This document shows positions 1 through 64,000 of a DNA stretch of 64,000 nucleotides, piece after piece. How positions within the stretch are numbered: position 1 is the first letter of the stretch; the number at the start of each line of letters is the position of its first letter. This stretch comes from Eledone cirrhosa (lineage: Eukaryota), in NCBI GenBank assembly GCA_964016885.1, contig OZ024758.1, forward strand, positions 28,272,001 to 28,336,000. Reading direction: 5' to 3'. The notes under the pieces were generated by a model. That model worked only from the letters and a program-made list of their open reading frames with translations. It had not been told where the DNA came from and ran no database searches. A program made the position numbers and the translations under genes.

Positions 1-46
1 TCGGATATTTCCAAAAGCGAATGAAACCCTAAGGGGTAGAAACGTA
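1..46 (+). ncRNA. 3' half of a putative type I hammerhead ribozyme (5' half outside the window)
   Basis: GAAA at 23-26, then stem III ACCC-taag-GGGT and a GUA cleavage triplet (36-38); tcg(1-3)/cga(18-20) could be part of stem II. The CUGANGA core would lie upstream of base 1. Confidence 0.4.
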
Positions 47-339
47 ATCCTGGTATGTTTATATACAGTTTTTCTTCTAACTTTAATTTTATACCTAATT
101 GTGTATGGTTGACGATATATTTAATCGATTTCCACATGCTATTGAAATGCTGGGTAAATATTCTATAGCTGTTGATCGCGAATAGATGGCTGTCGTTTAT
201 TTATCTATTATTTCTTCATAGGTGCCTTTTAATCTTATAGCCTGGTTTAATTGTTTTTTTTTGTGTGGTTGATTATGCTAATTGGGAGAGGAAATGGAGT
301 ATATATCTTATCAAATGATTCTATGGACATATTTTATAG

Positions 340-344
<5 letters not shown>

Positions 345-408
<64 letters not shown>
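345..408. repeat. (TA)n microsatellite
   Basis: About 30 uninterrupted TA units. Confidence 0.98.
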
Positions 409-410
<2 letters not shown>

Positions 411-689
411 ATATACATATATAAGATAAAGTAATTCACTTTCGCCAATTTGTGGCAGATTCTCTTTCATGGTAAAATGTAATGTACTCATTTTTCTAGC
501 TTTCTAACATCCGCTTATTCCATAGTCCTTCCAAACCTATTTCCTCCTGTATTTTCCAAAACAAATCTCTTGTATTTTGTCCTTATTGTAAAATACGGAA
601 GTTTTTGGCGTATCTTACTAAACAAATCTTGTATTTTTGTTTACGTTCGTAAAATACTAGGATCTAACTTAAACCTATTCTTCTCGCTA

Positions 690-3600
690 ACAACTCAACA
701 CCCCTCCCTCCCACCCCCACGCACCACCATTATTATCACGTGGACCAATCATAAGCCAGAGGCCTATACTATCGCTTACCTGGTCGCCTTCGGTATGTAG
801 GATGGAAGGACTACGGAGTTCCGGAGAGTTGAAGAGAGAAAAATCTGGACGCTCAGCGACAATGCCAAAGTTAAAGAGAAACACACCTCGTGGACGAGAA
901 TGCGAACATGCCTCTTTGTTTCGGCCGCGGATGGCTAACACAACCCCATCTCCCCCCTCTCCCCACCTTTCCCACCCCCCAAACGCAATCCAAAACTTCA
1001 GATTTGGTACCTTGAATGTAGGCACCTTAAAGGGTCGCTCTAACGAGGTTGTAGAAATGCTTGAACGTAAGGAGGTCGATGTTTGTTGTATTCAAGAGAC
1101 CAGGTGGAGGAGTGGATCTGCTAGATTCATTGTGGGTAGAAAACGATGCTATAAGCTTTTCTGGGTGGGAAATGACAATGGGCTGGGTGGGGTAGGAATC
1201 ATGGTAGCAGAAAAGTGGGCAGATAAGATAATAGACGTAAATAGAGTGAACGACAGAATAATTAAAATAAGACTTGTCCTCAATAGAACCACGGTGACAG
1301 TAATATCCGCGTACGCACCCCAATCCGGACTGCCCAGCACTATAAAAGACAGATTCTATGAGACACTGATGCTCACTACCTCCCAAATAACCGACAGTGA
1401 CTATATAATTATTGCAGGCGACCTAAACGGTCACGTTGGACAACATTGTGACGGCTACGACGAAATCCATGGAGGCTATGGGTTTGGTACTAGAAATGAG
1501 GAAGGCTCCAGAATCCTGGAATTCTGTGATGCAAATAACCTAACTATCTGCAACACTAACTTCAAAAAACGAGACAATCACTTGATCACCTACAGATCAG
1601 GGGAACATACCAGCCAGGTAGATTATATCCTTACCAGAAGACGTGACAAAGTGACTGTTGTAAACACTAAATCCCTCCCCTATGAAGAATGCACCTCCCA
1701 ACATAGACTGATAATTAGCGACCTAATAGTCAGGACGAGACGTACTAGGCAACAGAAGAGGACTACCCTCAGGAGAAAAATATGGAAGCTAAAGGACCCC
1801 ACAGCCAAAAATAAATTCCAAAGCATATTACTTGATGCTTTCGACAGTAAGGAAGAGCAAATAGAGTCGTACAAGGTAGAGGAACAGTGGGAATTCCTGA
1901 AAGCAAACCTGCTGACGGCGACAGACGAAGTCTGTGGCTGGAGCAGGCCTGTAGGCAGGAGGAGAGTAACATGGTGGTGGAACAGTAAGGTGGAGGGGTC
2001 AATTAAGGTCAAAAAGCAGGCTTGGAAAGTATGGCGGGATGGGGGAAGCAGAGAAGACTATCAAGTGGCCAGGCGGGAAGCTAGGAGACAAGTGTACTTC
2101 GCAAGAAGGGAAGCAGAGGAAAGAAAGTTCAAGCATGTTCTACAACGTGAGGACCAAAAACGTGAGGTGTTCAGGATTGCTAGGCAATGTGTCAAGGAAA
2201 ACAGTGATATTGTTGGGGAGAAGTGTGTACTTAACGATGACGGCGTACTTGCCATCACCGACGCCGATAAGAAGGTAGCTTGGAAGTGTCACTATGAAAG
2301 GCTACTAAATGAGGAGAATAAATGGGAGAAAGACAGTCTCTCCCACATCGACCCAATAGAGGGACCAGCAGTGTTAGTCGAGGGTAGTATAATAAGTAAG
2401 GCAATCAAAGATATGAAGACAGGCAAGGCGGCTGGGCCTTCGGAAATAGTTGCCGAGATGCTGAAGGCATCTGGTACGGTGGGACACACCATGGTCACCC
2501 GGATAGTCAACCAAGTCATACAGAATGGGGTTGTTCTGAAGGACTGGCGTAGCAGCATTATCGTTAACTGTTATAAGGGTAACGGAGATGCCCTAGATAG
2601 GAGTAACTATACAGGGATTAAATTAATCGACCAGGTCATGAAGGTCACGGAAAAAGTAATAGCGCAACTAATCAGAGAGCGAATTGATCTAGATGAAATG
2701 CAGTTCGGGTTTGTGTCAGGAAAAAGTACCACAGACGCTCTTTTCATTGTACGACAACTACAGGAGAAGTACCTAGCTAAAAGTAAACCCCTATACTTAG
2801 CTTTCGTCGACTTGGAGAAGGCCTTCGACAGAGTCCCCCGTTCCATTATCTGGTGGGCTCTTAGAAAACTAGGTGTCGATGAATGGCTTGTGAGAGCTAT
2901 ACAAGCCATGTATAAAGAAACAGTCAGCAAGGTTAGAATTAACAACGAATATAGTGAAGAGTTTAGTGTAAAAGTTGGTGTTCATCAGGGCTCTATTCTT
3001 AGCCCCCTACTATTTATTATTGCCCTCCAGGCTATAACAGTGGAGTTCAAGACCGGCTGCCCATGGGAACTCCTATATGCAAATGATCTAACGCTCATAG
3101 CTGAATCAATGGCCGAGCTAGAGAAGAAATTCCAAACATGGAAGCACGGGCTAGAATCAAAAGGCCTTAAATTTAACCTGACTAAGACTAAAGTTCTAGT
3201 TTGTAAGAAAGAAAATAAGGCGGCGGTCCCCTTCGGGAAGTGGCAATGCGCAGAGTGTAGGAAAGGCGTAGGTAGAAATTCCATTTTGTGTCCCAAATGC
3301 AAAGTTTGGGTTCATAAAAGATGTAGTGGGATCACAGGTAAGCTAACTAAGAACATAGATTTTACATGTGGCCGGTGTTCTGGTGCAATAAGTAGCAGCA
3401 AGTGCCCACAAAATACTAGATCTTTCAACTGCGCAGAGGGTTCTATAGAAATAGTGGACAGCTTCCGTTACCTGGGTGACAAAATCAGCAGTGGGGGAAG
3501 GTGCTCTGAAAGTACAGTAGCTAGAGTCAGAACTGGGTGGAAAAAGTTCAGAGAGCTTATACCACTATTAGCCACTAAAGGGTTCTCCCTAAAAATGAAA

Positions 3601-4410
3601 GGCAGGTTGTACGATGCCTGCATATGAACAGCAATGTTGCATGGCAGTGAGACCTGGGCATTGTGTGCAGAGGATATACGCAGACTAGAGAGAAACGAAG
3701 CTTGCATGCTCCGCTGGATGTGTAATAGTAATATACGTGAACGACAAAGCATAAACGAACTAAGGAAAAAATTAGAAATAAGAGGGATCAGATGTTGTTT
3801 ACTAGAGAGAAGGCTACGTTGGTATGGTCACGTGATGCGCATGAAGGACGATAGCTGTATAACAAAGTGCAGGGCAATAAAGATAGACGGTAGCCACGGA
3901 ATAGGCAGACCCAGAAAAACCTGGGACGAGCTGATAAACTCTGACCTCACACACTTACACCTCACCAAGACAATGTCACTGGACCGAGACCTTTGGCGGT
4001 ACTCAGTAATAGAGAAGACCCGCCTTACCTAAATACAAAGTAAAACCTACTACAGTCAGTAGGCATCTCTAACAAAATACACCCCGTCCCACCACCCCAT
4101 CCACACCGCCCCCTTCTATGTAAAGTTATGTTGGTGCCACACCATCCAGGCCGAAACAAATGAGATCGTGTAGGTGTCACAACAAAAAACACACAGTCCA
4201 CGCTGTAATGTGGCCGTGTAGGCAACACGGTAAAAACCTCCCAGACCCACACTGTAAATGTGGTTGGTGTTAGGAAGGGCATCCAACTGTAGAAAACCTG
4301 CCAGACAGTCCTATGCGAGCAAGACAATCACTCTTGCCTCAAGTGGGAAAACCCCCGTCCAAACCCATGCAAGCGTGGAACACGGACGTTAAACGTTGAT
4401 GATGATGATA
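690..4410 (+). mobile_element. RTE-clade non-LTR retrotransposon, family A, near full length (5' boundary approximate)
   Basis: Single ORF with APE endonuclease motifs (GTLNVGT, CIQETRW, SAYAPQ, GDLNGHVG, QVDYIL, SQHRLI) followed by RT (QFGF, FVDLEKAFDRV, GVHQGSILSPLLF, FRYLG); 3' UTR ends ...ggacgttaaacgtt(gat)n, the microsatellite tail typical of RTE. Confidence 0.96.
802..4032 (+). pseudogene. Inactivated APE-RT polyprotein of the RTE element
   Basis: ORFs 802-3627 and 3634-4032 are in the same frame, separated by TGA at 3625-3627 (Arg, CGA, in the sister copy at 18125-19786); catalytic YADD reads YAND (AAT at 3082-3084). Confidence 0.93.
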
Positions 4411-4850
4411 TATAGAATGTTTGGACAAGGATGTTATATAATAAATTTTGTGTTTGTTTTAAAAGATTTCTTATCTGAAAATATGTGTTGAAACAGATAT
4501 TGTTATACTTTGGGAGGCTCATACTGCAATAAGATCACAGAATGTGTGATAAAAGAGCTTTGACAATAAACAAATAATATATAATGTGGAAAGTGGTATG
4601 AGGCTAAATAATACAAAAGGGCTGATAAGATAACGGCAACCAAGTTAGTTACCTGGTAATCTTCGTTTTGTTTTTATTGCTGTTGTTTATTTTGTTAGGA
4701 CGAAATAAATAACAGCAACAATAACTGTGTAAAACAGTCATTTGCTATGAATAATAGTAGCTTGGAGAATTGGGCAAAAGACCCTTAGGGACGGAAAAAA
4801 GAGAGAAGTCAAGTACCAATAATAGAGAACTAGGTATGGTAAGGAAAAAT

Positions 4851-5033
4851 AATTGTTTCTACTTTTGGCACAAGGCCAGCAATTATCCCAGTGTATTACT
4901 GGTACTTTATTTTATCAACCATGTAAGGATGAAAGACAAAGTTAACCTCGGCGGGATTTGAACTCAGAATGGAAAGGGCCGTAACTATGCTAGAAAGCAT
5001 GGCGTCCAACCCTCTACCGATACTGCCAATTCA
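4851..5033 (-). mobile_element. tRNA-type SINE, family S1
   Basis: Matches the dispersed ~185 bp repeat: A-box-like tggcagtatcgg, B-box-like gagttcaaatcc, central ctttgcctttcatccttacggggtcgataaaataaagtaccag, tail ggccttgtgccaaaagtagaaacaatta. Confidence 0.88.
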
Positions 5034-5119
5034 CAATAATATGACCCAAAACATAAAAACTATATTAGGGCTCACATTACACATGAAGATGAGGCAACTT
5101 TGTCTCTGCCTTCAATCCT

Positions 5120-8100
5120 GCCATTCTCATGGCTGCTGTGCTCAGACAAGTGACAGCAGCAGAAAAAAGTGATGACAAGCTAAAGGTTATTATCAGTAAC
5201 ATTAAATCTGGTTGTTATTTTTGTATTCCTCTTTCACATGTATTGTGATACCAGCCTGTTGTTTGGCAAACGAGGCACACTGGCGCTGACTGTCTCTTTG
5301 TCTCATCAGCAGTATAAAAGATCAACATCTTCCATATCTCATACCCAGGTTGAGAGAGCATGCTTCTTATAACATATCAGTTACAGATCATTTAATCTCT
5401 TCAGTGCTGTAGACGAGATAACTCATCCAAACATGTATCTACTCCAGTGTCACAGATGAGATAACTCATCCTAACATGTATACACTCCAGTGCCACAGAC
5501 GAGAGAACTCATCCTAACATGTATACACTCCAGTAGCACAGACGAGATAACTCATCCTAACATGTATACACTCCAGTGCCACAGACGAGATAACTCACCC
5601 TAACATGTATACACTCCAGTGCCACAGACGAGATAACTCACCCTAACATGTATACACTCCAGTGCCACAGACGAGATAACTCACCCTAACATGTATACAC
5701 TCCAGTGCCACAGACGAGATAACTCATCCTAACAGGTATAGACTCCAGTGCCACAGACGAGATAACTCATCCTAACATGTATACACTCCAGTGCCACAGA
5801 CGAGATAACTCACCCTAACATGTATACACTCCAGTGCCACAGACGAGATAACTCATCCTAACAGGTATAGACTCCAGTGCCACAGACGAGATAACTCATC
5901 CTAACATGTATACACTCCAGTGCCACAGACGAGATAACTCATCCTAACATGTATACACTCCAGTGTCACAGACGAGATAACTCATCCTAACATGTATACA
6001 CTCCAGTGCCACAGACAAGATAACTCATCCTAACATGTATACACTCCAGTGTCACAGACGAGATAACTCATCCTAACATGTATACACTCCAGTAGCACAG
6101 ACGAGATAACTCATCCTAACATGTATACACTCCAGTGCCACAGACGAGATAACTCACCCTAACATGTATACACTCCAGTGCCACAGACGAGATAACTCAC
6201 CCTAACATGTATACACTCCAGTGCCACAGACGAGATAACTCACCCTAACATGTATACACTCCAGTGCCACAGACGAGATAACTCATCCTAACAGGTATAG
6301 ACTCCAGTGCCACAGACGAGATAACTCATCCTAACATGTATACACTCCAGTGCCACAGACGAGATAACTCACCCTAACATGTATACACTCCAGTGCCACA
6401 GACGAGATAACTCATCCTAACAGGTATAGACTCCAGTGCCACAGACGAGATAACTCATCCTAACATGTATACACTCCAGTGCCACAGACGAGATAACTCA
6501 TCCTAACATGTATACACTCCAGTGTCACAGACGAGATAACTCATCCTAACATGTATACACTCCAGTGCCACAGACAAGATAACTCATCCTAACATGTATA
6601 CACTCCAGTGCCACAGACGAGATAACTCATCCTAACATGTATACACTCCAGTGTCACAGACGAGATAACTCATCCTAACATGTATACACTCCAGTGCCAC
6701 AGACGAGATAACTCATCCTAACATGTATACACTCCAGTGTCACAGACGAGATAACTCATCCTAACATGTATACACTCCAGTGCCACAGACGAGATAACTC
6801 ATCCTAACAGGTATAGACTCCAGTGCCACAGACGAGATAACTCATCCTAACATGTATACACTCCAGTGCCACAGACGAGATAACTCATCCTAACATGTAT
6901 ACACTCCAGTGCCACAGACGAGATAACTCATCCTAACAGGTATACACTCCAGTGCCACAGACGAGATAACTCATGCTAACATGTATCTACTCCAGTGCCA
7001 CAGACGAGAGAACTCATCCTAACATGTATACACTCCAGTGCCACAGACGAGATAACTCATCCTAACATGTATCTACTCCAGTGCCACAGACGAGATAACT
7101 CATCCTAACATGTATACACTCCAGTGCCACAGACGAGAGAACTCATCCTAACATGTATACACTCCAGTGCCACAGACAAGATAACTCACCCTAACATGTA
7201 TACACTCCAGTGCCACAGACGAGATAACTCATCCTAACATGTATACACTCCAGTGTCACAGACGAGAGAACTCATCCTAACATGTATACACTCCAGTGCC
7301 ACAGACGAGATAACTCATCCTAACATGTATACACTCCAGTGCCACAGACAAGATAACTCATCCTAACATGTATACACTCCAGTGCCACAGACGAGAGAAC
7401 TCATCCTAACATGTATACACTCCAGTGCCACAGACAAGATAACTCATCCTAACATGTATACACTCCAGTGCCACAGACAAGATAACTCATCCTAACATGT
7501 ATACACTCCAGTGCCACAGACGAGATAACTCATCCTAACATGTATAGACTCCAGTGCCACAGACAAGATAACTCATCCTAACAGGTATACACTCCAGTGG
7601 CACAGACGAGATAACTCATCCTAACATGTATACACTCCAGTGCCACAGACGAGATAACTCATCCTAACATGTATACACTCCAGTGGCACAGATGAGATAA
7701 CTCATCCTAACATGTATACACTCCAGTGCCACAGACGAGATAACTCATCCTAACATGTATACACTCCAGTGCCACAGATGAGATAACTCATCCTAACATG
7801 TATCTACTCCAGTGGCACAGACGAGATAACTCATCCTAACATGTATACACTCCAGTGCCACAGAGATAACTCATCCTAACATGTATACACTCCAGTGCCA
7901 CAGATGAGATAACTCATCCTAACATGTATACACTCCAGTGCCACAGAGATAACTCATCCTAACATGTATACACTCCAGTGCCACAGACGAGATAACTCAT
8001 CCTAACATGTATACACTCCAGTCCCACAGATGAGATAACTCATCCTAACATGTATCTACTCCAGTGCCACAGACGAGATAACTCATCCTAACATGTATAC

Positions 8101-9040
8101 ACTCCAGTGCCACAGACGAGATAACTCATCCTAACAGGTATAGACTCCAGTACCACAGATGAGATAACTCATCCTAACATGTATACACTCCAGTGCCACA
8201 GACGAGATAACTCATCCTAACATGTATACACTCCAGTGCCACAGACGAGATAACTCATCCTAACAGGTATACACTCCAGTGCCACAGACGAGATAACTCA
8301 TCCTAACATGTATACACTCCAGTGCCACAGATGAGATAACTCATCCTAACATGTATCTACTCCAGTGCCACAGACGAGATAACTCATCCTAACATGTATA
8401 CACTCCAGTGCCACAGACGAGATAACTCATCCTAACAGGTATAGACTCCAGTACCACAGATGAGATAACTCATCCTAACATGTATACACTCCAGTGCCAC
8501 AGACGAGATAACTCATCCTAACATGTATACACTCCAGTGCCACAGACGAGATAACTCGTCCTAACATGTATACACTCCAGTGCCACAGACGAGATAACTC
8601 GTCCTAACATGTATACACTCCAGTGCCACAGACGAGATAACTCATCCTAACAGGTATACACTCCAGTGCCACAGACGAGATAACTCATCCTAACAGGTAT
8701 ACACTCCAGTGCCACAGACGAGATAACTCATCCTAACAGGTATACACTCCAGTGCCACAGACGAGATAACTCGTCCTAACATGTATACACTCCAGTGTCA
8801 CAGACGAGATAACTCATCCTAACAGGTATAGACTCCAGTGCCACAGATGAGATAACTCATCCTAACATGTATACACTCCAGTGCCACAGACGAGATAACT
8901 CATCCTAACAGGTATAGACTCCAGTGCCACAGACGAGATAACTCATGCTAACATATTTCCAACAGTTCATAACTTCAAAGCTAGATGGGGTTACTAGTTT
9001 ATTGATGCAACGTTTTTCAATCATTCAGATATGTGTTCTT
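5120..9040 (+). mobile_element. Degenerate Gypsy/Ty3 pol (integrase zinc-binding region) remnant, split by the 43 bp array
   Basis: Across frameshifts reads AEKSDDKLK..., MYCDTS, IFHISYPG*ESMLLI, SLQCCRR..SKHVSTPV before the array and QRFSIIQI after it; collinear with my recalled Gypsy consensus lyCDtS..HxLSHPG..CxxCQ..RH..P..RFshVHID. Confidence 0.5.
5402..8958. repeat. 43 bp tandem repeat, ~82 copies
   Basis: Unit ccagtgccacagacgagataactcatcctaacatgtatacact with few substitutions per unit. Confidence 0.98.
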
Positions 9041-9109
9041 AATAAATGTCTGTTTAAAAAAAATAGTCATTTTACTGAACACCCCTCCCACCTCCCAGTA
9101 CAGCAACTC

Positions 9110-9815
9110 TCTAGGGTGGGTAAAATTCCTGAGATCAATCGACGAGTTCTCTCCAGCGGTCTCTGACCCTCATTATCGCTGCCATGTCCTGCATTTCCAA
9201 GAGACCACTGTCTGTCCTTGGGACATCAACATATGTTAACCTCGGTCTTCCTCTTCCAGTGTGTCCATGCAGGGGCTCTCACAAGGGCAGTGAGTGCAGT
9301 GTCAACTCTGGATGTTGGTGAGCATGTGCAGCTAACCTCAGTCTCCTCTGTGTCACTTTTGAGTTGACTTTTGGGATGCTCCCATACAGCTCTTAGTTCT
9401 TCATCCTCAGTGTATACTGATTAATGTTCAGAGCCATCCTCAGCATTCTCATGTAGCACCCATCCACCATCTCAGTGAGTTTCTTGGTAGTGTCCAAGTC
9501 TCAGACCAGTACAGCAGCACAGACTCCACTACAGCAATGAAGAGGCGGATCTTCAGGTCTTTACGAAGGTCCAACTTCCACACCGATCTCAAACTGTGGC
9601 ACACCGTCCAGGCTTTGCTCTTCCTGTCAACCACATCATGTTCCGTGTTCCCAATATTTTCTCCCAAATACAGGAAGTCCTCAACCAATTCTAGTGGCTT
9701 CCCGCCTACATTAGTAATCTTCTCTGGCTTCTTAATATTCTCTACCAGATACTTCATCTTAATCTCATTCATTCTCAGCCCCACACTCATCGACACAGTC
9801 TCCACCTCCTGCATA
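9110..9815 (-). mobile_element. 5'-truncated RTE-like LINE remnant, family C
   Basis: Minus strand encodes VGLRMNEIKMKY..VEDFLYLG..AWTVCHSLRSVWK.DL..LKIRLFIAVVESVLLYWSETWTL, followed by a degenerate C-terminus; a second copy lies at 16366-16727. Confidence 0.88.
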
Positions 9816-10461
9816 AAATCAACTGTAGCTGTGTAAAATATATGCGGCAGTCAACAGGTTAAACTTTTCTATCAAGGGTGGTTGGAAATTTCCTGTTGTT
9901 CACAACATGGAGATATGTTACTCCCCTCCTTATGCTTTCTTGGATAAATTATTCCAATAACAACTTAAAAGCTGTTTAATAAAATACCATCAGAACCAAA
10001 ATAAATTACATTGGTGCTTTGTTACCATTACTATAAATAATTTCAAAATGAACTGTTTCTTTTTATCTCATTGCTTTTATCAACGAGCAGCTTATATAAT
10101 TTAGGAAAATCTAGCTTACAACTTACAATGCTTTTCTTTGTCAACTTGTTTTGGCTGGTTATTAGAATTGAAGAAGCACGAGTGAATACATAAGACTTGC
10201 TAACTGGAATACTGGTCTACTAGTGTTTATCAACAGATGGGGAAAGGATTTATATTTTTAATGTTAAGAATGATATCATGACATCGTAAAGGGCAATGTA
10301 AATAAGTAAAGAAATTATATATTTCTTTTTGATGTAGGAATATCACACTTACCATTTCTTCTTGTTTTTATCAACATTTTGGTTTAATATCAATTCTTTA
10401 ACGTTCATATATTTAAAACTTAATTCTTCAAATAACCTTCATAATCTGTTTCATATTTCAG

Positions 10462-10623
10462 GAAATACGAAAGCATCTAAAAGTCGGTATTGATTCTAAA
10501 ATGGTCAGCTTTACTTTCTTTTCTTACTATAACTCTTTTTATTTCTTTATAGATTTTTTGACCTTTATAAATCTTTTTTTTTTTTTTCAGAAAATTTCGA
10601 TATTGTATGAATTGTTAGAGTGA
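10462..10623 (+). CDS. Candidate last two coding exons of an unidentified host gene (10462-10503 and 10591-10623)
   Basis: tttcag acceptor, 42 nt exon EIRKHLKVGIDSKM, GT donor, 87 nt intron with a long poly-T/cag acceptor, in-frame KISILYELLE*, AATAAA near 10797. No homology recognised. Confidence 0.33.
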   Translation, partial: EIRKHLKVGIDSKMVSFTFFSYYNSFYFFIDFLTFINLFFFFQKISILYELLE

Positions 10624-11187
10624 ATATTTTCTATAGCTGATTGTGATTCCAGGAACTAGTCACTGCAAATGAAATGGGAAATTGTCATGCTTCCCAGTTT
10701 TCTTTTGCTAGGCTGACTGAGATAAAATAGAGTAGTGTGCCTTGCATAACAAAAACTACTTTTCTAAAAAGCAATTTATTTAGAAGCAAAAATAATAATA
10801 AAAAAAGAATATTAAAAATTTGAAGGATAGATGGTAATGAAATGAGAAAGATTTTAGAATATTAGACTAAATAAATACTTTACAGAATTACATTTCATCC
10901 CCCACCCCTCTCTCTTCTGAGTTCAAACCTATCTGTAGTTAATTCTCTTTTTATCTCAGCTGATCCTTATAATAAATGCCAAGTAGTACCAGTTATATAC
11001 TAGAATCAATTCAAGTGATTGTTTATATTTCTCCCTCCTTCTGACAATGACAGAAATCATTATTATTTTCTTGAGTGTTTCAATGATGAAGTAGGAAGGG
11101 TTAGCCCTATCATGAAAAGTATCATAAAAATGAAGCATTGTGTCCAAGAACACAACACACCAACTGTGAGTCCAACCCCTTAACTAC

Positions 11188-11376
11188 CAGTGGATTGGCA
11201 GTATCGGTAGAGGGTCAGATGCCATGCTTTGCAGCATAGAGTTACAGTCCTTTATGGTCTGAGTTCAAATCCCGCTGAGGTTAGCTTTGCCTTTCATCCT
11301 TACAGGGTAGATAAAATAAAGTACCAGTAATGCACTGGGGTAATTGCCGGCCTTGTGCCAAAAGTAGAAACAATTA
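11188..11376 (+). mobile_element. SINE family S1
   Basis: Full-length match to the S1 consensus. Confidence 0.88.
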
Positions 11377-11609
11377 TAATATATAAATGTTTTACAATAT
11401 TTAAATTCATCTCGTTTGGTTGTTGTGTTTAAATAAAACTAGGGTTCATTTTCTGGTGATTAGGTCTCTTGTAAGGACAGTGTCCTGACTCAGCATGTCT
11501 TAGGTATTTTAAAACCTGGTAGGCCTATCCCTATCCAGGTTAGAACACATCGATTTCTTCCAGAGGGAGAAGGAAGAGGGAGAGAATTAGAGAGAGGAAG
11601 GAAGGATTG

Positions 11610-11765
11610 ATTCCCGTACTGAACAGATATCATATTTAACAACCTTGAATGTAAACGAAAGGCAAAATTGACCTCGGGTGAGATTTGAACTCAGAACACA
11701 GTCAGCTGGTACAAATACCAAGGCATATTTAATACAACACCTCTAACAACTCAGTCAAATCCCCC
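11610..11765 (-). mobile_element. Diverged S1-related SINE
   Basis: gaaaggcaaaattgacctcgggtgagatttgaactcagaac matches the reverse complement of the S1 B-box and central region. Confidence 0.65.
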
Positions 11766-11855
11766 CCTTTTGAACCAACAATGTAATAACGTTGATTCAA
11801 TGAATTCCACCCCATTTGCCATACAAATTAACCTGGTTTCTATGTAAGAAATCAA

Positions 11856-12118
11856 TTCTTCTTCTTGTCGTGTCCGTAAGAGTGTCAGTTACAGAGCCTG
11901 GCTAGATGTGGTTCCACCACAGCTGGACACACTGCCACCCTTTCTCATTAAACTCTGTCAAGTCCAATGCTCTGCAGGGGTGTTCCAGCAGGGGGAATAT
12001 CAGGAGGTGCTGCATATTCTGTGGTTTGATGCCATAATCACACACAACACCCTGTCCTTTAAATATCCCCATTTTGCAAGATTGACTTTCCCCACTGCAT
12101 AGTTTGCACCTGCTCTAG
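11856..12118 (-). mobile_element. 3' end of an Ingi/Vingi-like (I group) LINE
   Basis: Minus strand reads KVNLAKWGY..C/DYG.KPQNMQHLLIFPLLEHPC..LDL (degenerate CCHC knuckle) and ends cggacacgacaagaagaagaa; clade assignment is from memory. Confidence 0.55.
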
Positions 12119-12373
12119 GGGGTAGTGCCTCGCTCGCCTTAAGCTCTGGCCCTGGGAGTATCGACAAGATCAACTAGATGAACAAGATACTCCTAATCCT
12201 ATTATCACCACAAGCAACAGTTATACGCTACAAAACAGCCAAAGCCACACTGAAAGCTACAAGCAACAAAGAAATCAATAATATAAAAGGTAATCCAATA
12301 AATATTTATATCTTCTTCTTTTCTTGTTATATCTGGGGAGGGTCATATTGTTATAATATTGCCAGAAATATAT

Positions 12374-12553
12374 AATTGTTTCTACTTTAGGCACAAGGCC
12401 AGCAACCACCCAGTGTATTACTGGTACTTTATTTTATCGACCCCATAAGGATGAAAGGCAAAGTTAACCTTGGCGGGATTTGAACTCAGAATGGCAAGGG
12501 CAGTAACTCTATGCGTCAAAGCATGGCGTCCGACCCTCTACCGATACTGCCAT
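12374..12553 (-). mobile_element. SINE family S1
   Basis: Match to the S1 consensus. Confidence 0.88.
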
Positions 12554-13010
12554 TGGTTTGGATTGGTTTTTGCTTCAGTATATTTTATATCCCAAGTTAA
12601 TTCAGCTGGCAATCAATGTTTATTATTGATTGACCAACAGTTAAAATATATACTACAGTTAAAATACATACTACTGGTGATGACACACTTGTGTCATCAC
12701 CAGTATTATGTCTCCTCCCATTGTATTGTAATGTTTACTTCAATTCTTCTTTTCTTACATCCACTTATTCATGGGAACATAATCATAAGACATGCCTACC
12801 AGAGACACCTTTTGGGAGCAACTGTCACCTGATGATCTAGGTGGATCCTCAAGTGATACCAATGGGGCTTATCAATATTATCTAATCATCTTGTTTGTGG
12901 TCTATACCTGGATCTCCTGCCAGTTGGCTTTGCTTGTAAAATCTGCCCACTTAAAACCACCGGCAGGTTTTATGAGACAAAGCCATCCTTTTTAAAGGGT
13001 TCCCATTTAA

Positions 13011-13231
13011 CCCTTTAGCATTTAAATCAGCCATATCCAGTCACAATTCTCTCACCTCCCTCTGTTCAAACCGGCTGTAACTAGCCGCTCATACTGACGT
13101 TAAAGTATTATTCTCAAAATAAATAATATCAAAATCTCGTAGATTCGATATTATGTGAGATAATTATATAAGATAAAGCCTTTATCACAAAAATACAATA
13201 GTAAATTTAGTGTAATGTAAATGCTAAAGGG
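13011..13231. mobile_element. piggyBac-like MITE, 221 bp
   Basis: TTAA on both sides; terminal inverted repeat ccctttagcattta / taaatgctaaaggg; four copies in the window. Confidence 0.85.
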
Positions 13232-13287
13232 TTAAATCTAAATCTTCCAACACAATTTTGTATAAGAACCACTTGTTACAAATACTA

Positions 13288-13460
13288 TCTAAACTATAAT
13301 AAAGTAAGGAGCGCGGGACTGCATACGGTTTATAATTTTTTATCCCGTTAGTAAAATAAGTTGGATTACTTTGAATAAATAATGAATGAATATTACATAA
13401 TTTATCTACTAAATTTCGTGGCTGTTTATTAAATATATTTTATTACTTATTTAAAGATTC
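13288..13460 (+). mobile_element. Dispersed repeat, possibly a Helitron 5' end
   Basis: Starts a|TCtaaactataataaag; a near-identical ~170 bp copy starts at the same point at 15750. Confidence 0.5.
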
Positions 13461-13739
13461 ACTTCTTTAAAATTTTCAAATGTCAACACTTCCGGTTAGC
13501 AATCACTAAAATAAAGATACTAATTTTCTGTCACTAATTTTCTCCTAATGCAGTTTATATATAATATCGTCTTTGTTAATGTATCATGGATTACGTTACT
13601 GATTAAATAAGACAGTGTAACGCAGTCTTCGTTGAATTTCTGTGTATATTGTCAATTATGATTTTATTTGATGTATCATATCTACATGTATATATACTTG
13701 TGTATAATATCAATATACACACTACAGTTGATTAAAACG

Positions 13740-13888
13740 ACCCCAGTGAATTACTGGTGCTTTATTTTATCGACCCTGTCAGGATGGAAGGCAAAGTTAA
13801 CCTCGGCAGGATTTGAACTCAGAAACTAAAGGGCCATAACTCTATGTTGCAAAGCATGGTGCCTGACGCTCTACTGATACTGCCACTG
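13740..13888 (-). mobile_element. SINE family S1
   Basis: Match to the S1 head and central region. Confidence 0.85.
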
Positions 13889-13921
13889 ATAATATACAAT
13901 AGCCTGTTTTTCAATTCTGAA

Positions 13922-14142
13922 CCCTTTAGCATATAAAGCAACCATATCTGGCCAGAATTCTCTCACCTCTTTCTGTTCAAACTGGCTATAAATTGCCACT
14001 TATACTGATGTTAAGGTATTGTTCTCAAAATAAATAATATCAAAATCTCATAGATTCGATATTATGTGAGATAATTATGTGAGGTAAAGCCTTTACCATG
14101 AAAATATAATAGTATATATAGAGTAATGTCAATGTTAAAGTG
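13922..14142. mobile_element. piggyBac-like MITE copy
   Basis: Collinear with 13011-13231; degenerate inverted repeats, TTAA on the right. Confidence 0.8.
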
Positions 14143-14254
14143 TTAACCCTTTCATTACCATATTTCTAATGAGATACACTCTATTTCGATTAATTAATGA
14201 AGATTTTAGTGGGATTTACGAAAATAATAAATTATTTCATTATTAAGATAGTAT

Positions 14255-14823
14255 ACTTTACATTCTGAGTTCAAATGCTGCTTAGGTTAACTTTCTATTT
14301 CATCCTTCCAGTGTTGATAAAGTAGTAGTAAAGTACTGGAGTCAATATAACTGGCTTTTCCCCTGCTGCAACAAATTGCAGCCTTTATGCCTAGATTAAA
14401 AATCATTATTAGGATAGTATGGTAGGGCAGTGGATTGGCAGTATCAGTAGAGGGTTGGACGCCATGCTTTGCAGCATAGAGTTACGTCCTTTACGATCTG
14501 AGTTCAAATCCCGCCGGGGTTAGCTTTGCCTTTCATCCTTATGGGGGGGGGGGGGTGATAACATAAAGTATCAGTAATGCACTGGGATAATTGCTGGCCT
14601 TGTGTTATAAATAGAAACAATTATTTTGATAGTATGGTGGATTGGCCCTATCGAAAGAGCATCAAACACCATATCTCACAGCATAGAGTTACGTCCCTTT
14701 ACATTTTGAGTTCAAATCCTGCCGAGGATAACTTGGCCTTTCATCCTTACGGGGTCGATAAAATAAAGTACCAGTAATGCACTGGGGTAATTGCTGGCCT
14801 TGTGCCAAAAGTAGAAACAATTA
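14255..14823 (+). mobile_element. Three SINEs head-to-tail (diverged 14255-14410; S1 14424-14627; S1 14636-14823)
   Basis: Three B-box/central motifs in series; the middle copy is flanked by the duplication gatagtatggt (14413-14423 and 14628-14638). Confidence 0.85.
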
Positions 14824-15046
14824 TTAGTAGAGTTTGAGAAAAGAAATTGAGTGAGGGTAACATGGATGTGAGAATGAGGTTGAAAGGAATAAGGTGGGGG
14901 GTTGGTAACAGTGGGGGTTGGTAACAGTGGCAGCTATTGATTGGACTGTGGGAAAAATCAATAAATAGCATGAAAATCCTTTTCAAAGAACATCTACCCT
15001 TACTCCTAAAAGTTTTGAATATATCGATGGAAATGTTGTTGTTACT

Positions 15047-15310
15047 CGTGATGGTGGTGGAGGTGTTGGTGGTGGTTGTAGTGGTGGTTGTGGTGGTGGT
15101 GGTGGTTATTGTGGTGGTGGTGGTGGTTGTAGTGGTGGTGGTTATTGTGGTGGTGGTGGTGGTTGTGGTGGTGGTGGTTATTGTGGTGGTTGTTGTAGTG
15201 ATGGTGGTGGTTGTGGTGGTTGTTGTAGTAATGGTGGTAGTGGTGGTGGTAGTCGTGGTGCAGGTAGTGGTAGTGGTGGTGGTGGTGCAGGTAGTGGTAG
15301 TGGTAGTGGC
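15047..15310. repeat. Imperfect (GTG)n microsatellite
   Basis: GTG/GTT/GTA triplet run. Confidence 0.95.
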
Positions 15311-15749
15311 TAGTTCAATACATATTGATGGACATCTAGTTTGTAATGTGAGAATCCTGACGTAAATTTATCATTCTAAACACTTTTCATTTTCCACTGT
15401 CATTAAATGGCTGCTAAGTAAAATTCTCTTTTAATATTTTAGCAGACTTTATAATAATTAATGTTATTGAAGATTATTGGTGATGGGGAAGTGATCTAGT
15501 CAGAGAAAACCTGCCAACCAAAAGGTCAGAAGGACCCTCCAGCTATGTCAAAGACAACAACTTCCCTATTGCTGGTATCATGATAAAATGGATTGGTAAA
15601 GTATGGGCTGTAAGTGAGAAGCAGACCTCCCAGTCAGAGGAGTAACTAGGGAAAATAGTGCCCCTGCTTAAACATCTGACACCCTTGAGGTTTGTCTATG
15701 TGGTCATGTAGGCCCCATCACTGCATTTTCACCTATGGAGGCTTAATAA

Positions 15750-15918
15750 TCTAAACTGTAATAAAGTAAGAAGCACGGGATTGCATACGGTTTATCATTT
15801 TTTATCCCCTTAGTAAAATAAGTTGGATTACTTTGAATAAATAATGAATAAATATTACATAATTTATCTTCTAAATTTCGTGGCTGTTCATTAAATATAT
15901 TTTGTTATTTATTTAAAG
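15750..15918 (+). mobile_element. Second copy of the Helitron-like 5' repeat
   Basis: Near identical to 13288-13460; ends at the SINE at 15921. Confidence 0.5.
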
Positions 15919-15920
15919 AA

Positions 15921-16193
15921 GGCGGTGAATTGGCAGTATCGGTAGAGGGTCGGACGCTATGCTTTGATGCATAGAGTTACGGCCCTTGCCATTCTGAGTT
16001 CAAATCCCACCGAGGCTAACTTTGCCTTTCATCCTTACGGGGTCGATAAAATAAAGTACCAGTAATGTGCTGGGGAATTGCTGATGTTGATGTTGATGAT
16101 GATGATGATCACGGTGAGGATGATGTTGATGACAATGATGGTGATGATGATGATGGTGATGGTGATGATGACAATGATGATGATGATGATGAT
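15921..16193 (+). mobile_element. SINE S1 (15921-16078) followed by an imperfect (GAT)n tract
   Basis: S1 match lacking its normal tail, then GAT triplets. Confidence 0.85.
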
Positions 16194-16365
16194 GTGTATA
16201 ATTCAAGAGTCAGTATTACATTAGATCTCTCTCTTACTGATAAAGAACACTCAGCTCCGACATAGGTTTCATGAGAGAGAGGGAAGAAGACATTATGGTA
16301 GAAAGATATGAAAAGAAAGTCATTCATTATTGGAATTTGAGAAAGAAAATATATCTATCTATCTA

Positions 16366-16727
16366 GGGCGGGTAAAATTCCCGAGATCCATGGACGAGTT
16401 CTCTCCAGCGGTCTCTGTCCCTCATCATCGCTGCCATGTCCTGCGTCTCCAAGAGACCAGTGTCTGTCCTTAAGGAATCAACAGACCAGTGTCTGTCCTT
16501 AGGGCATCAACATACGTTAACCTTGGTCTTCCTCTTCCAGTGTGTCCATGCAGGGGCTCCCACAGGAGCATTGAGTGAAGTGTCAACTCTGGATGTCGGT
16601 GAGCATGTCCAGCCAACCTCAGTCTCCTCTGTGTCACTTTTGAGCTGACTTTTGAGAGGCTCCCATACAGCTCAGTTCTTCATCCTCAGTGTATACTTAA
16701 TGTTCAGAGCCATCCTCAGCATTCTCG
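16366..16727 (-). mobile_element. RTE-like family C 3' fragment
   Basis: Collinear with 9110-9452; carries an extra 29 bp tandem duplication. Confidence 0.85.
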
Positions 16728-17244
16728 TGAAAATATATGTAAGGAGTTAAGGAAGCAGTTTTCAGTTTCAAACACCAGACACTATAAGCATGAGAATTTC
16801 TGGTTTTACTTATTATAGATATTCTCTTTCACAAAATAAATACAACTTCATGAATGTTGATCCACTCTACTGTATAGGCATGTTTTTTAAGCAGCCATTC
16901 TTTCTTCATTTTTACTTATTTAGGCAACCTAATTTATTATTATTGTATTCGGTATGTTTTCATACAGGTTGATGTAAACATGGCTATGAAAGAACAAATA
17001 TCCAGGGTTTTACCTTAAAGAGAGCAGACAAAAGTATTATAGATTATATAAGCTTAAAATACAAAACCTACAAAATAATTATAACAAATTTGCACCGAAA
17101 ACCTTTTTTTAAAATAATATATTGCAAAATAAAACAAAGCTTAACACATATAATAATAATATAATAATAATAATGAAATTATTGTGTACAGTGTTCAGGT
17201 GCACTACAACTCATCAAAGGTGCATGTATAGTACATAGAATAAT

Positions 17245-17428
17245 TGTTTCCACTTTTGGCACAAGGCCATCAATTACCCAGTACATTATTGGTACTTTAT
17301 TTTATCGACCCCGTAAGGATGAAAGGCAAAGTTAACCTCGGTGGGATTTGAACTCAGACCATAAAGGGACGTAACTATGCTGGAAAGCATGGCGTCTGAC
17401 CCTCTACCGATACTGCCAATCCACTGCC
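17245..17428 (-). mobile_element. SINE S1 with target-site duplication
   Basis: S1 match; catagaataat at 17234-17244 and 17429-17439. Confidence 0.9.
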
Positions 17429-17629
17429 CATAGAATAATGTACAAATGTCACGAAAGTAAACAGTGTTTGAGTCATGATATACATGTGTGTATGGAGGGG
17501 GATATTGGAACAGACAACCACTTCAAATCAATTCTTGGTCAACAGAAATATTATAAACACCAGCAGTAGACAAAAATATTAGTAAAAAAGAGGACCACTT
17601 TCAACCTATCATGTCCATAGTACATGCTT

Positions 17630-19861
17630 CATCATCATCATCATCATCATCATCAGGTTTAGCGTCCGTGTTCCACGCTTGCATGGGTTTGGACGGGGGT
17701 TTTCCCACTTGAGGCAAGAGTGGTTGTCTTGCTCGCATAGGACTGTCTGGCGGGTTTTCTACAGTTGGATGCCCTTCCTAACACCAACCACATTTACAGT
17801 GTGGGGCTGGGAGGTTTTTACCGTGTTGCCTACACGGCCACATTACAGCGTGGACTGTCTGGCGGGTTTTCTACAGCTGGATGCCCTTCCTAACACCAAC
17901 CACATTTACAGTGTGGGGCTGGGAGGTTTTTACCGTGTTGCCTACACGGCCACATTTACAGCGTGGACTGTGTGTTTTTTGTCGTGACACCTACACGATC
18001 TCATTTGTTTCGGCCTGGATGTTGTGGGACCAACATAACTTTACATTGAAAGGGGCGGTGTGGAGGGACGGGGGTGTGTTTTGATAGAGGTGCCTACTGA
18101 CTGTAGTAGGTTTTTACTTTGTATTTAGGTAAGGCGGGTCTTCTCTATTACTGAGTACCGCCAAAGGTCTCGGTCCAGTGACATTGTCTTGGAGAGGTGT
18201 AAGCGTGTGAGGTCGGAATTTATCAGCTCGTCCCATGTTTTTCTGGGTCTGCCTACTCCGTGGCTACCGTCTATCTTTATTGCCCTGCACTTTGTTATAC
18301 AGCTGTCGTCTTTCATGCGCATCACGTGACCGTACCAACGTAGCCTTCTCTCGAGTAAACAACATCTGATCCCTCTTATTTCTAATTTTTTCCTTAGTTC
18401 GTTTATGCTTTGCCGTTCACGTATATTACTATTGCACATCCAGCGGAGCATGCAAGCTTCGTTCCTCTCTAGTCTGCGTATATCCTCTGCACACAATGCC
18501 CAGGTCTCACTGCCATGCAGCATTGCTGTTCGTATGCAGGCATCGTATAACCTGCCTTTCATTTTTAGGGAGAACCCTCTAGCGGCTAATAGTGGTATAA
18601 GCTCTCTGAACTTTTTCCATCCAGTTCTGACTCTAGCTACTGTACTTTCAGAGCACCCTCCCCCACTGCTGATTTTGTCACCCAGATAACGGAAGCTGTC
18701 CACTATTTCTATAGAACCCTCTGCGCAGTTGAAGGAGCTAGTATTTTGTGGGCACTTGCTGCTACTTATTGCACCAGAGCACCGGCCACATGTAAAATCT
18801 ATGTTCTTAGTTAGCTTACCTGTGATCCCACTACATCTTTTATGCACCCATACTTTGCATTTGGGACATAAAATGGAGTTTCTACCTACGCCTTTCCTAC
18901 ACACTGAGCATGGCCATTTCCCCGATGGGACCGCCGCCTTATTTTCTTTCCTACAAACTAGAACTTTAGTCTTAGCCAGGTTAATTTTAAGGCCTTTTGA
19001 TTCTAGGCCGTGCTTCCACGTTTGGAATTTCTTCTCTAGTTCGGTCATTGATTCAGCTATGAGCGTTAGATCATCTGCGTATAGGAGTTCCCATGGGCAG
19101 CCGGTCTTGAACTCCTCTGTTATAGCCTGAAGGGCAATAATAAATAGTAGGGGGCTAAGTACAGAGCCCTGATGGACACCAACTTTTACGCTAAACTCTT
19201 CACTATATTCGTTGTTAATTCTAACCTTACTGACTGTTTCTTTATACATGGCTTGTATAGCTCTCACAAGCCATTCGTCAACACCTAGTTTTCTAAGAGA
19301 CCACCAGATAATGGAACGGGGGACTCTGTCGAAGGCTTTCTCCAAGTCGACAAAAGCTAAGTATAGGGGTTTACTTTTAGCTAGGTACTTCTCCTGTAGT
19401 TGTCGTACAATGAAAAGAGCGTCTGTGGTACTTTTACCTGACACAAACCCGAACTGCATTTCATCCAGATCAATTCTCTCTCTGATTAGTTGCGCTATTA
19501 CTTTTTCCGTGACCTTCATGACCTGGTCGATTAATTTAATGCCTCTATAGTTACTCCTATCTAGGGCATCTCCTTTTCCCTTATAGCAGTTAACGATGAT
19601 GCTGCTACGCCATTCCTTCGGAACAACCCCATTCTGTACGACTTGGTTAACTATCCGGGTGACCATGGTGTGTCCCACCGAACCAGATGCCTTCAGCATC
19701 TCAGCAACTATTTCCGAAGGCCCAGCCGCCTTACCCGTCTTCATATCTTTGATTGCCTTACTTATTATACTACCTTCAACTAACACTGCTGGTCCCTCTA
19801 TTGGATCGATCTGGGGGAGACTGTCTTTCTCCCATTTGTTCTCCTCATTTAGAAGCCTTTC
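17630..19861 (-). mobile_element. 5'-truncated RTE family A copy
   Basis: Closely similar to 2296-4410; (cat)n tail at the left end; RT frame open with intact YADD; endonuclease domain absent. Confidence 0.96.
18125..19786 (-). pseudogene. Open RT + PHD finger + C-terminal frame of the truncated RTE copy
   Basis: 553 aa uninterrupted: YRGIKL, QFGF, DLEKAFD, GVHQGSVLSP, LLYADD, FRYLG, MLHGSETW, RLRWYGHV. Confidence 0.9.
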
Positions 19862-20392
19862 TTATATATTATAACTAACGAGGAAGATTCTATAATGTTG
19901 CATGATCTGTTGAAGATAGCAACTAAATCCCTGACTCTATCATCTTAAAAAAGATGAATGTATTGAATGTCTTGGTGGCACAATGCTCTGTGCCTGGGAA
20001 ATGAACCTAAGGGTCCTGGCTGGAACATCTTTGACCATAAATCAGAGCTGTCCTGGAGGTAACAGCATATAGTAAAAGACCTAACTCATTTCTGATCTTA
20101 TCTATCATCCACACCATCCTTCACTAAATATTTCTTGTACTGTTCTTGATTAATTGGTTCTTGTAATCTCACTAATTGTTTTAGACTATCAAGATTTAAT
20201 ATCAATATATTTCCCCCTCCTTTCTGCTTTTGTGAAAATGAATTGTGAGCCAATAGTTGATTTAATCAACTACTTCCCCTTCCCCAAATTGTTAACCTTG
20301 TCCCTAAATTAATAGAACATGGTGTTTATTTATGAACTTTCTAACCAGTTTCATAAGCATGCCTCTATACAACCGAATGCAACTAACATTAA

Positions 20393-20609
20393 CCTTTTAG
20401 CATTTAAACCAGCCGTATTCGGCCAGAATTCTCTCACTCCTTTCAGTTCAAACTGACCGTAACTGGCTACTCATACTGATGTTAAGGTATTGTTCTCAAA
20501 ATAAATAATATCAAAATCTCATAGATTCTATATTATGTGAGATATGTGAAATAAAGCCTTTACCGTGAAAATACAGTTGTATATATAGAGTAATATAAAT
20601 GGTAAAGGG
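20393..20609. mobile_element. piggyBac-like MITE copy
   Basis: TTAA at 20389-20392 and 20610-20613; collinear with 13011-13231. Confidence 0.83.
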
Positions 20610-20799
20610 TTAAAAGAGTTAAAAAGAATAATAAAACAAAATATATAACAACAAACAAACAAATAAAAGGGTGTATTTTTTTAAACAAACAAGAAAATGG
20701 AAATAGATATCAGCTTTTGATAAAAGTATTGATAGATTTTAGCACATATTGTATGTGAGACAGGTGTTTAGACCAAGTCTTTATATTCAACACACTTAC

Positions 20800-21064
20800 A
20801 ATTGTAAGGTTGTGAGTTTGATTCCTGGCAGCACATTGTGTTCTTGAGCAAGGCACTTTATTTCATGTTACTCCAGTTCACTCAGCTGGCAAAAATGAGT
20901 TGTAGCTGTAGTTTGAATGTCCAGCCATGTCACATTCTGTGTCATGCTGAATCTCCCTAAGAACTATGTTAAGAGTACGTGTGTTTGTGGAATGCTCAGC
21001 CACTTGCACGTTAATTTCATGAGCAGGCTGTTCTGTTGATCGGATCAACTAGAACACTCATTGT
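20800..21064 (+). mobile_element. SINE family S2 (CORE-like central domain)
   Basis: B-box-like gagtttgattcc then tgtgttcttgagcaaggcactttatttca...ctccagttcactcagctg, shared with 32121-32416. Confidence 0.7.
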
Positions 21065-21169
21065 CTATATATAGACAGAAAAAGAGGAATCAATTAGACT
21101 AGTTTCAATCCTGTGATTTCACAAATAACTGAAGAACCTTCACAACTAGCCACAGAAATATTACTTATT

Positions 21170-21428
21170 CGCCATTTCTTCTGTCAGCTACAACGACTTG
21201 AGATCAGCTGTCATCTTTTCTACCCAGGTCTTTCTTGGTCTTTCTCTGTTGCAGCTTCCTTCCACTTGGATATCTTGACACTTCTTCACCCACCTATCAT
21301 CACCTATGTACATCACATATTCATACCAGTATAGTCTTCTCTCCAGCCTTTACATCTTCTCTGCATCCACTGCTCATGTCTTGCTACCATACAACATCAC
21401 ACATCACACAGGCATCATACAGAGGGCC
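21170..21428 (-). mobile_element. Old RTE C-terminal remnant
   Basis: Minus strand reads LYDACV..VMLYGSKT*AVDAE..RLERRLYWY..V...VKKC..I.VEGSCNRERPRKTWVE...DLKSL.LTEEM. Confidence 0.8.
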
Positions 21429-21565
21429 TTAAGAAATTTTAAGTTTTATTCCAAATACCATCTTAATGAGAAAGTTAGTTATATTATAAAATCCCTCAAA
21501 ATTCAATATCATTTGAAAAACCATAAACACTACTATACATTATAAATATGGTAACAAAAGGGTTA

Positions 21566-21756
21566 TTAATTGTTTCTACTTTAGGCACAAGGCCAGCAAT
21601 TACCTCAGTACATTACTGGTACTTTATTTTATCGACCCCGTAAGGATGAAAGGCAAAGTCAACCTCGGCAGGATTTGAACTCAGATCGTAAAGGGACGTA
21701 ACTATGCTGGAAAGCATGGCGTCCGACCCTCTATCGATACTGCCAATCCACCGCCC
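21566..21756 (-). mobile_element. SINE S1 with 13 bp target-site duplication
   Basis: aacaaaagggtta at 21553-21565 and 21757-21769. Confidence 0.92.
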
Positions 21757-22018
21757 AACAAAAGGGTTAATAATGGTATTCAGTCATTAATAAAATCCCA
21801 ACACTTGACTGAACCTGTTCTAGCTGATCTCTCTGTTTGTGTCCATGAAAATATTGTATATAAAGTTAATAAAGACAAAGATTTTATAGCTGTCCATTAT
21901 ATATGCTGTCTAACCCAGGCTAGCGAGGAAGACGTAAAATGGGGAATGATGATGATGATTATATACAGTGCTGGCTAAAATCTATAGTTATAATATATAG
22001 TATCATTATTGTAACCAT

Positions 22019-22153
22019 GGCGGTGGATTGGCAGTATCGGTAGAGGGTTGGACGCCAAGATTAACTTTGCCTTTCATCCTTACGGGGGTCGATAAAATAA
22101 AGTACCAGTAATGTACTGGGTAATTGCTGGCCTTGTGTCAAAAGTAGAAACAA
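22019..22153 (+). mobile_element. Internally deleted SINE S1
   Basis: Head joined directly to the central region with the B box missing; flanked by attattgtaac(c/a)atgg. Confidence 0.85.
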
Positions 22154-22169
22154 TTATTGTAACAATGGT

Positions 22170-25100
22170 TGAACATTCCTGATAAAGTCTCTTCACAAGT
22201 CAAAATATTCCATTGCTCCTGGCAACTGCTCCTTACTGAGGTTTGATCATCTGAGAGTTGATCAATGAAGGTTTGAGTAGGTCTTCTTCTCTCATGAGTT
22301 GCTTCTCACAATAGTAACTTGTGTATAACTTCCTGTTTACTTCTCCAGCAATGTCCTGCAAATCATAAACATCTTTGAGGAATTGTACTTACTATATTGG
22401 GCAAGTTTCCGTATAAACATTCATTTATAATATATTGATACCAGTTTATGTTTTGTACAACCTTAAGTAGTTTAGTGTATGCACTATCTAGTTTCTTCTC
22501 AAGAGCTGGTGTCAGGGTCACTGTACCTGACCATACAACAACACTGACTCAAGAGCTGGTGTCAGGGTCTATGTATCTGATCCATACAACACTGACTCAA
22601 GTGTTGCTGTTAGAGACCATGTACCTGATCCATACAACAACACTGACTCAACTGCAGGTGTCAGAGTCCATGTACCTGATCCATACAACAACACTGACTC
22701 AAGTGTTGGTGTCAGGGTCCATGTATCTAATCCATACAACAACACTGACTCAGGAGCTGGTGTCAGGTTCCATGTACCTGAACCATAGAACAACACTGAC
22801 TCAAGTGCTGGTGTCTGGGTCCATGTACTTGATCCATACAACAATTCTGACTCAACTGCTGGTGTCAGGGTCCATGTACCTGATCCATACAACAACACTG
22901 ACTCAAGTGCTTAGTGTCAGGGACCATGGACCTGATCCATACAACAACACTGGCACAAGTGCTGATGTAAGGGTCCCTGTACATGATCCATACAACACTG
23001 ACTGAAGAGCTGGTGTCAGGGTCCATGTACCTGATCCATACAACACTGACTCAACTGCTGGTGTTAGGGACCATGTACCTAATTCATAAAACAATACTGA
23101 TTCAAGGGCTGGTGTCAGGGTCCATGTATCTGATCCATACAACAGCACTGACTCAAGAGCTGGTGTCAGGGTCCATGTACCTGATCCATACAACACTGAC
23201 TCAAGTGCTGGTGTCAGGGACCATGTACCTGATCCATACAACAACACTGACTCAAGAGCTGGTGTCAGGGACCATGTACCTGATCCATACAACAACACTT
23301 ACTCAAGAGCTGGTGTCAGGGTCCCTGTACCTGATCCATACAACAACACTGACTCAAGAGCTGGTGTCAGGGACCATGTACCTGATCCATACAACAACAC
23401 TTACTCAAGAGGTGGTGTCAGGGTCCCTGTACCTGATCCATACAATAACACTGACTCAAGAGCTGGTGTCAGGGACCATGTACCTGATCCATACAACAAC
23501 ACTTACTCAAGAGGTGGTGTCAGGGTCCCTGTACCTGATCCATACAATAACACTGACTCAAGAGCTGGTGTCAGGGACCATGTACCTGATCCATACAACA
23601 ACACTTACTCAAGAGGTGGTGTCAGGGTCCCTGTACCTGATCCATACAACAACACTGACTCAAGAGCTGGTGTCAGGGACCATGTACCTGATCCAGACGA
23701 CAACACTGGCTCAAGAGCTGGTGTCAGGGTCCATGTACCTAATCCATAAAACAACACTGATTCAAGGGCTGGTGTCAGGGTCCATGTACCTGATCCATAC
23801 AACAACACTGACTCAAGTGCTGGTGTCAGGGTCCCTGTACCTGATCCATACAACACTGACTCAAATTCTGGTGTCAGGGTCCATGTACCTAATCCATAAA
23901 ACAACACTGACTCAAGAGCTGGTGTCAGGGTCCATGTACCTGAACCATACAACAACACTGACTCAAGTGCTGCTGTCAGGGTCCATGTACTTGATCCATA
24001 CAACAACACTGACTCAAGTACTGGTGTTAGGGTCCATGTACCTGAACCATACAACAACACTGACTCAAGTGCTGGTGTCAGGGTCCCTGTACCTAATCCA
24101 TAAAACAACACTGACTCAAGAGCTGGTGTCAGGGTCCATGTACCTGAACCATACAACAACACTGACTCAAGTGCTGCTGTCAGGGTCCATGTACTTGATC
24201 CATACAACAACACTGACTCAAGTACTGGTGTTAGGGTCCATGTACCTGAACCATACAACAACACTGACTCAAGAGCTGGTATCAGGGTCCATGTACCTGA
24301 TCCATACAACAACACTGACTCAAGAGCTGGTGTCAGGGTCCATGTACCTGAACCATACAACAACACTGACTCAAGTGCTGCTGTCAGGGTCCATGTACTT
24401 GATCCATACAACAACACTGACTCAAGTACTGGTGTTAGGGTCCATGTACCTGAACCATACAACAACACTGACTCAAGTGCTGGTGTCTGGGTCCATGTAC
24501 TTGATCCATACAACAACACTGACTCAAGAGCTGGTGTCAGGGTCCATGTACCTGATCCATACAACAACACTGACTCAAGTGCTGGTGTCTGGGTCCATGT
24601 ACCTGATCCATACAACAACACTGACTGAAGAGCTGGTGTCAGGGTCCATGTACCTGATCCATACAACAACACTGACTCAAGAGCTGGTGTCAGGGTCCAT
24701 GTACTTGATCCATACAACAACACTGACTGAAGAGCTGGTGTCAGGGTCCATGTACCTGATCCATACAACAACACTGACTCAAGAGCTGGTGTCAGGGTCC
24801 ATGTACTTGATCCATACAACAACACTGACTGAAGAGCTGGTGTCAGGGTCCCTGTGCCTGATCCATACAACACTGACTCAAGAGCTGGTATCAGGGTCCA
24901 TGTACCTGAGCCATACAACAACACTGACTCAAGTGCTGGTGTCTGGGTCCATGTACTTGATCCATACAACAACACTGACTGAAGAGCTGGTGTCAGGGTC
25001 CATGTACCTGATCCATACAACAACACTGACTCAAGAGCTGGTGTCAGGGTCCATGTACTTGATCCATACAACAACACTGACTCAAGAGCTGGTGTCAGGG

Positions 25101-28100
25101 TCCATGTACCTGAACCATACAACAACACTGACTCAAGTGCTGGTGTCAGGGTCCAAGTACCTGATCCATACAACAACACTGACTCAAGTTCAGGTGCCAG
25201 GGACCATGTACCTGAACCATACAACACTGACTCAAGTGCTGGTGTTAGGGTCCCTGTACCTGATCCATACAACAACACTTACTCAAGAGGTGGTGTCAGG
25301 GTCCCTGTACCTGATCCATACAATAACACTGACTCAAGAGCTGGTGTCAGGGACCATGTACCTGAACCATACAACAACACTTACTCAAGAGGTGGTGTCA
25401 GGGTCCCTGTACCTGATTCATACAATAACACTGACTCAAGAGCTGGTGTCAGGGTCCCTGTACCTGATCCATACAACAATACTGACTCAAGTGCTTGTCT
25501 CAGGGTCCATGTACCTGATCCAGACGACAACACTGGCTCAAGTGCTGGTGTCAGGGTCCATGTACCTGATCCATAAAACAACACTGATTCAAGGGCTGGT
25601 GTCAGGGTCCATGTACCTAATCCATAAAACAACACTGATTCAAGGGCTGGTGTCAGGGTCCATGTACCTGAACCATACAACAACACTGACTCAAGTGCTG
25701 GTGTCAGGGTCCCTGTACCTAATCCATAAAACAACACTGACTCAAGAGCTGGTGTCAGGGTCCATGTACCTGAACCATACAACAACACTGACTCAAGTGC
25801 TGCTGTCAGGGTCCATGTACTTGATCCATACAACAACACTGACTCAAGTACTGGTGTTAGGGTCCATGTACCTGAACCATACAACAACACTGACTCAAGA
25901 GCTGGTATCAGGGTCCATGTACCTGATCCATACAACAACACTGACTCAAGAGCTGGTGTCAGGGTCCATGTACCTGATCCATACAACAACACTGACTCAA
26001 GAGCTGGTATCAGGGTCCATGTACTTGATCCATACAACAATACTGACTCAAGAGCTGGTGTCTGGATCCATGTACTTGATCCATACAACAACAGTGTCTC
26101 AAGTGCTGGTGTCAGGGTCCAAGTACCTGATCCATACAACAACACTGACTCAAGTGCTGGTGTCAGGGTCCATGTACTTGATCCATACAACAATACTGAC
26201 TCAAGAGCTGGTGTCTGGATACATGTACTTGATCCATACAACAACAGTGTCTCAAGTGCTGGTGTCAGGGTCCAAGTACCTGATCCATACAACAACACTG
26301 ACTCAAGTGCTGGTGTCAGGGTCCATGTACTTGATCCATACAACAATACTGACTCAAGAGCTGGTGTCTGGATCCATGTACTTGATCCATACAACAACAG
26401 TGTCTCAAGTGCTGGTGTCAGGGTCCAAGTACCTGATCCATACAACAACACTGACTCAAGTGCTGGTGTCAGGGTCCCTGTACCTGATCCATACAACACT
26501 GACTCAAATTCTGGTGTCAGGGTCCATGTACCTAATCCATAAAACAACACTGATTCAAGGGCTGGTGTCAGGGTCCCTGTACCTGATCCATACAACAACA
26601 CTGACTCAAATTCTGGTGTCAGGGTCCATGTACCTAATCCATACAACAACACTGACTCAAGTGCTGGTGTCAGCGACCATGTACTTGATCCATACAACAA
26701 CACTGACTCAAGAGCTGGTGTCAGGGTCCATGTACCTGATCCAGACGACAATACTGGCTCAAGAGTTGGTGTCAAGGGTCCATGTACCTGATCCATACAA
26801 CAATACTGACTCAAGAGCTGGTGTCTGGATCCATGTACTTGATCCATACAACAACACTGACTCAAGAGCTGGTGTCAGGGTCCATGTACCTGATCCAGAC
26901 GACAATACTGGCTCAAGAGCTGGTGTCAGGGTCCCTGTACCTGATCCATACAACAACACTGACTCAAGTGCTGGTCTCAGGGTCCATGTACCTGATCCAT
27001 ACAACAACACTGACTCAAGAGCTGGTGTCAGGGTCCCTGTACCTGATCCATACAACAACACTGACTCAAGAGCTGGTGTCAGGGTCCATGTACCTAATCC
27101 ATAAAACAACACTGACTCAAGTGCTGGTGTCAGGGTCCATGTACCTGAACAATACAACAACACTGACTCAAGAGCTGGTGTCAGGGTCCCTGTACCTGAT
27201 CCATACAACAACACTGACTCAAGTGCTGGTATCAGGGTCCATGTACCTGAACAATACAACAACACTGACTCAAGAGCTGGTGTCAGGGTCCCTGTACCTG
27301 ATCCATACAACAACACTGACTCAAGTGCTGGTATCAGGGTCCATGTACCTGATCCATACAACAACACTGACTCAAGAGCTGGTGTCAGGGTCCCTGTACC
27401 TGATCCATACAACAACACTGACTCAAGTGCTGGTATCAGGGTCCATGTACCTGATCCATACAACAACACTGACTCAAGAGCTGGTGTCAGGGTCCCTGTA
27501 CCTGATCCATACAACAACACTGACTCAAGTGCTGGTGTCAGGGTCCATGTACCTGATCCATACAACAACACTGACTCAAGAGCTGGTGTCAGGGTCCCTG
27601 TACCTGATCCATACAACAACACTGATTCAAGTGCTGGTCTCAGGGTCCCTGTACCTGAACCATACAACAACACTGACTCAAGAGCTGGTGTCAGGGTCCC
27701 TGTACCTGATCCATACAACAACACTGATTCAAGTGCTGGTCTCAGGGTCCCTGTACCTGAACCATACAACAACACTGACTCAAGAGCTGGTGTCAGGGTC
27801 CCTGTACCTGATCCATACAACAACACTGACTCAAGAGCTGGTGTCAGGGTCCCTGTACCTGATCCATACAACAACACTGACTCAAGTGCTGGTATCAGGG
27901 TCCATGTACCTGATCCATACAACAACACTGACTCAAGAGCTGGTGTCAGGGTCCCTGTACCTGATCCATACAACAACACTGACTCAAGTGCTGGTGTCAG
28001 GGTCCATGTACCTGATCCATACAACAACACTGACTCAAGAGCTGGTGTCAGGGTCCCAGTACCTGATCCATACAACAACACTGATTCAAGTGCTGGTCTC

Positions 28101-31100
28101 AGGGTCCCTGTACCTGAACCATACAACAACACTGACTCAAGAGCTGGTGTCAGGGTCCCTGTACCTGATCCATACAACAACACTGATTCAAGTGCTGGTC
28201 TCAGGGTCCCTGTACCTGAACCATACAACAACACTGACTCAAGAGCTGGTGTCAGGGTCCCTGTACCTGATCCATACAACAACACTGACTCAAGAGCTGG
28301 TGTCAGGGTCCCTGTACCCGATCCATACAACAACACTGACTCAAGTGCTGCTGTCAGGGTCCAAGTACCTGATCCATACAACAACACTGACTCAAGTGCT
28401 GGTGTCAGGGTCCCTGTACCTGATCCATACAACAACACTGATTCAAGGGCTGGTGTCAGGGTCCAAGTACCTGATCCATACAACAACACTGACTCAAGTG
28501 CTGGTGTCTGGGTCCATGTACCTGATCCATACAACAACACTGACTCAAGAGCTGGTATCAGGTTCCATGTACCTGATCCATACAACAACACTGACTCAAG
28601 TGCTGGTGTCAGGGTCCCTGTACCTGATCCATACAACAACACTGACTCAAGAGCTGGTATCAGGGTCCATGTACCTGATCCATACAACAACACTGACTCA
28701 AATTCTGGTGTCAGGGTCCCTGTACCTGATCCATACAACAACACTGACTCAAGAGCTGGTGTCAGGGTGCCTGTACCCGATCCATACAACAACACTGACT
28801 CAAGTGCTGGTGTCTGGGTCCATGTACCTGATCCATACAACAACACTGACTCAAATTCTGGTGTCAGGGTCCATGTACCTGATCCATACAACAACACTGA
28901 CTCAAGAGCTGGTGTCAGGGTCCCTGTACCTGATCCATACAACAACACTGATTCAAGTGCTGGTCTCAGGGTCCATGTACCTGATCCATACAACAACACT
29001 GACTCAAGAGCTGGTGTCAGGGTCCCTGTACCTGATCCATACAACAACACTGATTCAAGTGCTGGTCTCAGGGTCCCTGTACCTGATCCATACAACAACA
29101 CTGACTCAAGTGCTGGTGTCAGGGTCCCTGTACCTGATCTATACAACAACACTGATTCAAGTGCTGGTCTCAGGGTCCATGTACCTGATCCATACAACAA
29201 CACTGACTCAAGTGCTGGTGTCTGGGTCCATGTACCTGATCCATACAACAACACTGACTCAAATTCTGGTGTCAGGGTCCCTGTACCTGATCCATACAAC
29301 AACACTGACTCAAGAGCTGGTGTCAGGGTCCATGTACCTGATCCATACAACAACACTGATTCAAGAGCTGGTGTCAGGGTCCATGTACCTGATCCATACA
29401 ACACTGACTCAACTGCTGGTGTCAGGGTCCATGTACCTGATCCATACAACACTGACTCAACTGCTGGTGTCAGGGTCCCTGTACTTGATCCATACAACAA
29501 CACTGATTCAAGGGCTGGTGTCAGGGTCCATGTACCTGAACCATACAACAATACTGACTCAAGAGCTGGTGTCAGGGTCCCTGTACCTGAACCATACAAC
29601 AACACTGACTCAAGTGCCGGTGTTAGGGACCATGTATCTGATCCATACAACAACACTGACTCAAGAGCTGGTGTCAGCGACCATGTACCTGATCCATACA
29701 ACAACACTGACTCAAGAGCTGGTGTCAGGGTCCCTGTACCTGATCCATACAACAACACTGACTCAAGTGCTGGTGTCTGGGTCCATGTACTTGATCCATA
29801 CAACAACACTGACTCAAGAGCTGGTGTCAGGGTCCATGTACCTGAACCATACAACAACACTGACTCAAGAGCTGGTGTCAGGGTCCCTGTGCCTGATCCA
29901 TACAACAACACTGACTCAAGTGCTGGTGTTAGGGTGCCTGTACCCGATCCATACAACAACACTGACTCAAGTGCTGGTGTCAGGGTCCAAGTACCTGATC
30001 CATACAACAACACTGACTCAAGTGCTGGTGTCTGGGTCCATGTACCTGATCCATACAACAACACTGACTCAAGAGCTGGTATCAGGTTCCATGTACCTGA
30101 TCCATACAACAACACTGACTCAAGTGCTGGTGTCAGGGTCCCTGTACCTGATCCATACAACAACACTGACTCAAGAGCTGGTATCAGGGTCCATGTACCT
30201 GATCCATACAACAACACTGACTCAAATTCTGGTGTCAGGGTCCCTGTACCTGATCCATACAACAACACTGACTCAAGAGCTGGTGTCAGGGTCCCTGTAC
30301 CTGATCCATACAACAACACTGATTCAAGTGCTGGTCTCAGGGTCCATGTACCTGATCCATACAACAACACTGACTCAAGTGCTGGTGTCTGGGTCCATGT
30401 ACCTGATCCATACAACAACACTGACTCAAATTCTGGTGTCAGGGTCCATGTACCTGATCCATACAACAACACTGACTCAAGAGCTGGTGTCAGGGTCCCT
30501 GTACCTGATCCATACAACAACACTGATTCAAGTGCTGGTCTCAGGGTCCATGTACCTGATCCATACAACAACACTGACTCAAGAGCTGGTGTCAGGGTCC
30601 CTGTACCTGATCCATACAACAACACTGATTCAAGTGCTGGTCTCAGGGTCCCTGTACCTGATCCATACAACAACACTGACTCAAGTGCTGGTGTCAGGGT
30701 CCCTGTACCTGATCTATACAACAACACTGATTCAAGTGCTGGTCTCAGGGTCCATGTACCTGATCCATACAACAACACTGACTCAAGTGCTGGTGTCTGG
30801 GTCCATGTACCTGATCCATACAACAACACTGACTCAAATTCTGGTGTCAGGGTCCCTGTACCTGATCCATACAACAACACTGACTCAAGAGCTGGTGTCA
30901 GGGTCCATGTACCTGATCCATACAACAACACTGATTCAAGAGCTGGTGTCAGGGTCCATGTACCTGATCCATACAACACTGACTCAACTGCTGGTGTCAG
31001 GGTCCATGTACCTGATCCATACAACACTGACTCAACTGCTGGTGTCAGGGTCCCTGTACTTGATCCATACAACAACACTGATTCAAGGGCTGGTGTCAGG

Positions 31101-31820
31101 GTCCATGTACCTGAACCATACAACAATACTGACTCAAGAGCTGGTGTCAGGGTCCCTGTACCTGAACCATACAACAATACTGACTCAAGTGCCGGTGTTA
31201 GGGACCATGTATCTGATCCATACAACAACACTGACTCAAGAGCTGGTGTCAGCGACCATGTACCTGATCCATACAACAACACTGACTCAAGAGCTGGTGT
31301 CAGGGTCCCTGTACCTGATCCATACAACAACACTGACTCAAGTGCTGGTGTCTGGGTCCATGTACTTGATCCATACAACAACACTGACTCAAGAGCTGGT
31401 GTCAGGGTCCATGTACCTGAACCATACAACAACACTGACTCAAGAGCTGGTGTCAGGGTCCCTGTGCCTGATCCATACAACAACACTGACTCAAGTGCTG
31501 GTGTTAGGGTGCCTGTACCCGATCCATACAACAACACTGACTCAAGTGCTGGTGTCAGGGTCCAAGTACCTGATCCATACAACAACACTGACTCATGTTC
31601 AGGTGCCAGGGTCCAAGTACCTGATCCATACAACAACACTGACTCAAGTGCTGGTGTCAGGTCCATCTACCTGATCCATACAACACTGACTGAAGTGCTG
31701 GTGTTAGGGTCTCTGTATCTGATCCATATAACACTGACTAAACAGATGTTCTGAAGAATGATATGTTAATTTTTTTCTGGGTAGATCTGACTTCTATATT
31801 CTTTCCATTTTATTCATAGT
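22170..31820 (-). mobile_element. Dead RTE-like LINE remnant (family D) expanded internally by the 51 bp array
   Basis: Minus-strand flank before the array: TMNKMERI*KSDLPRK/INISFFRTSV*SVLYGS; flank after it: TLTPALEKKLDSAYTKLLKVVQNINW...LYGNLPNIVSTI.QRCL*FAGHCWRSKQE..HKLLL*E..RRPTQTFIDQL. Confidence 0.9.
22499..31740. repeat. 51 bp tandem repeat, ~180 copies, some 48 bp variants
   Basis: Unit gactcaagagctggtgtcagggtccatgtacctgatccatacaacaacact; the minus strand translates to ALESVLLYGSGTWTLTP. Confidence 0.98.
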
Positions 31821-31824
31821 AACC

Positions 31825-32000
31825 TATCATCAACAACATCAACGCTCTTTTGCATCCATTTTTCCATTCTTGTTTGTGTTAGATGAGTCATCTATGTTGG
31901 GAGACAAACCTGGCCAGAACTGGCCATGCTGCACCTTGCAGTAAATTTGGCCAGGGATTTTACAGCTGGATTCTTTTCCTAACACCAACCACATTTACAA
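31825..32000 (-). mobile_element. Degenerate RTE 3' UTR fragment
   Basis: ttttacagctggattcttttcctaacaccaaccacatttaca matches the RTE 3' UTR motif at 17757-17800. Confidence 0.65.
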
Positions 32001-32120
32001 TTCTAATATCAATGTCATTTTTTGATGAACTCATTCAGTGGCTCAGCTGTAGTATAGTAAATATATCATGATACTGAGCAAATCTGCTTGCTAAAATGTA
32101 TTCCTTTTCAAGTTATACTT

Positions 32121-32416
32121 GGAGGCACTTGGCTTTGTGGTTAGAGCATTGGGTCTGCAATCGAAAGGTTATGAGTTCAATTCTCAGACCGTGTGATGTG
32201 TTGTTTCCTTGAACAAGACACTTTATTTCACATTGCTCCAGTTTACTCAGCTGTAGAAAGTGGTCGTGTAGGTGCCACTGCAAAAAAGCACCCAGCACTC
32301 ACTGTAAATAAGGTTGGTGTTAGGAAGGGCATCCAGCTGTAGAAATCAAATCAAATCAGAATCAGTTCCCGTCCCACCCTTGCAAGCAGGGAAAAGCGGA
32401 CGTAAAATGATGATGA
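32121..32416 (+). mobile_element. SINE family S2 with an RTE-derived 3' tail
   Basis: tRNA-like head (tggctttgtggttagagc...gagttcaattc), CORE-like segment, then ggttggtgttaggaagggcatccagctgtagaaa and cccacccttgcaagcagggaaaagcggacgtaaaa(tga)n. Confidence 0.8.
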
Positions 32417-33112
32417 TATATATATATATCTGTATATCATCATCATCATCGTTTAACTTATGGTTTGATTATAATATCAATAATACACTCATACAATGCT
32501 CCAATTGCTCACAGCAAATATTACAATTTTTGCTTTGTAACCTTTTTAAAAGCTTAACTGAATGAAATAGTATGTTAAGTATCTCGGCCATGGACATTGA
32601 ACAATGATACTGATAAAGATTGTTGTTATTTCAAAAAGCATTTAGTATTTAGTCATATTGTTCATTGGTTAGTTGTCATTAACATAATAAATAACAATAC
32701 CCTTGAAAATGAATGGATGTTCATTGAAAAGCTGGAATAGAATGTTATTGTTAACCAATAAAAAAAATGGATTTGAAACATTCTAAACTTTTGTATCCTC
32801 CACACAACACTCTAAAACCTTCCTTTATTTCATCACTAACGATGTCAACTAGGAAATGGAATATATTTACTACTTCCGCTAAACTATTTGAGAAGTCCAA
32901 TTTTTAGTATTTCTCTATTTTCTTTTTCCATTATGCAAATCATCATCATTGTCATCATCATCATCGTCATCACTTTACAAATGCAAGTAGAAAATCTAAA
33001 GCTTTTGTTCTAAATCTGTCTGTCTACTTGACATTTCACAGCATTGTTTGTGAACTTAATGATTGCACTGATGATATATTATTGAGTTATTGTCTTCTAT
33101 AAGCTGTGATAA

Positions 33113-33245
33113 GTGGCAAATTGACAGTCATTAGAACATTGGATAGAATGCTCTCTGGGTTCAAATCCCACAGAGGTCAACTTTGCCTTTCCTTCTTTTG
33201 AGATCGATAAAAATGTACGAGGTCCAGTAACAGGGTCAATTCCTC
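33113..33245 (+). mobile_element. Degenerate S1-related SINE
   Basis: gggttcaaatcccacagaggtcaactttgccttt...gatcgataaaa. Confidence 0.65.
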
Positions 33246-33265
33246 CCTATAGCTTTTTCTTAATA

Positions 33266-33443
33266 CCCCCTCTCTCTCCCCCTCTCTCTCTCTTTCTCTC
33301 CCGCTGCCCCCTCTCTATCTCCCCTTCCCCCTCTCTCCCTCCATCTGCCCCTCTCTCCCACCCTCTGCCCTCTCTCTCTCTCCCTCTGCCTGCACCCTCT
33401 CTCACTCTGCCCCCTCTCTCTCTCCCTCTTCCCTCTCTCTCTC
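33266..33443. repeat. CT-rich low-complexity tract
   Basis: Polypyrimidine (CT)n-like run directly abutting the 70 bp array. Confidence 0.9.
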
Positions 33444-36400
33444 AGGATACTGTATAATGTCTGCAGACAATGTATGATGTTACATGGTAGGGAGACATGG
33501 GCTGTGAATGGAGAGGATACTGTATAATGTCTGCAGACAATGTATGATGTTACATGGTAGGGAGACAAGGGTTGTGAATGGAGAGGATACTGTATGATGT
33601 CTGTAGACAATGTATGATGTTACATGGTAGGGAGACATGGGCTGTGAATGGAGAGGATACTGTATAATGTCTGCAGACAATGTATGATGTTACATGGTAG
33701 GGAGACATGGGCTGTGAATGGAGAGGATACTGTATGATGTCTGTAGACAATGTATGATGTTACATGGTAGGGAGACATGGGCTGTGAATGGAGAGGATAC
33801 TGTATGATGTCTGTAGACAATGTATGATGTTACATGGTAGGGAGACATGGGCTGTGAATGGAGAGGATACTGTATGATGTCTGTAGACAATGTATGATGT
33901 TACATGGTAGGGAGACATGGGCTGTGAATGGAGAGGATACTGTATGATGTCTGCAGACAATGTATGATGTTACATGGTAGGGAGACATGGGCTGTGAATG
34001 GAGAGGATACTGTATAATGTCTGCAGACAATGTATGATGTTACATGGTAGGGAGACATGGGCTGTGAATGGAGAGGATACTGTATAATGTCTGCAGACAA
34101 TGTATGATGTTACATGGTAGGGAGACATGGGCTGTGAATGGAGAGGATACTGTATAATGTCTGCAGACAATGTATGATGTTACATGGTAGGGAGACATGG
34201 GCTGTGAATGGAGAGGATACTGTATAATGTCTGTAGACAATGTATGATGTTATATGGTAGGGAGACATGGGCTGTGAATGGAGAGGATACTGTATAATGT
34301 CTGTAGACAATGTATGATGTTACATGGTAGGGAGACATGGGCTGTGAATGGAGAGGATACTGTATGATGTCTGTAGACAATGTATGATGTTACATGGTAG
34401 GGAGACATGGGCTGTGAATGGAGAGGATACTGTATAATGTCTGTAGACAATGTATGATGTTACATGGTAGGGAGACATGGGCTGTGAATGGAGAGGATAC
34501 TGTATAATGTCTGTAGACAATGTATGATGTTACATGGTAGGGAGACATGGGCTGTGAATGGAGAGGATACTGTATAATGTCTGTAGACAATGTATGATGT
34601 TACATGGTAGGGAGACATGGGCTGTGAATGGAGAGGATACTGTATAATGTCTGCAGACAATGTATGATGTTACATGGTAGGGAGACATGGGCTGTGAATG
34701 GAGAGGATACTGTATAATGTCTGTAGACAATGTATGATGTTACATGGTAGGGAGACATGGGCTGTGAATGGAGAGGATACTGTATGATGTCTGTAGACAA
34801 TGTATGATGTTACATGGTAGGGAGACATGGGCTGTGAATGGAGAGGATACTGTATAATGTCTGTAGACAATGTATGATGTTACATGGTAGGGAGACATGG
34901 GCTGTGAATGGAGAGGATACTGTATGATGTCTGCAGACAATGTATGATGTTACATGGTAGGGAGACATGGGCTGTGAATGGAGAGGATACTGTATAATGT
35001 CTGCAGACCATGTATGATGTTACATGGTAGGGAGACATGGGCTGTGAATGGAGAGGATACTGTATAATGTCTGCAGACCATGTATGATGTTACATGGTAA
35101 GGGAGACATGGGCTGTGAATGGAGAGGATACTGTATAATGTCTGCAGACAATGTATGATGTTACATGGTAGGGAGACAAGGGCTGTGAATGGAGAGGATA
35201 CTGTATAATGTCTGCAGACCATGTATGATGTTACATGGTAGGGAAACATGGGCTGTGAATGGAGAGGATACTGTATGATGTCTGCAGACAATGTATGATG
35301 TTACATGGTAGGGAGACATGGGCTGTGAATGGAGAGGATACTGTATAATGTCTGCAGACAATGTATGATGTTGCATGGTAGGGAGACATGGGCTGTGAAT
35401 GGAGAGGATACTGTATGATGCCTACAGACAATGTATGATGTTACATGGTAGGGAGACATGGGCTGTGAATGGAGAGGATACTGTATGATGTCTGCAGACA
35501 ATGTATGATGTTACATGGTAGGGAGACATGGGCTGTGAATGGAGAGGATACTGTATGATGCCTACAGACAATGTATGATGTTACATGGTAGGGAGACATG
35601 GGCTGTGAATGGAGAGGATACTGTATAATGTCTGTAGACAATGTATGATGTTACATGGTAGGGAGACATGGGCTGTGAATGGAGAGGATACTGTATAATG
35701 TCTGCAGACAATGTATAATGTTATATGGTAGGGAGACATGGGCTGTGAATGGAGAGGATACTGTATAATATCTGTAGACAATGTATGATGTTACATGGTA
35801 GGGAGACATGGGCTGTGAATGGAGAGGATACTGTATAATGTCTGTAGACAATGTATGATGTTACATGGTAGGGAGACATGGGCTGTGAATGGAGAGGATA
35901 CTGTATGATGTCTGCAGACAATGTATGATGTTACATGGTAGGGAGACATGGGCTGTGAATGGAGAGGATACTGTATGATGTCTGCAGACAATGTATGATG
36001 TTACATGGTAGGGAGACATGGGCTGTGAATGGAGAGGATACTGTATGATGTCTGCAGACAATGTATGATGTTACATGGTAGGGAGACATGGGCTGTGAAT
36101 GGAGAGGATACTGTATAATGTCTGCAGACAATGTATGATGTTACATGGTAGGGAGACATGGGCTGTGAATGGAGAGGATACTGTATAATGTCTGTAGACA
36201 ATGTATGATGTTACATGGTAGGGAGACATGGGCTGTGAATGGAGAGGAGACTGTATAATGTCTGTAGACAATGTATGATGTTACATGGTAGGGAGACATG
36301 GGCTGTGAATGGAGAGGAGACTGTATAATGTCTGCAGACAATGTTATATGTTACATGGTAGGGAGACATGGGCTGTGAATGGAGAGGATACTGTATAATG

Positions 36401-39400
36401 TCTGTAGACAATGTTATATGTTACATGGTAGGGAGACATGGGCTGTGAATGGAGAGGATACTGTATAATGTCTGCAGACAATGTATGATGTTACATGGTA
36501 GGGAGACATGGGCTGTGAATGGAGAGGATACTGTATGATGTCTGCAGACAATGTATGATGTTACATGGTAGGGAGACATGGGCTGTGAATGGAGAGGATA
36601 CTGTATAATGTCTGTAGACAATGTATGATGTTACATGGTAGGGAGACATGGGCTGTGAATGGAGAGGATACTGTGTAATGTCTGTAGACAATGTATGATG
36701 TTACATGGTAGGGAGACATGGGCTGTGAATGGAGAGGATACTGTATAATGTCTGTAGACAATGTATGATGTTACATGGTAGGGAGACATGGGCTGTGAAT
36801 GGAGAGGAGACTGTATAATGTCTGCAGACAATGTTATATGTTACATGGTAGGGAGACATGGGCTGTGAATGGAGAGGATACTGTATGATGTCTGCAGACA
36901 ATGTATGATGTTACATGGTAGGGAGACATGGGCTGTGAATGGAGAGGATACTGTATGATGTCTGCAGACAATGTATGATGTTACATGGTAGGGAGACATG
37001 GGCTGTGAATGGAGAGGATACTGTATAATGTCTGCAGACAATGTATGATGTTACATGGTAGGGAGACATGGGCTGTGAATGGAGAGGATACTGTATAATG
37101 TCTGCAGACAATGTATGATGTTACATGGTAGGGAGACATGGGCTGTGAATGGAGAGGATACTGTATGATGTCTGCAGACAATGTATGATGTTACATGGTA
37201 GGGAGACATGGGCTGTGAATGGAGAGGAGACTGTATAATGTCTGCAGACAATGTATGATGTTACATGGTAGGGAGACATGGGCTGTGAATGGAGAGGATA
37301 CTGTATAATGTCTGCAGACAATGTATGATGTTACATGGTAGGGAGACATGGGCTGTGAATGGAGAGGAGACTGTATAATGTCTGCAGACAATTTATGATG
37401 TTACATGGTAGGGAGACATGGGCTGTGAATGGAGAGGATACTGTATAATATCTGCAGACAATGTATGATGTTACATGGTAGGGAGACATGGGCTGTGAAT
37501 GGAGTGGATACTGTATAATGTCTGCAGACAATGTATGATGTTACATGGTAGGGAGACATGGGCTGTGAATGGAGAGGATACTGTATGATGTCTGCAGACA
37601 ATGTATGATGTTACATGGTAGGGAGACATGGGCTGTGAATGGAGAGGATACTGTATAATGTCTGCAGACAATGTATGATGTTATATGGTAGGGAGACATG
37701 GGCTGTGAATGGAGTGGATACTGTATAATGTCTGCAGACAATGTATGATGTTACATGGTAGGGAGACATGGGCTGTGAATGGAGAGGATACTGTATGATG
37801 TCTGCAGACAATGTATGATGTTACATGGTAGGGAGACATGGGCTGTGAATGGAGAGGATACTGTATAATGTCTGCAGACAATGTTATATGTTACATGGTA
37901 GGGAGACATGGGCTGTGAATGGAGAGGATACTGTATAATGTCTGCAGACAATGTATGATGTTACATGGTAGGAGACATGGGCTGTGAATGGAGAGGATTA
38001 CTGTATAATGTCTGCAGACAATGTATGATGTTACATGGTAGGGAGACATGGGCTGTGAATGGAGAGGATACTGTATAATGTCTGCAGACAATGTATGATG
38101 TTACATGGTAGGGAGACATGGGCTGTGAATGGAGAGGATACTGTATAATGTCTGCAGACAATGTTATATGTTACATGGTAGGGAGACATGGGCTGTGAAT
38201 GGAGAGGATACTGTATAATGTCTGCAGACAATGTATGATGTTACATGGTAGGGAGACATGGGCTGTGAATGGAGAGGTTACTGTATAATGTCTGCAGACA
38301 ATGTATATGTTACATGGTAGGGAGACATGGGCTGTGAATGGAGAGGATACTGTATAATGTCTGCAGACAATGTTATATGTTACATGGTAGGGAGACATGG
38401 GCTGTGAATGGAGAGGATACTGTATAATGTCTGCAGACAATGTTATATGTTACATGGTAGGGAGACATGGGCTGTGAATGGAGAGGATACTGTATAATGT
38501 CTGCAGACAATGTTATATGTTACATGGTAGGGAGACATGGGCTGTGAATGGAGAGGATACTGTATAATGTCTGCAGACAATGTTATATGTTACATGGTAG
38601 GGAGACATGGGCTGTGAATGGAGAGGATACTGTATAATGTCTGCAGACAATGTTATATGTTACATGGTAGGGAGACATGGGCTGTGAATGGAGAGGATAC
38701 TGTATAATGTCTGCAGACAATGTATGATGTTACATGGTAGGGAGACATGGGCTGTGAATGGAGAGGATACTGTATAATGTCTGCAGACAATGTATGATGT
38801 TACATGGTAGGGAGACATGGGCTGTGAATGGAGAGGATACTGTATAATGTCTGCAGACAATGTATGATGTTACATGGTAGGGAGACATGGGCTGTGAATG
38901 GAGAGGATACTGTATAATGTCTGCAGACAATGTTATATGTTACATGGTAGGGAGACATGGGCTGTGAATGGAGAGGATACTGTATAATGTCTGCAGACAA
39001 TGTATGATGTTACATGGTAGGGAGACATGGGCTGTGAATGGAGAGGATACTGTATAATGTCTGCAGACAATGTTATATGTTACATGGTAGGGAGACATGG
39101 GCTGTGAATGGAGAGGATACTGTATAATGTCTGCAGACAATGTTATATGTTACATGGTAGGGAGACATGGGCTGTGAATGGAGAGGATACTGTATAATGT
39201 CTGCAGACAATGTATGATGTTACATGGTAGGGAGACATGGGCTGTGAATGGAGAGGATACTGTATAATGTCTGCAGACAATGTATGATGTTACATGGTAG
39301 GGAGACATGGGCTGTGAATGGAGAGGATACTGTATAATGTCTGCAGACAATGTATGATGTTACATGGTAGGGAGACATGGGCTGTGAATGGAGAGGATAC

Positions 39401-42400
39401 TGTATAATGTCTGCAGACAATGTATGATGTTACATGGTAGGGAGACATGGGCTGTGAATGGAGAGGATACTGTATAATGTCTGCAGACAATGTTATATGT
39501 TACATGGTAGGGAGACATGGGCTGTGAATGGAGAGGATACTGTATAATGTCTGCAGACAATGTATGATGTTACATGGTAGGGAGACATGGGCTGTGAATG
39601 GAGAGGATACTGTATAATGTCTGCAGACAATGTTATGATGTTACATGGTAGGGAGACATGGGCTGTGAATGGAGAGGATACTGTATAATGTCTGCAGACA
39701 ATGTTATATGTTACATGGTAGGGAGACATGGGCTGTGAATGGAGAGGATACTGTATAATGTCTGCAGACAATGTATGATGTTACATGGTAGGGAGACATG
39801 GGCTGTGAATGGAGAGGATACTGTATAATGTCTGCAGACAATGTATGATGTTACATGGTAGGGAGACATGGGCTGTGAATGGAGAGGATACTGTATAATG
39901 TCTGCAGACAATGTATGATGTTACATGGTAGGGAGACATGGGCTGTGAATGGAGAGGATACTGTATAATGTCTGCAGACAATGTATGATGTTACATGGTA
40001 GGGAGACATGGGCTGTGAATGGAGAGGATACTGTATAATGTCTGCAGACAATGTATGATGTTACATGGTAGGGAGACATGGGCTGTGAATGGAGAGGATA
40101 CTGTATAATGTCTGCAGACAATGTATGATGTTACATGGTAGGGAGACATGGGCTGTGAATGGAGAGGATACTGTATAATGTCTGCAGACAATGTATGATG
40201 TTACATGGTAGGGAGACATGGGCTGTGAATGGAGAGGATACTGTATAATGTCTGCAGACAATGTATGATGTTACATGGTAGGGAGACATGGGCTGTGAAT
40301 GGAGAGGATACTGTATAATGTCTGCAGACAATGTATGATGTTACATGGTAGGGAGACATGGGCTGTGAATGGAGAGGATACTGTATAATGTCTGCAGACA
40401 ATGTATGATGTTACATGGTAGGGAGACATGGGCTGTGAATGGAGAGGATACTGTATAATGTCTGCAGACAATGTATGATGTTACATGGTAGGGAGACATG
40501 GGCTGTGAATGGAGAGGATACTGTATAATGTCTGCAGACAATGTATGATGTTACATGGTAGGGAGACATGGGCTGTGAATGGAGAGGATACTGTATAATG
40601 TCTGCAGACAATGTATGATGTTACATGGTAGGGAGACATGGGCTGTGAATGGAGAGGATACTGTATAATGTCTGCAGACAATGTATGATGTTACATGGTA
40701 GGGAGACATGGGCTGTGAATGGAGAGGATACTGTATAATGTCTGCAGACAATGTATGATGTTACATGGTAGGGAGACATGGGCTGTGAATGGAGAGGATA
40801 CTGTATAATGTCTGCAGACAATGTATGATGTTACATGGTAGGGAGACATGGGCTGTGAATGGAGAGGATACTGTATAATGTCTGCAGACAATGTATGATG
40901 TTACATGGTAGGGAGACATGGGCTGTGAATGGAGAGGATACTGTATAATGTCTGCAGACAATGTATGATGTTACATGGTAGGGAGACATGGGCTGTGAAT
41001 GGAGAGGATACTGTATAATGTCTGCAGACAATGTATATGTTACATGGTAGGGAGACATGGGCTGTGAATGGAGAGGATACTGTATAATGTCTGCAGACAA
41101 TGTATGATGTTACATGGTAGGGAGACATGGGCTGTGAATGGAGAGGATACTGTATAATGTCTGCAGACAATGTATGATGTTACATGGTAGGGAGACATGG
41201 GCTGTGAATGGAGAGGATACTGTATAATGTCTGCAGACAATGTATGATGTTACATGGTAGGGAGACATGGGCTGTGAATGGAGAGGATACTGTATAATGT
41301 CTGCAGACAATGTATGATGTTACATGGTAGGGAGACATGGGCTGTGAATGGAGAGGATACTGTATAATGTCTGCAGACAATGTATGATGTTACATGGTAG
41401 GGAGACATGGGCTGTGAATGGAGAGGATACTGTATAATGTCTGTAGACAATGTATATGTTACATGGTAGGGAGACATGGGCTGTGAATGGAGAGGATACT
41501 GTATGATGTCTGCAGACAATGTATGATGTTACATGGTAGGGAGACATGGGCTGTGAATGGAGAGGATACTGTATAATGTCTGCAGACAATGTATGATGTT
41601 ACATGGTAGGGAGACATGGGCTGTGAATGGAGAGGATACTGTATAATGTCTGCAGACAATGTATGATGTTACATGGTAGGGAGACATGGGCTGTGAATGG
41701 AGAGGATACTGTATAATGTCTGTAGACAATGTATGATGTTACATGGTAGGGAGACATGGGCTGTGAATGGAGAGGATACTGTATAATGTCTGCAGACAAT
41801 GTTATATGTTACATGGTAGGGAGACATGGGCTGTGAATGGAGAGGATACTGTATAATGTCTGCAGACAATGTATGATGTTACATGGTAGGGAGACATGGG
41901 CTGTGAATGGAGAGGATACTGTATAATGTCTGCAGACAATGTATGATGTTACATGGTAGGGAGACATGGGCTGTGAATGGAGAGGATACTGTATAATGTC
42001 TGCAGACAATGTATGATGTTACATGGTAGGGAGACATGGGCTGTGAATGGAGAGGATACTGTATAATGTCTGTAGACAATGTATGATGTTACATGGTAGG
42101 GAGACATGGGCTGTGAATGGAGAGGATACTGTATAATGTCTGTAGACAATGTATGATGTTACATGGTAGGGAGACATGGGCTGTGAATGGAGAGGATACT
42201 GTATAATGTCTGTAGACAATGTATGATGTTACATGGTAGGGAGACATGGGCTGTGAATGGAGAGGATACTGTATAATGTCTGCAGACAATGTATGATGTT
42301 ACATGGTAGGGAGACATGGGCTGTGAATGGAGAGGATACTGTATAATGTCTGCAGACAATGTATGATGTTACATGGTAGGGAGACATGGGCTGTGAATGG

Positions 42401-45400
42401 AGAGGATACTGTATGATGTCTGCAGACAATGTATGATGTTACATGGTAGGGAGACATGGGCTGTGAATGGAGAGGATACTGTATAATGTCTGCAGACAAT
42501 GTATGATGTTACATGGTAGGGAGACATGGGCTGTGAATGGAGAGGATACTGTATAATGTCTGCAGACAATGTATGATGTTACATGGTAGGGAGACATGGG
42601 CTGTGAATGGAGAGGATACTGTATAATGTCTGCAGACAATGTATGATGTTACATGGTAGGGAGACATGGGCTGTGAATGGAGAGGATACTGTATGATGTC
42701 TGCAGACAATGTATGATGTTACATGGTAGGGAGACATGGGCTGTGAATGGAGAGGATACTGTATAATGTCTGCAGACAATGTATGATGTTACATGGTAGG
42801 GAGACATGGGCTGTGAATGGAGAGGATACTGTATAATGTCTGCAGACAATGTATGATGTTACATGGTAGGGAGACATGGGCTGTGAATGGAGAGGATACT
42901 GTATAATGTCTGCAGACAATGTATGATGTTACATGGTAGGGAGACATGGGCTGTGAATGGAGAGGATACTGTATAATGTCTGCAGACAATGTATGATGTT
43001 ACATGGTAGGGAGACATGGGCTGTGAATGGAGAGGATACTGTATAATGTCTGCAGACAATGTATGATGTTACATGGTAGGGAGACATGGGCTGTGAATGG
43101 AGAGGATACTGTATAATGTCTGCAGACAATGTATGATGTTACATGGTAGGGAGACATGGGCTGTGAATGGAGAGGATACTGTATAATGTCTGAAGACAAT
43201 GTATGATGTTACATGGTAGGGAGACATGGGCTGTGAATGGAGAGGATACTGTATAATGTCTGCAGACAATGTATGATGTTACATGGTAGGGAGACATGGG
43301 CTGTGAATGGAGAGGATACTGTATGATGTCTGCAGACAATGTATGATGTTACATGGTAGGGAGACATGGGCTGTGAATGGAGAGGATACTGTATAATGTC
43401 TGCAGACAATGTATGATGTTACATGGTAGGGAGACATGGGCTGTGAATGGAGAGGATACTGTATAATGTCTGCAGACAATGTATGATGTTACATGGTAGG
43501 GAGACATGGGCTGTGAATGGAGAGGATACTGTATAATGTCTGTAGACAATGTTATGATGTTACATGGTAGGGAGACATGGGCTGTGAATGGAGAGGATAC
43601 TGTATGATGTCTGCAGACAATGTATGATGTTACATGGTAGGGAGACATGGGCTGTGAATGGAGAGGATACTGTATAATGTCTGCAGACAATGTATGATGT
43701 TACATGGTAGGGAGACATGGGCTGTGAATGGAGAGGATACTGTATAATGTCTGCAGACAATGTATGATGTTACATGGTAGGGAGACATGGGCTGTGAATG
43801 GAGAGGATACTGTATAATGTCTGTAGACAATGTTATATGTTACATGGTAGGGAGACATGGGCTGTGAATGGAGAGGATACTGTATGATGTCTGCAGACAA
43901 TGTATGATGTTACATGGTAGGGAGACATGGGCTGTGAATGGAGAGGATACTGTATAATGTCTGCAGACAATGTATGATTTTACATGGTAGGGAGACATGG
44001 GCTGTGAATGGAGAGGATACTGTATAATGTCTGCAGACAATGTATGATGTTACATGGTAGGGAGACATGGGCTGTGAATGGAGAGGATACTGTATAATGT
44101 CTGTAGACAATGTTATATGTTACATGGTAGGGAGACATGGGCTGTGAATGGAGAGGATACTGTATGATGTCTGCAGACAATGTATGATGTTACATGGTAG
44201 GGAGACATGGGCTGTGAATGGAGAGGATACTGTATAATGTCTGCAGACAATGTATGATGTTACATGGTAGGGAGACATGGGCTGTGAATGGAGAGGATAC
44301 TGTATAATGTCTGCAGACAATGTATGATGTTACATGGTAGGGAGACATGGGCTGTGAATGGAGAGGATACTGTATAATGTCTGTAGACAATGTATGATGT
44401 TACATGGTAGGGAGACATGGGCTGTGAATGGAGAGGATACTGTATAATGTCTGCAGACAATGTATGATGTTACATGGTAGGGAGACATGGGCTGTGAATG
44501 GAGAGGATACTGTATAATGTCTGTAGACAATGTTATATGTTACATGGTAGGGAGACATGGGCTGTGAATGGAGAGGATACTGTATGATGTCTGCAGACAA
44601 TGTATGATGTTACATGGTAGGGAGACATGGGCTGTGAATGGAGAGGATACTGTATAATGTCTGCAGACAATGTATGATGTTACATGGTAGGGAGACATGG
44701 GCTGTGAATGGAGAGGATACTGTATAATGTCTGTAGACAATGTATGATGTTACATGGTAGGGAGACATGGGCTGTGAATGGAGAGGAGACTGTATAATGT
44801 CTGTAGACAATGTATGATGTTACATGGTAGGGAGACATGGGCTGTGAATGGAGAGGAGACTGTATAATGTCTGCAGACAATGTTATATGTTACATGGTAG
44901 GGAGACATGGGCTGTGAATGGAGAGGATACTGTATAATGTCTGTAGACAATGTTATATGTTACATGGTAGGGAGACATGGGCTGTGAATGGAGAGGATAC
45001 TGTATAATGTCTGCAGACAATGTATGATGTTACATGGTAGGGAGACATGGGCTGTGAATGGAGAGGATACTGTATGATGTCTGCAGACAATGTATGATGT
45101 TACATGGTAGGGAGACATGGGCTGTGAATGGAGAGGATACTGTATAATGTCTGTAGACAATGTATGATGTTACATGGTAGGGAGACATGGGCTGTGAATG
45201 GAGAGGATACTGTGTAATGTCTGTAGACAATGTATGATGTTACATGGTAGGGAGACATGGGCTGTGAATGGAGAGGATACTGTATAATGTCTGTAGACAA
45301 TGTATGATGTTACATGGTAGGGAGACATGGGCTGTGAATGGAGAGGAGACTGTATAATGTCTGCAGACAATGTTATATGTTACATGGTAGGGAGACATGG

Positions 45401-48400
45401 GCTGTGAATGGAGAGGATACTGTATGATGTCTGCAGACAATGTATGATGTTACATGGTAGGGAGACATGGGCTGTGAATGGAGAGGATACTGTATGATGT
45501 CTGCAGACAATGTATGATGTTACATGGTAGGGAGACATGGGCTGTGAATGGAGAGGATACTGTATAATGTCTGCAGACAATGTATGATGTTACATGGTAG
45601 GGAGACATGGGCTGTGAATGGAGAGGATACTGTATAATGTCTGCAGACAATGTATGATGTTACATGGTAGGGAGACATGGGCTGTGAATGGAGAGGATAC
45701 TGTATGATGTCTGCAGACAATGTATGATGTTACATGGTAGGGAGACATGGGCTGTGAATGGAGAGGAGACTGTATAATGTCTGCAGACAATTTATGATGT
45801 TACATGGTAGGGAGACATGGGCTGTGAATGGAGAGGATACTGTATAATGTCTGCAGACAATGTATGATGTTACATGGTAGGGAGACATGGGCTGTGAATG
45901 GAGAGGATACTGTATGATGTCTGCAGACAATGTATGATGTTACATGGTAGGGAGACATGGGCTGTGAATGGAGAGGAGACTGTATAATGTCTGCAGACAA
46001 TTTATGATGTTACATGGTAGGGAGACATGGGCTGTGAATGGAGAGGATACTGTATAATGTCTGCAGACAATGTATGATGTTACATGGTAGGGAGACATGG
46101 GCTGTGAATGGAGAGGATACTGTATAATGTCTGCAGACAATGTATGATGTTATATGGTAGGGAGACATGGGCTGTGAATGGAGTGGATACTGTATAATGT
46201 CTGCAGACAATGTATGATGTTACATGGTAGGGAGACATGGGCTGTGAATGGAGAGGATACTGTATAATGTCTGTAGACAATGTATGATGTTACATGGTAG
46301 GGAGACATGGGCTGTGAATGGAGAGGATACTGTATAATGTCTGCAGACAATGTATGATGTTATATGGTAGGGAGACATGGGCTGTGAATGGAGAGGATAC
46401 TGTATAATGTCTGTAGACAATGTATGATGTTACATGGTAGGGAGACATGGGCTGTGAATGGAGAGGATACTGTATAATGTCTGTAGACAATGTATGATGT
46501 TACATGGTAGGGAGACATGGGCTGTGAATGGGGAGGATACTGTATAATGTCTGCAGACAATGTATGATGTTACATGGTAGGGAGACATGGGCTGTGAATG
46601 GAGAGGATACTGTGTAATGTCTGTAGACAATGTATGATGTTACATGGTAGGGAGACATGGGCTGTGAATGGAGAGGATACTGTGTAATGTCTGTAGACAA
46701 TGTATGATGTTACATGGTAGGGAGACATGGGCTGTGAATGGAGTGGATACTGTATGATGTCTGCAGACAATGTATGATGTTACATGGTAGGGAGACATGG
46801 GCTGTGAATGGGGAGGATACTGTATAATGTCTGTAGACAATGTATGATGTTACATGGTAGGGAGACATGGGCTGTGAATGGGGAGGATACTGTATAATGT
46901 CTGCAGACAATGTATGATGTTACATGGTAGGGAGACATGGGCTGTGAATGGAGAGGATACTGTATAATGTCTGCAGACAATGTATGATGTTACATGGTAG
47001 GGAGACATGGGCTGTGAATGGGGAGGATACTGTATAATGTCTGCAGACAATGTATGATGTTACATGGTAGGGAGACATGGGCTGTGAATGGAGAGGATAC
47101 TGTGTAATGTCTGTAGACAATGTATGATGTTACATGGTAGGGAGACATGGGCTGTGAATGGAGAGGATACTGTATGATGCCTACAGACAATGTATGATGT
47201 TACATGGTAGGGAGACATGGGCTGTGAATGGAGAGGATACTGTATAATGTCTGCAGACCATGTATGATGTTACATGGTAAGGGAGACATGGGCTGTGAAT
47301 GGAGAGGATACTGTATGATGCCTACAGACAATGTATGATGTTACATGGTAGGGAGACATGGGCTGTGAATGGAGAGGATACTGTATGATGTCTGCAGACA
47401 ATGTATGATGTTACATGGTAGGGAGACATGGGCTGTGAATGGAGAGGATACTGTATAATGTCTGCAGACCATGTATGATGTTACATGGTAAGGGAGACAT
47501 GGGCTGTGAATGGAGAGGATACTGTATAATGTCTGCAGACCATGTATGATGTTACATGGTAGGGAGACATGGGCTGTGAATGGAGAGGATACTGTATAAT
47601 GTCTGCAGACCATGTATGATGTTACATGGTAGGGAGACATGGGCTGTGAATGGAGAGGATACTGTATGATGTCTGCAGACAATGTATGATGTTACATGGT
47701 AGGGAGACATGGGCTGTGAATGGAGAGGATACTGTATGATGTCTGCAGACAATGTATGATGTTACATGGTAGGGAGACATGGGCTGTGAATGGAGAGGAT
47801 ACTGTATGATGCCTACAGACAATGTATGATGTTACATGGTAGGGAGACATGGGCTGTGAATGGAGAGGATACTGTATAATGTCTGCAGACAATGTATGAT
47901 GTTACATGGTAGGGAGACATGGGCTGTGAATGGAGAGGATACTGTATGATGCCTACAGACAATGTATGATGTTACATGGTAGGGAGACATGGGCTGTGAA
48001 TGGAGAGGATACTGTATGATGTCTGCAGACAATGTATGATGTTACATGGTAGGGAGACATGGGCTGTGAATGGAGAGGATACTGTATGATGCCTACAGAC
48101 AATGTATGATGTTACATGGTAGGGAGACATGGGCTGTGAATGGAGAGGATACTGTATAATGTCTGCAGACAATGTATGATGTTACATGGTAGGGAGACAT
48201 GGGCTGTGAATGGAGAGGATACTGTATGATGCCTACAGACAATGTATGATGTTACATGGTAGGGAGACATGGGCTGTGAATGGAGAGGATACTGTATAAT
48301 GTCTGCAGACAATGTATGATGTTACATGGTAGGGAGACATGGGCTGTGAATGGAGAGGATACTGTATAATGTCTGCAGACAATGTATGATGTTACATGGT

Positions 48401-51400
48401 AGGGAGACATGGGCTGTGAATGGAGAGGATACTGTGTAATGTCTGTAGACAATGTATGATGTTACATGGTAGGGAGACATGGGCTGTGAATGGAGAGGAT
48501 ACTGTATAATGTCTGCAGACAATGTATGATGTTACATGGTAGGGAGACATGGGCTGTGAATGGAGAGGATACTGTATAATGTCTGCAGACAATGTATGAT
48601 GTTACATGGTAGGGAGACATGGGCTGTGAATGGAGAGGATACTGTATGATGCCTACAGACAATGTATGATGTTACATGGTAGGGAGACATGGGCTGTGAA
48701 TGGAGAGGATACTGTATAATGTCTGCAGACAATGTATGATGTTACATGGTAGGGAGACATGGGCTGTGAATGGAGAGGATACTGTATAATGTCTGCAGAC
48801 AATGTATGATGTTACATGGTAGGGAGACATGGGCTGTGAATGGAGAGGATACTGTGTAATGTCTGTAGACAATGTATGATGTTACATGGTAGGGAGACAT
48901 GGGCTGTGAATGGAGAGGATACTGTATAATGTCTGCAGACAATGTATGATGTTACATGGTAGGGAGACATGGGCTGTGAATGGAGAGGATACTGTATAAT
49001 GTCTGCAGACAATGTATGATGTTACATGGTAGGGAGACATGGGCTGTGAATGGAGAGGATACTGTATAATGTCTGCAGACAATGTATGATGTTACATGGT
49101 AGGGAGACATGGGCTGTGAATGGAGAGGATACTGTATAATGTCTGTAGACAATGTATGATGTTACATGGTAGGGAGACATGGGCTGTGAATGGAGAGGAT
49201 ACTGTATGATGCCTACAGACAATGTATGATGTTACATGTTAAGGAGACATGGGCTGTGAATGGAGAGGATACTGTGTAATGTCTGTAGACAATGTATGAT
49301 GTTACATGGTAGGGAGACATGGGCTGTGAATGGAGAGGATACTGTATAATGTCTGCAGACAATGTATAATGTTACATGGTAGGGAGACAAGGGCTGTGAA
49401 TGGAGAGGATACTGTATAATGTCTGTAGACAATGTATGATGTTACATGGTAGGGAGACAAGGGCTGTGAATGGAGAGGATACTGTATAATGTCTGCAGAC
49501 AATGTATGATGTTACATGGTAGGGAGACATGGGCTGTGAATGGAGAGGATACTGTATAATGTCTGCAGACAATGTATGATGTTACATGGTAGGGAGACAT
49601 GGGCTGTGAATGGAGAGGATACTGTATAATGTCTGCAGACAATGTATGATGTTACATGGTAGGGAGACAAGGGCTGTGAATGGAGAGGATACTGTATAAT
49701 GTCTGCAGACAATGTATGATGTTACATGGTAGGGAGACATGGGCTGTGAATGGAGAGGATACTGTATAATGTCTGCAGACAATGTATGATGTTACATGGT
49801 AGGGAGACATGGGCTGTGAATGGAGAGGATACTGTATGATGTCTGCAGACAATGTATGATGTTACATGGTAGGGAGACATGGGCTGTGAATGGAGAGGAT
49901 ACTGTATGATGTCTGCAGACAATGTATGATGTTACATGGTAGGGAGACATGGGCTGTGAATGGAGAGGATACTGTATAATGTCTGCAGACAATGTATGAT
50001 GTTACATGGTAGGGAGACATGGGCTGTGAATGGAGAGGATACTGTATGATGTCTGCAGACAATGTATGATGTTACATGGTAGGGAGACATGGGCTGTGAA
50101 TGGAGAGGATACTGTATGATGTCTGCAGACAATGTATGATGTTACATGGTAGGGAGACATGGGCTGTGAATGGAGTGGATACTGTATAATGTCTGCAGAC
50201 AATGTATGATGTTACATGGTAGGGAGACATGGGCTGTGAATGGAGAGGATACTGTATAATGTCTGTAGACAATGTATGATGTTACATGGTAGGGAGACAT
50301 GGGCTGTGAATGGAGAGGATACTGTATAATGTCTGTAGACAATGTATGATGTTACATGGTAGGGAGACATGGGCTGTGAATGGAGAGGATACTGTATGAT
50401 GTCTGCAGACAATGTATGATGTTACATGGTAGGGAGACATGGGCTGTGAATGGAGAGGATACTGTATAATGTCTGCAGACAATGTATGATGTTACATGGT
50501 AGGGAGACATGGGCTGTGAATGGAGAGGATACTGTATGATGTCTGCAGACAATGTATGATGTTACATGGTAGGGAGACATGGGCTGTGAATGGAGAGGAT
50601 ACTGTATGATGTCTGCAGACAATGTATGATGTTACATGGTAGGGAGACATGGGCTGTGAATGGAGAGGATACTGTATAATGTCTGCAGACAATGTATGAT
50701 GTTACATGGTAGGGAGACATGGGCTGTGAATGGAGAGGATACTGTATGATGTCTGCAGACAATGTATGATGTTACATGGTAGGGAGACATGGGCTGTGAA
50801 TGGAGAGGATACTGTATGATGTCTGCAGACAATGTATGATGTTACATGGTAGGGAGACATGTGCTGTGAATGGAGTGGATACTGTATAATGTCTGCAGAC
50901 AATGTATGATGTTACATGGTAGGGAGACATGGGCTGTGAATGGAGAGGATACTGTATAATGTCTGTAGACAATGTATGATGTTACATGGTAGGGAGACAT
51001 GGGCTGTGAATGGAGAGGATACTGTATAATGTCTGTAGACAATGTATGATGTTACATGGTAGGGAGACATGGGCTGTGAATGGAGAGGATACTGTATGAT
51101 GTCTGCAGACAATGTATGATGTTACATGGTAGGGAGACATGGGCTGTGAATGGAGAGGATACTGTATAATGTCTGCAGACAATGTATGATGTTACATGGT
51201 AGGGAGACATGGGCTGTGAATGGAGAGGATACTGTATAATGTCTGCAGACAATGTATGATGTTACATGGTAGGGAGACATGGGCTGTGAATGGAGAGGAT
51301 ACTGTATAATGTCTGTAGACAATGTTATATGTTACATGGTAGGGAGACATGGGCTGTGAATGGAGAGGATACTGTATGATGTCTGCAGACAATGTATGAT

Positions 51401-52211
51401 GTTACATGGTAGGGAGACATGGGCTGTGAATGGAGAGGATACTGTGTAATGTCTGCAGACAATGTATGATGTTACATGGTAGGGAGACAAGGGCTGTGAA
51501 TGGAGAGGATACTGTATAATGTCTGCAGACAATGTATGATGTTACATGGTAGGGAGACAAGGGCTGTGAATGGAGAGGATACTGTATAATGTCTGCAGAC
51601 AATGTATGATGTTACATGGTAGGGAGACAAGGGCTGTGAATGGAGAGGATACTGTATAATGTCTGCAGACAATGTATGATGTTACATGGTAGGGAGACAA
51701 GGGCTGTGAATGGAGAGGATACTGTATGATGTCTGTAGACAATGTATGATGTTACATGGTAGGGAGACATGGGCTGTGAATGGAGAGGATACTGTATAAT
51801 GTCTGCAGACAATGTATGATGTTACATGGTAGGGAGACATGGGCTGTGAATGGAGAGGATACTGTATGATGTCTGCAGACAATGTATGATGTTACATGGT
51901 AGGGAGACATGGGCTGTGAATGGAGAGGAGACTGTATGATGTCTGCAGACAATGTATGATGTTACATGGTAGGGAGACATGGGCTGTGAATGGAGAGGAT
52001 ACTGTATAATGTCTGCAGACAATGTATGATGTTACATGGTAGGGAGACATGGGCTGTGAATGGAGTGGATACTGTATAATGTCTGTAGACAATGTATGAT
52101 GTTACATGGTAGGGAGACATGGGCTGTGAATGGAGAGGATACTGTATAATGTCTGTAGACAATGTATGATGTTACATGGTAGGGAGACATGGGCTGTGAA
52201 TGGAGTGGATA
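33444..52211. repeat. 70 bp satellite, ~268 copies, 18.8 kb
   Basis: Unit aggatactgtataatgtctgcagacaatgtatgatgttacatggtagggagacatgggctgtgaatggag; one plus frame reads ILYNVCRQCMMLHGRETWAVNGED. Confidence 0.99.
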
Positions 52212-52325
52212 GGCAATGTCAGGAGAGAAATGAAGGAAACTGCTTCATTTCTGATTGTCCAATATTAATGCGAGAGGATGACAACGTATAGATGGACTGA
52301 GATGGACACGGGTCAGGATAGTATT
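52212..52325 (+). mobile_element. RTE remnant continuing from the last 70 bp unit
   Basis: Reads ...WAVNGVDRQCQERNEGN then, after a frameshift, LSNINARG*QRIDGLR; compare RTE WALCAEDIRRLERNEACMLRWMCNSNIRERQSINELR. Confidence 0.75.
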
Positions 52326-52348
52326 TTGAACTTCTGCTCCCCCACATT

Positions 52349-53312
52349 TTGTCACCCACAGTGTGTCACTCACAATATGTCACCCACATTATGTCACCCA
52401 CAATGTGTCACCCACAGTGTCACCCACAATGCGTCACTCACAATGTGTCAGCCACAATGTGCCACTCACCAGATCTTCATCTTGTAACCCACAAGCCCCC
52501 CCCCCCCCACTAGATCTTCATCTTGTCACCCACAACACCATACCCCCACCCGGTACTCATCTTATCACCTACAATGTCCCCTGACCATCAGATACCCATT
52601 TGTCACCCACAATGCTCTCCCATACCAGATCTCCATCTTGTCACCCACAATATGTCACACCCACCACCAGATCGCCATCTTATCACCTACAATGTCCCCT
52701 CACCACCAGATCTCCATCTTGTCACCTACAATGTCCCCCACCACCAGATCCCCATCTTGTCACCTACAATGTCCCCCACCACCAGATCTCCATCTTGTCA
52801 CCCACCAATATGTCCCTCCACCACCAGATCTCTATCTTGTCACCCACCAATATGTCCCCCCACCACCAGATCTCCATCTTATCACCTACAATGTCCCCCC
52901 ACCACCAGATCTCCATCTTATCACCTACAATGTCCCCCCACCACCAGATCTCTATCTTGTCACCCACCAATATGTCACACCCACCACCAGATCTCCATCT
53001 TGTCACCCACCAATATGTCACACCCACCTCCAGATCTCCATCTTATCACCCACAATATGTCACACCCACCACCAGATCTCCATCTTATCACCTACAATGT
53101 CCCCCTACCATCAGATCTCCATCTTGTCACCCACAATATGTCACACCCACCACCAGATCTCCATCTTGTCACCCACAATATGTCACACCCACCACCAGAT
53201 CTCTATCTTGTCACCCACCAATATGTCCCCCCACCACCAGATCTCCATCTTGTCACCTACAATGTCCCCCCACCACCAGATCTCCATCTTGTCACCCACT
53301 CCTGTCACTCAC
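52349..53312. repeat. Irregular ~35-45 bp minisatellite
   Basis: Units such as caccaccagatctccatcttgtcacctacaatgtccccc, preceded by shorter tgtcacccaca repeats. Confidence 0.93.
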
Positions 53313-53649
53313 AATAATGTTATTGAGAGATATATTTACATAATCAGAAGTGTTTCCTAACGAGGATATAAACAATTGAAGTCGCAGCTGTGTTATGTTA
53401 TGGACGCACGTAATGAAGTTGCAGCTGTGTTTTGTTATGGCAGCACGTAACAAATATATTGCAACTGAAAAGAATCTAACGAAACACAAATTTATAATTA
53501 TCAACTCCTTAACCCTTTAGCATTTCAACTGGTCATATCTGACCAGAATTCTCTCACCTCCTTCTGTTCAAACCAGTCATAACCAGCTACTCATACTTAA
53601 GTTAAGGTATTGTTCTCAAAATAAATAACATCAAAATCTCATAGATTCG

Positions 53650-56500
53650 ATATTATGTGAGATAATTATGTGAGGTAAAGCCTTTACTGTCAAAATACAA
53701 TAGTATATATAGAGTAATGTAAATGTTATGTGAGATATTGTGTGAGGTAAAGCCTTTACTGTGAAAATACAATAGTATATATAGAGTAATGTAAATGTTA
53801 TGTGAGATATTATGTGAGGTAAAGCATTTACTGTGAAAATACAATAGTATGTATAGAGTAATGTAAATGTTATGTGAGATATTGTGTGAGGTAAAGCCTT
53901 TATCATGAAAATACAATAGTATCATCATCATCATCATCACTAGCATGGGTTAGACGGGTTGTCCTGTTGTGGGCAGTGTCTGGTCGGCTGACCATGCCTT
54001 GCTCATACAGGAACTGATTTGGCTTGATTTCTACAGCTGGATGCCCTTCCTAACACCAACCTCATTTACAGTGAGTGCTGGGTGCTTTTTCGTGGCGCCT
54101 ACACGTCCACTTTACAGTGTGGGCTGGGTGCTTTTTTGCCGTGGCACCTCCACGACCACCTTGCAGTGGGAGAGTGTGAGGGCATATTGTCTATATGCTT
54201 CAGCTTGTACCCATGGGAGGTCGGGTACTCTGTATTACTGCGTGACGCCAGAGGTCACGGTTGTGTGTCATCACCTTTGAGAGGTGTAATTGGGTAAGGT
54301 CGGCTTTTATCACCTCATCCCAGGTCTTCTTGGGTCTCCCCACTCCGCGGTTTCCATTGACTTCTAGTGCTCTGCACCTTTTTATGCAGCTGTCATCCTT
54401 CATACGCATCACATGTCCATACCAACGCAACCGCCTCTCCTGCACACAGCATTTGATTCCTCTTATGCTCAGTCTCTCTCTCAATTCATTTATGCTTTGT
54501 CGTTCGCATATATTACTATTACACATCCATCGGAGCATACAGGCTTCGTTTCTTTCTAATCTACGTAAGTCTTCCACCTTCAGCGCCCAGGTCTCACTAC
54601 CATGTAACATTGCTGTTCGGATACATGCATCATACAGTCTGCCTTTCATTTTGAGGGAGAAGCCTTTTGCAGCTAGCAGTGGCAGTAGTTCCCTGAACTT
54701 CTTCCATCCCGTTCTTACCCTAGTTATTGTACTTTCTGAACACCCACCTCCGCTGCTAATTCGGTCACCTAGGTAGCAGAAGCTGTCTACTGTTTCTACA
54801 GAGCCCTCCCAGAGTTTGGTGGTACTTGTTTCCTGTGGCTGTTTGCTGCTTGCTGTCTCAGCACAGCTGCTGCATGTGAAGCCTACATTCTTAATTAAGC
54901 TTCCTGAGATCCCGCTACATCTCTTGTGTACCCATTGTTTGCATTTGGGGCAGAGAATGGAGTTCCTACCTACACCTTTCCTACATACTGAGCAAGGCCA
55001 TTTCCCTGAGGGGATCTGGGTTCTGTTTTCTCGTCTACTTACAAGGACCTTAGTCTTTGTCATGTTGACTTTGACACCCTTTCTTTCTAGTCCCTGCTTC
55101 CAAGTTTGGAATTTCTTCTCTAGTTCTACCATAGATTCAGCTATAAGTGTGAGGTCATCAGCATACAGGAGTTCCCATGGGCATCCGGTCTTAAACTCCT
55201 CCGTTATTGCCTGCAGGAATATGATGAACAGGAGAGGGCTAAGAACAGAGCCCTGGTGGACACCAACCTGTACGCTAAATTCTTCGCTATACTCATTGCT
55301 AATCCTAACTTTGCTGACTGCTCCCCTATACATGGCTTGTACAGCTTTCACAAGCCATTCATCTACTCCTAGTTTTCTAAGAGCCCACCAGATTACAGCA
55401 CGTGGAACTCTGTCAAAGGCTTTCTCGAGATCGACGAATGCCAGGTAGAGTGGCTTACTTTTAGCTAGGTACTTTTCCTGTAATTGCCTCACAAGGAAGA
55501 GGGCATCAGTGGTACCTCTTCCTGGTACAAACCCAAATTGCATCTCATCTAGTTTCACCCGGTCCCTAATCAACTGTGCTATAACTCTTTCTGTTACTTT
55601 CATGACCTGGTCCATCAGTTTTATACCTCTATAGTTGCCTCTATCTAGTGCATCACCTTTACCTTTGTAGCAGTTGACAATGATGCTACTGCATAGAGTA
55701 ATGTAAATGTTATGTGAGATATTATGTAAGGTAAAGCCTTTACTGTGAAAATACAATAGTATATATAGAGTAATGTAGATGTTATGTGAGATATTATGTA
55801 AGGTAAAGCCTTTACTGTGAAAATACAATAGTATATATAGAGTAATGTAGATGTTATGTGAGATATTATGTAAGGTAAAGCCTTTACTGTGAAAATACAA
55901 TAGTATATATAGAGTAATGTAGATGTTATGTGAGATATTATGTAAGGTAAAGCCTTTACTGTGAAAATACAATAGTATATATAGAGTAATGTAGATGTTA
56001 TGTGAGATATTATGTAAGGTAAAGCCTTTACTGTGAAAATACAATAGTATATATAGAGTAATGTAAATGTTATGTGAGATATTATGTAAGGTAAAGCCTT
56101 TACTGTGAAAATACAATAGTATATATAGAGTAATGTAAATGTTATGTGAGATATTATGTGAGGTAAAGCCTTTACTGTGAAAATACAATAGTATATATAG
56201 AGTAATGTAGATGTTATGTGAGATATTATGTAAGGTAAAGCCTTTACTGTGAAAATACAATAGTATATATAGAGTAATGTAGATGTTATGTGAGATATTA
56301 TGTAAGGTAAAGCCTTTACTGTGAAAATACAATAGTATATATAGAGTAATGTAAATGTTATGTGAGATATTATGTAAGGTAAAGCCTTCACTGTGAAAAT
56401 ACAATAGTATATATAGAGTAATGTAAATGTTATGTGAGATATTATGTGAGGTAAAGCCTTCACTGTGAAAATACAATAGTATATATAGAGTAATGTAAAT
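53650..56500. repeat. 72 bp tandem repeat (~4 units left, ~11 units right of the RTE insertion)
   Basis: Unit gtaaatgttatgtgagatattatgtaaggtaaagcctttactgtgaaaatacaatagtatatatagagtaat at 53650-53921 and 55693-56500. Confidence 0.95.
53922..55692 (-). mobile_element. 5'-truncated RTE family B copy with open RT frame
   Basis: Uninterrupted from SSIIVNCYKGKG to the stop at 54200; YADD intact; PHD finger present; (cat)n tail; distinct from family A in protein and 3' UTR. Confidence 0.95.
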
Positions 56501-56597
56501 GGTAAAGGGTTAATGATGCAGTCACATTAACTTTGGTTTCACAATAACACTAAGTATGTTTATATAGACATCATATACTGAGTTAGCAAATAATAAT

Positions 56598-56810
56598 TTC
56601 TGATTCAGGAACAAAACCAATAATTTTTCGGGAGAGAAGAAAATCGATTAAATCAACCCCAATGTGTTACTGGTACTTTATTTATTGACTCCATAAGGAT
56701 TTAGGCAAAGTCAACCGCGACAGGATTTGAACTCAGAACGTAAAGGGCCATAACTCTACGCCACGAAGCCGAATGTCCGATGCTCTACCGACACTACTAA
56801 TCCACCACCA
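56598..56810 (-). mobile_element. S1-related SINE (longer variant)
   Basis: Central and B-box motifs on the minus strand. Confidence 0.75.
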
Positions 56811-57099
56811 TTAGGAAAATCTTTATAATTAACTTTGTCTCATTTATTCTTATCTTTATTTTTCTTTCACCTCATTCATCTATTTCCTTTCTTCTTCACT
56901 AATCACTTCTGTCAATCAAGCTCAATAATGTGATTGATTTTCTTTTAGAAATCTAGCTTTAAAAAGAATTGATTTAATTCAGTATTTTCTGGTTATGTAA
57001 AGTTTTCACAGGTTACATAATGTATAGAGGAGGTATATTAAATATATGGGGGGGCGGGGGGGGTATCAGGTGGAAAGATGTTGGGATGGAGAGGACCTG

Positions 57100-58110
57100 T
57101 CAAACCCATGCTAGCATGGAAATATGGATGTGATGATGATGGTGGCGGTGGTGGTGGTGGTGGTGGTGGTGGTGGTGGTGATTGTGGTGGGGGGGGGGGG
57201 TGATGGGGGTGAGGATGGTGGTGGTGGTGATTGTGGTGGTGGTGATGGTGGTGGTGGTGATGATGGGGGGGGGGGGGTGATGGTGGTGGGGGTGATGGGG
57301 ATGATGATGGTGGCGGTGGTGATGGTGGTGGTGATGATGATGATGATGGGGGTGATTGTGGTGGGGGTGATGGTGGTGGGGGTGATGGGGGTGAGGATGG
57401 GGGTGGTGATTGTGGTGGGGGTGATGGTAGTGAGGATGATGATGATGGTGGTGGAATGATGATAGTGATGGTGGTGGTGGTGGTGATGGTGGTGATGATG
57501 ATGATGGGGGTGATTGTGGTGGGGGTGATGGTGGTGGGGGTGATGGGGATGATGATGGTGGCGGTGGTGATGGTGGTGGTGATGATGATGATGATGGGGG
57601 TGATTGTGGTGGGGGTGATGGTGGTGGGGGTGATGGGGGTGAGGATGGGGGTGGTGATTGTGGTGGGGGTGATGGTAGTGAGGATGATGATGATGGTGGT
57701 GGAATGATGATAGTGATGGTGGTGGTGGTGGTGATGGTGGTGATGATGATGATGGGGGTGATTGTATTGGGGGTGATGGTGGTGGGTGGGGTGGGGGTGA
57801 GGATGGTGGTGGGGGTGGTGATTGTGGTGGGGGTGATGGTGGTGAGGATGATGATGATGGTGGTGGAATGATGATAGTGATGGTGGTGGTGATGATGATG
57901 ATGATGATGATGATGATGGTGTTGATGGTGGTGGCGGTGGGGGTGGTGGGGGTGGTGATGATGATGATGATGGTGTTGATGGTGATGGGGGTGGATGCTG
58001 CTGCTGCTGCTGCTGTTGATGATGATGATAAGGGTGGATGCTGCTGCTGTTGATGATGCTGATGATGAGGGTGGATGCTGCTGCCACTACTACTGCTGCT
58101 GTTGATGATT
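57100..58110 (+). repeat. Short RTE 3' end followed by ~1 kb of compound (GGT/GAT)n repeat
   Basis: aaacccatgctagcatggaa...gatgtgatgatgat at 57100-57140 matches RTE termini; the tract contains an internally duplicated block of ~250 bp. Confidence 0.88.
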
Positions 58111-58337
58111 ACAACAGTAGCTCAGGATAGCAAATGGCCTCTCCCAGGTTATATCACTAGATATACAGGAGTTAACCTACATAAAGGGATCAACAGGAGG
58201 TAAAAGATGTCAAACTGTTGCTAATATATTATTTCCTTTTATGGCTTTATTGGATTAGTTATTGGAGAGAAGATCTTTTATAGTGACACGTTGTCATCTG
58301 AGGAGACGGGACTTTAGACCAGTTATAGTTAATCTAT

Positions 58338-58518
<181 letters not shown>

Positions 58519-58975
58519 TCTAGAGTAGTGTAAAATTTGAACAAAGTAGGTTGATTAATGTGGGAGCTAGAGCCGAAAAAGTGGAAATTTGAGTCTAAAA
58601 ATGATATTTTTGAATATTTAAGCGGCTGCCACGCAGTCCCTGAACAACAAATGCAAAATATAAAGCCATTACAGGATGTGCAATGATAAATTCTATTTTG
58701 CTTTAAAATTTGAATGAAATCGGTGGCAAAATGTGGGAGCTAGAGCCAAAAATCTTATTTATCGATACTAAAAAAAGGTGACCACCCCCTATCGATTTTT
58801 ATCTGCAGAATGACCCCGGAATAAAAAAAACGATACACTGATATATAGAAAACACTCCCCGATGACTAATCTATGAGCCTGTAAAGTTTCATGACAATCG
58901 GTTGTAAGATGTAGGTCCCTATAGGTAATACACAGACACACAGGCACACATACTTACTTAATTTTATATATATAC
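58519..58975 (+). mobile_element. Possible non-autonomous Helitron/Helentron-type element
   Basis: Starts tctagag; internal repeat aatgtgggagctagagcc twice; ends aagtttcatgacaatcgg...acagacacaca...ttttatatatat. Resemblance to such elements is from memory only. Confidence 0.35.
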
Positions 58976-58980
58976 ATATA

Positions 58981-59300
58981 TCATCATCATCATCATCATC
59001 ACCGTTTTACGTCCGTTCTTCCACGCTAGCATGGGTTAGACGGGTTGTCCTGTTGTGGGCAGTGTCTGGTCGGCTGACCATGCCTTGCTCATACAGGAAC
59101 TGATCTGGCTTGATTTCTACAGCTGGATGCCCTTCCTAACACCAACCTCATTTACAGTGAGCGCTGGGTGCTTATTCTGTGGCGCCTACACGTCCACTTT
59201 ACAGTGCGGGCTGGATGCCTTTTTGCCGTGGCACCTCCACGACCACCTTGCAGTAGGAGAGTGTGAGGGCATATTGTCTATATGCTTCAGCTTGTACCCA
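58981..59300 (-). mobile_element. RTE family B 3' UTR fragment
   Basis: Near identical to 53922-54212, with the (cat)n tail. Confidence 0.92.
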
Positions 59301-59331
59301 ATAGTTATGTAATAAACAACATAAGATAATT

Positions 59332-59406
59332 ATTTCATTTACCAAAGGTTTCACGAAGACAGAGGAGCTTGACACAGGCGTCTGCCTTCAATCGTCAGAA
59401 TGAAAT
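59332..59406 (-). ncRNA. Type I hammerhead ribozyme motif
   Basis: Minus strand: stem I atttcatt, CTGACGA, stem II tgaaggcaga/tctgtcttcg, GAAA, stem III cc-ttt-gg, TA, stem I' aatgaaat. Confidence 0.75.
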
Positions 59407-59850
59407 TTTATTTAAAATGGAAGTGAGATATGGATTTCAAAACAAAGTCTCGGACAATTGAAAGCGAGGCTGAAATAAAATAACGGACGTAATGTAAAGA
59501 GGAAAATAATAAATGTGTATGTATATATACAAACATACATATACAAGCACATACTCATGTAGTGCACCTAATAATTCCATTATAATAATTTCATTATTAT
59601 ATTATTATTATTTTTTACGTATACTCACACATTCACACATACGTAAGTGTGCGCCTTCATGCACATACAAACACACACATATGCATGCACTCCTTTGTAT
59701 GTGCATGTAGGTACACATCTATGTATGTGTGAGTGTGTATTTGTATATATACATATAGATCATTGGCTGGGCTTGAGATCATTGGCTGGGCTAAAAAGCC
59801 ACATTCGATCGCAGCACTGTTAATTGTTAATATATATTTGTGTGCATATA

Positions 59851-60478
59851 TCATCATCATCATCATCATTATCATCACCGTTTTACGTCCGTTCTTCCAC
59901 GCTAGCATGGGTTAGACGGGTTGTCCTGTGTGGGCAGTGTCTGGTCGGCTGACCATGTCTTGCTCATACAGGAACTGATCTGGCTTGATTTCTACAGCTG
60001 GATGCCCTTCCTAACACCAACCTCATTTACAGTGAGTGCTGGGTGCTTTTTTGCCGTGGCACCTACATGTCTACTTTACAGTGCGGGCTGGGTGCTTTTT
60101 TGCCGTGGCACCTCCACGACCACCTTGCAGTGGGGGGTGTGGGGGCATATTGTCTATATGCTTCAGCTTGTACCTATGGGAGGTTGGGTACTCTGTATTA
60201 CTGCGTGATGCCAGAGGTCACGGTCATGTGTCATCGCCTTTGAGAGGTGTAATTGGGTAAGGTCGGCTTTTCACCTCATCCCAGGTCATCTTGGGTCTCC
60301 TCACTCCGCGGTTTCCATCAACTTCTAGTGCTCTGCACCTTTTTATGTAGCTGTCATCCTTCATACGCATCACATGTCCATACCAGCGCAACCGCCTCTC
60401 CTGCACACAGCATTTGATTCCTCTTATGCTCAGTCTCTCTCTCAATTCATTTATGCTTTGTCGTTCGTGTATATTACT
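59851..60478 (-). mobile_element. RTE family B 3' fragment
   Basis: Encodes RERLSIRGIKCCVQERRLRWYGHVMRMKDD plus 3' UTR and (cat)n tail. Confidence 0.93.
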
Positions 60479-60509
60479 ATGTATATATTACTATGTATAT
60501 ATTACTATG

Positions 60510-60546
<37 letters not shown>

Positions 60547-60599
60547 GTATATATATATATATATATTTTTTTTTTCCTGCAATGGTCATACTTGATAGC

Positions 60600-61000
60600 G
60601 AGGGGCCAGTCATCATGTATGCATGTCTGTATGTCAAAGGGCAGAGGAACTCAGGATACTCAACAGCCATCCAATAATGTTTTTTTTTTATCTGGAGAAA
60701 GAGACCCCTAGTCTTCCTTAAGACATCTCTCTAGGAGAAGGTCACTCTGATATAAAACCTGCGACATTGTTTGCATCCAATGAGGTAGACCAGTTCTTCT
60801 TTTTGGGTAAATACATTTGATGTTCGGATAGTGGGACTGGCTCCATGCAAAGCCTTTCCTCACTTAAAAAAGCTTCAAGCACAGGCATCACTTGATATGT
60901 AACATTTTTTGCAATGTATGGTATTGCTGGTCATGGGCAAGTCCCTAACAGGACTAGAAAGCCATGTCCATGATGCTCATACTTAAGTACCAAGTGATGG
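60600..61000 (-). mobile_element. Penelope-like element remnant (GIY-YIG endonuclease); boundaries approximate
   Basis: 60811-60740 reads FTQKEELVYLIGCKQCRRFYIRVT (compare FTCxSxNLVYLIxCxxCxxxYIGET); upstream GTCP*..HCKKC resembles the linker cysteine motif. Confidence 0.7.
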
Positions 61001-61186
61001 CATTACTTGAAATCGAGTTGCAACCATCATCATTATGTATGTTCCAAGTTGTAGACTACAGTTTTACACTTAAGTTGCTAAAATCCTACATAGATGGTGG
61101 GGTGGTACATATTTTCAATGAAAACCTCATAGACTTTATAACTCTCTCAAATTTCTTCTTTTTAGCTCCTGACAGAAAAACTAAGA

Positions 61187-61280
61187 ATAACTTTGCCTTT
61201 CATCCTTATGGGGTCGATAAAATAATGTACCAGTAATGCACTGGGGTAATTGCTAGCCTTGTGCCAAAAGTAGAAACAAT
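61187..61280 (+). mobile_element. 3' half of SINE S1
   Basis: Central region and tail only. Confidence 0.85.
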
Positions 61281-61609
61281 ATATATAAGACAAAACATAT
61301 AGCATTAGGCATTGAAAAAGTTACTGGTTAAAAAAATAATTTATTTAGATTATAATTATGTAAATTAGAACAGTATCTTGAAAAACAAATATATAAACCT
61401 AGAAAATGAAAACCAAAATAAAAAACCCCCCAAAAATGTAAGGATAACAATTCTGAGTATGGCTGCTTGTTTCTGATAAAATGACATTAAAATTCATCTG
61501 CTTGATTCAAATAGACTTTATGAATTCTTGCCATTCTTAGAACAGTTATTGTTGATTAATCAAATATATTTAAACCAAGCCAAAATCAGTTGTTTATAAG
61601 CAAGGCATG

Positions 61610-61695
61610 GCCACCTGACCTAGCATTGCCCACAACAGGACAACTCGTCTAACCCATGCCAGCGAGGAAGAATGGACGTAAAACGGTGATAATGA
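61610..61695 (+). mobile_element. RTE family B-like 3' terminus
   Basis: cccacaacaggacaactcgtctaacccatgccagcgaggaagaatggacgtaaaacggtgataatgat. Confidence 0.8.
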
Positions 61696-61992
61696 TTTAA
61701 ACCAGTGGTTCCCAACCTTTTGTGTACCATGCCCCATGTCAACATCTCAAAACTTGTTCTGTCCCCTTCTTTGATATAAAAACAGTGATGATCTACTGCA
61801 AAGTGTAAACAAATTGGCATATAGATGGTGCCAGATGTACAATAATCTGTGTGGAGGAATTGAGACAAGAGTTTCTGACAATAATATGAGAGTAGATTGA
61901 AAGGTTCATAGGCTAACTATAAAGAAGTGATGCTAGTGCTGTGAAATCTTGCATGCATTAATTTCAACTGTTATTATTAATAGCTGCGGGAG

Positions 61993-62422
61993 GGCAGTGG
62001 ATTGGCAGTATCAGTAGAGAGTCAGACACCATGATTTCAGCATAGAGTTATGACCCTTTACATTCTGAGTTCAAATCCCGCAAAGGTTAACTTTGCCTTT
62101 CATCCTTATGGGGTCGATAAAATAATGTACCAATAATGTACAGGGGGCGATTTGATCGACTCCCCCCCCCCCCCCCCCCAAATTACTGGCCTTATGGCTA
62201 TACTAGAAATCTTTATTAATAACTGCGGTCGGTGGATTGGCAGTATCGGTAGAGGGTTGGACGCCATGCTTTGCAGAAACATAGAGTTACGGCCCTTTAT
62301 GATCTGAGTTCAAATCCCGCCGAGGTTAACTTTGCCTTTCATCCTGATGGGGTCGATAAAATAATGTACCAGTAATGCACTGGGGTAATTGCTGGCCTTG
62401 TGCCAAAAGTAGAAACAATTAT
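61993..62422 (+). mobile_element. Two tandem SINEs (variant 61993-62213; S1 62230-62422)
   Basis: Two head/B-box/central sets; the first is flanked by ttattaata(g/a)ctgcgg. Confidence 0.87.
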
Positions 62423-62477
62423 ATTATGCAGACACATTGAGACATTTGAAATTTGTCATTAATTACTAATCAAAAAC

Positions 62478-62687
62478 AACAATCCCAGTGGAAGGAAGAC
62501 ACAGTAGAGGAAGACCATGAAAACCATGGGTGGAGGTGGTGAGGGATGACCTCAGATCGCTGAAGCTCACAGAGGAGATGACAAAGGACCATGACAAATG
62601 GAGAGATGCTGTGCTGAAAAGGACCCGTCCCACCCTTGCAAGCAGGGAAAAGCAGACGTAAAATGATGATGATGGTGATGATGATGA
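62478..62687 (+). mobile_element. RTE C-terminal remnant with tail
   Basis: TIPVEGRHSRGRP*KPWVEVVRDDLRSLKLTEEMTKDHDKWRDAVLKRTRP then (gat)n. Confidence 0.88.
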
Positions 62688-62795
62688 ACAGGCTAGGAAC
62701 AAAGTTAGATTTACTCATCATATTTCAACTGACATTTGCAGCAACAAGCTACAACTACCAATAAATCAAACTCAGATAATAGTGCAGCCAACCAA

Positions 62796-64000
62796 AAACT
62801 ACACACTACTATATCTTCTACTAAAACTACACACTACTATGACTTCTACTAAAACTACACACTACTATGACTTCTACTAAAACTACACACTACTATATCT
62901 TCTACTAAAACTACACACTACTATATCTTCTACTAAAACTACACACTACTATATCTTCTACTAAAACTACACACTACTATATCTTCTACTAAAACTACAC
63001 ACTACTATATCTTCTACTAAAACTACACACTACTATATCTTCTACTAAAACTACACACTACTATATCTTCTACTAAAACTACACACTACTATATCTTCTA
63101 CTAAAACTACACACTACTATATCTTCTACTAAAACTACACACTACTATATCTTCTACTAAAACTACACACTACTATGACTTCTACTAAAACTACACACTA
63201 CTATGACTTCTACTAAAACTACACACTACTATATCTTCTACTTAAACTACACACTACTATATCTTCTACTAAAACTACACACTACTATGACTTCTACTAA
63301 AACTACACACTACTATATCTTCTACTTAAACTACACACTACTATGACTTCTACTAAAACTACACACTACTATATCTTCTACTAAAACTACACACTACTAT
63401 GACTTCTACTAAAACTACACACTACTATATCTTCTACTAAAACTACACACTACTATGACTTCTACTAAAACTACACACTACTATATCTTCTACTAAAACT
63501 ACACACTACTATATCTTCTACTAAAACTACACACTACTATATCTTATACTAAAACTACACACTACTATATCTTATACTAAAACTACACACTACTATATCT
63601 TATACTAAAACTACACACTACTATATCTTATACTAAAACTACACACTACTATATCTTATACTAAAACTACACACTACTATATCTTCTACTAAAACTACAC
63701 ACTACTATATCTTCTACTAAAACTACACACTACTATGACTTCTACTAAAACTACACACTACTATGACTTCTACTAAAACTACACACTACTATATCTTCTA
63801 CTAAAACTACACACTACTATATCTTCTACTAAAACTACACACTACTATGACTTCTACTAAAACTACACACTACTATATCTTCTACTAAAACTACACACTA
63901 CTATATCTTCTACTTAAACTACACACTACTATGACTTCTACTAAAACTACACACTACTATATCTTCTACTAAAACTACACACTACTATATCTTCTACTAA
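62796..64000. repeat. 28 bp tandem repeat, at least 43 copies, runs off the window
   Basis: Unit aaaactacacactactatatcttctact, with a tatgact variant. Confidence 0.98.

What the first reader, a model, noticed from the sequence alone, without database searches (positions are those of the whole stretch)
22170..52325. Two neighbouring giant satellites were independently amplified from the same motif of the RTE reverse transcriptase ORF
Seen: the 51 bp array (minus strand, ALESVLLYGSGTWTLTP) and the 70 bp array (plus strand, ILYNVCRQCMMLHGRETWAVNGED) differ in unit length and DNA sequence, yet both correspond to the L[Y/H]GSETW motif that follows the RT core in RTE elements in this window (VESVLLYWSETWTL near 9500; RLYDACIRTAMLHGSETWALCAED near 3610 and 18520). 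They come from different RTE families, lie on opposite strands 1.7 kb apart and together fill 28 kb. Known: transposon-derived satellites exist in general. Inference: hitting the same ~60 bp of a >3 kb ORF twice suggests either a duplication hotspot in this motif or retention of arrays matching a conserved RTE segment. Because they face opposite ways, any read-through transcript would be antisense to one RTE type, a possible small-RNA silencing source. Caveat: 5' truncation enriches 3' regions, which raises the chance of coincidence.
Basis: partly seen in the sequence, partly recalled or inferred. Interest (0 to 1): 0.9.

Follow-up and report, generated by a model that had tools for sequence, protein, structure and literature searches.

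The report
Recurrent minisatellite hotspot inside RTE retrotransposons
Both long arrays sit in register inside decayed copies of two different LINE-type retrotransposons, and the same 50-70-base piece has seeded arrays at dozens of other sites, mostly near chromosome ends, likely through recombination-driven duplication and likely some copying between sites; no function is shown.

Summary
Observation confirmed: a 51-bp array (182 units) and a 70-bp array (268 units), 1.7 kb apart, each grown from the GSETW segment of a different RTE family. The 51-bp array has parent sequence on both sides, the 70-bp array on its 3' side. The hotspot is real genome-wide: at least 37 anchored loci in families A/C/D plus 12 other family-B2 arrays, with about ten unit lengths. 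Of 78 copies picked by upstream flank alone, 9 carry a GSETW array against 4 tandem repeats elsewhere in the ORF. It is not unique: the WYGHV and PRKTW motifs also seed many arrays; WKKFRE few. Arrays lie near chromosome ends (33 of 35, against 7 of 39 parent copies). Unexplained: 47-bp arrays share a two-base junction absent from single-unit parents (23 and 22 of 25, against 0 of 22), although their flanks are not one clade (AU p=0.003). This points to copying between loci. The 51-bp array is one member of a dispersed family. Arrays of this size are common in distal parts of this genome. The silencing idea is untested and weak. Verdict: a new variant of transposon-derived multilocus minisatellites.

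The parts
22498..31733 (-). 51-bp minisatellite, about 182 units, one unit = 17 codons (ALESVLLYGSGTWTLTP) of RTE family B2
   Evidence: modal unit 49 of 51 identical to the single-copy B2 majority
31734..31820 (-). upstream remnant of the host B2 copy, in register with the first unit; 5'-truncated (left limit of homology approximate)
   Evidence: 80 aligned columns
22160..22497 (-). downstream remnant of the host B2 copy (reads on TLTPALEKKLD...), in register with the last unit
   Evidence: 342 aligned columns
31821..33265 (.). spacer: mixed unique DNA and pieces of high-copy short repeats
33266..33443 (+). degenerate CT microsatellite abutting the first 70-bp unit; possibly grown from the CT-rich F-S-L codons of the parent (inference)
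33444..52211 (+). 70-bp minisatellite, about 268 units, from the RLYDAC...LHGSETWAV...ED segment of an old subfamily (D type) of the family-A lineage; no second 70-bp array among the 60 listed matches
52212..52300 (+). degenerate downstream remnant of the host RTE copy (ERNE... in register); right end approximate
691..4410 (+). near-intact RTE family-A copy: endonuclease, RT, PHD-like insert, one stop codon, TGA-repeat tail; used as reference
18125..19861 (-). 5'-truncated family-A copy with a single GSETW unit
54200..55690 (-). 5'-truncated family-A-related copy with a single GSETW unit
9100..9810 (-). 3' fragment of family B1 (relative of B2, not the parent of the 51-bp array), single unit
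21170..21430 (-). short degenerate 3' fragment of an old C/D-type copy, single unit

Best explanation
Each array sits in register inside a decayed RTE retrotransposon copy and repeats that copy's GSETW segment, and this segment is one of at least three positions in the last 400 bases of the ORF that have become arrays at many loci, likely by a first duplication after insertion followed by recombination-driven growth in distal chromosome regions, with likely copying of junctions or whole arrays between loci. Shown: in-register flanks, mostly single-unit parents, many loci and unit lengths, excess over coverage, distal position, a shared non-parental junction in non-monophyletic hosts, and one trio of near-identical array-bearing copies with different insertion flanks. 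Inferred: slippage or unequal exchange at 4-5-bp direct repeats sets the register (probability 0.6); unequal crossover or conversion drives growth (0.8); inter-locus copying explains the shared junction (0.6); the arrays are neutral by-products (0.85). The adjacency of the two arrays is likely a product of a locally unstable distal region, not a designed pair.
For: In-register flanks at the window and at most of the fetched loci. Doubled GSETW pattern: 2145 matches against 14 for the reversed control; 37 anchored loci; the equally detectable WKKFRE pattern: 11 matches at 4 loci, with single-copy baselines of 20 and 14 in 1.19 Mb and retention of 11 and 15 of 27 family-C copies. Copies picked by upstream flank only: arrays in 7 of 39 B2 and 2 of 39 C copies; 9 of 13 ORF-derived tandem repeats lie at GSETW (p=1.5e-5 at an assumed 15% share, and 0.003 at 25% after dropping one neighbouring copy). 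Distal: 33 of 35 placed arrays within 25 Mb of an end against 7 of 39 parent copies (p=3e-9); 2 of 4 C copies within 10 Mb of an end carry arrays against 0 of 35 others (p=0.008). Junction: G in 23 and A in 22 of 25 arrays against 0 of 22 single C copies; one clade rejected (AU p=0.003, and 0.0009 without CpG-type columns). L031/L032/L035 share 94-99% identity up to the element's 3' tail only. The B2 unit is bounded by a 5-bp repeat, exact in 12 of 24 single copies.
Against: Direct repeats of 5 bp or more at 30-75 bp spacing occur at about 30 other places in each family, and none was listed at the 47-bp register, so microhomology does not explain why this site is hot. Much of the locus excess is one 47-bp family; counted by unit type, GSETW (about 10) is no richer than PRKTW (about 10 in the first 100 of 458 rows) and only 2-3 times WKKFRE (4 loci). 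The B2 tree is star-like and one clade is not rejected (AU p=0.148); B2 distal bias is weak (p=0.02). 40 of 45 inner-unit variants outside the junction are shared with the local first or last unit, so any imported tract must be short or later overwritten. The flank queries came from array-bearing copies, which may favour relatives with arrays, and best-score picking may favour well-preserved interior copies. No GSETW array occurred among 201 blind arrays. No RT-core motif was tested as a doubled pattern.
Confidence: 0.68

Rival explanations
1. Seeded source elements: a source copy of each family already carried the duplication (in frame for the 51-bp unit) and spread it by retrotransposition, as in LTR12 or Gmr9; arrays then grew locally.
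For: It explains the shared non-parental junction of the 47-bp arrays. L031/L032/L035 share sequence exactly to the 3' tail and differ in 5' end, as retrotransposed sisters would. Inner units are closer to the family majority (7%) than their flanks are (15%). One clade is not rejected for B2.
Against: Most copies are single-unit (32 of 39 B2 and 37 of 39 C lack an array). One clade is rejected for the 47-bp arrays, which occur in C-type and intermediate hosts, with no diagnostic flank column. None of 35 C copies more than 10 Mb from an end has even a dimer at the site. It does not explain the roughly ten other unit lengths.
Confidence: 0.15
2. Birth during insertion: the reverse transcriptase pauses and slips back at this segment, so duplications arise at integration; any shared junction bases come from a fixed templating step.
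For: RTE slippage during retrotransposition is proposed for 3' microsatellites (PMC2887409, passages). Several arrays begin at or near the 5' end of their host, including the 70-bp array. Young copies also carry 46- and 40-bp duplications (L118, L119). The WYGHV segment resembles the 47-bp junction (seen).
Against: It predicts dimers wherever copies insert, but they are distal. The WYGHV segment has the parental A, not G, in the single copies read. No shared hairpin: only the 70-bp dimer folds better than shuffles (z about -3.3); the 51-, 47- and 38-bp dimers do not.
Confidence: 0.1
3. Arrays matching a conserved RTE segment are retained as small-RNA sources that silence RTEs.
For: The three hot segments are conserved coding motifs of the 3' region, and the two arrays point in opposite directions.
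Against: The hosts are old decayed subfamilies; the 70-bp unit is 70% identical to the near-intact family with at most 8 matching bases in a row. Conserved motifs are what my patterns can detect, so the link to conservation is partly ascertainment. Unrelated arrays of equal size are common nearby.
Confidence: 0.05
4. No hotspot: coincidence from 3'-biased coverage in an array-rich genome.
For: Coverage rises toward the 3' end (about 20 domains over the RT core, 29-36 over the last 150 codons), and arrays are abundant.
Against: WKKFRE, 35 codons upstream with nearly the same coverage and better pattern retention, has 4 loci against at least 37; 9 of 13 in the flank-picked copies.
Confidence: 0.04

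Closest known systems
Alu-derived human minisatellites and TE hotspots for tandem repeats (Ahmed and Liang 2012, PMC3389668; read parts 1-3 of 4)
   Same: Arrays of 10-100-bp units grown in place from a part of a retroelement; multilocus families; some regions of an element (AluS 59-137 and 176-206, two LTR12 regions) are favoured.
   Different: Here the source is a coding segment of a LINE ORF, the homologous segment is hit in two distant families, arrays reach 180-270 units (about 89 kb at C1:11.04-11.13 Mb) against a mean of 2.3-2.4 units for Alu, and they are strongly distal, whereas that paper saw no genomic hotspots.
Mouse B1-derived (GGCAGA)n VNTR family (Bois 1998) and MaLR-derived Ms6-hm/Hm-2 (Kelly 1994); seen only as table and reference entries in PMC6947457 and PMC9659126
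   Same: Repeated expansion from one site of a retroelement at several loci.
   Different: Those units are a few bases long and come from a SINE or LTR; here 30-98-bp units come from an ORF, with a shared non-parental junction.
Haber and Louis 1998 model (5-10-bp flanking repeats); seen as described in PMC3389668 and PMC6947457
   Same: The 51-bp unit lies between two 5-bp direct repeats in single-unit parents.
   Different: No such repeat was found at the 47-bp register, and equal repeats elsewhere seed nothing.
LINE-ORF-related satellites: chicken HinfI (CR1), Phodopus PROsat (L1 ORF2), cetacean common satellite; passages of PMC9659126
   Same: Tandem DNA derived from a LINE, including ORF parts.
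   Different: Those are listed as single satellite families; here many short-unit arrays remain embedded in their host copies.
RTE-generated microsatellite families of Lepidoptera (Tay 2010, PMC2887409; passages)
   Same: RTE elements as progenitors of multilocus tandem repeats; abundant 3' partial copies.
   Different: Those are simple repeats of the 3' tail; here the repeats are inside the ORF.
Element-borne minisatellites (LTR12; soybean Gmr9, PMC3305785, abstract only)
   Same: Same unit at many loci inside one element family.
   Different: There the array travels with the element; here most copies are single-unit.

Membership tests
TE-derived multilocus minisatellite (Alu/B1 type) | Head-to-tail units of 10-100 bp | tested here: met
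   51 and 70 bp
TE-derived multilocus minisatellite (Alu/B1 type) | Array embedded in register in the parent element | tested here: met
   51-bp array on both sides, 70-bp array on the 3' side; other loci
TE-derived multilocus minisatellite (Alu/B1 type) | Same site expanded at several loci while most parent copies are single-unit | tested here: met
   7 of 39 B2 and 2 of 39 C copies; the 70-bp unit itself was seen at one locus only
TE-derived multilocus minisatellite (Alu/B1 type) | 5-10-bp direct repeats bounding the unit in the parent | tested here: inconclusive
   Met for the 51-bp unit (12 of 24 exact), not found for the 47-bp unit, parent of the 70-bp unit not available
TE-derived multilocus minisatellite (Alu/B1 type) | Accumulation near chromosome ends | tested here: met
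   33 of 35 against 7 of 39; weak for B2
TE-derived multilocus minisatellite (Alu/B1 type) | Length variation between individuals | not testable with these tools
   One assembly; the listed runs come from at most one sample
Element-borne minisatellite (LTR12/Gmr9 type) | Array present in the source element; carriers form a clade | tested here: not met
   47-bp arrays: AU p=0.003 and 0.0009. B2 alone is inconclusive (p=0.148)
RTE-clade non-LTR retrotransposon (parent) | Single ORF with AP endonuclease and RT, no RNase H | tested here: met
   Family-A copy at 691: PF03372/PF14529 and PF00078, no RNase H hit. B2 known only from 3' parts
RTE-clade non-LTR retrotransposon (parent) | 3' end with short simple repeats; short 3' UTR | tested here: inconclusive
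   TGA-repeat tail present, but the UTR of the family-A copy is about 370 bp
RTE-clade non-LTR retrotransposon (parent) | RT tree placement with RTE-1, JAM1, BovB | not tested
Classical centromeric satellite DNA | Very long arrays in or around centromeres | tested here: not met
   9 and 19 kb arrays among dispersed repeats; centromere position unknown
piRNA/siRNA source locus | Strand-biased small RNAs from the locus | not testable with these tools
   No RNA run was available to lay

The most novel reading that the evidence does not exclude
Minisatellites spread laterally through a LINE family: an existing array serves as a template that converts single-unit copies at other distal loci into arrays, passing on its junction, so that one founding duplication colonises dozens to hundreds of unrelated insertions. 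The window's 51-bp array would be one such recipient: it shares a derived base with 3 of 12 other B2 arrays and 0 of 26 single copies (post hoc).
Probability: 0.35. Interest if true: 0.75.

Novelty: new variant of a known kind. Interest (0 to 1): 0.5.

Why it matters
A 2022 review (PMC9659126, passage seen) finds no conclusive evidence that particular parts of transposable elements preferentially give rise to tandem repeats, and Ahmed and Liang could assign a birth mechanism to only 6% of human cases. This genome offers hundreds of dated parent copies with and without arrays at defined ORF positions, in two distant families, so birth site, register, chromosomal position and transfer between loci can be tested directly. 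If the shared junction reflects copying between dispersed copies, it is a route for minisatellite spread that I did not find described in ten literature searches. No biological function is shown.

Tried and rejected
RNA: no RNA holder was listed for the spacer, which is no evidence on expression; the three runs of unrecorded kind, at most one sample, only showed contigs matching parts of the spacer. MLRWM as a cold control (23 against 23) was rejected because only 1 of 27 family-C copies still matches the pattern. The VLLYG count (966 against 511) has too high a background; only its listed loci were used. The long-period GSETW search (2193 against 18) was swamped by one array. A shared sequence signal: ACATG, CATGG, TGGTG and GTGGTG are not enriched in 75 blind array units. 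A shared hairpin: not found. Segmental duplication of array loci: no shared 3' flank of 150 bp or more among 25 loci. A protein made of the 17-residue repeat: none at E<=0.001 among 8000 scored candidates, and no doubled motif in 240 homologues. The blind sample had too few RTE-derived arrays for a position map: 2 of 201 (a third hit was an inserted non-ORF repeat). The 43-, 72-, 42-, 37- and 28-bp arrays of the window do not align to the window's RTE copies above shuffles. Earlier findings: none. The first family-C tree had rows with non-homologous tails and was redone.
Full report
Observation. The window is C19:28.27-28.34 Mb of a 3.0-Gb genome; the few named close homologues include Octopus bimaculoides proteins, so an octopod is likely (inference). 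A near-intact element at 691-4410 has endonuclease, RT and a PHD-like insert in one ORF; I keep the label RTE, but no clade tree was run. The 51-bp array reads straight out of and back into RTE sequence; the 70-bp array does so on its 3' side. The parent of the 51-bp unit is a family I call B2 (49 of 51 identical). The closest single-copy matches of the 70-bp unit are 84-86% identical members of an old subfamily.

Is it a hotspot? A doubled GSETW codon pattern has 2145 matches against 14 for the reversed control. An anchored pattern that counts once per array gives 37 loci; it caught 6 of the 17 loci listed for C1-C2, so the true number is probably nearer 100 (inference). Unit lengths seen are 30, 32, 40, 46, 47, 59/66, 66, 70 and 98 bp in the A/C/D lineage, and 51/48 bp in B2; one 66-bp array spans about 89 kb. 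Controls: WKKFRE 11 matches at 4 loci, PRKTW 458 matches with 17 RTE-like loci in the first 100 rows, WYGHV 2332 matches with 11 anchored loci. Single-motif baselines in 1.19 Mb of blind sequence are within threefold of each other, and WKKFRE is retained in 15 of 27 family-C copies against 11 for GSETW, so WKKFRE is a fair cold control. MLRWM is not (1 of 27). In an independent test I picked copies by upstream flank only (all 39 non-query matches of each were fetched): 7 B2 and 2 C copies carry GSETW arrays, and 4 other ORF-derived tandem repeats were found, two of them dimers. That is 9 of 13 at the pre-named site (p=1.5e-5 at an assumed 15% share; 0.003 at 25% with one neighbouring copy dropped). 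So the hotspot is real but shared with WYGHV and PRKTW, and one 47-bp family supplies much of the locus count.

Where arrays form. 33 of 35 placed anchored arrays (2 on small contigs dropped) lie within 25 Mb of a chromosome end, against 7 of 39 parent copies (p=3e-9). Among flank-picked C copies, 2 of 4 within 10 Mb of an end carry arrays and 0 of 35 others do. B2 shows a weaker bias. Distal regions are array-rich in general: 12 of 119 blind stretches lie wholly in one array, and two fetched RTE copies hold two arrays each (L123, L129). This fits growth by unequal exchange where recombination is high, as described for minisatellites (PMC6947457, passages); recombination rate itself was not measured. 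With roughly 200 such arrays concentrated distally, one adjacent pair in the genome is not far-fetched (rough inference).

How they start. The B2 unit lies between two TTGAG repeats (exact in 12 of 24 single copies), as the Haber-Louis model expects. But about 30 equal repeat pairs exist in each family, and none was listed at the 47-bp register. No shared motif or hairpin was found. Why these sites are hot remains open.

The unexplained part. Inner units of 47-bp arrays carry G and A at two junction positions in 23 and 22 of 25 loci (three of them near-copies), where 22 of 22 single C copies have A and G; G occurs in 1 of 61 single copies of any subfamily. Yet the hosts are not one clade (17 arrays against 42 other rows, two near-copies dropped; AU p=0.003, and 0.0009 without CpG-type columns), show no diagnostic flank column, and share no 3' flank. 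The rest of the unit is local: 40 of 45 inner variants match the first or last unit. L031, L032 and L035, within 1.3 Mb on C1, are 94-99% identical up to the element's tail and differ beyond it and at the 5' end, which shows that array-bearing segments do get copied between loci, by conversion or by retrotransposition in trans. For B2 the tree is star-like (AU p=0.148); a derived base of the window's array recurs in 3 of 12 other arrays and 0 of 26 single copies (p=0.009, post hoc). I therefore favour copying between loci over seeded source elements, which would put dimers in chromosome interiors too.

Function. Nothing shown. The silencing idea is weak: the 70-bp unit is 70% identical to the near-intact family, and RTE copies already lie on both strands of the window.

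Known and new. TE-derived minisatellites, hotspots within AluS and LTR12, and flanking-repeat birth are known (PMC3389668, parts 1-3 of 4 read; PMC6947457, PMC9659126 and PMC2887409, passages; PMC3305785, abstract). Bois 1998, Kelly 1994, Jurka and Gentles 2006 and Haber and Louis 1998 were seen only as cited there. Ten searches (listings only, apart from the papers named) returned no report of ORF-internal minisatellite hotspots in RTEs or cephalopods; the library lacks most subscription papers. Family names A, B1, B2, C and D are mine. Verdict: new variant of a known kind, interest 0.5.

Noticed in passing
window 53653-53922 and 55693-56501; also five places in the C19 neighbours, L081, L117, L127: A 72-bp unit (60- and 70-bp variants) forms short, near-identical arrays at many unrelated sites, one abutting the 5' end of the RTE copy at 55690; it looks like a mobile tandem repeat.
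   Followed up: partly
L017-L019 (about 15-39 kb left of the window): A 71-bp array of about 270 plus 57 units is interrupted by two apparently identical B1 fragments 2652 bp apart, duplicated with the array.
   Followed up: partly
L019:7954-9771 (-): Open 605-codon frame that resembles a hAT-type transposase (recalled, not searched).
   Followed up: no
75 blind array units: ACAGCT occurs in 11 units against 1.6 expected from shuffles (top of all 6-mers, post hoc).
   Followed up: no
window 26759-31666 (-): The 51-bp array keeps a 1635-codon stop-free frame in the RTE sense; expected from a 17-codon unit without stops; no protein match.
   Followed up: yes
window 53377-53450: 37-bp dimer that reads AAVLCYG-T, faintly like the motif; no alignment to window RTEs above shuffles.
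   Followed up: partly
window 5411-8954, 52462-53299, 62795-64000: Three further minisatellites (43, 42 and 28 bp) with no RTE match.
   Followed up: partly
L123, L129: One RTE copy holds two arrays: GSETW plus PRKTW (L123) and GSETW plus WYGHV (L129). Excluding loci fetched for a second motif, 1 of 18 array copies and 0 of 38 single copies had a second array.
   Followed up: partly
L226:4421-4738: 80-bp array that by eye reads RWLGHV, possibly the WYGHV site of another LINE family; not picked up by the profiles.
   Followed up: no
G000 C1-C4: Four chromosomes of 379-443 Mb beside many of 22-136 Mb; some B2 arrays lie deep inside them (C1:313 Mb, C2:270 Mb), which might mark former ends (speculation).
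   Followed up: no

What the first reader, a model, noticed from the sequence alone, without database searches (positions are those of the whole stretch)
22170..31820. The 51 bp array is an in-frame 17-codon expansion inside a dead RTE ORF, with both flanks still readable
Seen on the minus strand: ...ERI*KSDLPRK/INISFFRTSV*SVLYGS-[TWTLTPALESVLLYGSG]x~180-TLTPALEKKLDSAYTKLL...LYGNLP...FAGHCWRS. The unit is bounded by a TTGAG microhomology (V-E of VESV and L-E of ALEKK, 51 bp apart). This explains the 995-1635 aa ORFs in three frames. Gene predictors could annotate these as novel repeat proteins.
Basis: seen in the sequence. Interest (0 to 1): 0.78.

Follow-up and report, generated by a model that had tools for sequence, protein, structure and literature searches.

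The report
Minisatellite nursery inside a dead LINE
A 9.2-kb block of 182 head-to-tail copies of a 51-letter piece sits inside a dead jumping-gene copy, and the same piece has multiplied in about a third of that jumping gene's other copies in this genome, likely by repeated copying slips soon after each copy landed; it is not a protein gene.

Summary
Confirmed in the main. The array (22503-31742, 182 units, 51 bp) splits a dead, 5'-truncated RTE-type LINE; with the array removed, the flanks give one collinear hit to single-unit copies (77-78%, E<=4e-91). Corrections: four 1-bp indels and stops break the frame (net frame kept); the window's upstream TTGAG reads TTTAG; the 9449-9814 remnant is another family (32% aa). 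The long ORFs are neutral by-products. New here: the same unit with the same ends is tandem in 11 of 29 copies chosen by 3' flank alone, on many contigs, 2 to 182 units. Array copies form no clade, keep native 5' flanks (against a source RNA with 3+ extra units), and were born early. Best reading: repeated microhomology-mediated duplication at one predisposed site, then ordinary minisatellite growth. One unit variant (position 46) recurs in large unlinked arrays and is unexplained. Known kind: TE-derived minisatellites, SINE-derived satellites of reptiles. The scan noted LINE-born arrays before on other DNA of this genome, not this family.

The parts
31999..32038 (-). 5'-most remnant of the truncated LINE copy
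   Evidence: 83-88% to the matching stretch of L003, L010, L012, L014, L040, L041
31817..31999 (.). 183-bp repeat piece inserted into the LINE's 5' flank; absent from other copies
   Evidence: gap in alignments to other copies; 69% over 180 bp to window 58983-59156 and 85-89% over 45-48 bp to six other window sites
31743..31817 (-). LINE ORF remnant upstream of the array (NKMERI*KSDLPRK / INISFFRTSV), one stop, one frameshift
   Evidence: 81-86% to L040/L041; collinear with residues 638-677 of open-ORF relative L146
31738..31742 (-). upstream microhomology arm, TTTAG here, TTGAG in relatives
22503..31742 (-). 51-bp minisatellite, 182 units, 92 distinct unit types, unit reads ESVLLYGSGTWTLTPAL in the LINE frame; 99% of units carry the position-46 variant; a 31-unit block duplication (824 bp perfect at 1575 bp spacing)
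22498..22502 (-). downstream microhomology arm TTGAG (L-E of ALEKK)
22170..22502 (-). 3' end of the LINE ORF (KKLDSAY..LYGNLP..FAGHCWRS..FIDQLSDD), two TGA stops, a 9-bp deletion, frameshifts; the (GAT)n tail of other copies is decayed here
   Evidence: 81-85% to 39 other copies; 45% aa to L146, E 9e-27, and 46% to P0001, E 3e-28; tails
26759..31666 (-). spurious 1635-aa ORF (ATG start) in the unit's LINE frame
   Evidence: unit variants 40 replacement: 18 silent: 4 stop against 39.9: 17.1: 5.0 expected without selection
22983..31754 (+). spurious antisense ORFs of 1373, 1630 and 995 aa
   Evidence: two antisense frames of the unit hold no stop, no shortage of replacement changes

Best explanation
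The array is a minisatellite inside a dead, 5'-truncated RTE-type LINE copy, and the same 51-bp piece is tandem in about a third of the family's copies, likely because it was duplicated again and again, mostly soon after insertion, by slippage between the two TTGAG repeats that bound it. Shown: host element, unit ends, recurrence, neutrality. Inferred: a first 1x-to-2x duplication at the 5-bp microhomology, possibly helped by an 8-of-9-bp inverted repeat just inside it; fast early growth while units were identical; then either freezing by mutation (arrays of 2-7 old units) or continued block duplication (this array). Some arrays were likely also handed on between neighbouring sibling copies. 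The array encodes nothing.
For: Collinear flanks. 11 arrays and 18 single units among 29 unit-spanning copies of the 39 ranked by 3' flank alone; 10 were truncated, deleted or split there. Second sample by a first-unit pattern: 9 of 37 loci with the 51-bp array, 2 with 64/76-bp arrays over the same stretch, 26 single. Flank tree star-like, arrays one clade in 0 of 200 bootstrap trees; no shared flank changes among array copies once C>T/G>A are set aside, p 0.67. At least 10 of 11 arrays keep the native 5' flank, which a source RNA with 3 or 4 extra units would rarely give (P 0.016, 0.003). First and last units of 24 arrays share 18 changes: 35 expected for uniform birth times (P 0.005), 4.6 for birth at insertion, 14 for birth in the first 30% of the copy's age. 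Single-unit L024 shares two unit changes with all or most units of arrays L043/L045. The TTGAG pair ranks 1st of 86 direct-repeat pairs by folding energy per base and 3rd by end closure. Neutral variant spectrum.
Against: A two-unit source RNA is not excluded (P 0.15-0.40), nor three units under the lower hazard (P 0.088). Sibling copies agree in array status in 9 of 10 groups. Array copies share slightly more flank changes when all changes count (p 0.028) and cluster on the tree (10 changes against 13.6 shuffled, 6 of 500). Variants A46C (7 of 22 independent arrays, 0 of 35 single units) and T6C (12 of 22, 1 of 35) recur more than their class means of 1.0 and 2.2, which independent birth alone does not explain. 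The unit folds no better than shuffles (z -0.59 and +0.73 as DNA; -0.5 as RNA). In the 11-array sample birth at insertion is not rejected (P 0.09). 85 other microhomology pairs are not used at this rate, so microhomology alone is not the cause.
Confidence: 0.6

Rival explanations
1. Inherited repeat: one or a few source elements already carried two or three in-frame units, the array seed was spread by retrotransposition (as for LTR12 or SVA), and only the later growth was local. The 17-codon length would then matter, since it keeps the source's frame.
For: Identical ends at 20-odd loci; early birth; recurrent A46C and T6C on otherwise ancestral units; sibling concordance 9 of 10 groups; weak flank clustering, p 0.028; a doublet template passes the truncation test.
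Against: No clade, no diagnostic flank change (best of 77 column tests p 0.009); 18 shared changes exceed the 4.6 expected for birth at insertion; arrays of 4-5 mutually old units (L049, L003, L030) would need templates that the truncation test rejects; other breakpoints over the same stretch; the motif stands twice in 0 of 95 motif-bearing ORF relatives.
Confidence: 0.17
2. Insertion-coupled slippage: the duplication is made during the insertion itself, by the reverse transcriptase or second-strand synthesis jumping back at TTGAG across the hairpin, independently in each event.
For: Early birth; in the 11-array sample 8 share no change between first and last unit and birth at insertion is not rejected; native 5' flanks kept; no clade; four 5' ends lie within 10 bp upstream of the downstream TTGAG against 1.7 expected (P 0.09).
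Against: Over 24 arrays shared changes exceed this model (18 against 1-9); later births are visible (L069, L152, the C4 trio); the truncation excess is not significant; RNA folding of the unit is no better than shuffles.
Confidence: 0.13
3. Spread by ectopic exchange: arrays arose a few times and were copied into single-unit paralogues by gene conversion, which also moved A46C and T6C between loci.
For: Sibling copies lie 5 kb to a few Mb apart, share element changes but no outside flank and have different 5' ends; A46C also appears in the 64-bp array L048 whose relative L046 lacks it; homogenisation between loci is reported for SINE-derived satellites (PMC10702118, section 19).
Against: Arrays share only those single variants, not whole unit types; most carriers are on different contigs; no direct test was run.
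Confidence: 0.07
4. The array is a functional repeat-protein gene or an assembly artefact.
For: A 1635-aa ORF with an ATG start; an 824-bp perfect internal duplication could be assembly-made.
Against: Neutral variants, stops and frameshifts; no homologous protein found; 92 distinct unit types; a 337-bp short-read contig bridges the 5' junction with 0-1 differences; like arrays at over 20 loci.
Confidence: 0.03

Closest known systems
SINE-derived satellites (sSat) of squamate reptiles, PMC10702118 (abstract, sections 6 and 19 read)
   Same: Tandem repeats of one fixed part of a retroelement at many dispersed loci, few to hundreds of units, parent sequence left at the ends, alternating unit variants, minor variants with other ends.
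   Different: Here the parent is the coding region of a LINE, both flanks are usually kept, a 5-bp microhomology bounds the unit, and single-unit copies allow birth to be dated; host is likely a cephalopod.
TE-derived minisatellites of the human genome, PMC3389668 (passages) and review PMC9659126 (passages)
   Same: Local duplication of a TE part, more often in young elements, hotspots within a family, flanking direct repeats of 5-20 bp in some, LINE ORF2-derived satellites listed in rodents, seal and chicken.
   Different: Frequency: 24-38% of copies at one site here; the review gives 2663 Alu-linked minisatellites, against over a million Alu copies (PMC2785838, search listing). The LTR12 hotspots there are put down to repeats already in the source element, which is only a rival here.
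Microhomology-mediated tandem duplication (Haber and Louis model), PMC13167724 (abstract, introduction and passages)
   Same: Single-copy segment between short direct repeats goes 1x to 2x and may expand; mostly neutral.
   Different: That work finds growth beyond 2x uncommon and does not mention transposable elements or hairpins (0 hits); here one site has done it in parallel in dozens of paralogues and doublets are the minority.
RTE-clade LINEs (RTE-1, SR2, SR3; PMC1291365 abstract and section 8; octopus RTE-2_OV, PMC9115989 passages)
   Same: Relatives have one ~1000-aa ORF with endonuclease and reverse transcriptase, almost no 3' UTR, trimer-repeat tail.
   Different: This family is dead in all copies seen; no tree with named RTE references was built; RTE-2_OV has a zinc finger and a 600-nt 3' UTR, unlike this family.

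Membership tests
RTE-clade LINE | single ~1000-aa ORF with AP endonuclease and reverse transcriptase | tested here: met
   Met by relatives, not by the dead copy: the 3' flank is 45-46% identical to L146 (798-aa open frame, RVT_1 E 5e-30) and P0001 (1012 aa, PF03372/PF14529/PF00078); family copies L040/L041 carry RT motifs upstream.
RTE-clade LINE | very short 3' UTR ending in AT-rich short repeats, no poly(A) | tested here: met
   (GAT)n tails right after the ORF end in most of L002-L015 and in L146; decayed in the window copy.
RTE-clade LINE | no C-terminal zinc knuckle in most members (recalled; 'relatively rare' in PMC9115989) | tested here: met
   0 of 120 database relatives match a knuckle pattern in the last 200 aa.
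RTE-clade LINE | RT-domain phylogeny within the RTE clade | not tested
   No named reference proteins were at hand; database relatives carry no clade names.
RTE-clade LINE | variable 5' truncation, target-site duplications | tested here: inconclusive
   5' ends spread from +62 to beyond -1400 in 49 copies; target-site duplications were not sought.
TE-derived multi-locus minisatellite (sSat-like) | unit is a fixed part of a retroelement, arrays at many loci with parent sequence at the ends | tested here: met
   27 array loci, 22 independent, on over 10 contigs, plus L152 and L156.
TE-derived multi-locus minisatellite (sSat-like) | subtelomeric preference; length polymorphism between individuals | not tested
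   Chromosome position was not analysed; only one assembly is held.
Microhomology-mediated tandem duplication | short direct repeat at both ends of the single-copy parent, array ends in register with it | tested here: met
   TTGAG at both ends in 14 exact single-unit matches; array ends in register.
Microhomology-mediated tandem duplication | arises de novo in DNA at the locus (1x and 2x alleles seen) | tested here: inconclusive
   Indirect only; no allele data.
Source-borne VNTR (SVA, LTR12 type) | repeat present in the transposing RNA: array copies form a subfamily, 5' truncations fall inside arrays | tested here: not met
   Not met for 3 or more extra units (P 0.016 or less) and no subfamily; a doublet source stays open.
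Repeat-protein gene | purifying selection on the reading frame; homologous proteins | tested here: not met
   Neutral counts; no hit at E<=0.001; only a below-cutoff DUF7437 match, 22.9 bits against 27.

The most novel reading that the evidence does not exclude
This LINE family seeds minisatellites as part of, or right after, its own insertion: slippage across a hairpin-bounded 5-bp repeat gave a third of all copies a tandem seed, and one base change (unit position 46) then acts as an expansion driver that arose or spread between unlinked arrays and marks the longest ones. The family would be a natural replicate experiment, dozens to hundreds of loci of one age and one starting sequence, for minisatellite birth and for selection among repeat units.
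Probability: 0.2. Interest if true: 0.62.

Novelty: new member of a known kind. Interest (0 to 1): 0.36.

Why it matters
How minisatellites are born is hard to study because the single-copy start is usually lost. Here the start (single-unit copies), doublets, short frozen arrays and arrays of 73, 87 and 182 units stand side by side in one genome, all from one burst about 9-10% diverged from its centre. That makes birth rate, timing and the effect of unit variants measurable. In practice it also warns that kilobase ORFs of 17-residue repeats in this genome are LINE debris.

Tried and rejected
(1) A hotspot tied to the YGSETW motif in all RTE families: the window's 70-bp array does derive from that motif of the PHD-bearing LINE family, and a search with it found arrays of 40, 47 and 66 bp there, but 0 of 24 motif-spanning copies among 29 picked by 3' flank had one (p 0.0005 against 11 of 29); the subfamily sampled may not be the exact parent. 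(2) CCAG/CTGG-creating changes favoured: held-out sites 14 against 10.1, P 0.14. (3) Hairpin-weakening changes favoured: held-out stem sites 79 against 110 expected, majority-level 5 against 4.2. (4) Reverse-transcriptase stop at the unit: 4 against 1.7, P 0.09. (5) LINE origin of the 43-, 72-, 28- and 42-bp arrays: no blastx hit to 62 LINE proteins. (6) Pfam on the 3' flank: no family. (7) No RNA holder listed. (8) Read laying over the 3' flank was swamped by neighbouring SINE-like repeats; contig depth is no measure of array length. (9) One line counted stops in the wrong frame and was discarded; one search replaces it. (10) No earlier scan note matched the sequence. In the tree 14 of 62 loci with under 250 bp of 3' flank were left out, L046 was labelled single though it holds a 76-bp array, and the bootstrap had not settled; no AU test was run.

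Full report
What is there. TRF finds a 51-bp array of 181.9 copies at 22498-31733. Cut in register it holds 182 units over 22503-31742, 9240 bp; most are 51 bp, 13 are 48 bp (one TTG lost), and four 1-bp indels shift the phase and cancel out. On the minus strand the unit reads ESVLLYGSGTWTLTPAL. Upstream lie ERI*KSDLPRK and INISFFRTSV*, downstream EKKLDSAYTKLL..LYGNLP..FAGHCWRS. With the array removed in a script the two flanks align as one piece to single-unit copies L040 and L041 (78% over 414 nt, 77% over 478 nt), which themselves share 1.7 kb reaching into reverse-transcriptase motifs. The 3' flank is 45-46% identical to an open-frame relative in the genome (L146, RVT_1) and to ~1000-aa endonuclease plus RT proteins. 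With the (GAT)n tails of other copies this fits the RTE clade as described in PMC1291365 (section 8); no tree with named references was made. The host is likely an octopus; that rests on earlier scan notes and recall of its SINE-like repeats and was not tested.

The ORFs. ORFs of 995, 1373, 1630 and 1635 aa lie in the array. Only the 1635-aa one is in the LINE frame; two antisense frames of the unit happen to hold no stop. The 62 distinct unit variants fall 40 replacement, 18 silent, 4 stop in the LINE frame against 39.9, 17.1, 5.0 expected from the flank mutation spectrum. A straight read through the array meets 103 stops. No homologous protein was found among 7997 candidates of 135-431 aa. 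The remnant at 9449-9814 is a related but separate family (32% aa, no DNA match).

The array recurs. A search with the 3' flank alone gave 896 candidates, 40 scored. I fetched all 39 non-self copies. Ten are truncated, deleted or split at the unit; of the 29 that span it, 11 are arrays (3 to 87 units) and 18 single. A pattern that fixes only the first unit gave 37 loci: 9 with the 51-bp array, 2 with 64/76-bp arrays over the same stretch, 26 single. Strict junction patterns gave 14 single and 10 array matches, controls 0. Elsewhere in the 350-bp 3' flank of the same 39 copies TRF found 4 tandem duplications, all with different periods. So this site is a hotspot. It is family-specific: 0 of 24 copies of the PHD-bearing LINE family had an array at the homologous motif, although the window's own 70-bp array comes from that motif.

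Inherited or born many times. A tree of 48 flanks is a star; arrays are one clade in 0 of 200 bootstrap trees, with 10 label changes against 13.6 shuffled (6 of 500 as low), the clustering coming largely from sibling pairs (caveats under Tried and rejected). Array copies share slightly more flank changes than random sets (p 0.028) but not when C>T and G>A are set aside (p 0.67). LINE copies here end 5' at about 0.004-0.006 per base, so a source RNA with extra units should leave many arrays without a native 5' flank; at most 1 of 11 lacks it. This rejects 3 or 4 extra units (P 0.016, 0.003), is borderline for 2 (0.009-0.088) and allows 1 (0.15-0.40). First and last units of 24 arrays share 18 changes; simulation gives 4.6 (1-9) for birth at insertion, 14 (8-21) for birth in the first 30% of the copy's age and 35 (24-47) for uniform birth. 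The model ignores gene conversion. Small arrays such as L049 have five units 5-9 changes apart, as far as unlinked single units (mean 7.1): they grew early and froze. Later births exist too: single-unit L024 shares two unit changes with arrays L043 and L045. Against pure independence: sibling copies, which share element changes but no outside flank and differ in 5' end, agree in array status in 9 of 10 groups.

Why this site. TTGAG bounds the unit in the parent, but 86 direct-repeat pairs of 5 bp or more exist in the last 551 bases. The TTGAG pair ranks first by folding energy per base and third by pairing of its two ends, owing to an 8-of-9-bp inverted repeat just inside it. Against this, the unit folds no better than its shuffles, so the hairpin's role is inferred and weak.

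An unexplained variant. A46C is present in 7 of 22 independent arrays (majority in 5) and 0 of 35 single units, class mean 1.0 (corrected P 0.011); none of 17 further single-unit stretches shows it; all 3 first-unit matches with it are arrays (p 0.037 against 11 of 37); its share rises with array size (rho 0.55, p 0.003, loci not independent). The window's array is 99% A46C. T6C is in 12 of 22 arrays and 1 of 35 singles, plus single L154. Carriers share no flank signal. Two motif explanations failed on held-out sites. Exchange between arrays, a two-unit source carrying the variant, or a growth advantage remain.

Is the assembly real. A 337-bp short-read contig spans 31632-31968 with 0-1 differences in three runs of one sample, which may be the source sample. 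The length is unconfirmed; an 824-bp perfect block at 31-unit spacing is either a recent duplication or an assembly effect, but 92 unit types argue for a long array.

Comparison. Retroelement-derived multi-locus tandem repeats are known: SINE-derived satellites of reptiles (PMC10702118, abstract and sections 6, 19), human TE-derived minisatellites with hotspots and a bias to young elements (PMC3389668, passages), LINE ORF2-derived satellites (PMC9659126, passages), and microhomology-mediated duplication (PMC13167724, abstract and passages). Six full-text searches (listings only) and passages of an Octopus repeat annotation (PMC13282606) showed no report of this family or of LINE-ORF minisatellites in cephalopods; most subscription journals are not covered. 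An earlier scan note describes LINE-born arrays on another piece of this genome and pointed to the reptile paper.

Verdict. It is a new member of a known kind, without function, whose value is the replicated series from one unit to 182 and the unusually high rate at one site. Interest 0.36.

Noticed in passing
window 33444-52211: 70-bp array, 268 copies; the unit matches the RLYDACIRTAMLHGSETWA stretch of the PHD-bearing LINE family (E 4e-6 and 5e-7), with a short LINE 3' remnant and a CT microsatellite instead of a 5' flank. Related arrays elsewhere have periods 40, 47 and 66.
   Followed up: partly
window 53653-56501: A PHD-bearing LINE copy (54200-55700, minus) sits between two blocks of the same 72-bp array (53653-53922 and 55693-56501), as if inserted into it.
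   Followed up: no
window 691-3627 (+), 18125-19861 (-), 54203-55699 (-): Three copies of a LINE family with a PHD/C1-like finger right behind the RT domain; long open frames of 978, 578 and 499 aa.
   Followed up: partly
window 5411-8954 and 62795-64000: 43-bp (82.6 copies) and 28-bp (43+ copies) arrays, each near a LINE tail; no LINE protein match.
   Followed up: partly
L010/L150, L031/L068, L049/L072, L036/L077, L015/L052, L026/L063, L018/L066, L024/L043/L045: Sibling LINE copies lie 5 kb to a few Mb apart on one contig, share changes within the element only and have different 5' ends: local re-insertion from a nearby source or gene conversion.
   Followed up: partly
L046 (C10:29.43 Mb) and L048 (C10:41.40 Mb): 76-bp and 64-bp arrays over the same stretch with a shared novel junction but no shared outside flank.
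   Followed up: partly
L009, L010, L051, L021, L024 (3' flanks): Other tandem duplications in the same family near the tail, periods 190, 125, 122, 55 and about 33 bp.
   Followed up: no
L146 (G000:C1:358.53 Mb) and about 60 matches at 46-51% identity: A younger sister family with open frames up to 798 aa, possibly still able to move.
   Followed up: partly
family flanks, 37 copies: C>T and G>A changes run at 13-14% per site, five times A>G and T>C.
   Followed up: no

What the first reader, a model, noticed from the sequence alone, without database searches (positions are those of the whole stretch)
33430..52325. The 18.8 kb 70 bp satellite is an RTE coding segment duplicated at an AGGATA microhomology
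Seen: the unit aligns without gaps, codon by codon, to RTE 3604-3675 (ATG TTA CAT GGT AGG GAG ACA TGG GCT vs ATG TTG CAT GGC AGT GAG ACC TGG GCA). Minor variants restore RTE residues (tatgatgcc = YDA; agactgtat = RLY). The right flank continues DRQCQERNE (RTE: DIRRLERNE). An unamplified relative at 21357-21422 (minus: ctgtatgatgcctgtg...gatgttgtatggtagcaagacatgagcagtggatgcagag) is visibly closer to the unit. The array starts ctcAGGATA and ends gtGGATA. The ORF track hides all this because 70 is not a multiple of 3. Inference: the left CT tract may be an expansion of the upstream F-S-L codons.
Basis: partly seen in the sequence, partly recalled or inferred. Interest (0 to 1): 0.82.

Follow-up and report, generated by a model that had tools for sequence, protein, structure and literature searches.

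The report
Satellite grown from retrotransposon coding DNA
A 19-kb block of 268 near-identical 70-letter repeats, in what is probably an octopus genome, is made of a piece of a dead jumping gene's protein-coding DNA and most likely grew where it lies; similar blocks come from the same short part of these jumping genes at many other places in this genome.

Summary
The array is real: 33444-52211, 268 units of 70 bp plus a 6-bp tail, with its junction found only here (233 of 233 hits). Its unit is the LYD..MLHGSETW segment of an old RTE-type LINE ORF, and the right flank continues that ORF for about 100 bp. Units differ by 1.5% from each other's majority but 17% from the family, so amplification came long after decay. 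The 8-bp word at the left edge recurs where the LINE piece ends, so a target-site duplication likely supplied the microhomology; this is unconfirmed. The array belongs to a genome-wide class: this motif and a second one 180 bp downstream seed multi-locus 47, 51, 75 and 80-bp arrays, near the ends of the two largest chromosomes. It works like the SINE-derived satellites of reptiles (PMC10702118), from LINE coding DNA. The scan noted LINE-born arrays elsewhere in this genome before (e1-9515023).

The parts
33444..52211 (+). 70-bp tandem array, 268 units + 6-bp tail; unit = LINE ORF codons L-Y-N-V-C-R-Q-C-M-M-L-H-G-R-E-T-W-A-V-N-G-E-D plus one base
52212..52312 (+). unamplified continuation of the same LINE ORF; firm to 52302, weak to 52312; no LINE 3' end follows
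   Evidence: junction held by contigs of runs X1 and X2 with 0 differences over 52176-52335
33442..33449 (+). left copy of an 8-bp direct repeat; ends exactly where LINE-collinear sequence starts (33450); its last 6 bases are the boundary word
   Evidence: role as target-site duplication inferred
52313..52320 (+). right copy of the same 8-bp direct repeat, 0-10 bases after the end of LINE homology
   Evidence: role inferred
33266..33443 (+). degenerate CT tract; host flank, no LINE homology
33115..33263 (+). dispersed multi-copy repeat (SINE-like; the label is recalled)
   Evidence: blastn hits at 72-90% identity in many fetched loci
22498..31733 (-). neighbouring 51-bp array (about 182 units, LESVLLYGSGTWTLTPA) from the homologous motif of a second LINE lineage, with both LINE flanks attached
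   Evidence: one-unit copies at 20 places
21355..21422 (-). unamplified relative of the unit, 51/70
931..4409 (+). younger near-full-length single-ORF LINE (AP endonuclease, RT, PHD-like finger, one stop, trinucleotide tail); reference for the reading frame, 48/70 to the unit at 3607-3676

Best explanation
The array consists of a 70-bp piece of an old RTE-type LINE reading frame still joined on its right to about 100 bp more of that frame; it was most likely duplicated in place long after the LINE piece had decayed, likely by slippage between a 6-bp word inside the piece and a matching word in the host target site beside it, and then likely expanded to 268 copies by unequal exchange and conversion between units. 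Shown: LINE origin, single locus, young array on an old fragment, exchange between units, absence of the microhomology from the LINE family. Inferred: that the 8-bp direct repeat at both ends of the roughly 170-bp LINE piece is a target-site duplication, that it seeded the first duplication, and the expansion mechanism. No function is indicated; it is most likely neutral DNA. My odds: LINE origin and growth in place 0.95; target-site-supplied microhomology about 0.6.
For: Collinearity of unit and flank to profile positions 301-460; 42 matches at 71-88% identity elsewhere, none near-identical. Junction 26-mer: 233 hits in 3.0 Gb, all in the window. Mean 1.05 differences per unit from the majority, majority differs from the family at 11 of 64 sites, flank at most 73% identical to a relative. 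All four combinations of the two commonest variants occur (101, 41, 27, 7 units); 6 of the 7 family-like units lie in the first 20 units and the 7th in the last 10; a 17-unit block recurs 122 units later (autocorrelation 0.140, best of 200 shuffles 0.117). The head-to-tail joint ('goes back 70') is in contigs of 2 of 3 older runs at tens-fold the depth of the flank. The 8-bp word occurs at 33442 and 52313 and at 2 other places on the window's + strand; by hand about 2e-4 to 5e-4 for an 11-base target, perhaps 1% after allowing that I found it after the fact. The left overhang is exactly 6 bp, as a microhomology predicts.
Against: The LINE piece has no 3' tail, so ordinary target-primed insertion does not explain a target-site duplication; a patch-type or internally primed insertion must be assumed. 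The direct repeat was noticed after the fact, its chance rate was not calibrated by simulation, and the end of LINE homology is fuzzy (52302-52312, 6 of the next 13 bases still match). No empty site or paralogous flank was found (self plus one 2-mismatch hit, control 1). 5 of 19 other arrays also lack the left LINE flank and some begin within a unit, so simple loss of the left side is common. The left junction was not checked in raw data. Runs X1-X3 are one sample, possibly the assembled one, and contig depth is not a copy number.
Confidence: 0.6

Rival explanations
1. Same LINE origin in place, but the first duplication formed with little or no microhomology inside a longer LINE copy; the left LINE flank and first unit were later deleted, leaving a 6-bp stump, and the 8-bp repeat at 52313 is chance.
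For: 0-1 bp microhomology at period 70 in 22 relatives; 5 of 19 arrays have lost the left flank, and L082, L083 and L115 start inside a unit; the fragment lacks a 3' tail, so deletions did occur or the insertion was atypical.
Against: Needs a deletion ending within 6 of 70 bases of the junction and an independent 8-bp coincidence at the other end.
Confidence: 0.3
2. One reading: the LINE copy itself carried the 6-bp word at both breakpoints, and the CT tract grew from its upstream codons.
For: Some subfamilies share 4 bases of the word one base out of register; relatives have a short CT-rich run about 9 bases further upstream.
Against: 0 of 28 relatives and 0 genome-wide hits against 7805; needs a 1-base and a 9-base deletion plus loss of all LINE sequence beyond the tract.
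Confidence: 0.05
3. The array was amplified elsewhere (or on a DNA circle) and inserted here ready-made, annealing to the target by the 6-bp word.
For: Annealing-type 5' junctions are described for LINE inserts (PMC4245944, abstract only); the 47-bp arrays share a derived junction across unrelated flanks, so transfer between loci may happen in this genome.
Against: No second locus has the junction or a near-identical flank; family-like units sit at both edges as expected for long residence.
Confidence: 0.05

Closest known systems
SINE-derived satellites (sSat) of squamate reptiles, Vassetzky et al. 2023, PMC10702118 (read: abstract, section 5, Discussion; supplements not seen)
   Same: Tandem units cut from inside an interspersed retroelement, a terminal unit that runs on into the parent, tens to about 1000 units, shared unit boundaries across loci, preference for chromosome ends, independent origins.
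   Different: Parent here is LINE protein-coding DNA, not a SINE; both flanks are often kept; this 70-bp junction is private to one locus; a possible target-site repeat supplies the microhomology.
Satellites similar to LINE ORF2 (chicken HinfI/CR1, hamster PROsat/L1, seal Pvc20/L1) as listed in the review PMC9659126 (passages only; primary papers not read)
   Same: Satellite DNA containing LINE coding sequence.
   Different: The review reports that non-coding, already repetitive parts of elements prevail as sources and lists single ORF cases; here short units come recurrently from two ORF motifs in several LINE lineages with the parent still attached.
Satellites from Ogre LTR-retrotransposon 3' UTR repeats (PisTR-A in PMC9659126 passages; PMC7004042 search listing only)
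   Same: One region of a retroelement repeatedly feeds satellite arrays.
   Different: There the tandem repeat already exists inside the element's UTR; here the parent has one unit in coding DNA.
Octopus RTE LINEs such as RTE-2_OV, PMC9115989 (passages)
   Same: Single ORF with endonuclease and RT, microsatellite 3' end; relatives of the window's LINE protein include Octopus bimaculoides entries at 60-72% identity.
   Different: No sequence comparison to RTE-2_OV was possible; the passages seen contain no occurrence of 'tandem'.

Membership tests
RTE-clade non-LTR retrotransposon (parent) | single ORF with AP endonuclease followed by RT | tested here: met
   window 931-3624: PF03372/PF14529 and PF00078 above cut-off. 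This is the younger relative; the older parent subfamily was recovered only back to about residue 300 of it.
RTE-clade non-LTR retrotransposon (parent) | 3' end in a microsatellite | tested here: met
   short trinucleotide run at about 4397-4409; named as common in RTE in PMC9115989 passages. Absent at the array's own fragment.
RTE-clade non-LTR retrotransposon (parent) | RT groups with reference RTE elements in a tree | not testable with these tools
   no reference RTE set on hand; solved-structure hits are R2, L1 and group II intron RTs, and they cover only the RT core. 'RTE' therefore rests on architecture and recall.
sSat-type retroelement-derived satellite | unit is an internal part of the parent element | tested here: met
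sSat-type retroelement-derived satellite | terminal unit extends into unamplified parent | tested here: met
   right side, about 100 bp; not on the left
sSat-type retroelement-derived satellite | parent is a SINE | tested here: not met
   parent is a LINE ORF; so it works like an sSat but is not one
sSat-type retroelement-derived satellite | same unit at many loci | tested here: not met
   70-bp junction at one locus; met by the sister 47, 51, 75 and 80-bp arrays
sSat-type retroelement-derived satellite | preference for chromosome ends | tested here: inconclusive
   17 of 17 listed array loci on C1 and C2 lie within 26.2 Mb of an end against 2 of 37 C1 hits of a single-copy-context pattern; this locus is 11.9 Mb from the end of a 40.2-Mb contig, and 51-bp arrays occur mid-contig on C1 and C4
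Target-primed LINE insertion | target-site duplication flanking the insert | tested here: inconclusive
   8-bp direct repeat at both ends; empty site not found
Target-primed LINE insertion | element's own 3' end and tail present | tested here: not met
   homology stops by 52312, well inside the ORF

The most novel reading that the evidence does not exclude
Octopus LINE coding DNA behind the RT domain acts as a standing nursery for satellites: new junctions are born at two conserved motifs (here through a target-site duplication that lends a microhomology), and successful junctions then 'home' into other, unrelated copies of the parent LINE near chromosome ends by ectopic conversion, so that arrays with the same derived junction appear inside copies that do not share ancestry.
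Probability: 0.3. Interest if true: 0.7.

Novelty: new variant of a known kind. Interest (0 to 1): 0.46.

Why it matters
Satellite origins are rarely caught with the parent attached. Here founder sequence, breakpoints, age order (old fragment, young array) and thousands of unamplified sister copies are all readable, and dozens of sister arrays give replicates. That makes testable what decides which tandem duplication becomes a satellite: microhomology, unit sequence or chromosomal position. It also warns that arrays masked as simple satellite in cephalopod assemblies can be LINE coding DNA, and that in-frame ones (the 51-bp array gives open frames of over 1500 codons) can be miscalled as repeat proteins. 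Nothing suggests a function for this array.

Tried and rejected
1) 'GSETW is the one hotspot': at periods 42-72 it looked exclusive (1601 pairs for 14227 singles; ERNEA motif 6 pairs at one locus for 4669 singles; upstream motif 1 pair, no single count taken). Rejected in that form: the WYGHVM motif gives 459 pairs at 42-72, 10 places once the large C2 array is excluded and 1306 pairs at 73-102 for 34397 singles. In an unbiased 800-kb sample (80 stretches on C19, C23, C24, C25) 0 of 24 GSETW matches lay in a LINE-derived array, while 6 arrays were built on the W-x-G-H-V motif, 2 more on the 3' end, and 16 on 3' UTR repeats. ERNEA and the upstream motif were not tested at periods over 72, and no motif in the endonuclease or RT core was tested. 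2) Master element already carrying the 47-bp duplication: no doubled hit on C1 between 6.5 and 421 Mb although single copies are spread there. 3) CT tract as LINE codons: no support. 4) Empty site or paralogous flank: none found. 6) Rfam on 32000-34000: only sub-threshold hits. 7) Assigning the motif to the RT thumb by structure search: alignments stop at the RT core, so 'thumb' is recalled only. 8) Not done: simulation of the chance rate of the boundary repeat, and a count of one base variant in unamplified copies of the sample; both remain open. Scan look-ups by sequence and by words returned nothing.

Full report
1. The observation. Tandem Repeats Finder gives one array at 33444-52211, period 70, 268.1 copies, 97% matches. 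Segmenting it gives 268 units and a 6-bp tail; 258 units are 70 bp, 6 are 71 and 4 are 69; there are 43 distinct units, the commonest in 101 copies. Read from its first base the unit gives R-I-L-Y-N-V-C-R-Q-C-M-M-L-H-G-R-E-T-W-A-V-N-G, and the last unit runs on as V-D-R-Q-C-Q-E-R-N-E. Against the window's LINE ORF at 18128-19861 this is 16 of 32 identical residues without gaps, E 2e-8. At DNA level the unit matches 3607-3676 at 48/70, the other two young copies at 47/70, and 21355-21422 at 51/70 with a 2-base gap. The window LINE at 931-3624 has AP endonuclease and RT domains in one frame and a PHD-like finger below cut-off. Relatives of its C-terminal part include Octopus bimaculoides entries at 60-72% identity, so the host is probably an octopus. 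The label 'RTE' rests on this architecture and on passages of PMC9115989, not on a tree; 'thumb region' is recalled, since structure hits cover only the RT core.

2. The parent and the locus. A search of the own genome with the last unit plus flank gave 42 matches at 71-88% identity (39 of 290 candidates scored), an older subfamily group. Of the 30 loci fetched, 2 were themselves arrays and were left out of the profile; 28 were used. Of these, 21 could be compared in register and reach up to 58-60/70. The right flank alone scores 34 bits on that profile, best of 300 shuffles -4.8; the left flank scores 0.8 bits on the wrong strand. The collapsed locus aligns to profile positions 301-460 at 112.6 bits, starting 5-6 bases into the unit. 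An exact 26-mer across the unit junction has 233 hits in 3.0 Gb, and the window holds 233. Contigs of older public runs show the head-to-tail joint in 2 of 3 runs and the right junction without differences in 2 of 3; these runs are one sample, perhaps the assembled one. The left junction was not checked in raw data.

3. Age and growth. Units differ from the majority by 1.05 bases on average (1.5%), the majority differs from the family at 11 of 64 sites (17%), and the flank is at most 73% identical to a relative: an old fragment, a young array. Four of 23 minor alleles equal the family state, among them the two commonest. The haplotype with both (7 units) lies at the edges: 6 in the first 20 units, 1 in the last 10. 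All four combinations of these two sites occur, which needs exchange between units or recurrent change, and a 17-unit block recurs 122 units later, as unequal exchange would leave.

4. The microhomology. In the LINE family there is none at period 70: 0-1 bp in 22 relatives, the 6-bp word upstream in 0 of 28, 0 genome-wide against 7805 copies with the usual context. But the 8-bp word at 33442-33449, which ends exactly where LINE-collinear sequence begins, recurs at 52313-52320, where LINE homology ends (firm to 52302, weak to 52312); it occurs at only 2 other places on the window's + strand. A hand estimate is 2e-4 to 5e-4 for an 11-base target, perhaps 1% after allowing for hindsight; no simulation was run. 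I read this as a likely target-site duplication around an internal LINE piece of about 170 bp, whose left copy matched a word 70 bp downstream and seeded the duplication. Against: no LINE tail, no empty site found, and 5 of 19 other arrays have also lost their left flank. Annealing at LINE 5' junctions is described in PMC4245944 (abstract only). The CT tract is host flank behind another dispersed repeat.

5. The wider class. The neighbouring 51-bp array (22498-31733) encodes the homologous motif of a second LINE lineage on the minus strand, with both flanks attached; it recurs at 12 other listed places (8 fetched), and one-unit copies exist at 20 places. For the first lineage, a doubled 17-mer gives 1601 pairs at periods 42-72, mostly 47 bp; of 19 loci examined 14 keep the left and 17 the right LINE flank. 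Other periods occur (24, 35/42, 59/66, 69/73, 72), 15 places at 48-58 (complete list; some are variants of the 47-bp unit), and 4 places in the young family. On C1 and C2 all 17 listed loci lie within 26.2 Mb of an end, against 2 of 37 C1 hits for a single-copy-context pattern; 3 of the C1 loci share a flank and count as one origin. A flank tree (47 rows, 2 dropped and 1 skipped for short or missing flank) is star-like, and one clade for the 17 47-bp arrays is rejected (p-AU 2.8e-5; 0.0095 for a 15-row subset that I named after seeing the tree). Yet 14 of 18 array consensuses share two derived bases beside the junction, one of which is seen in 0 of 27 single copies and in 19 against 340 upstream contexts genome-wide. 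Ectopic conversion between loci or repeated convergence could explain this; I could not tell them apart.

6. Evidence against a special hotspot. The ERNEA motif 46 bp downstream gives 6 pairs at one locus and an upstream motif 1 pair, but the WYGHVM motif 180 bp downstream seeds its own multi-locus 75 and 80-bp arrays. In an unbiased 800-kb sample, 489 arrays of period 20-300 cover about 250 kb; none was built on GSETW (24 matches), 6 on W-x-G-H-V, 2 on the 3' end, 16 on 3' UTR repeats. So these small chromosomes amplify much of what they hold, and the post-RT ORF has at least two favoured segments; the upstream ORF was not tested by pattern.

7. Comparison and verdict. The closest described system is the SINE-derived satellites of squamates (PMC10702118; abstract, section 5 and Discussion read; supplements not seen and may hold LINE-related detail): internal unit, terminal unit running into the parent, chromosome-end bias. 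A review (PMC9659126, passages) lists a few satellites with LINE ORF2 similarity and says non-coding parts prevail. Seven searches of the held library listed no title on ORF-derived arrays in cephalopods or on a target-site duplication seeding a satellite; the library lacks most subscription papers. An earlier scan note (e1-9515023) described LINE-born arrays elsewhere in this genome, gave me the reptile paper and argued for ordinary local duplication, which my sample partly bears out. Verdict: real, a new variant of a known kind, probably neutral; interest 0.46.

Noticed in passing
window 22498-31733 (minus): 9.2-kb 51-bp array is an in-frame amplification of the homologous motif of a second LINE lineage, bounded by a 5-bp microhomology present in one-unit copies; open frames of over 1500 codons could be miscalled as a gene.
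   Followed up: yes
L022, L025, L071-L087, L119, L120: 47-bp arrays inside LINE copies share two derived bases beside the junction although their flanks do not form one clade; left-edge units often keep the ancestral bases.
   Followed up: partly
G000:C2:400.91-400.94 Mb; many places on C7-C22: Large 43/48-bp array and multi-locus 75 and 80-bp arrays built on the WYGHVM motif of the same LINE group.
   Followed up: partly
L111-L112 (C3:371.31-371.33 Mb), L117-L118 (C16), L121-L122 (C25): Further multi-kb arrays on the GSETW motif: about 22 kb of 42-bp units, 40/42-bp units filling whole 10-kb stretches, and 69/73-bp units.
   Followed up: partly
window 55693-56501 with 53653-53922 and about 20500-20610: A 72-bp array abuts the 5'-truncated end of a LINE (54203-55690, minus) and keeps its frame open for 769 codons; the same unit occurs in short form inside another dispersed repeat nearby.
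   Followed up: no
window 931-4029, 18128-19861, 54203-55690: These LINE ORFs carry a PHD-like cysteine-rich finger between the RT domain and the amplified motif (Pfam PF00628, 22.8-28.1 bits against cut-off 24).
   Followed up: no
window 5411-8954, 52341-53299, 62795-64000: Further arrays of 43, 14/42 and 28 bp; no LINE origin was tested for them.
   Followed up: no
window 9150-9870 (minus): Fragment of a third LINE lineage with the same motif (VESVLLYWSETW), unamplified.
   Followed up: partly
L143-L222: About 250 of 800 kb sampled on four small chromosomes is tandem repeat of period 20-300.
   Followed up: partly
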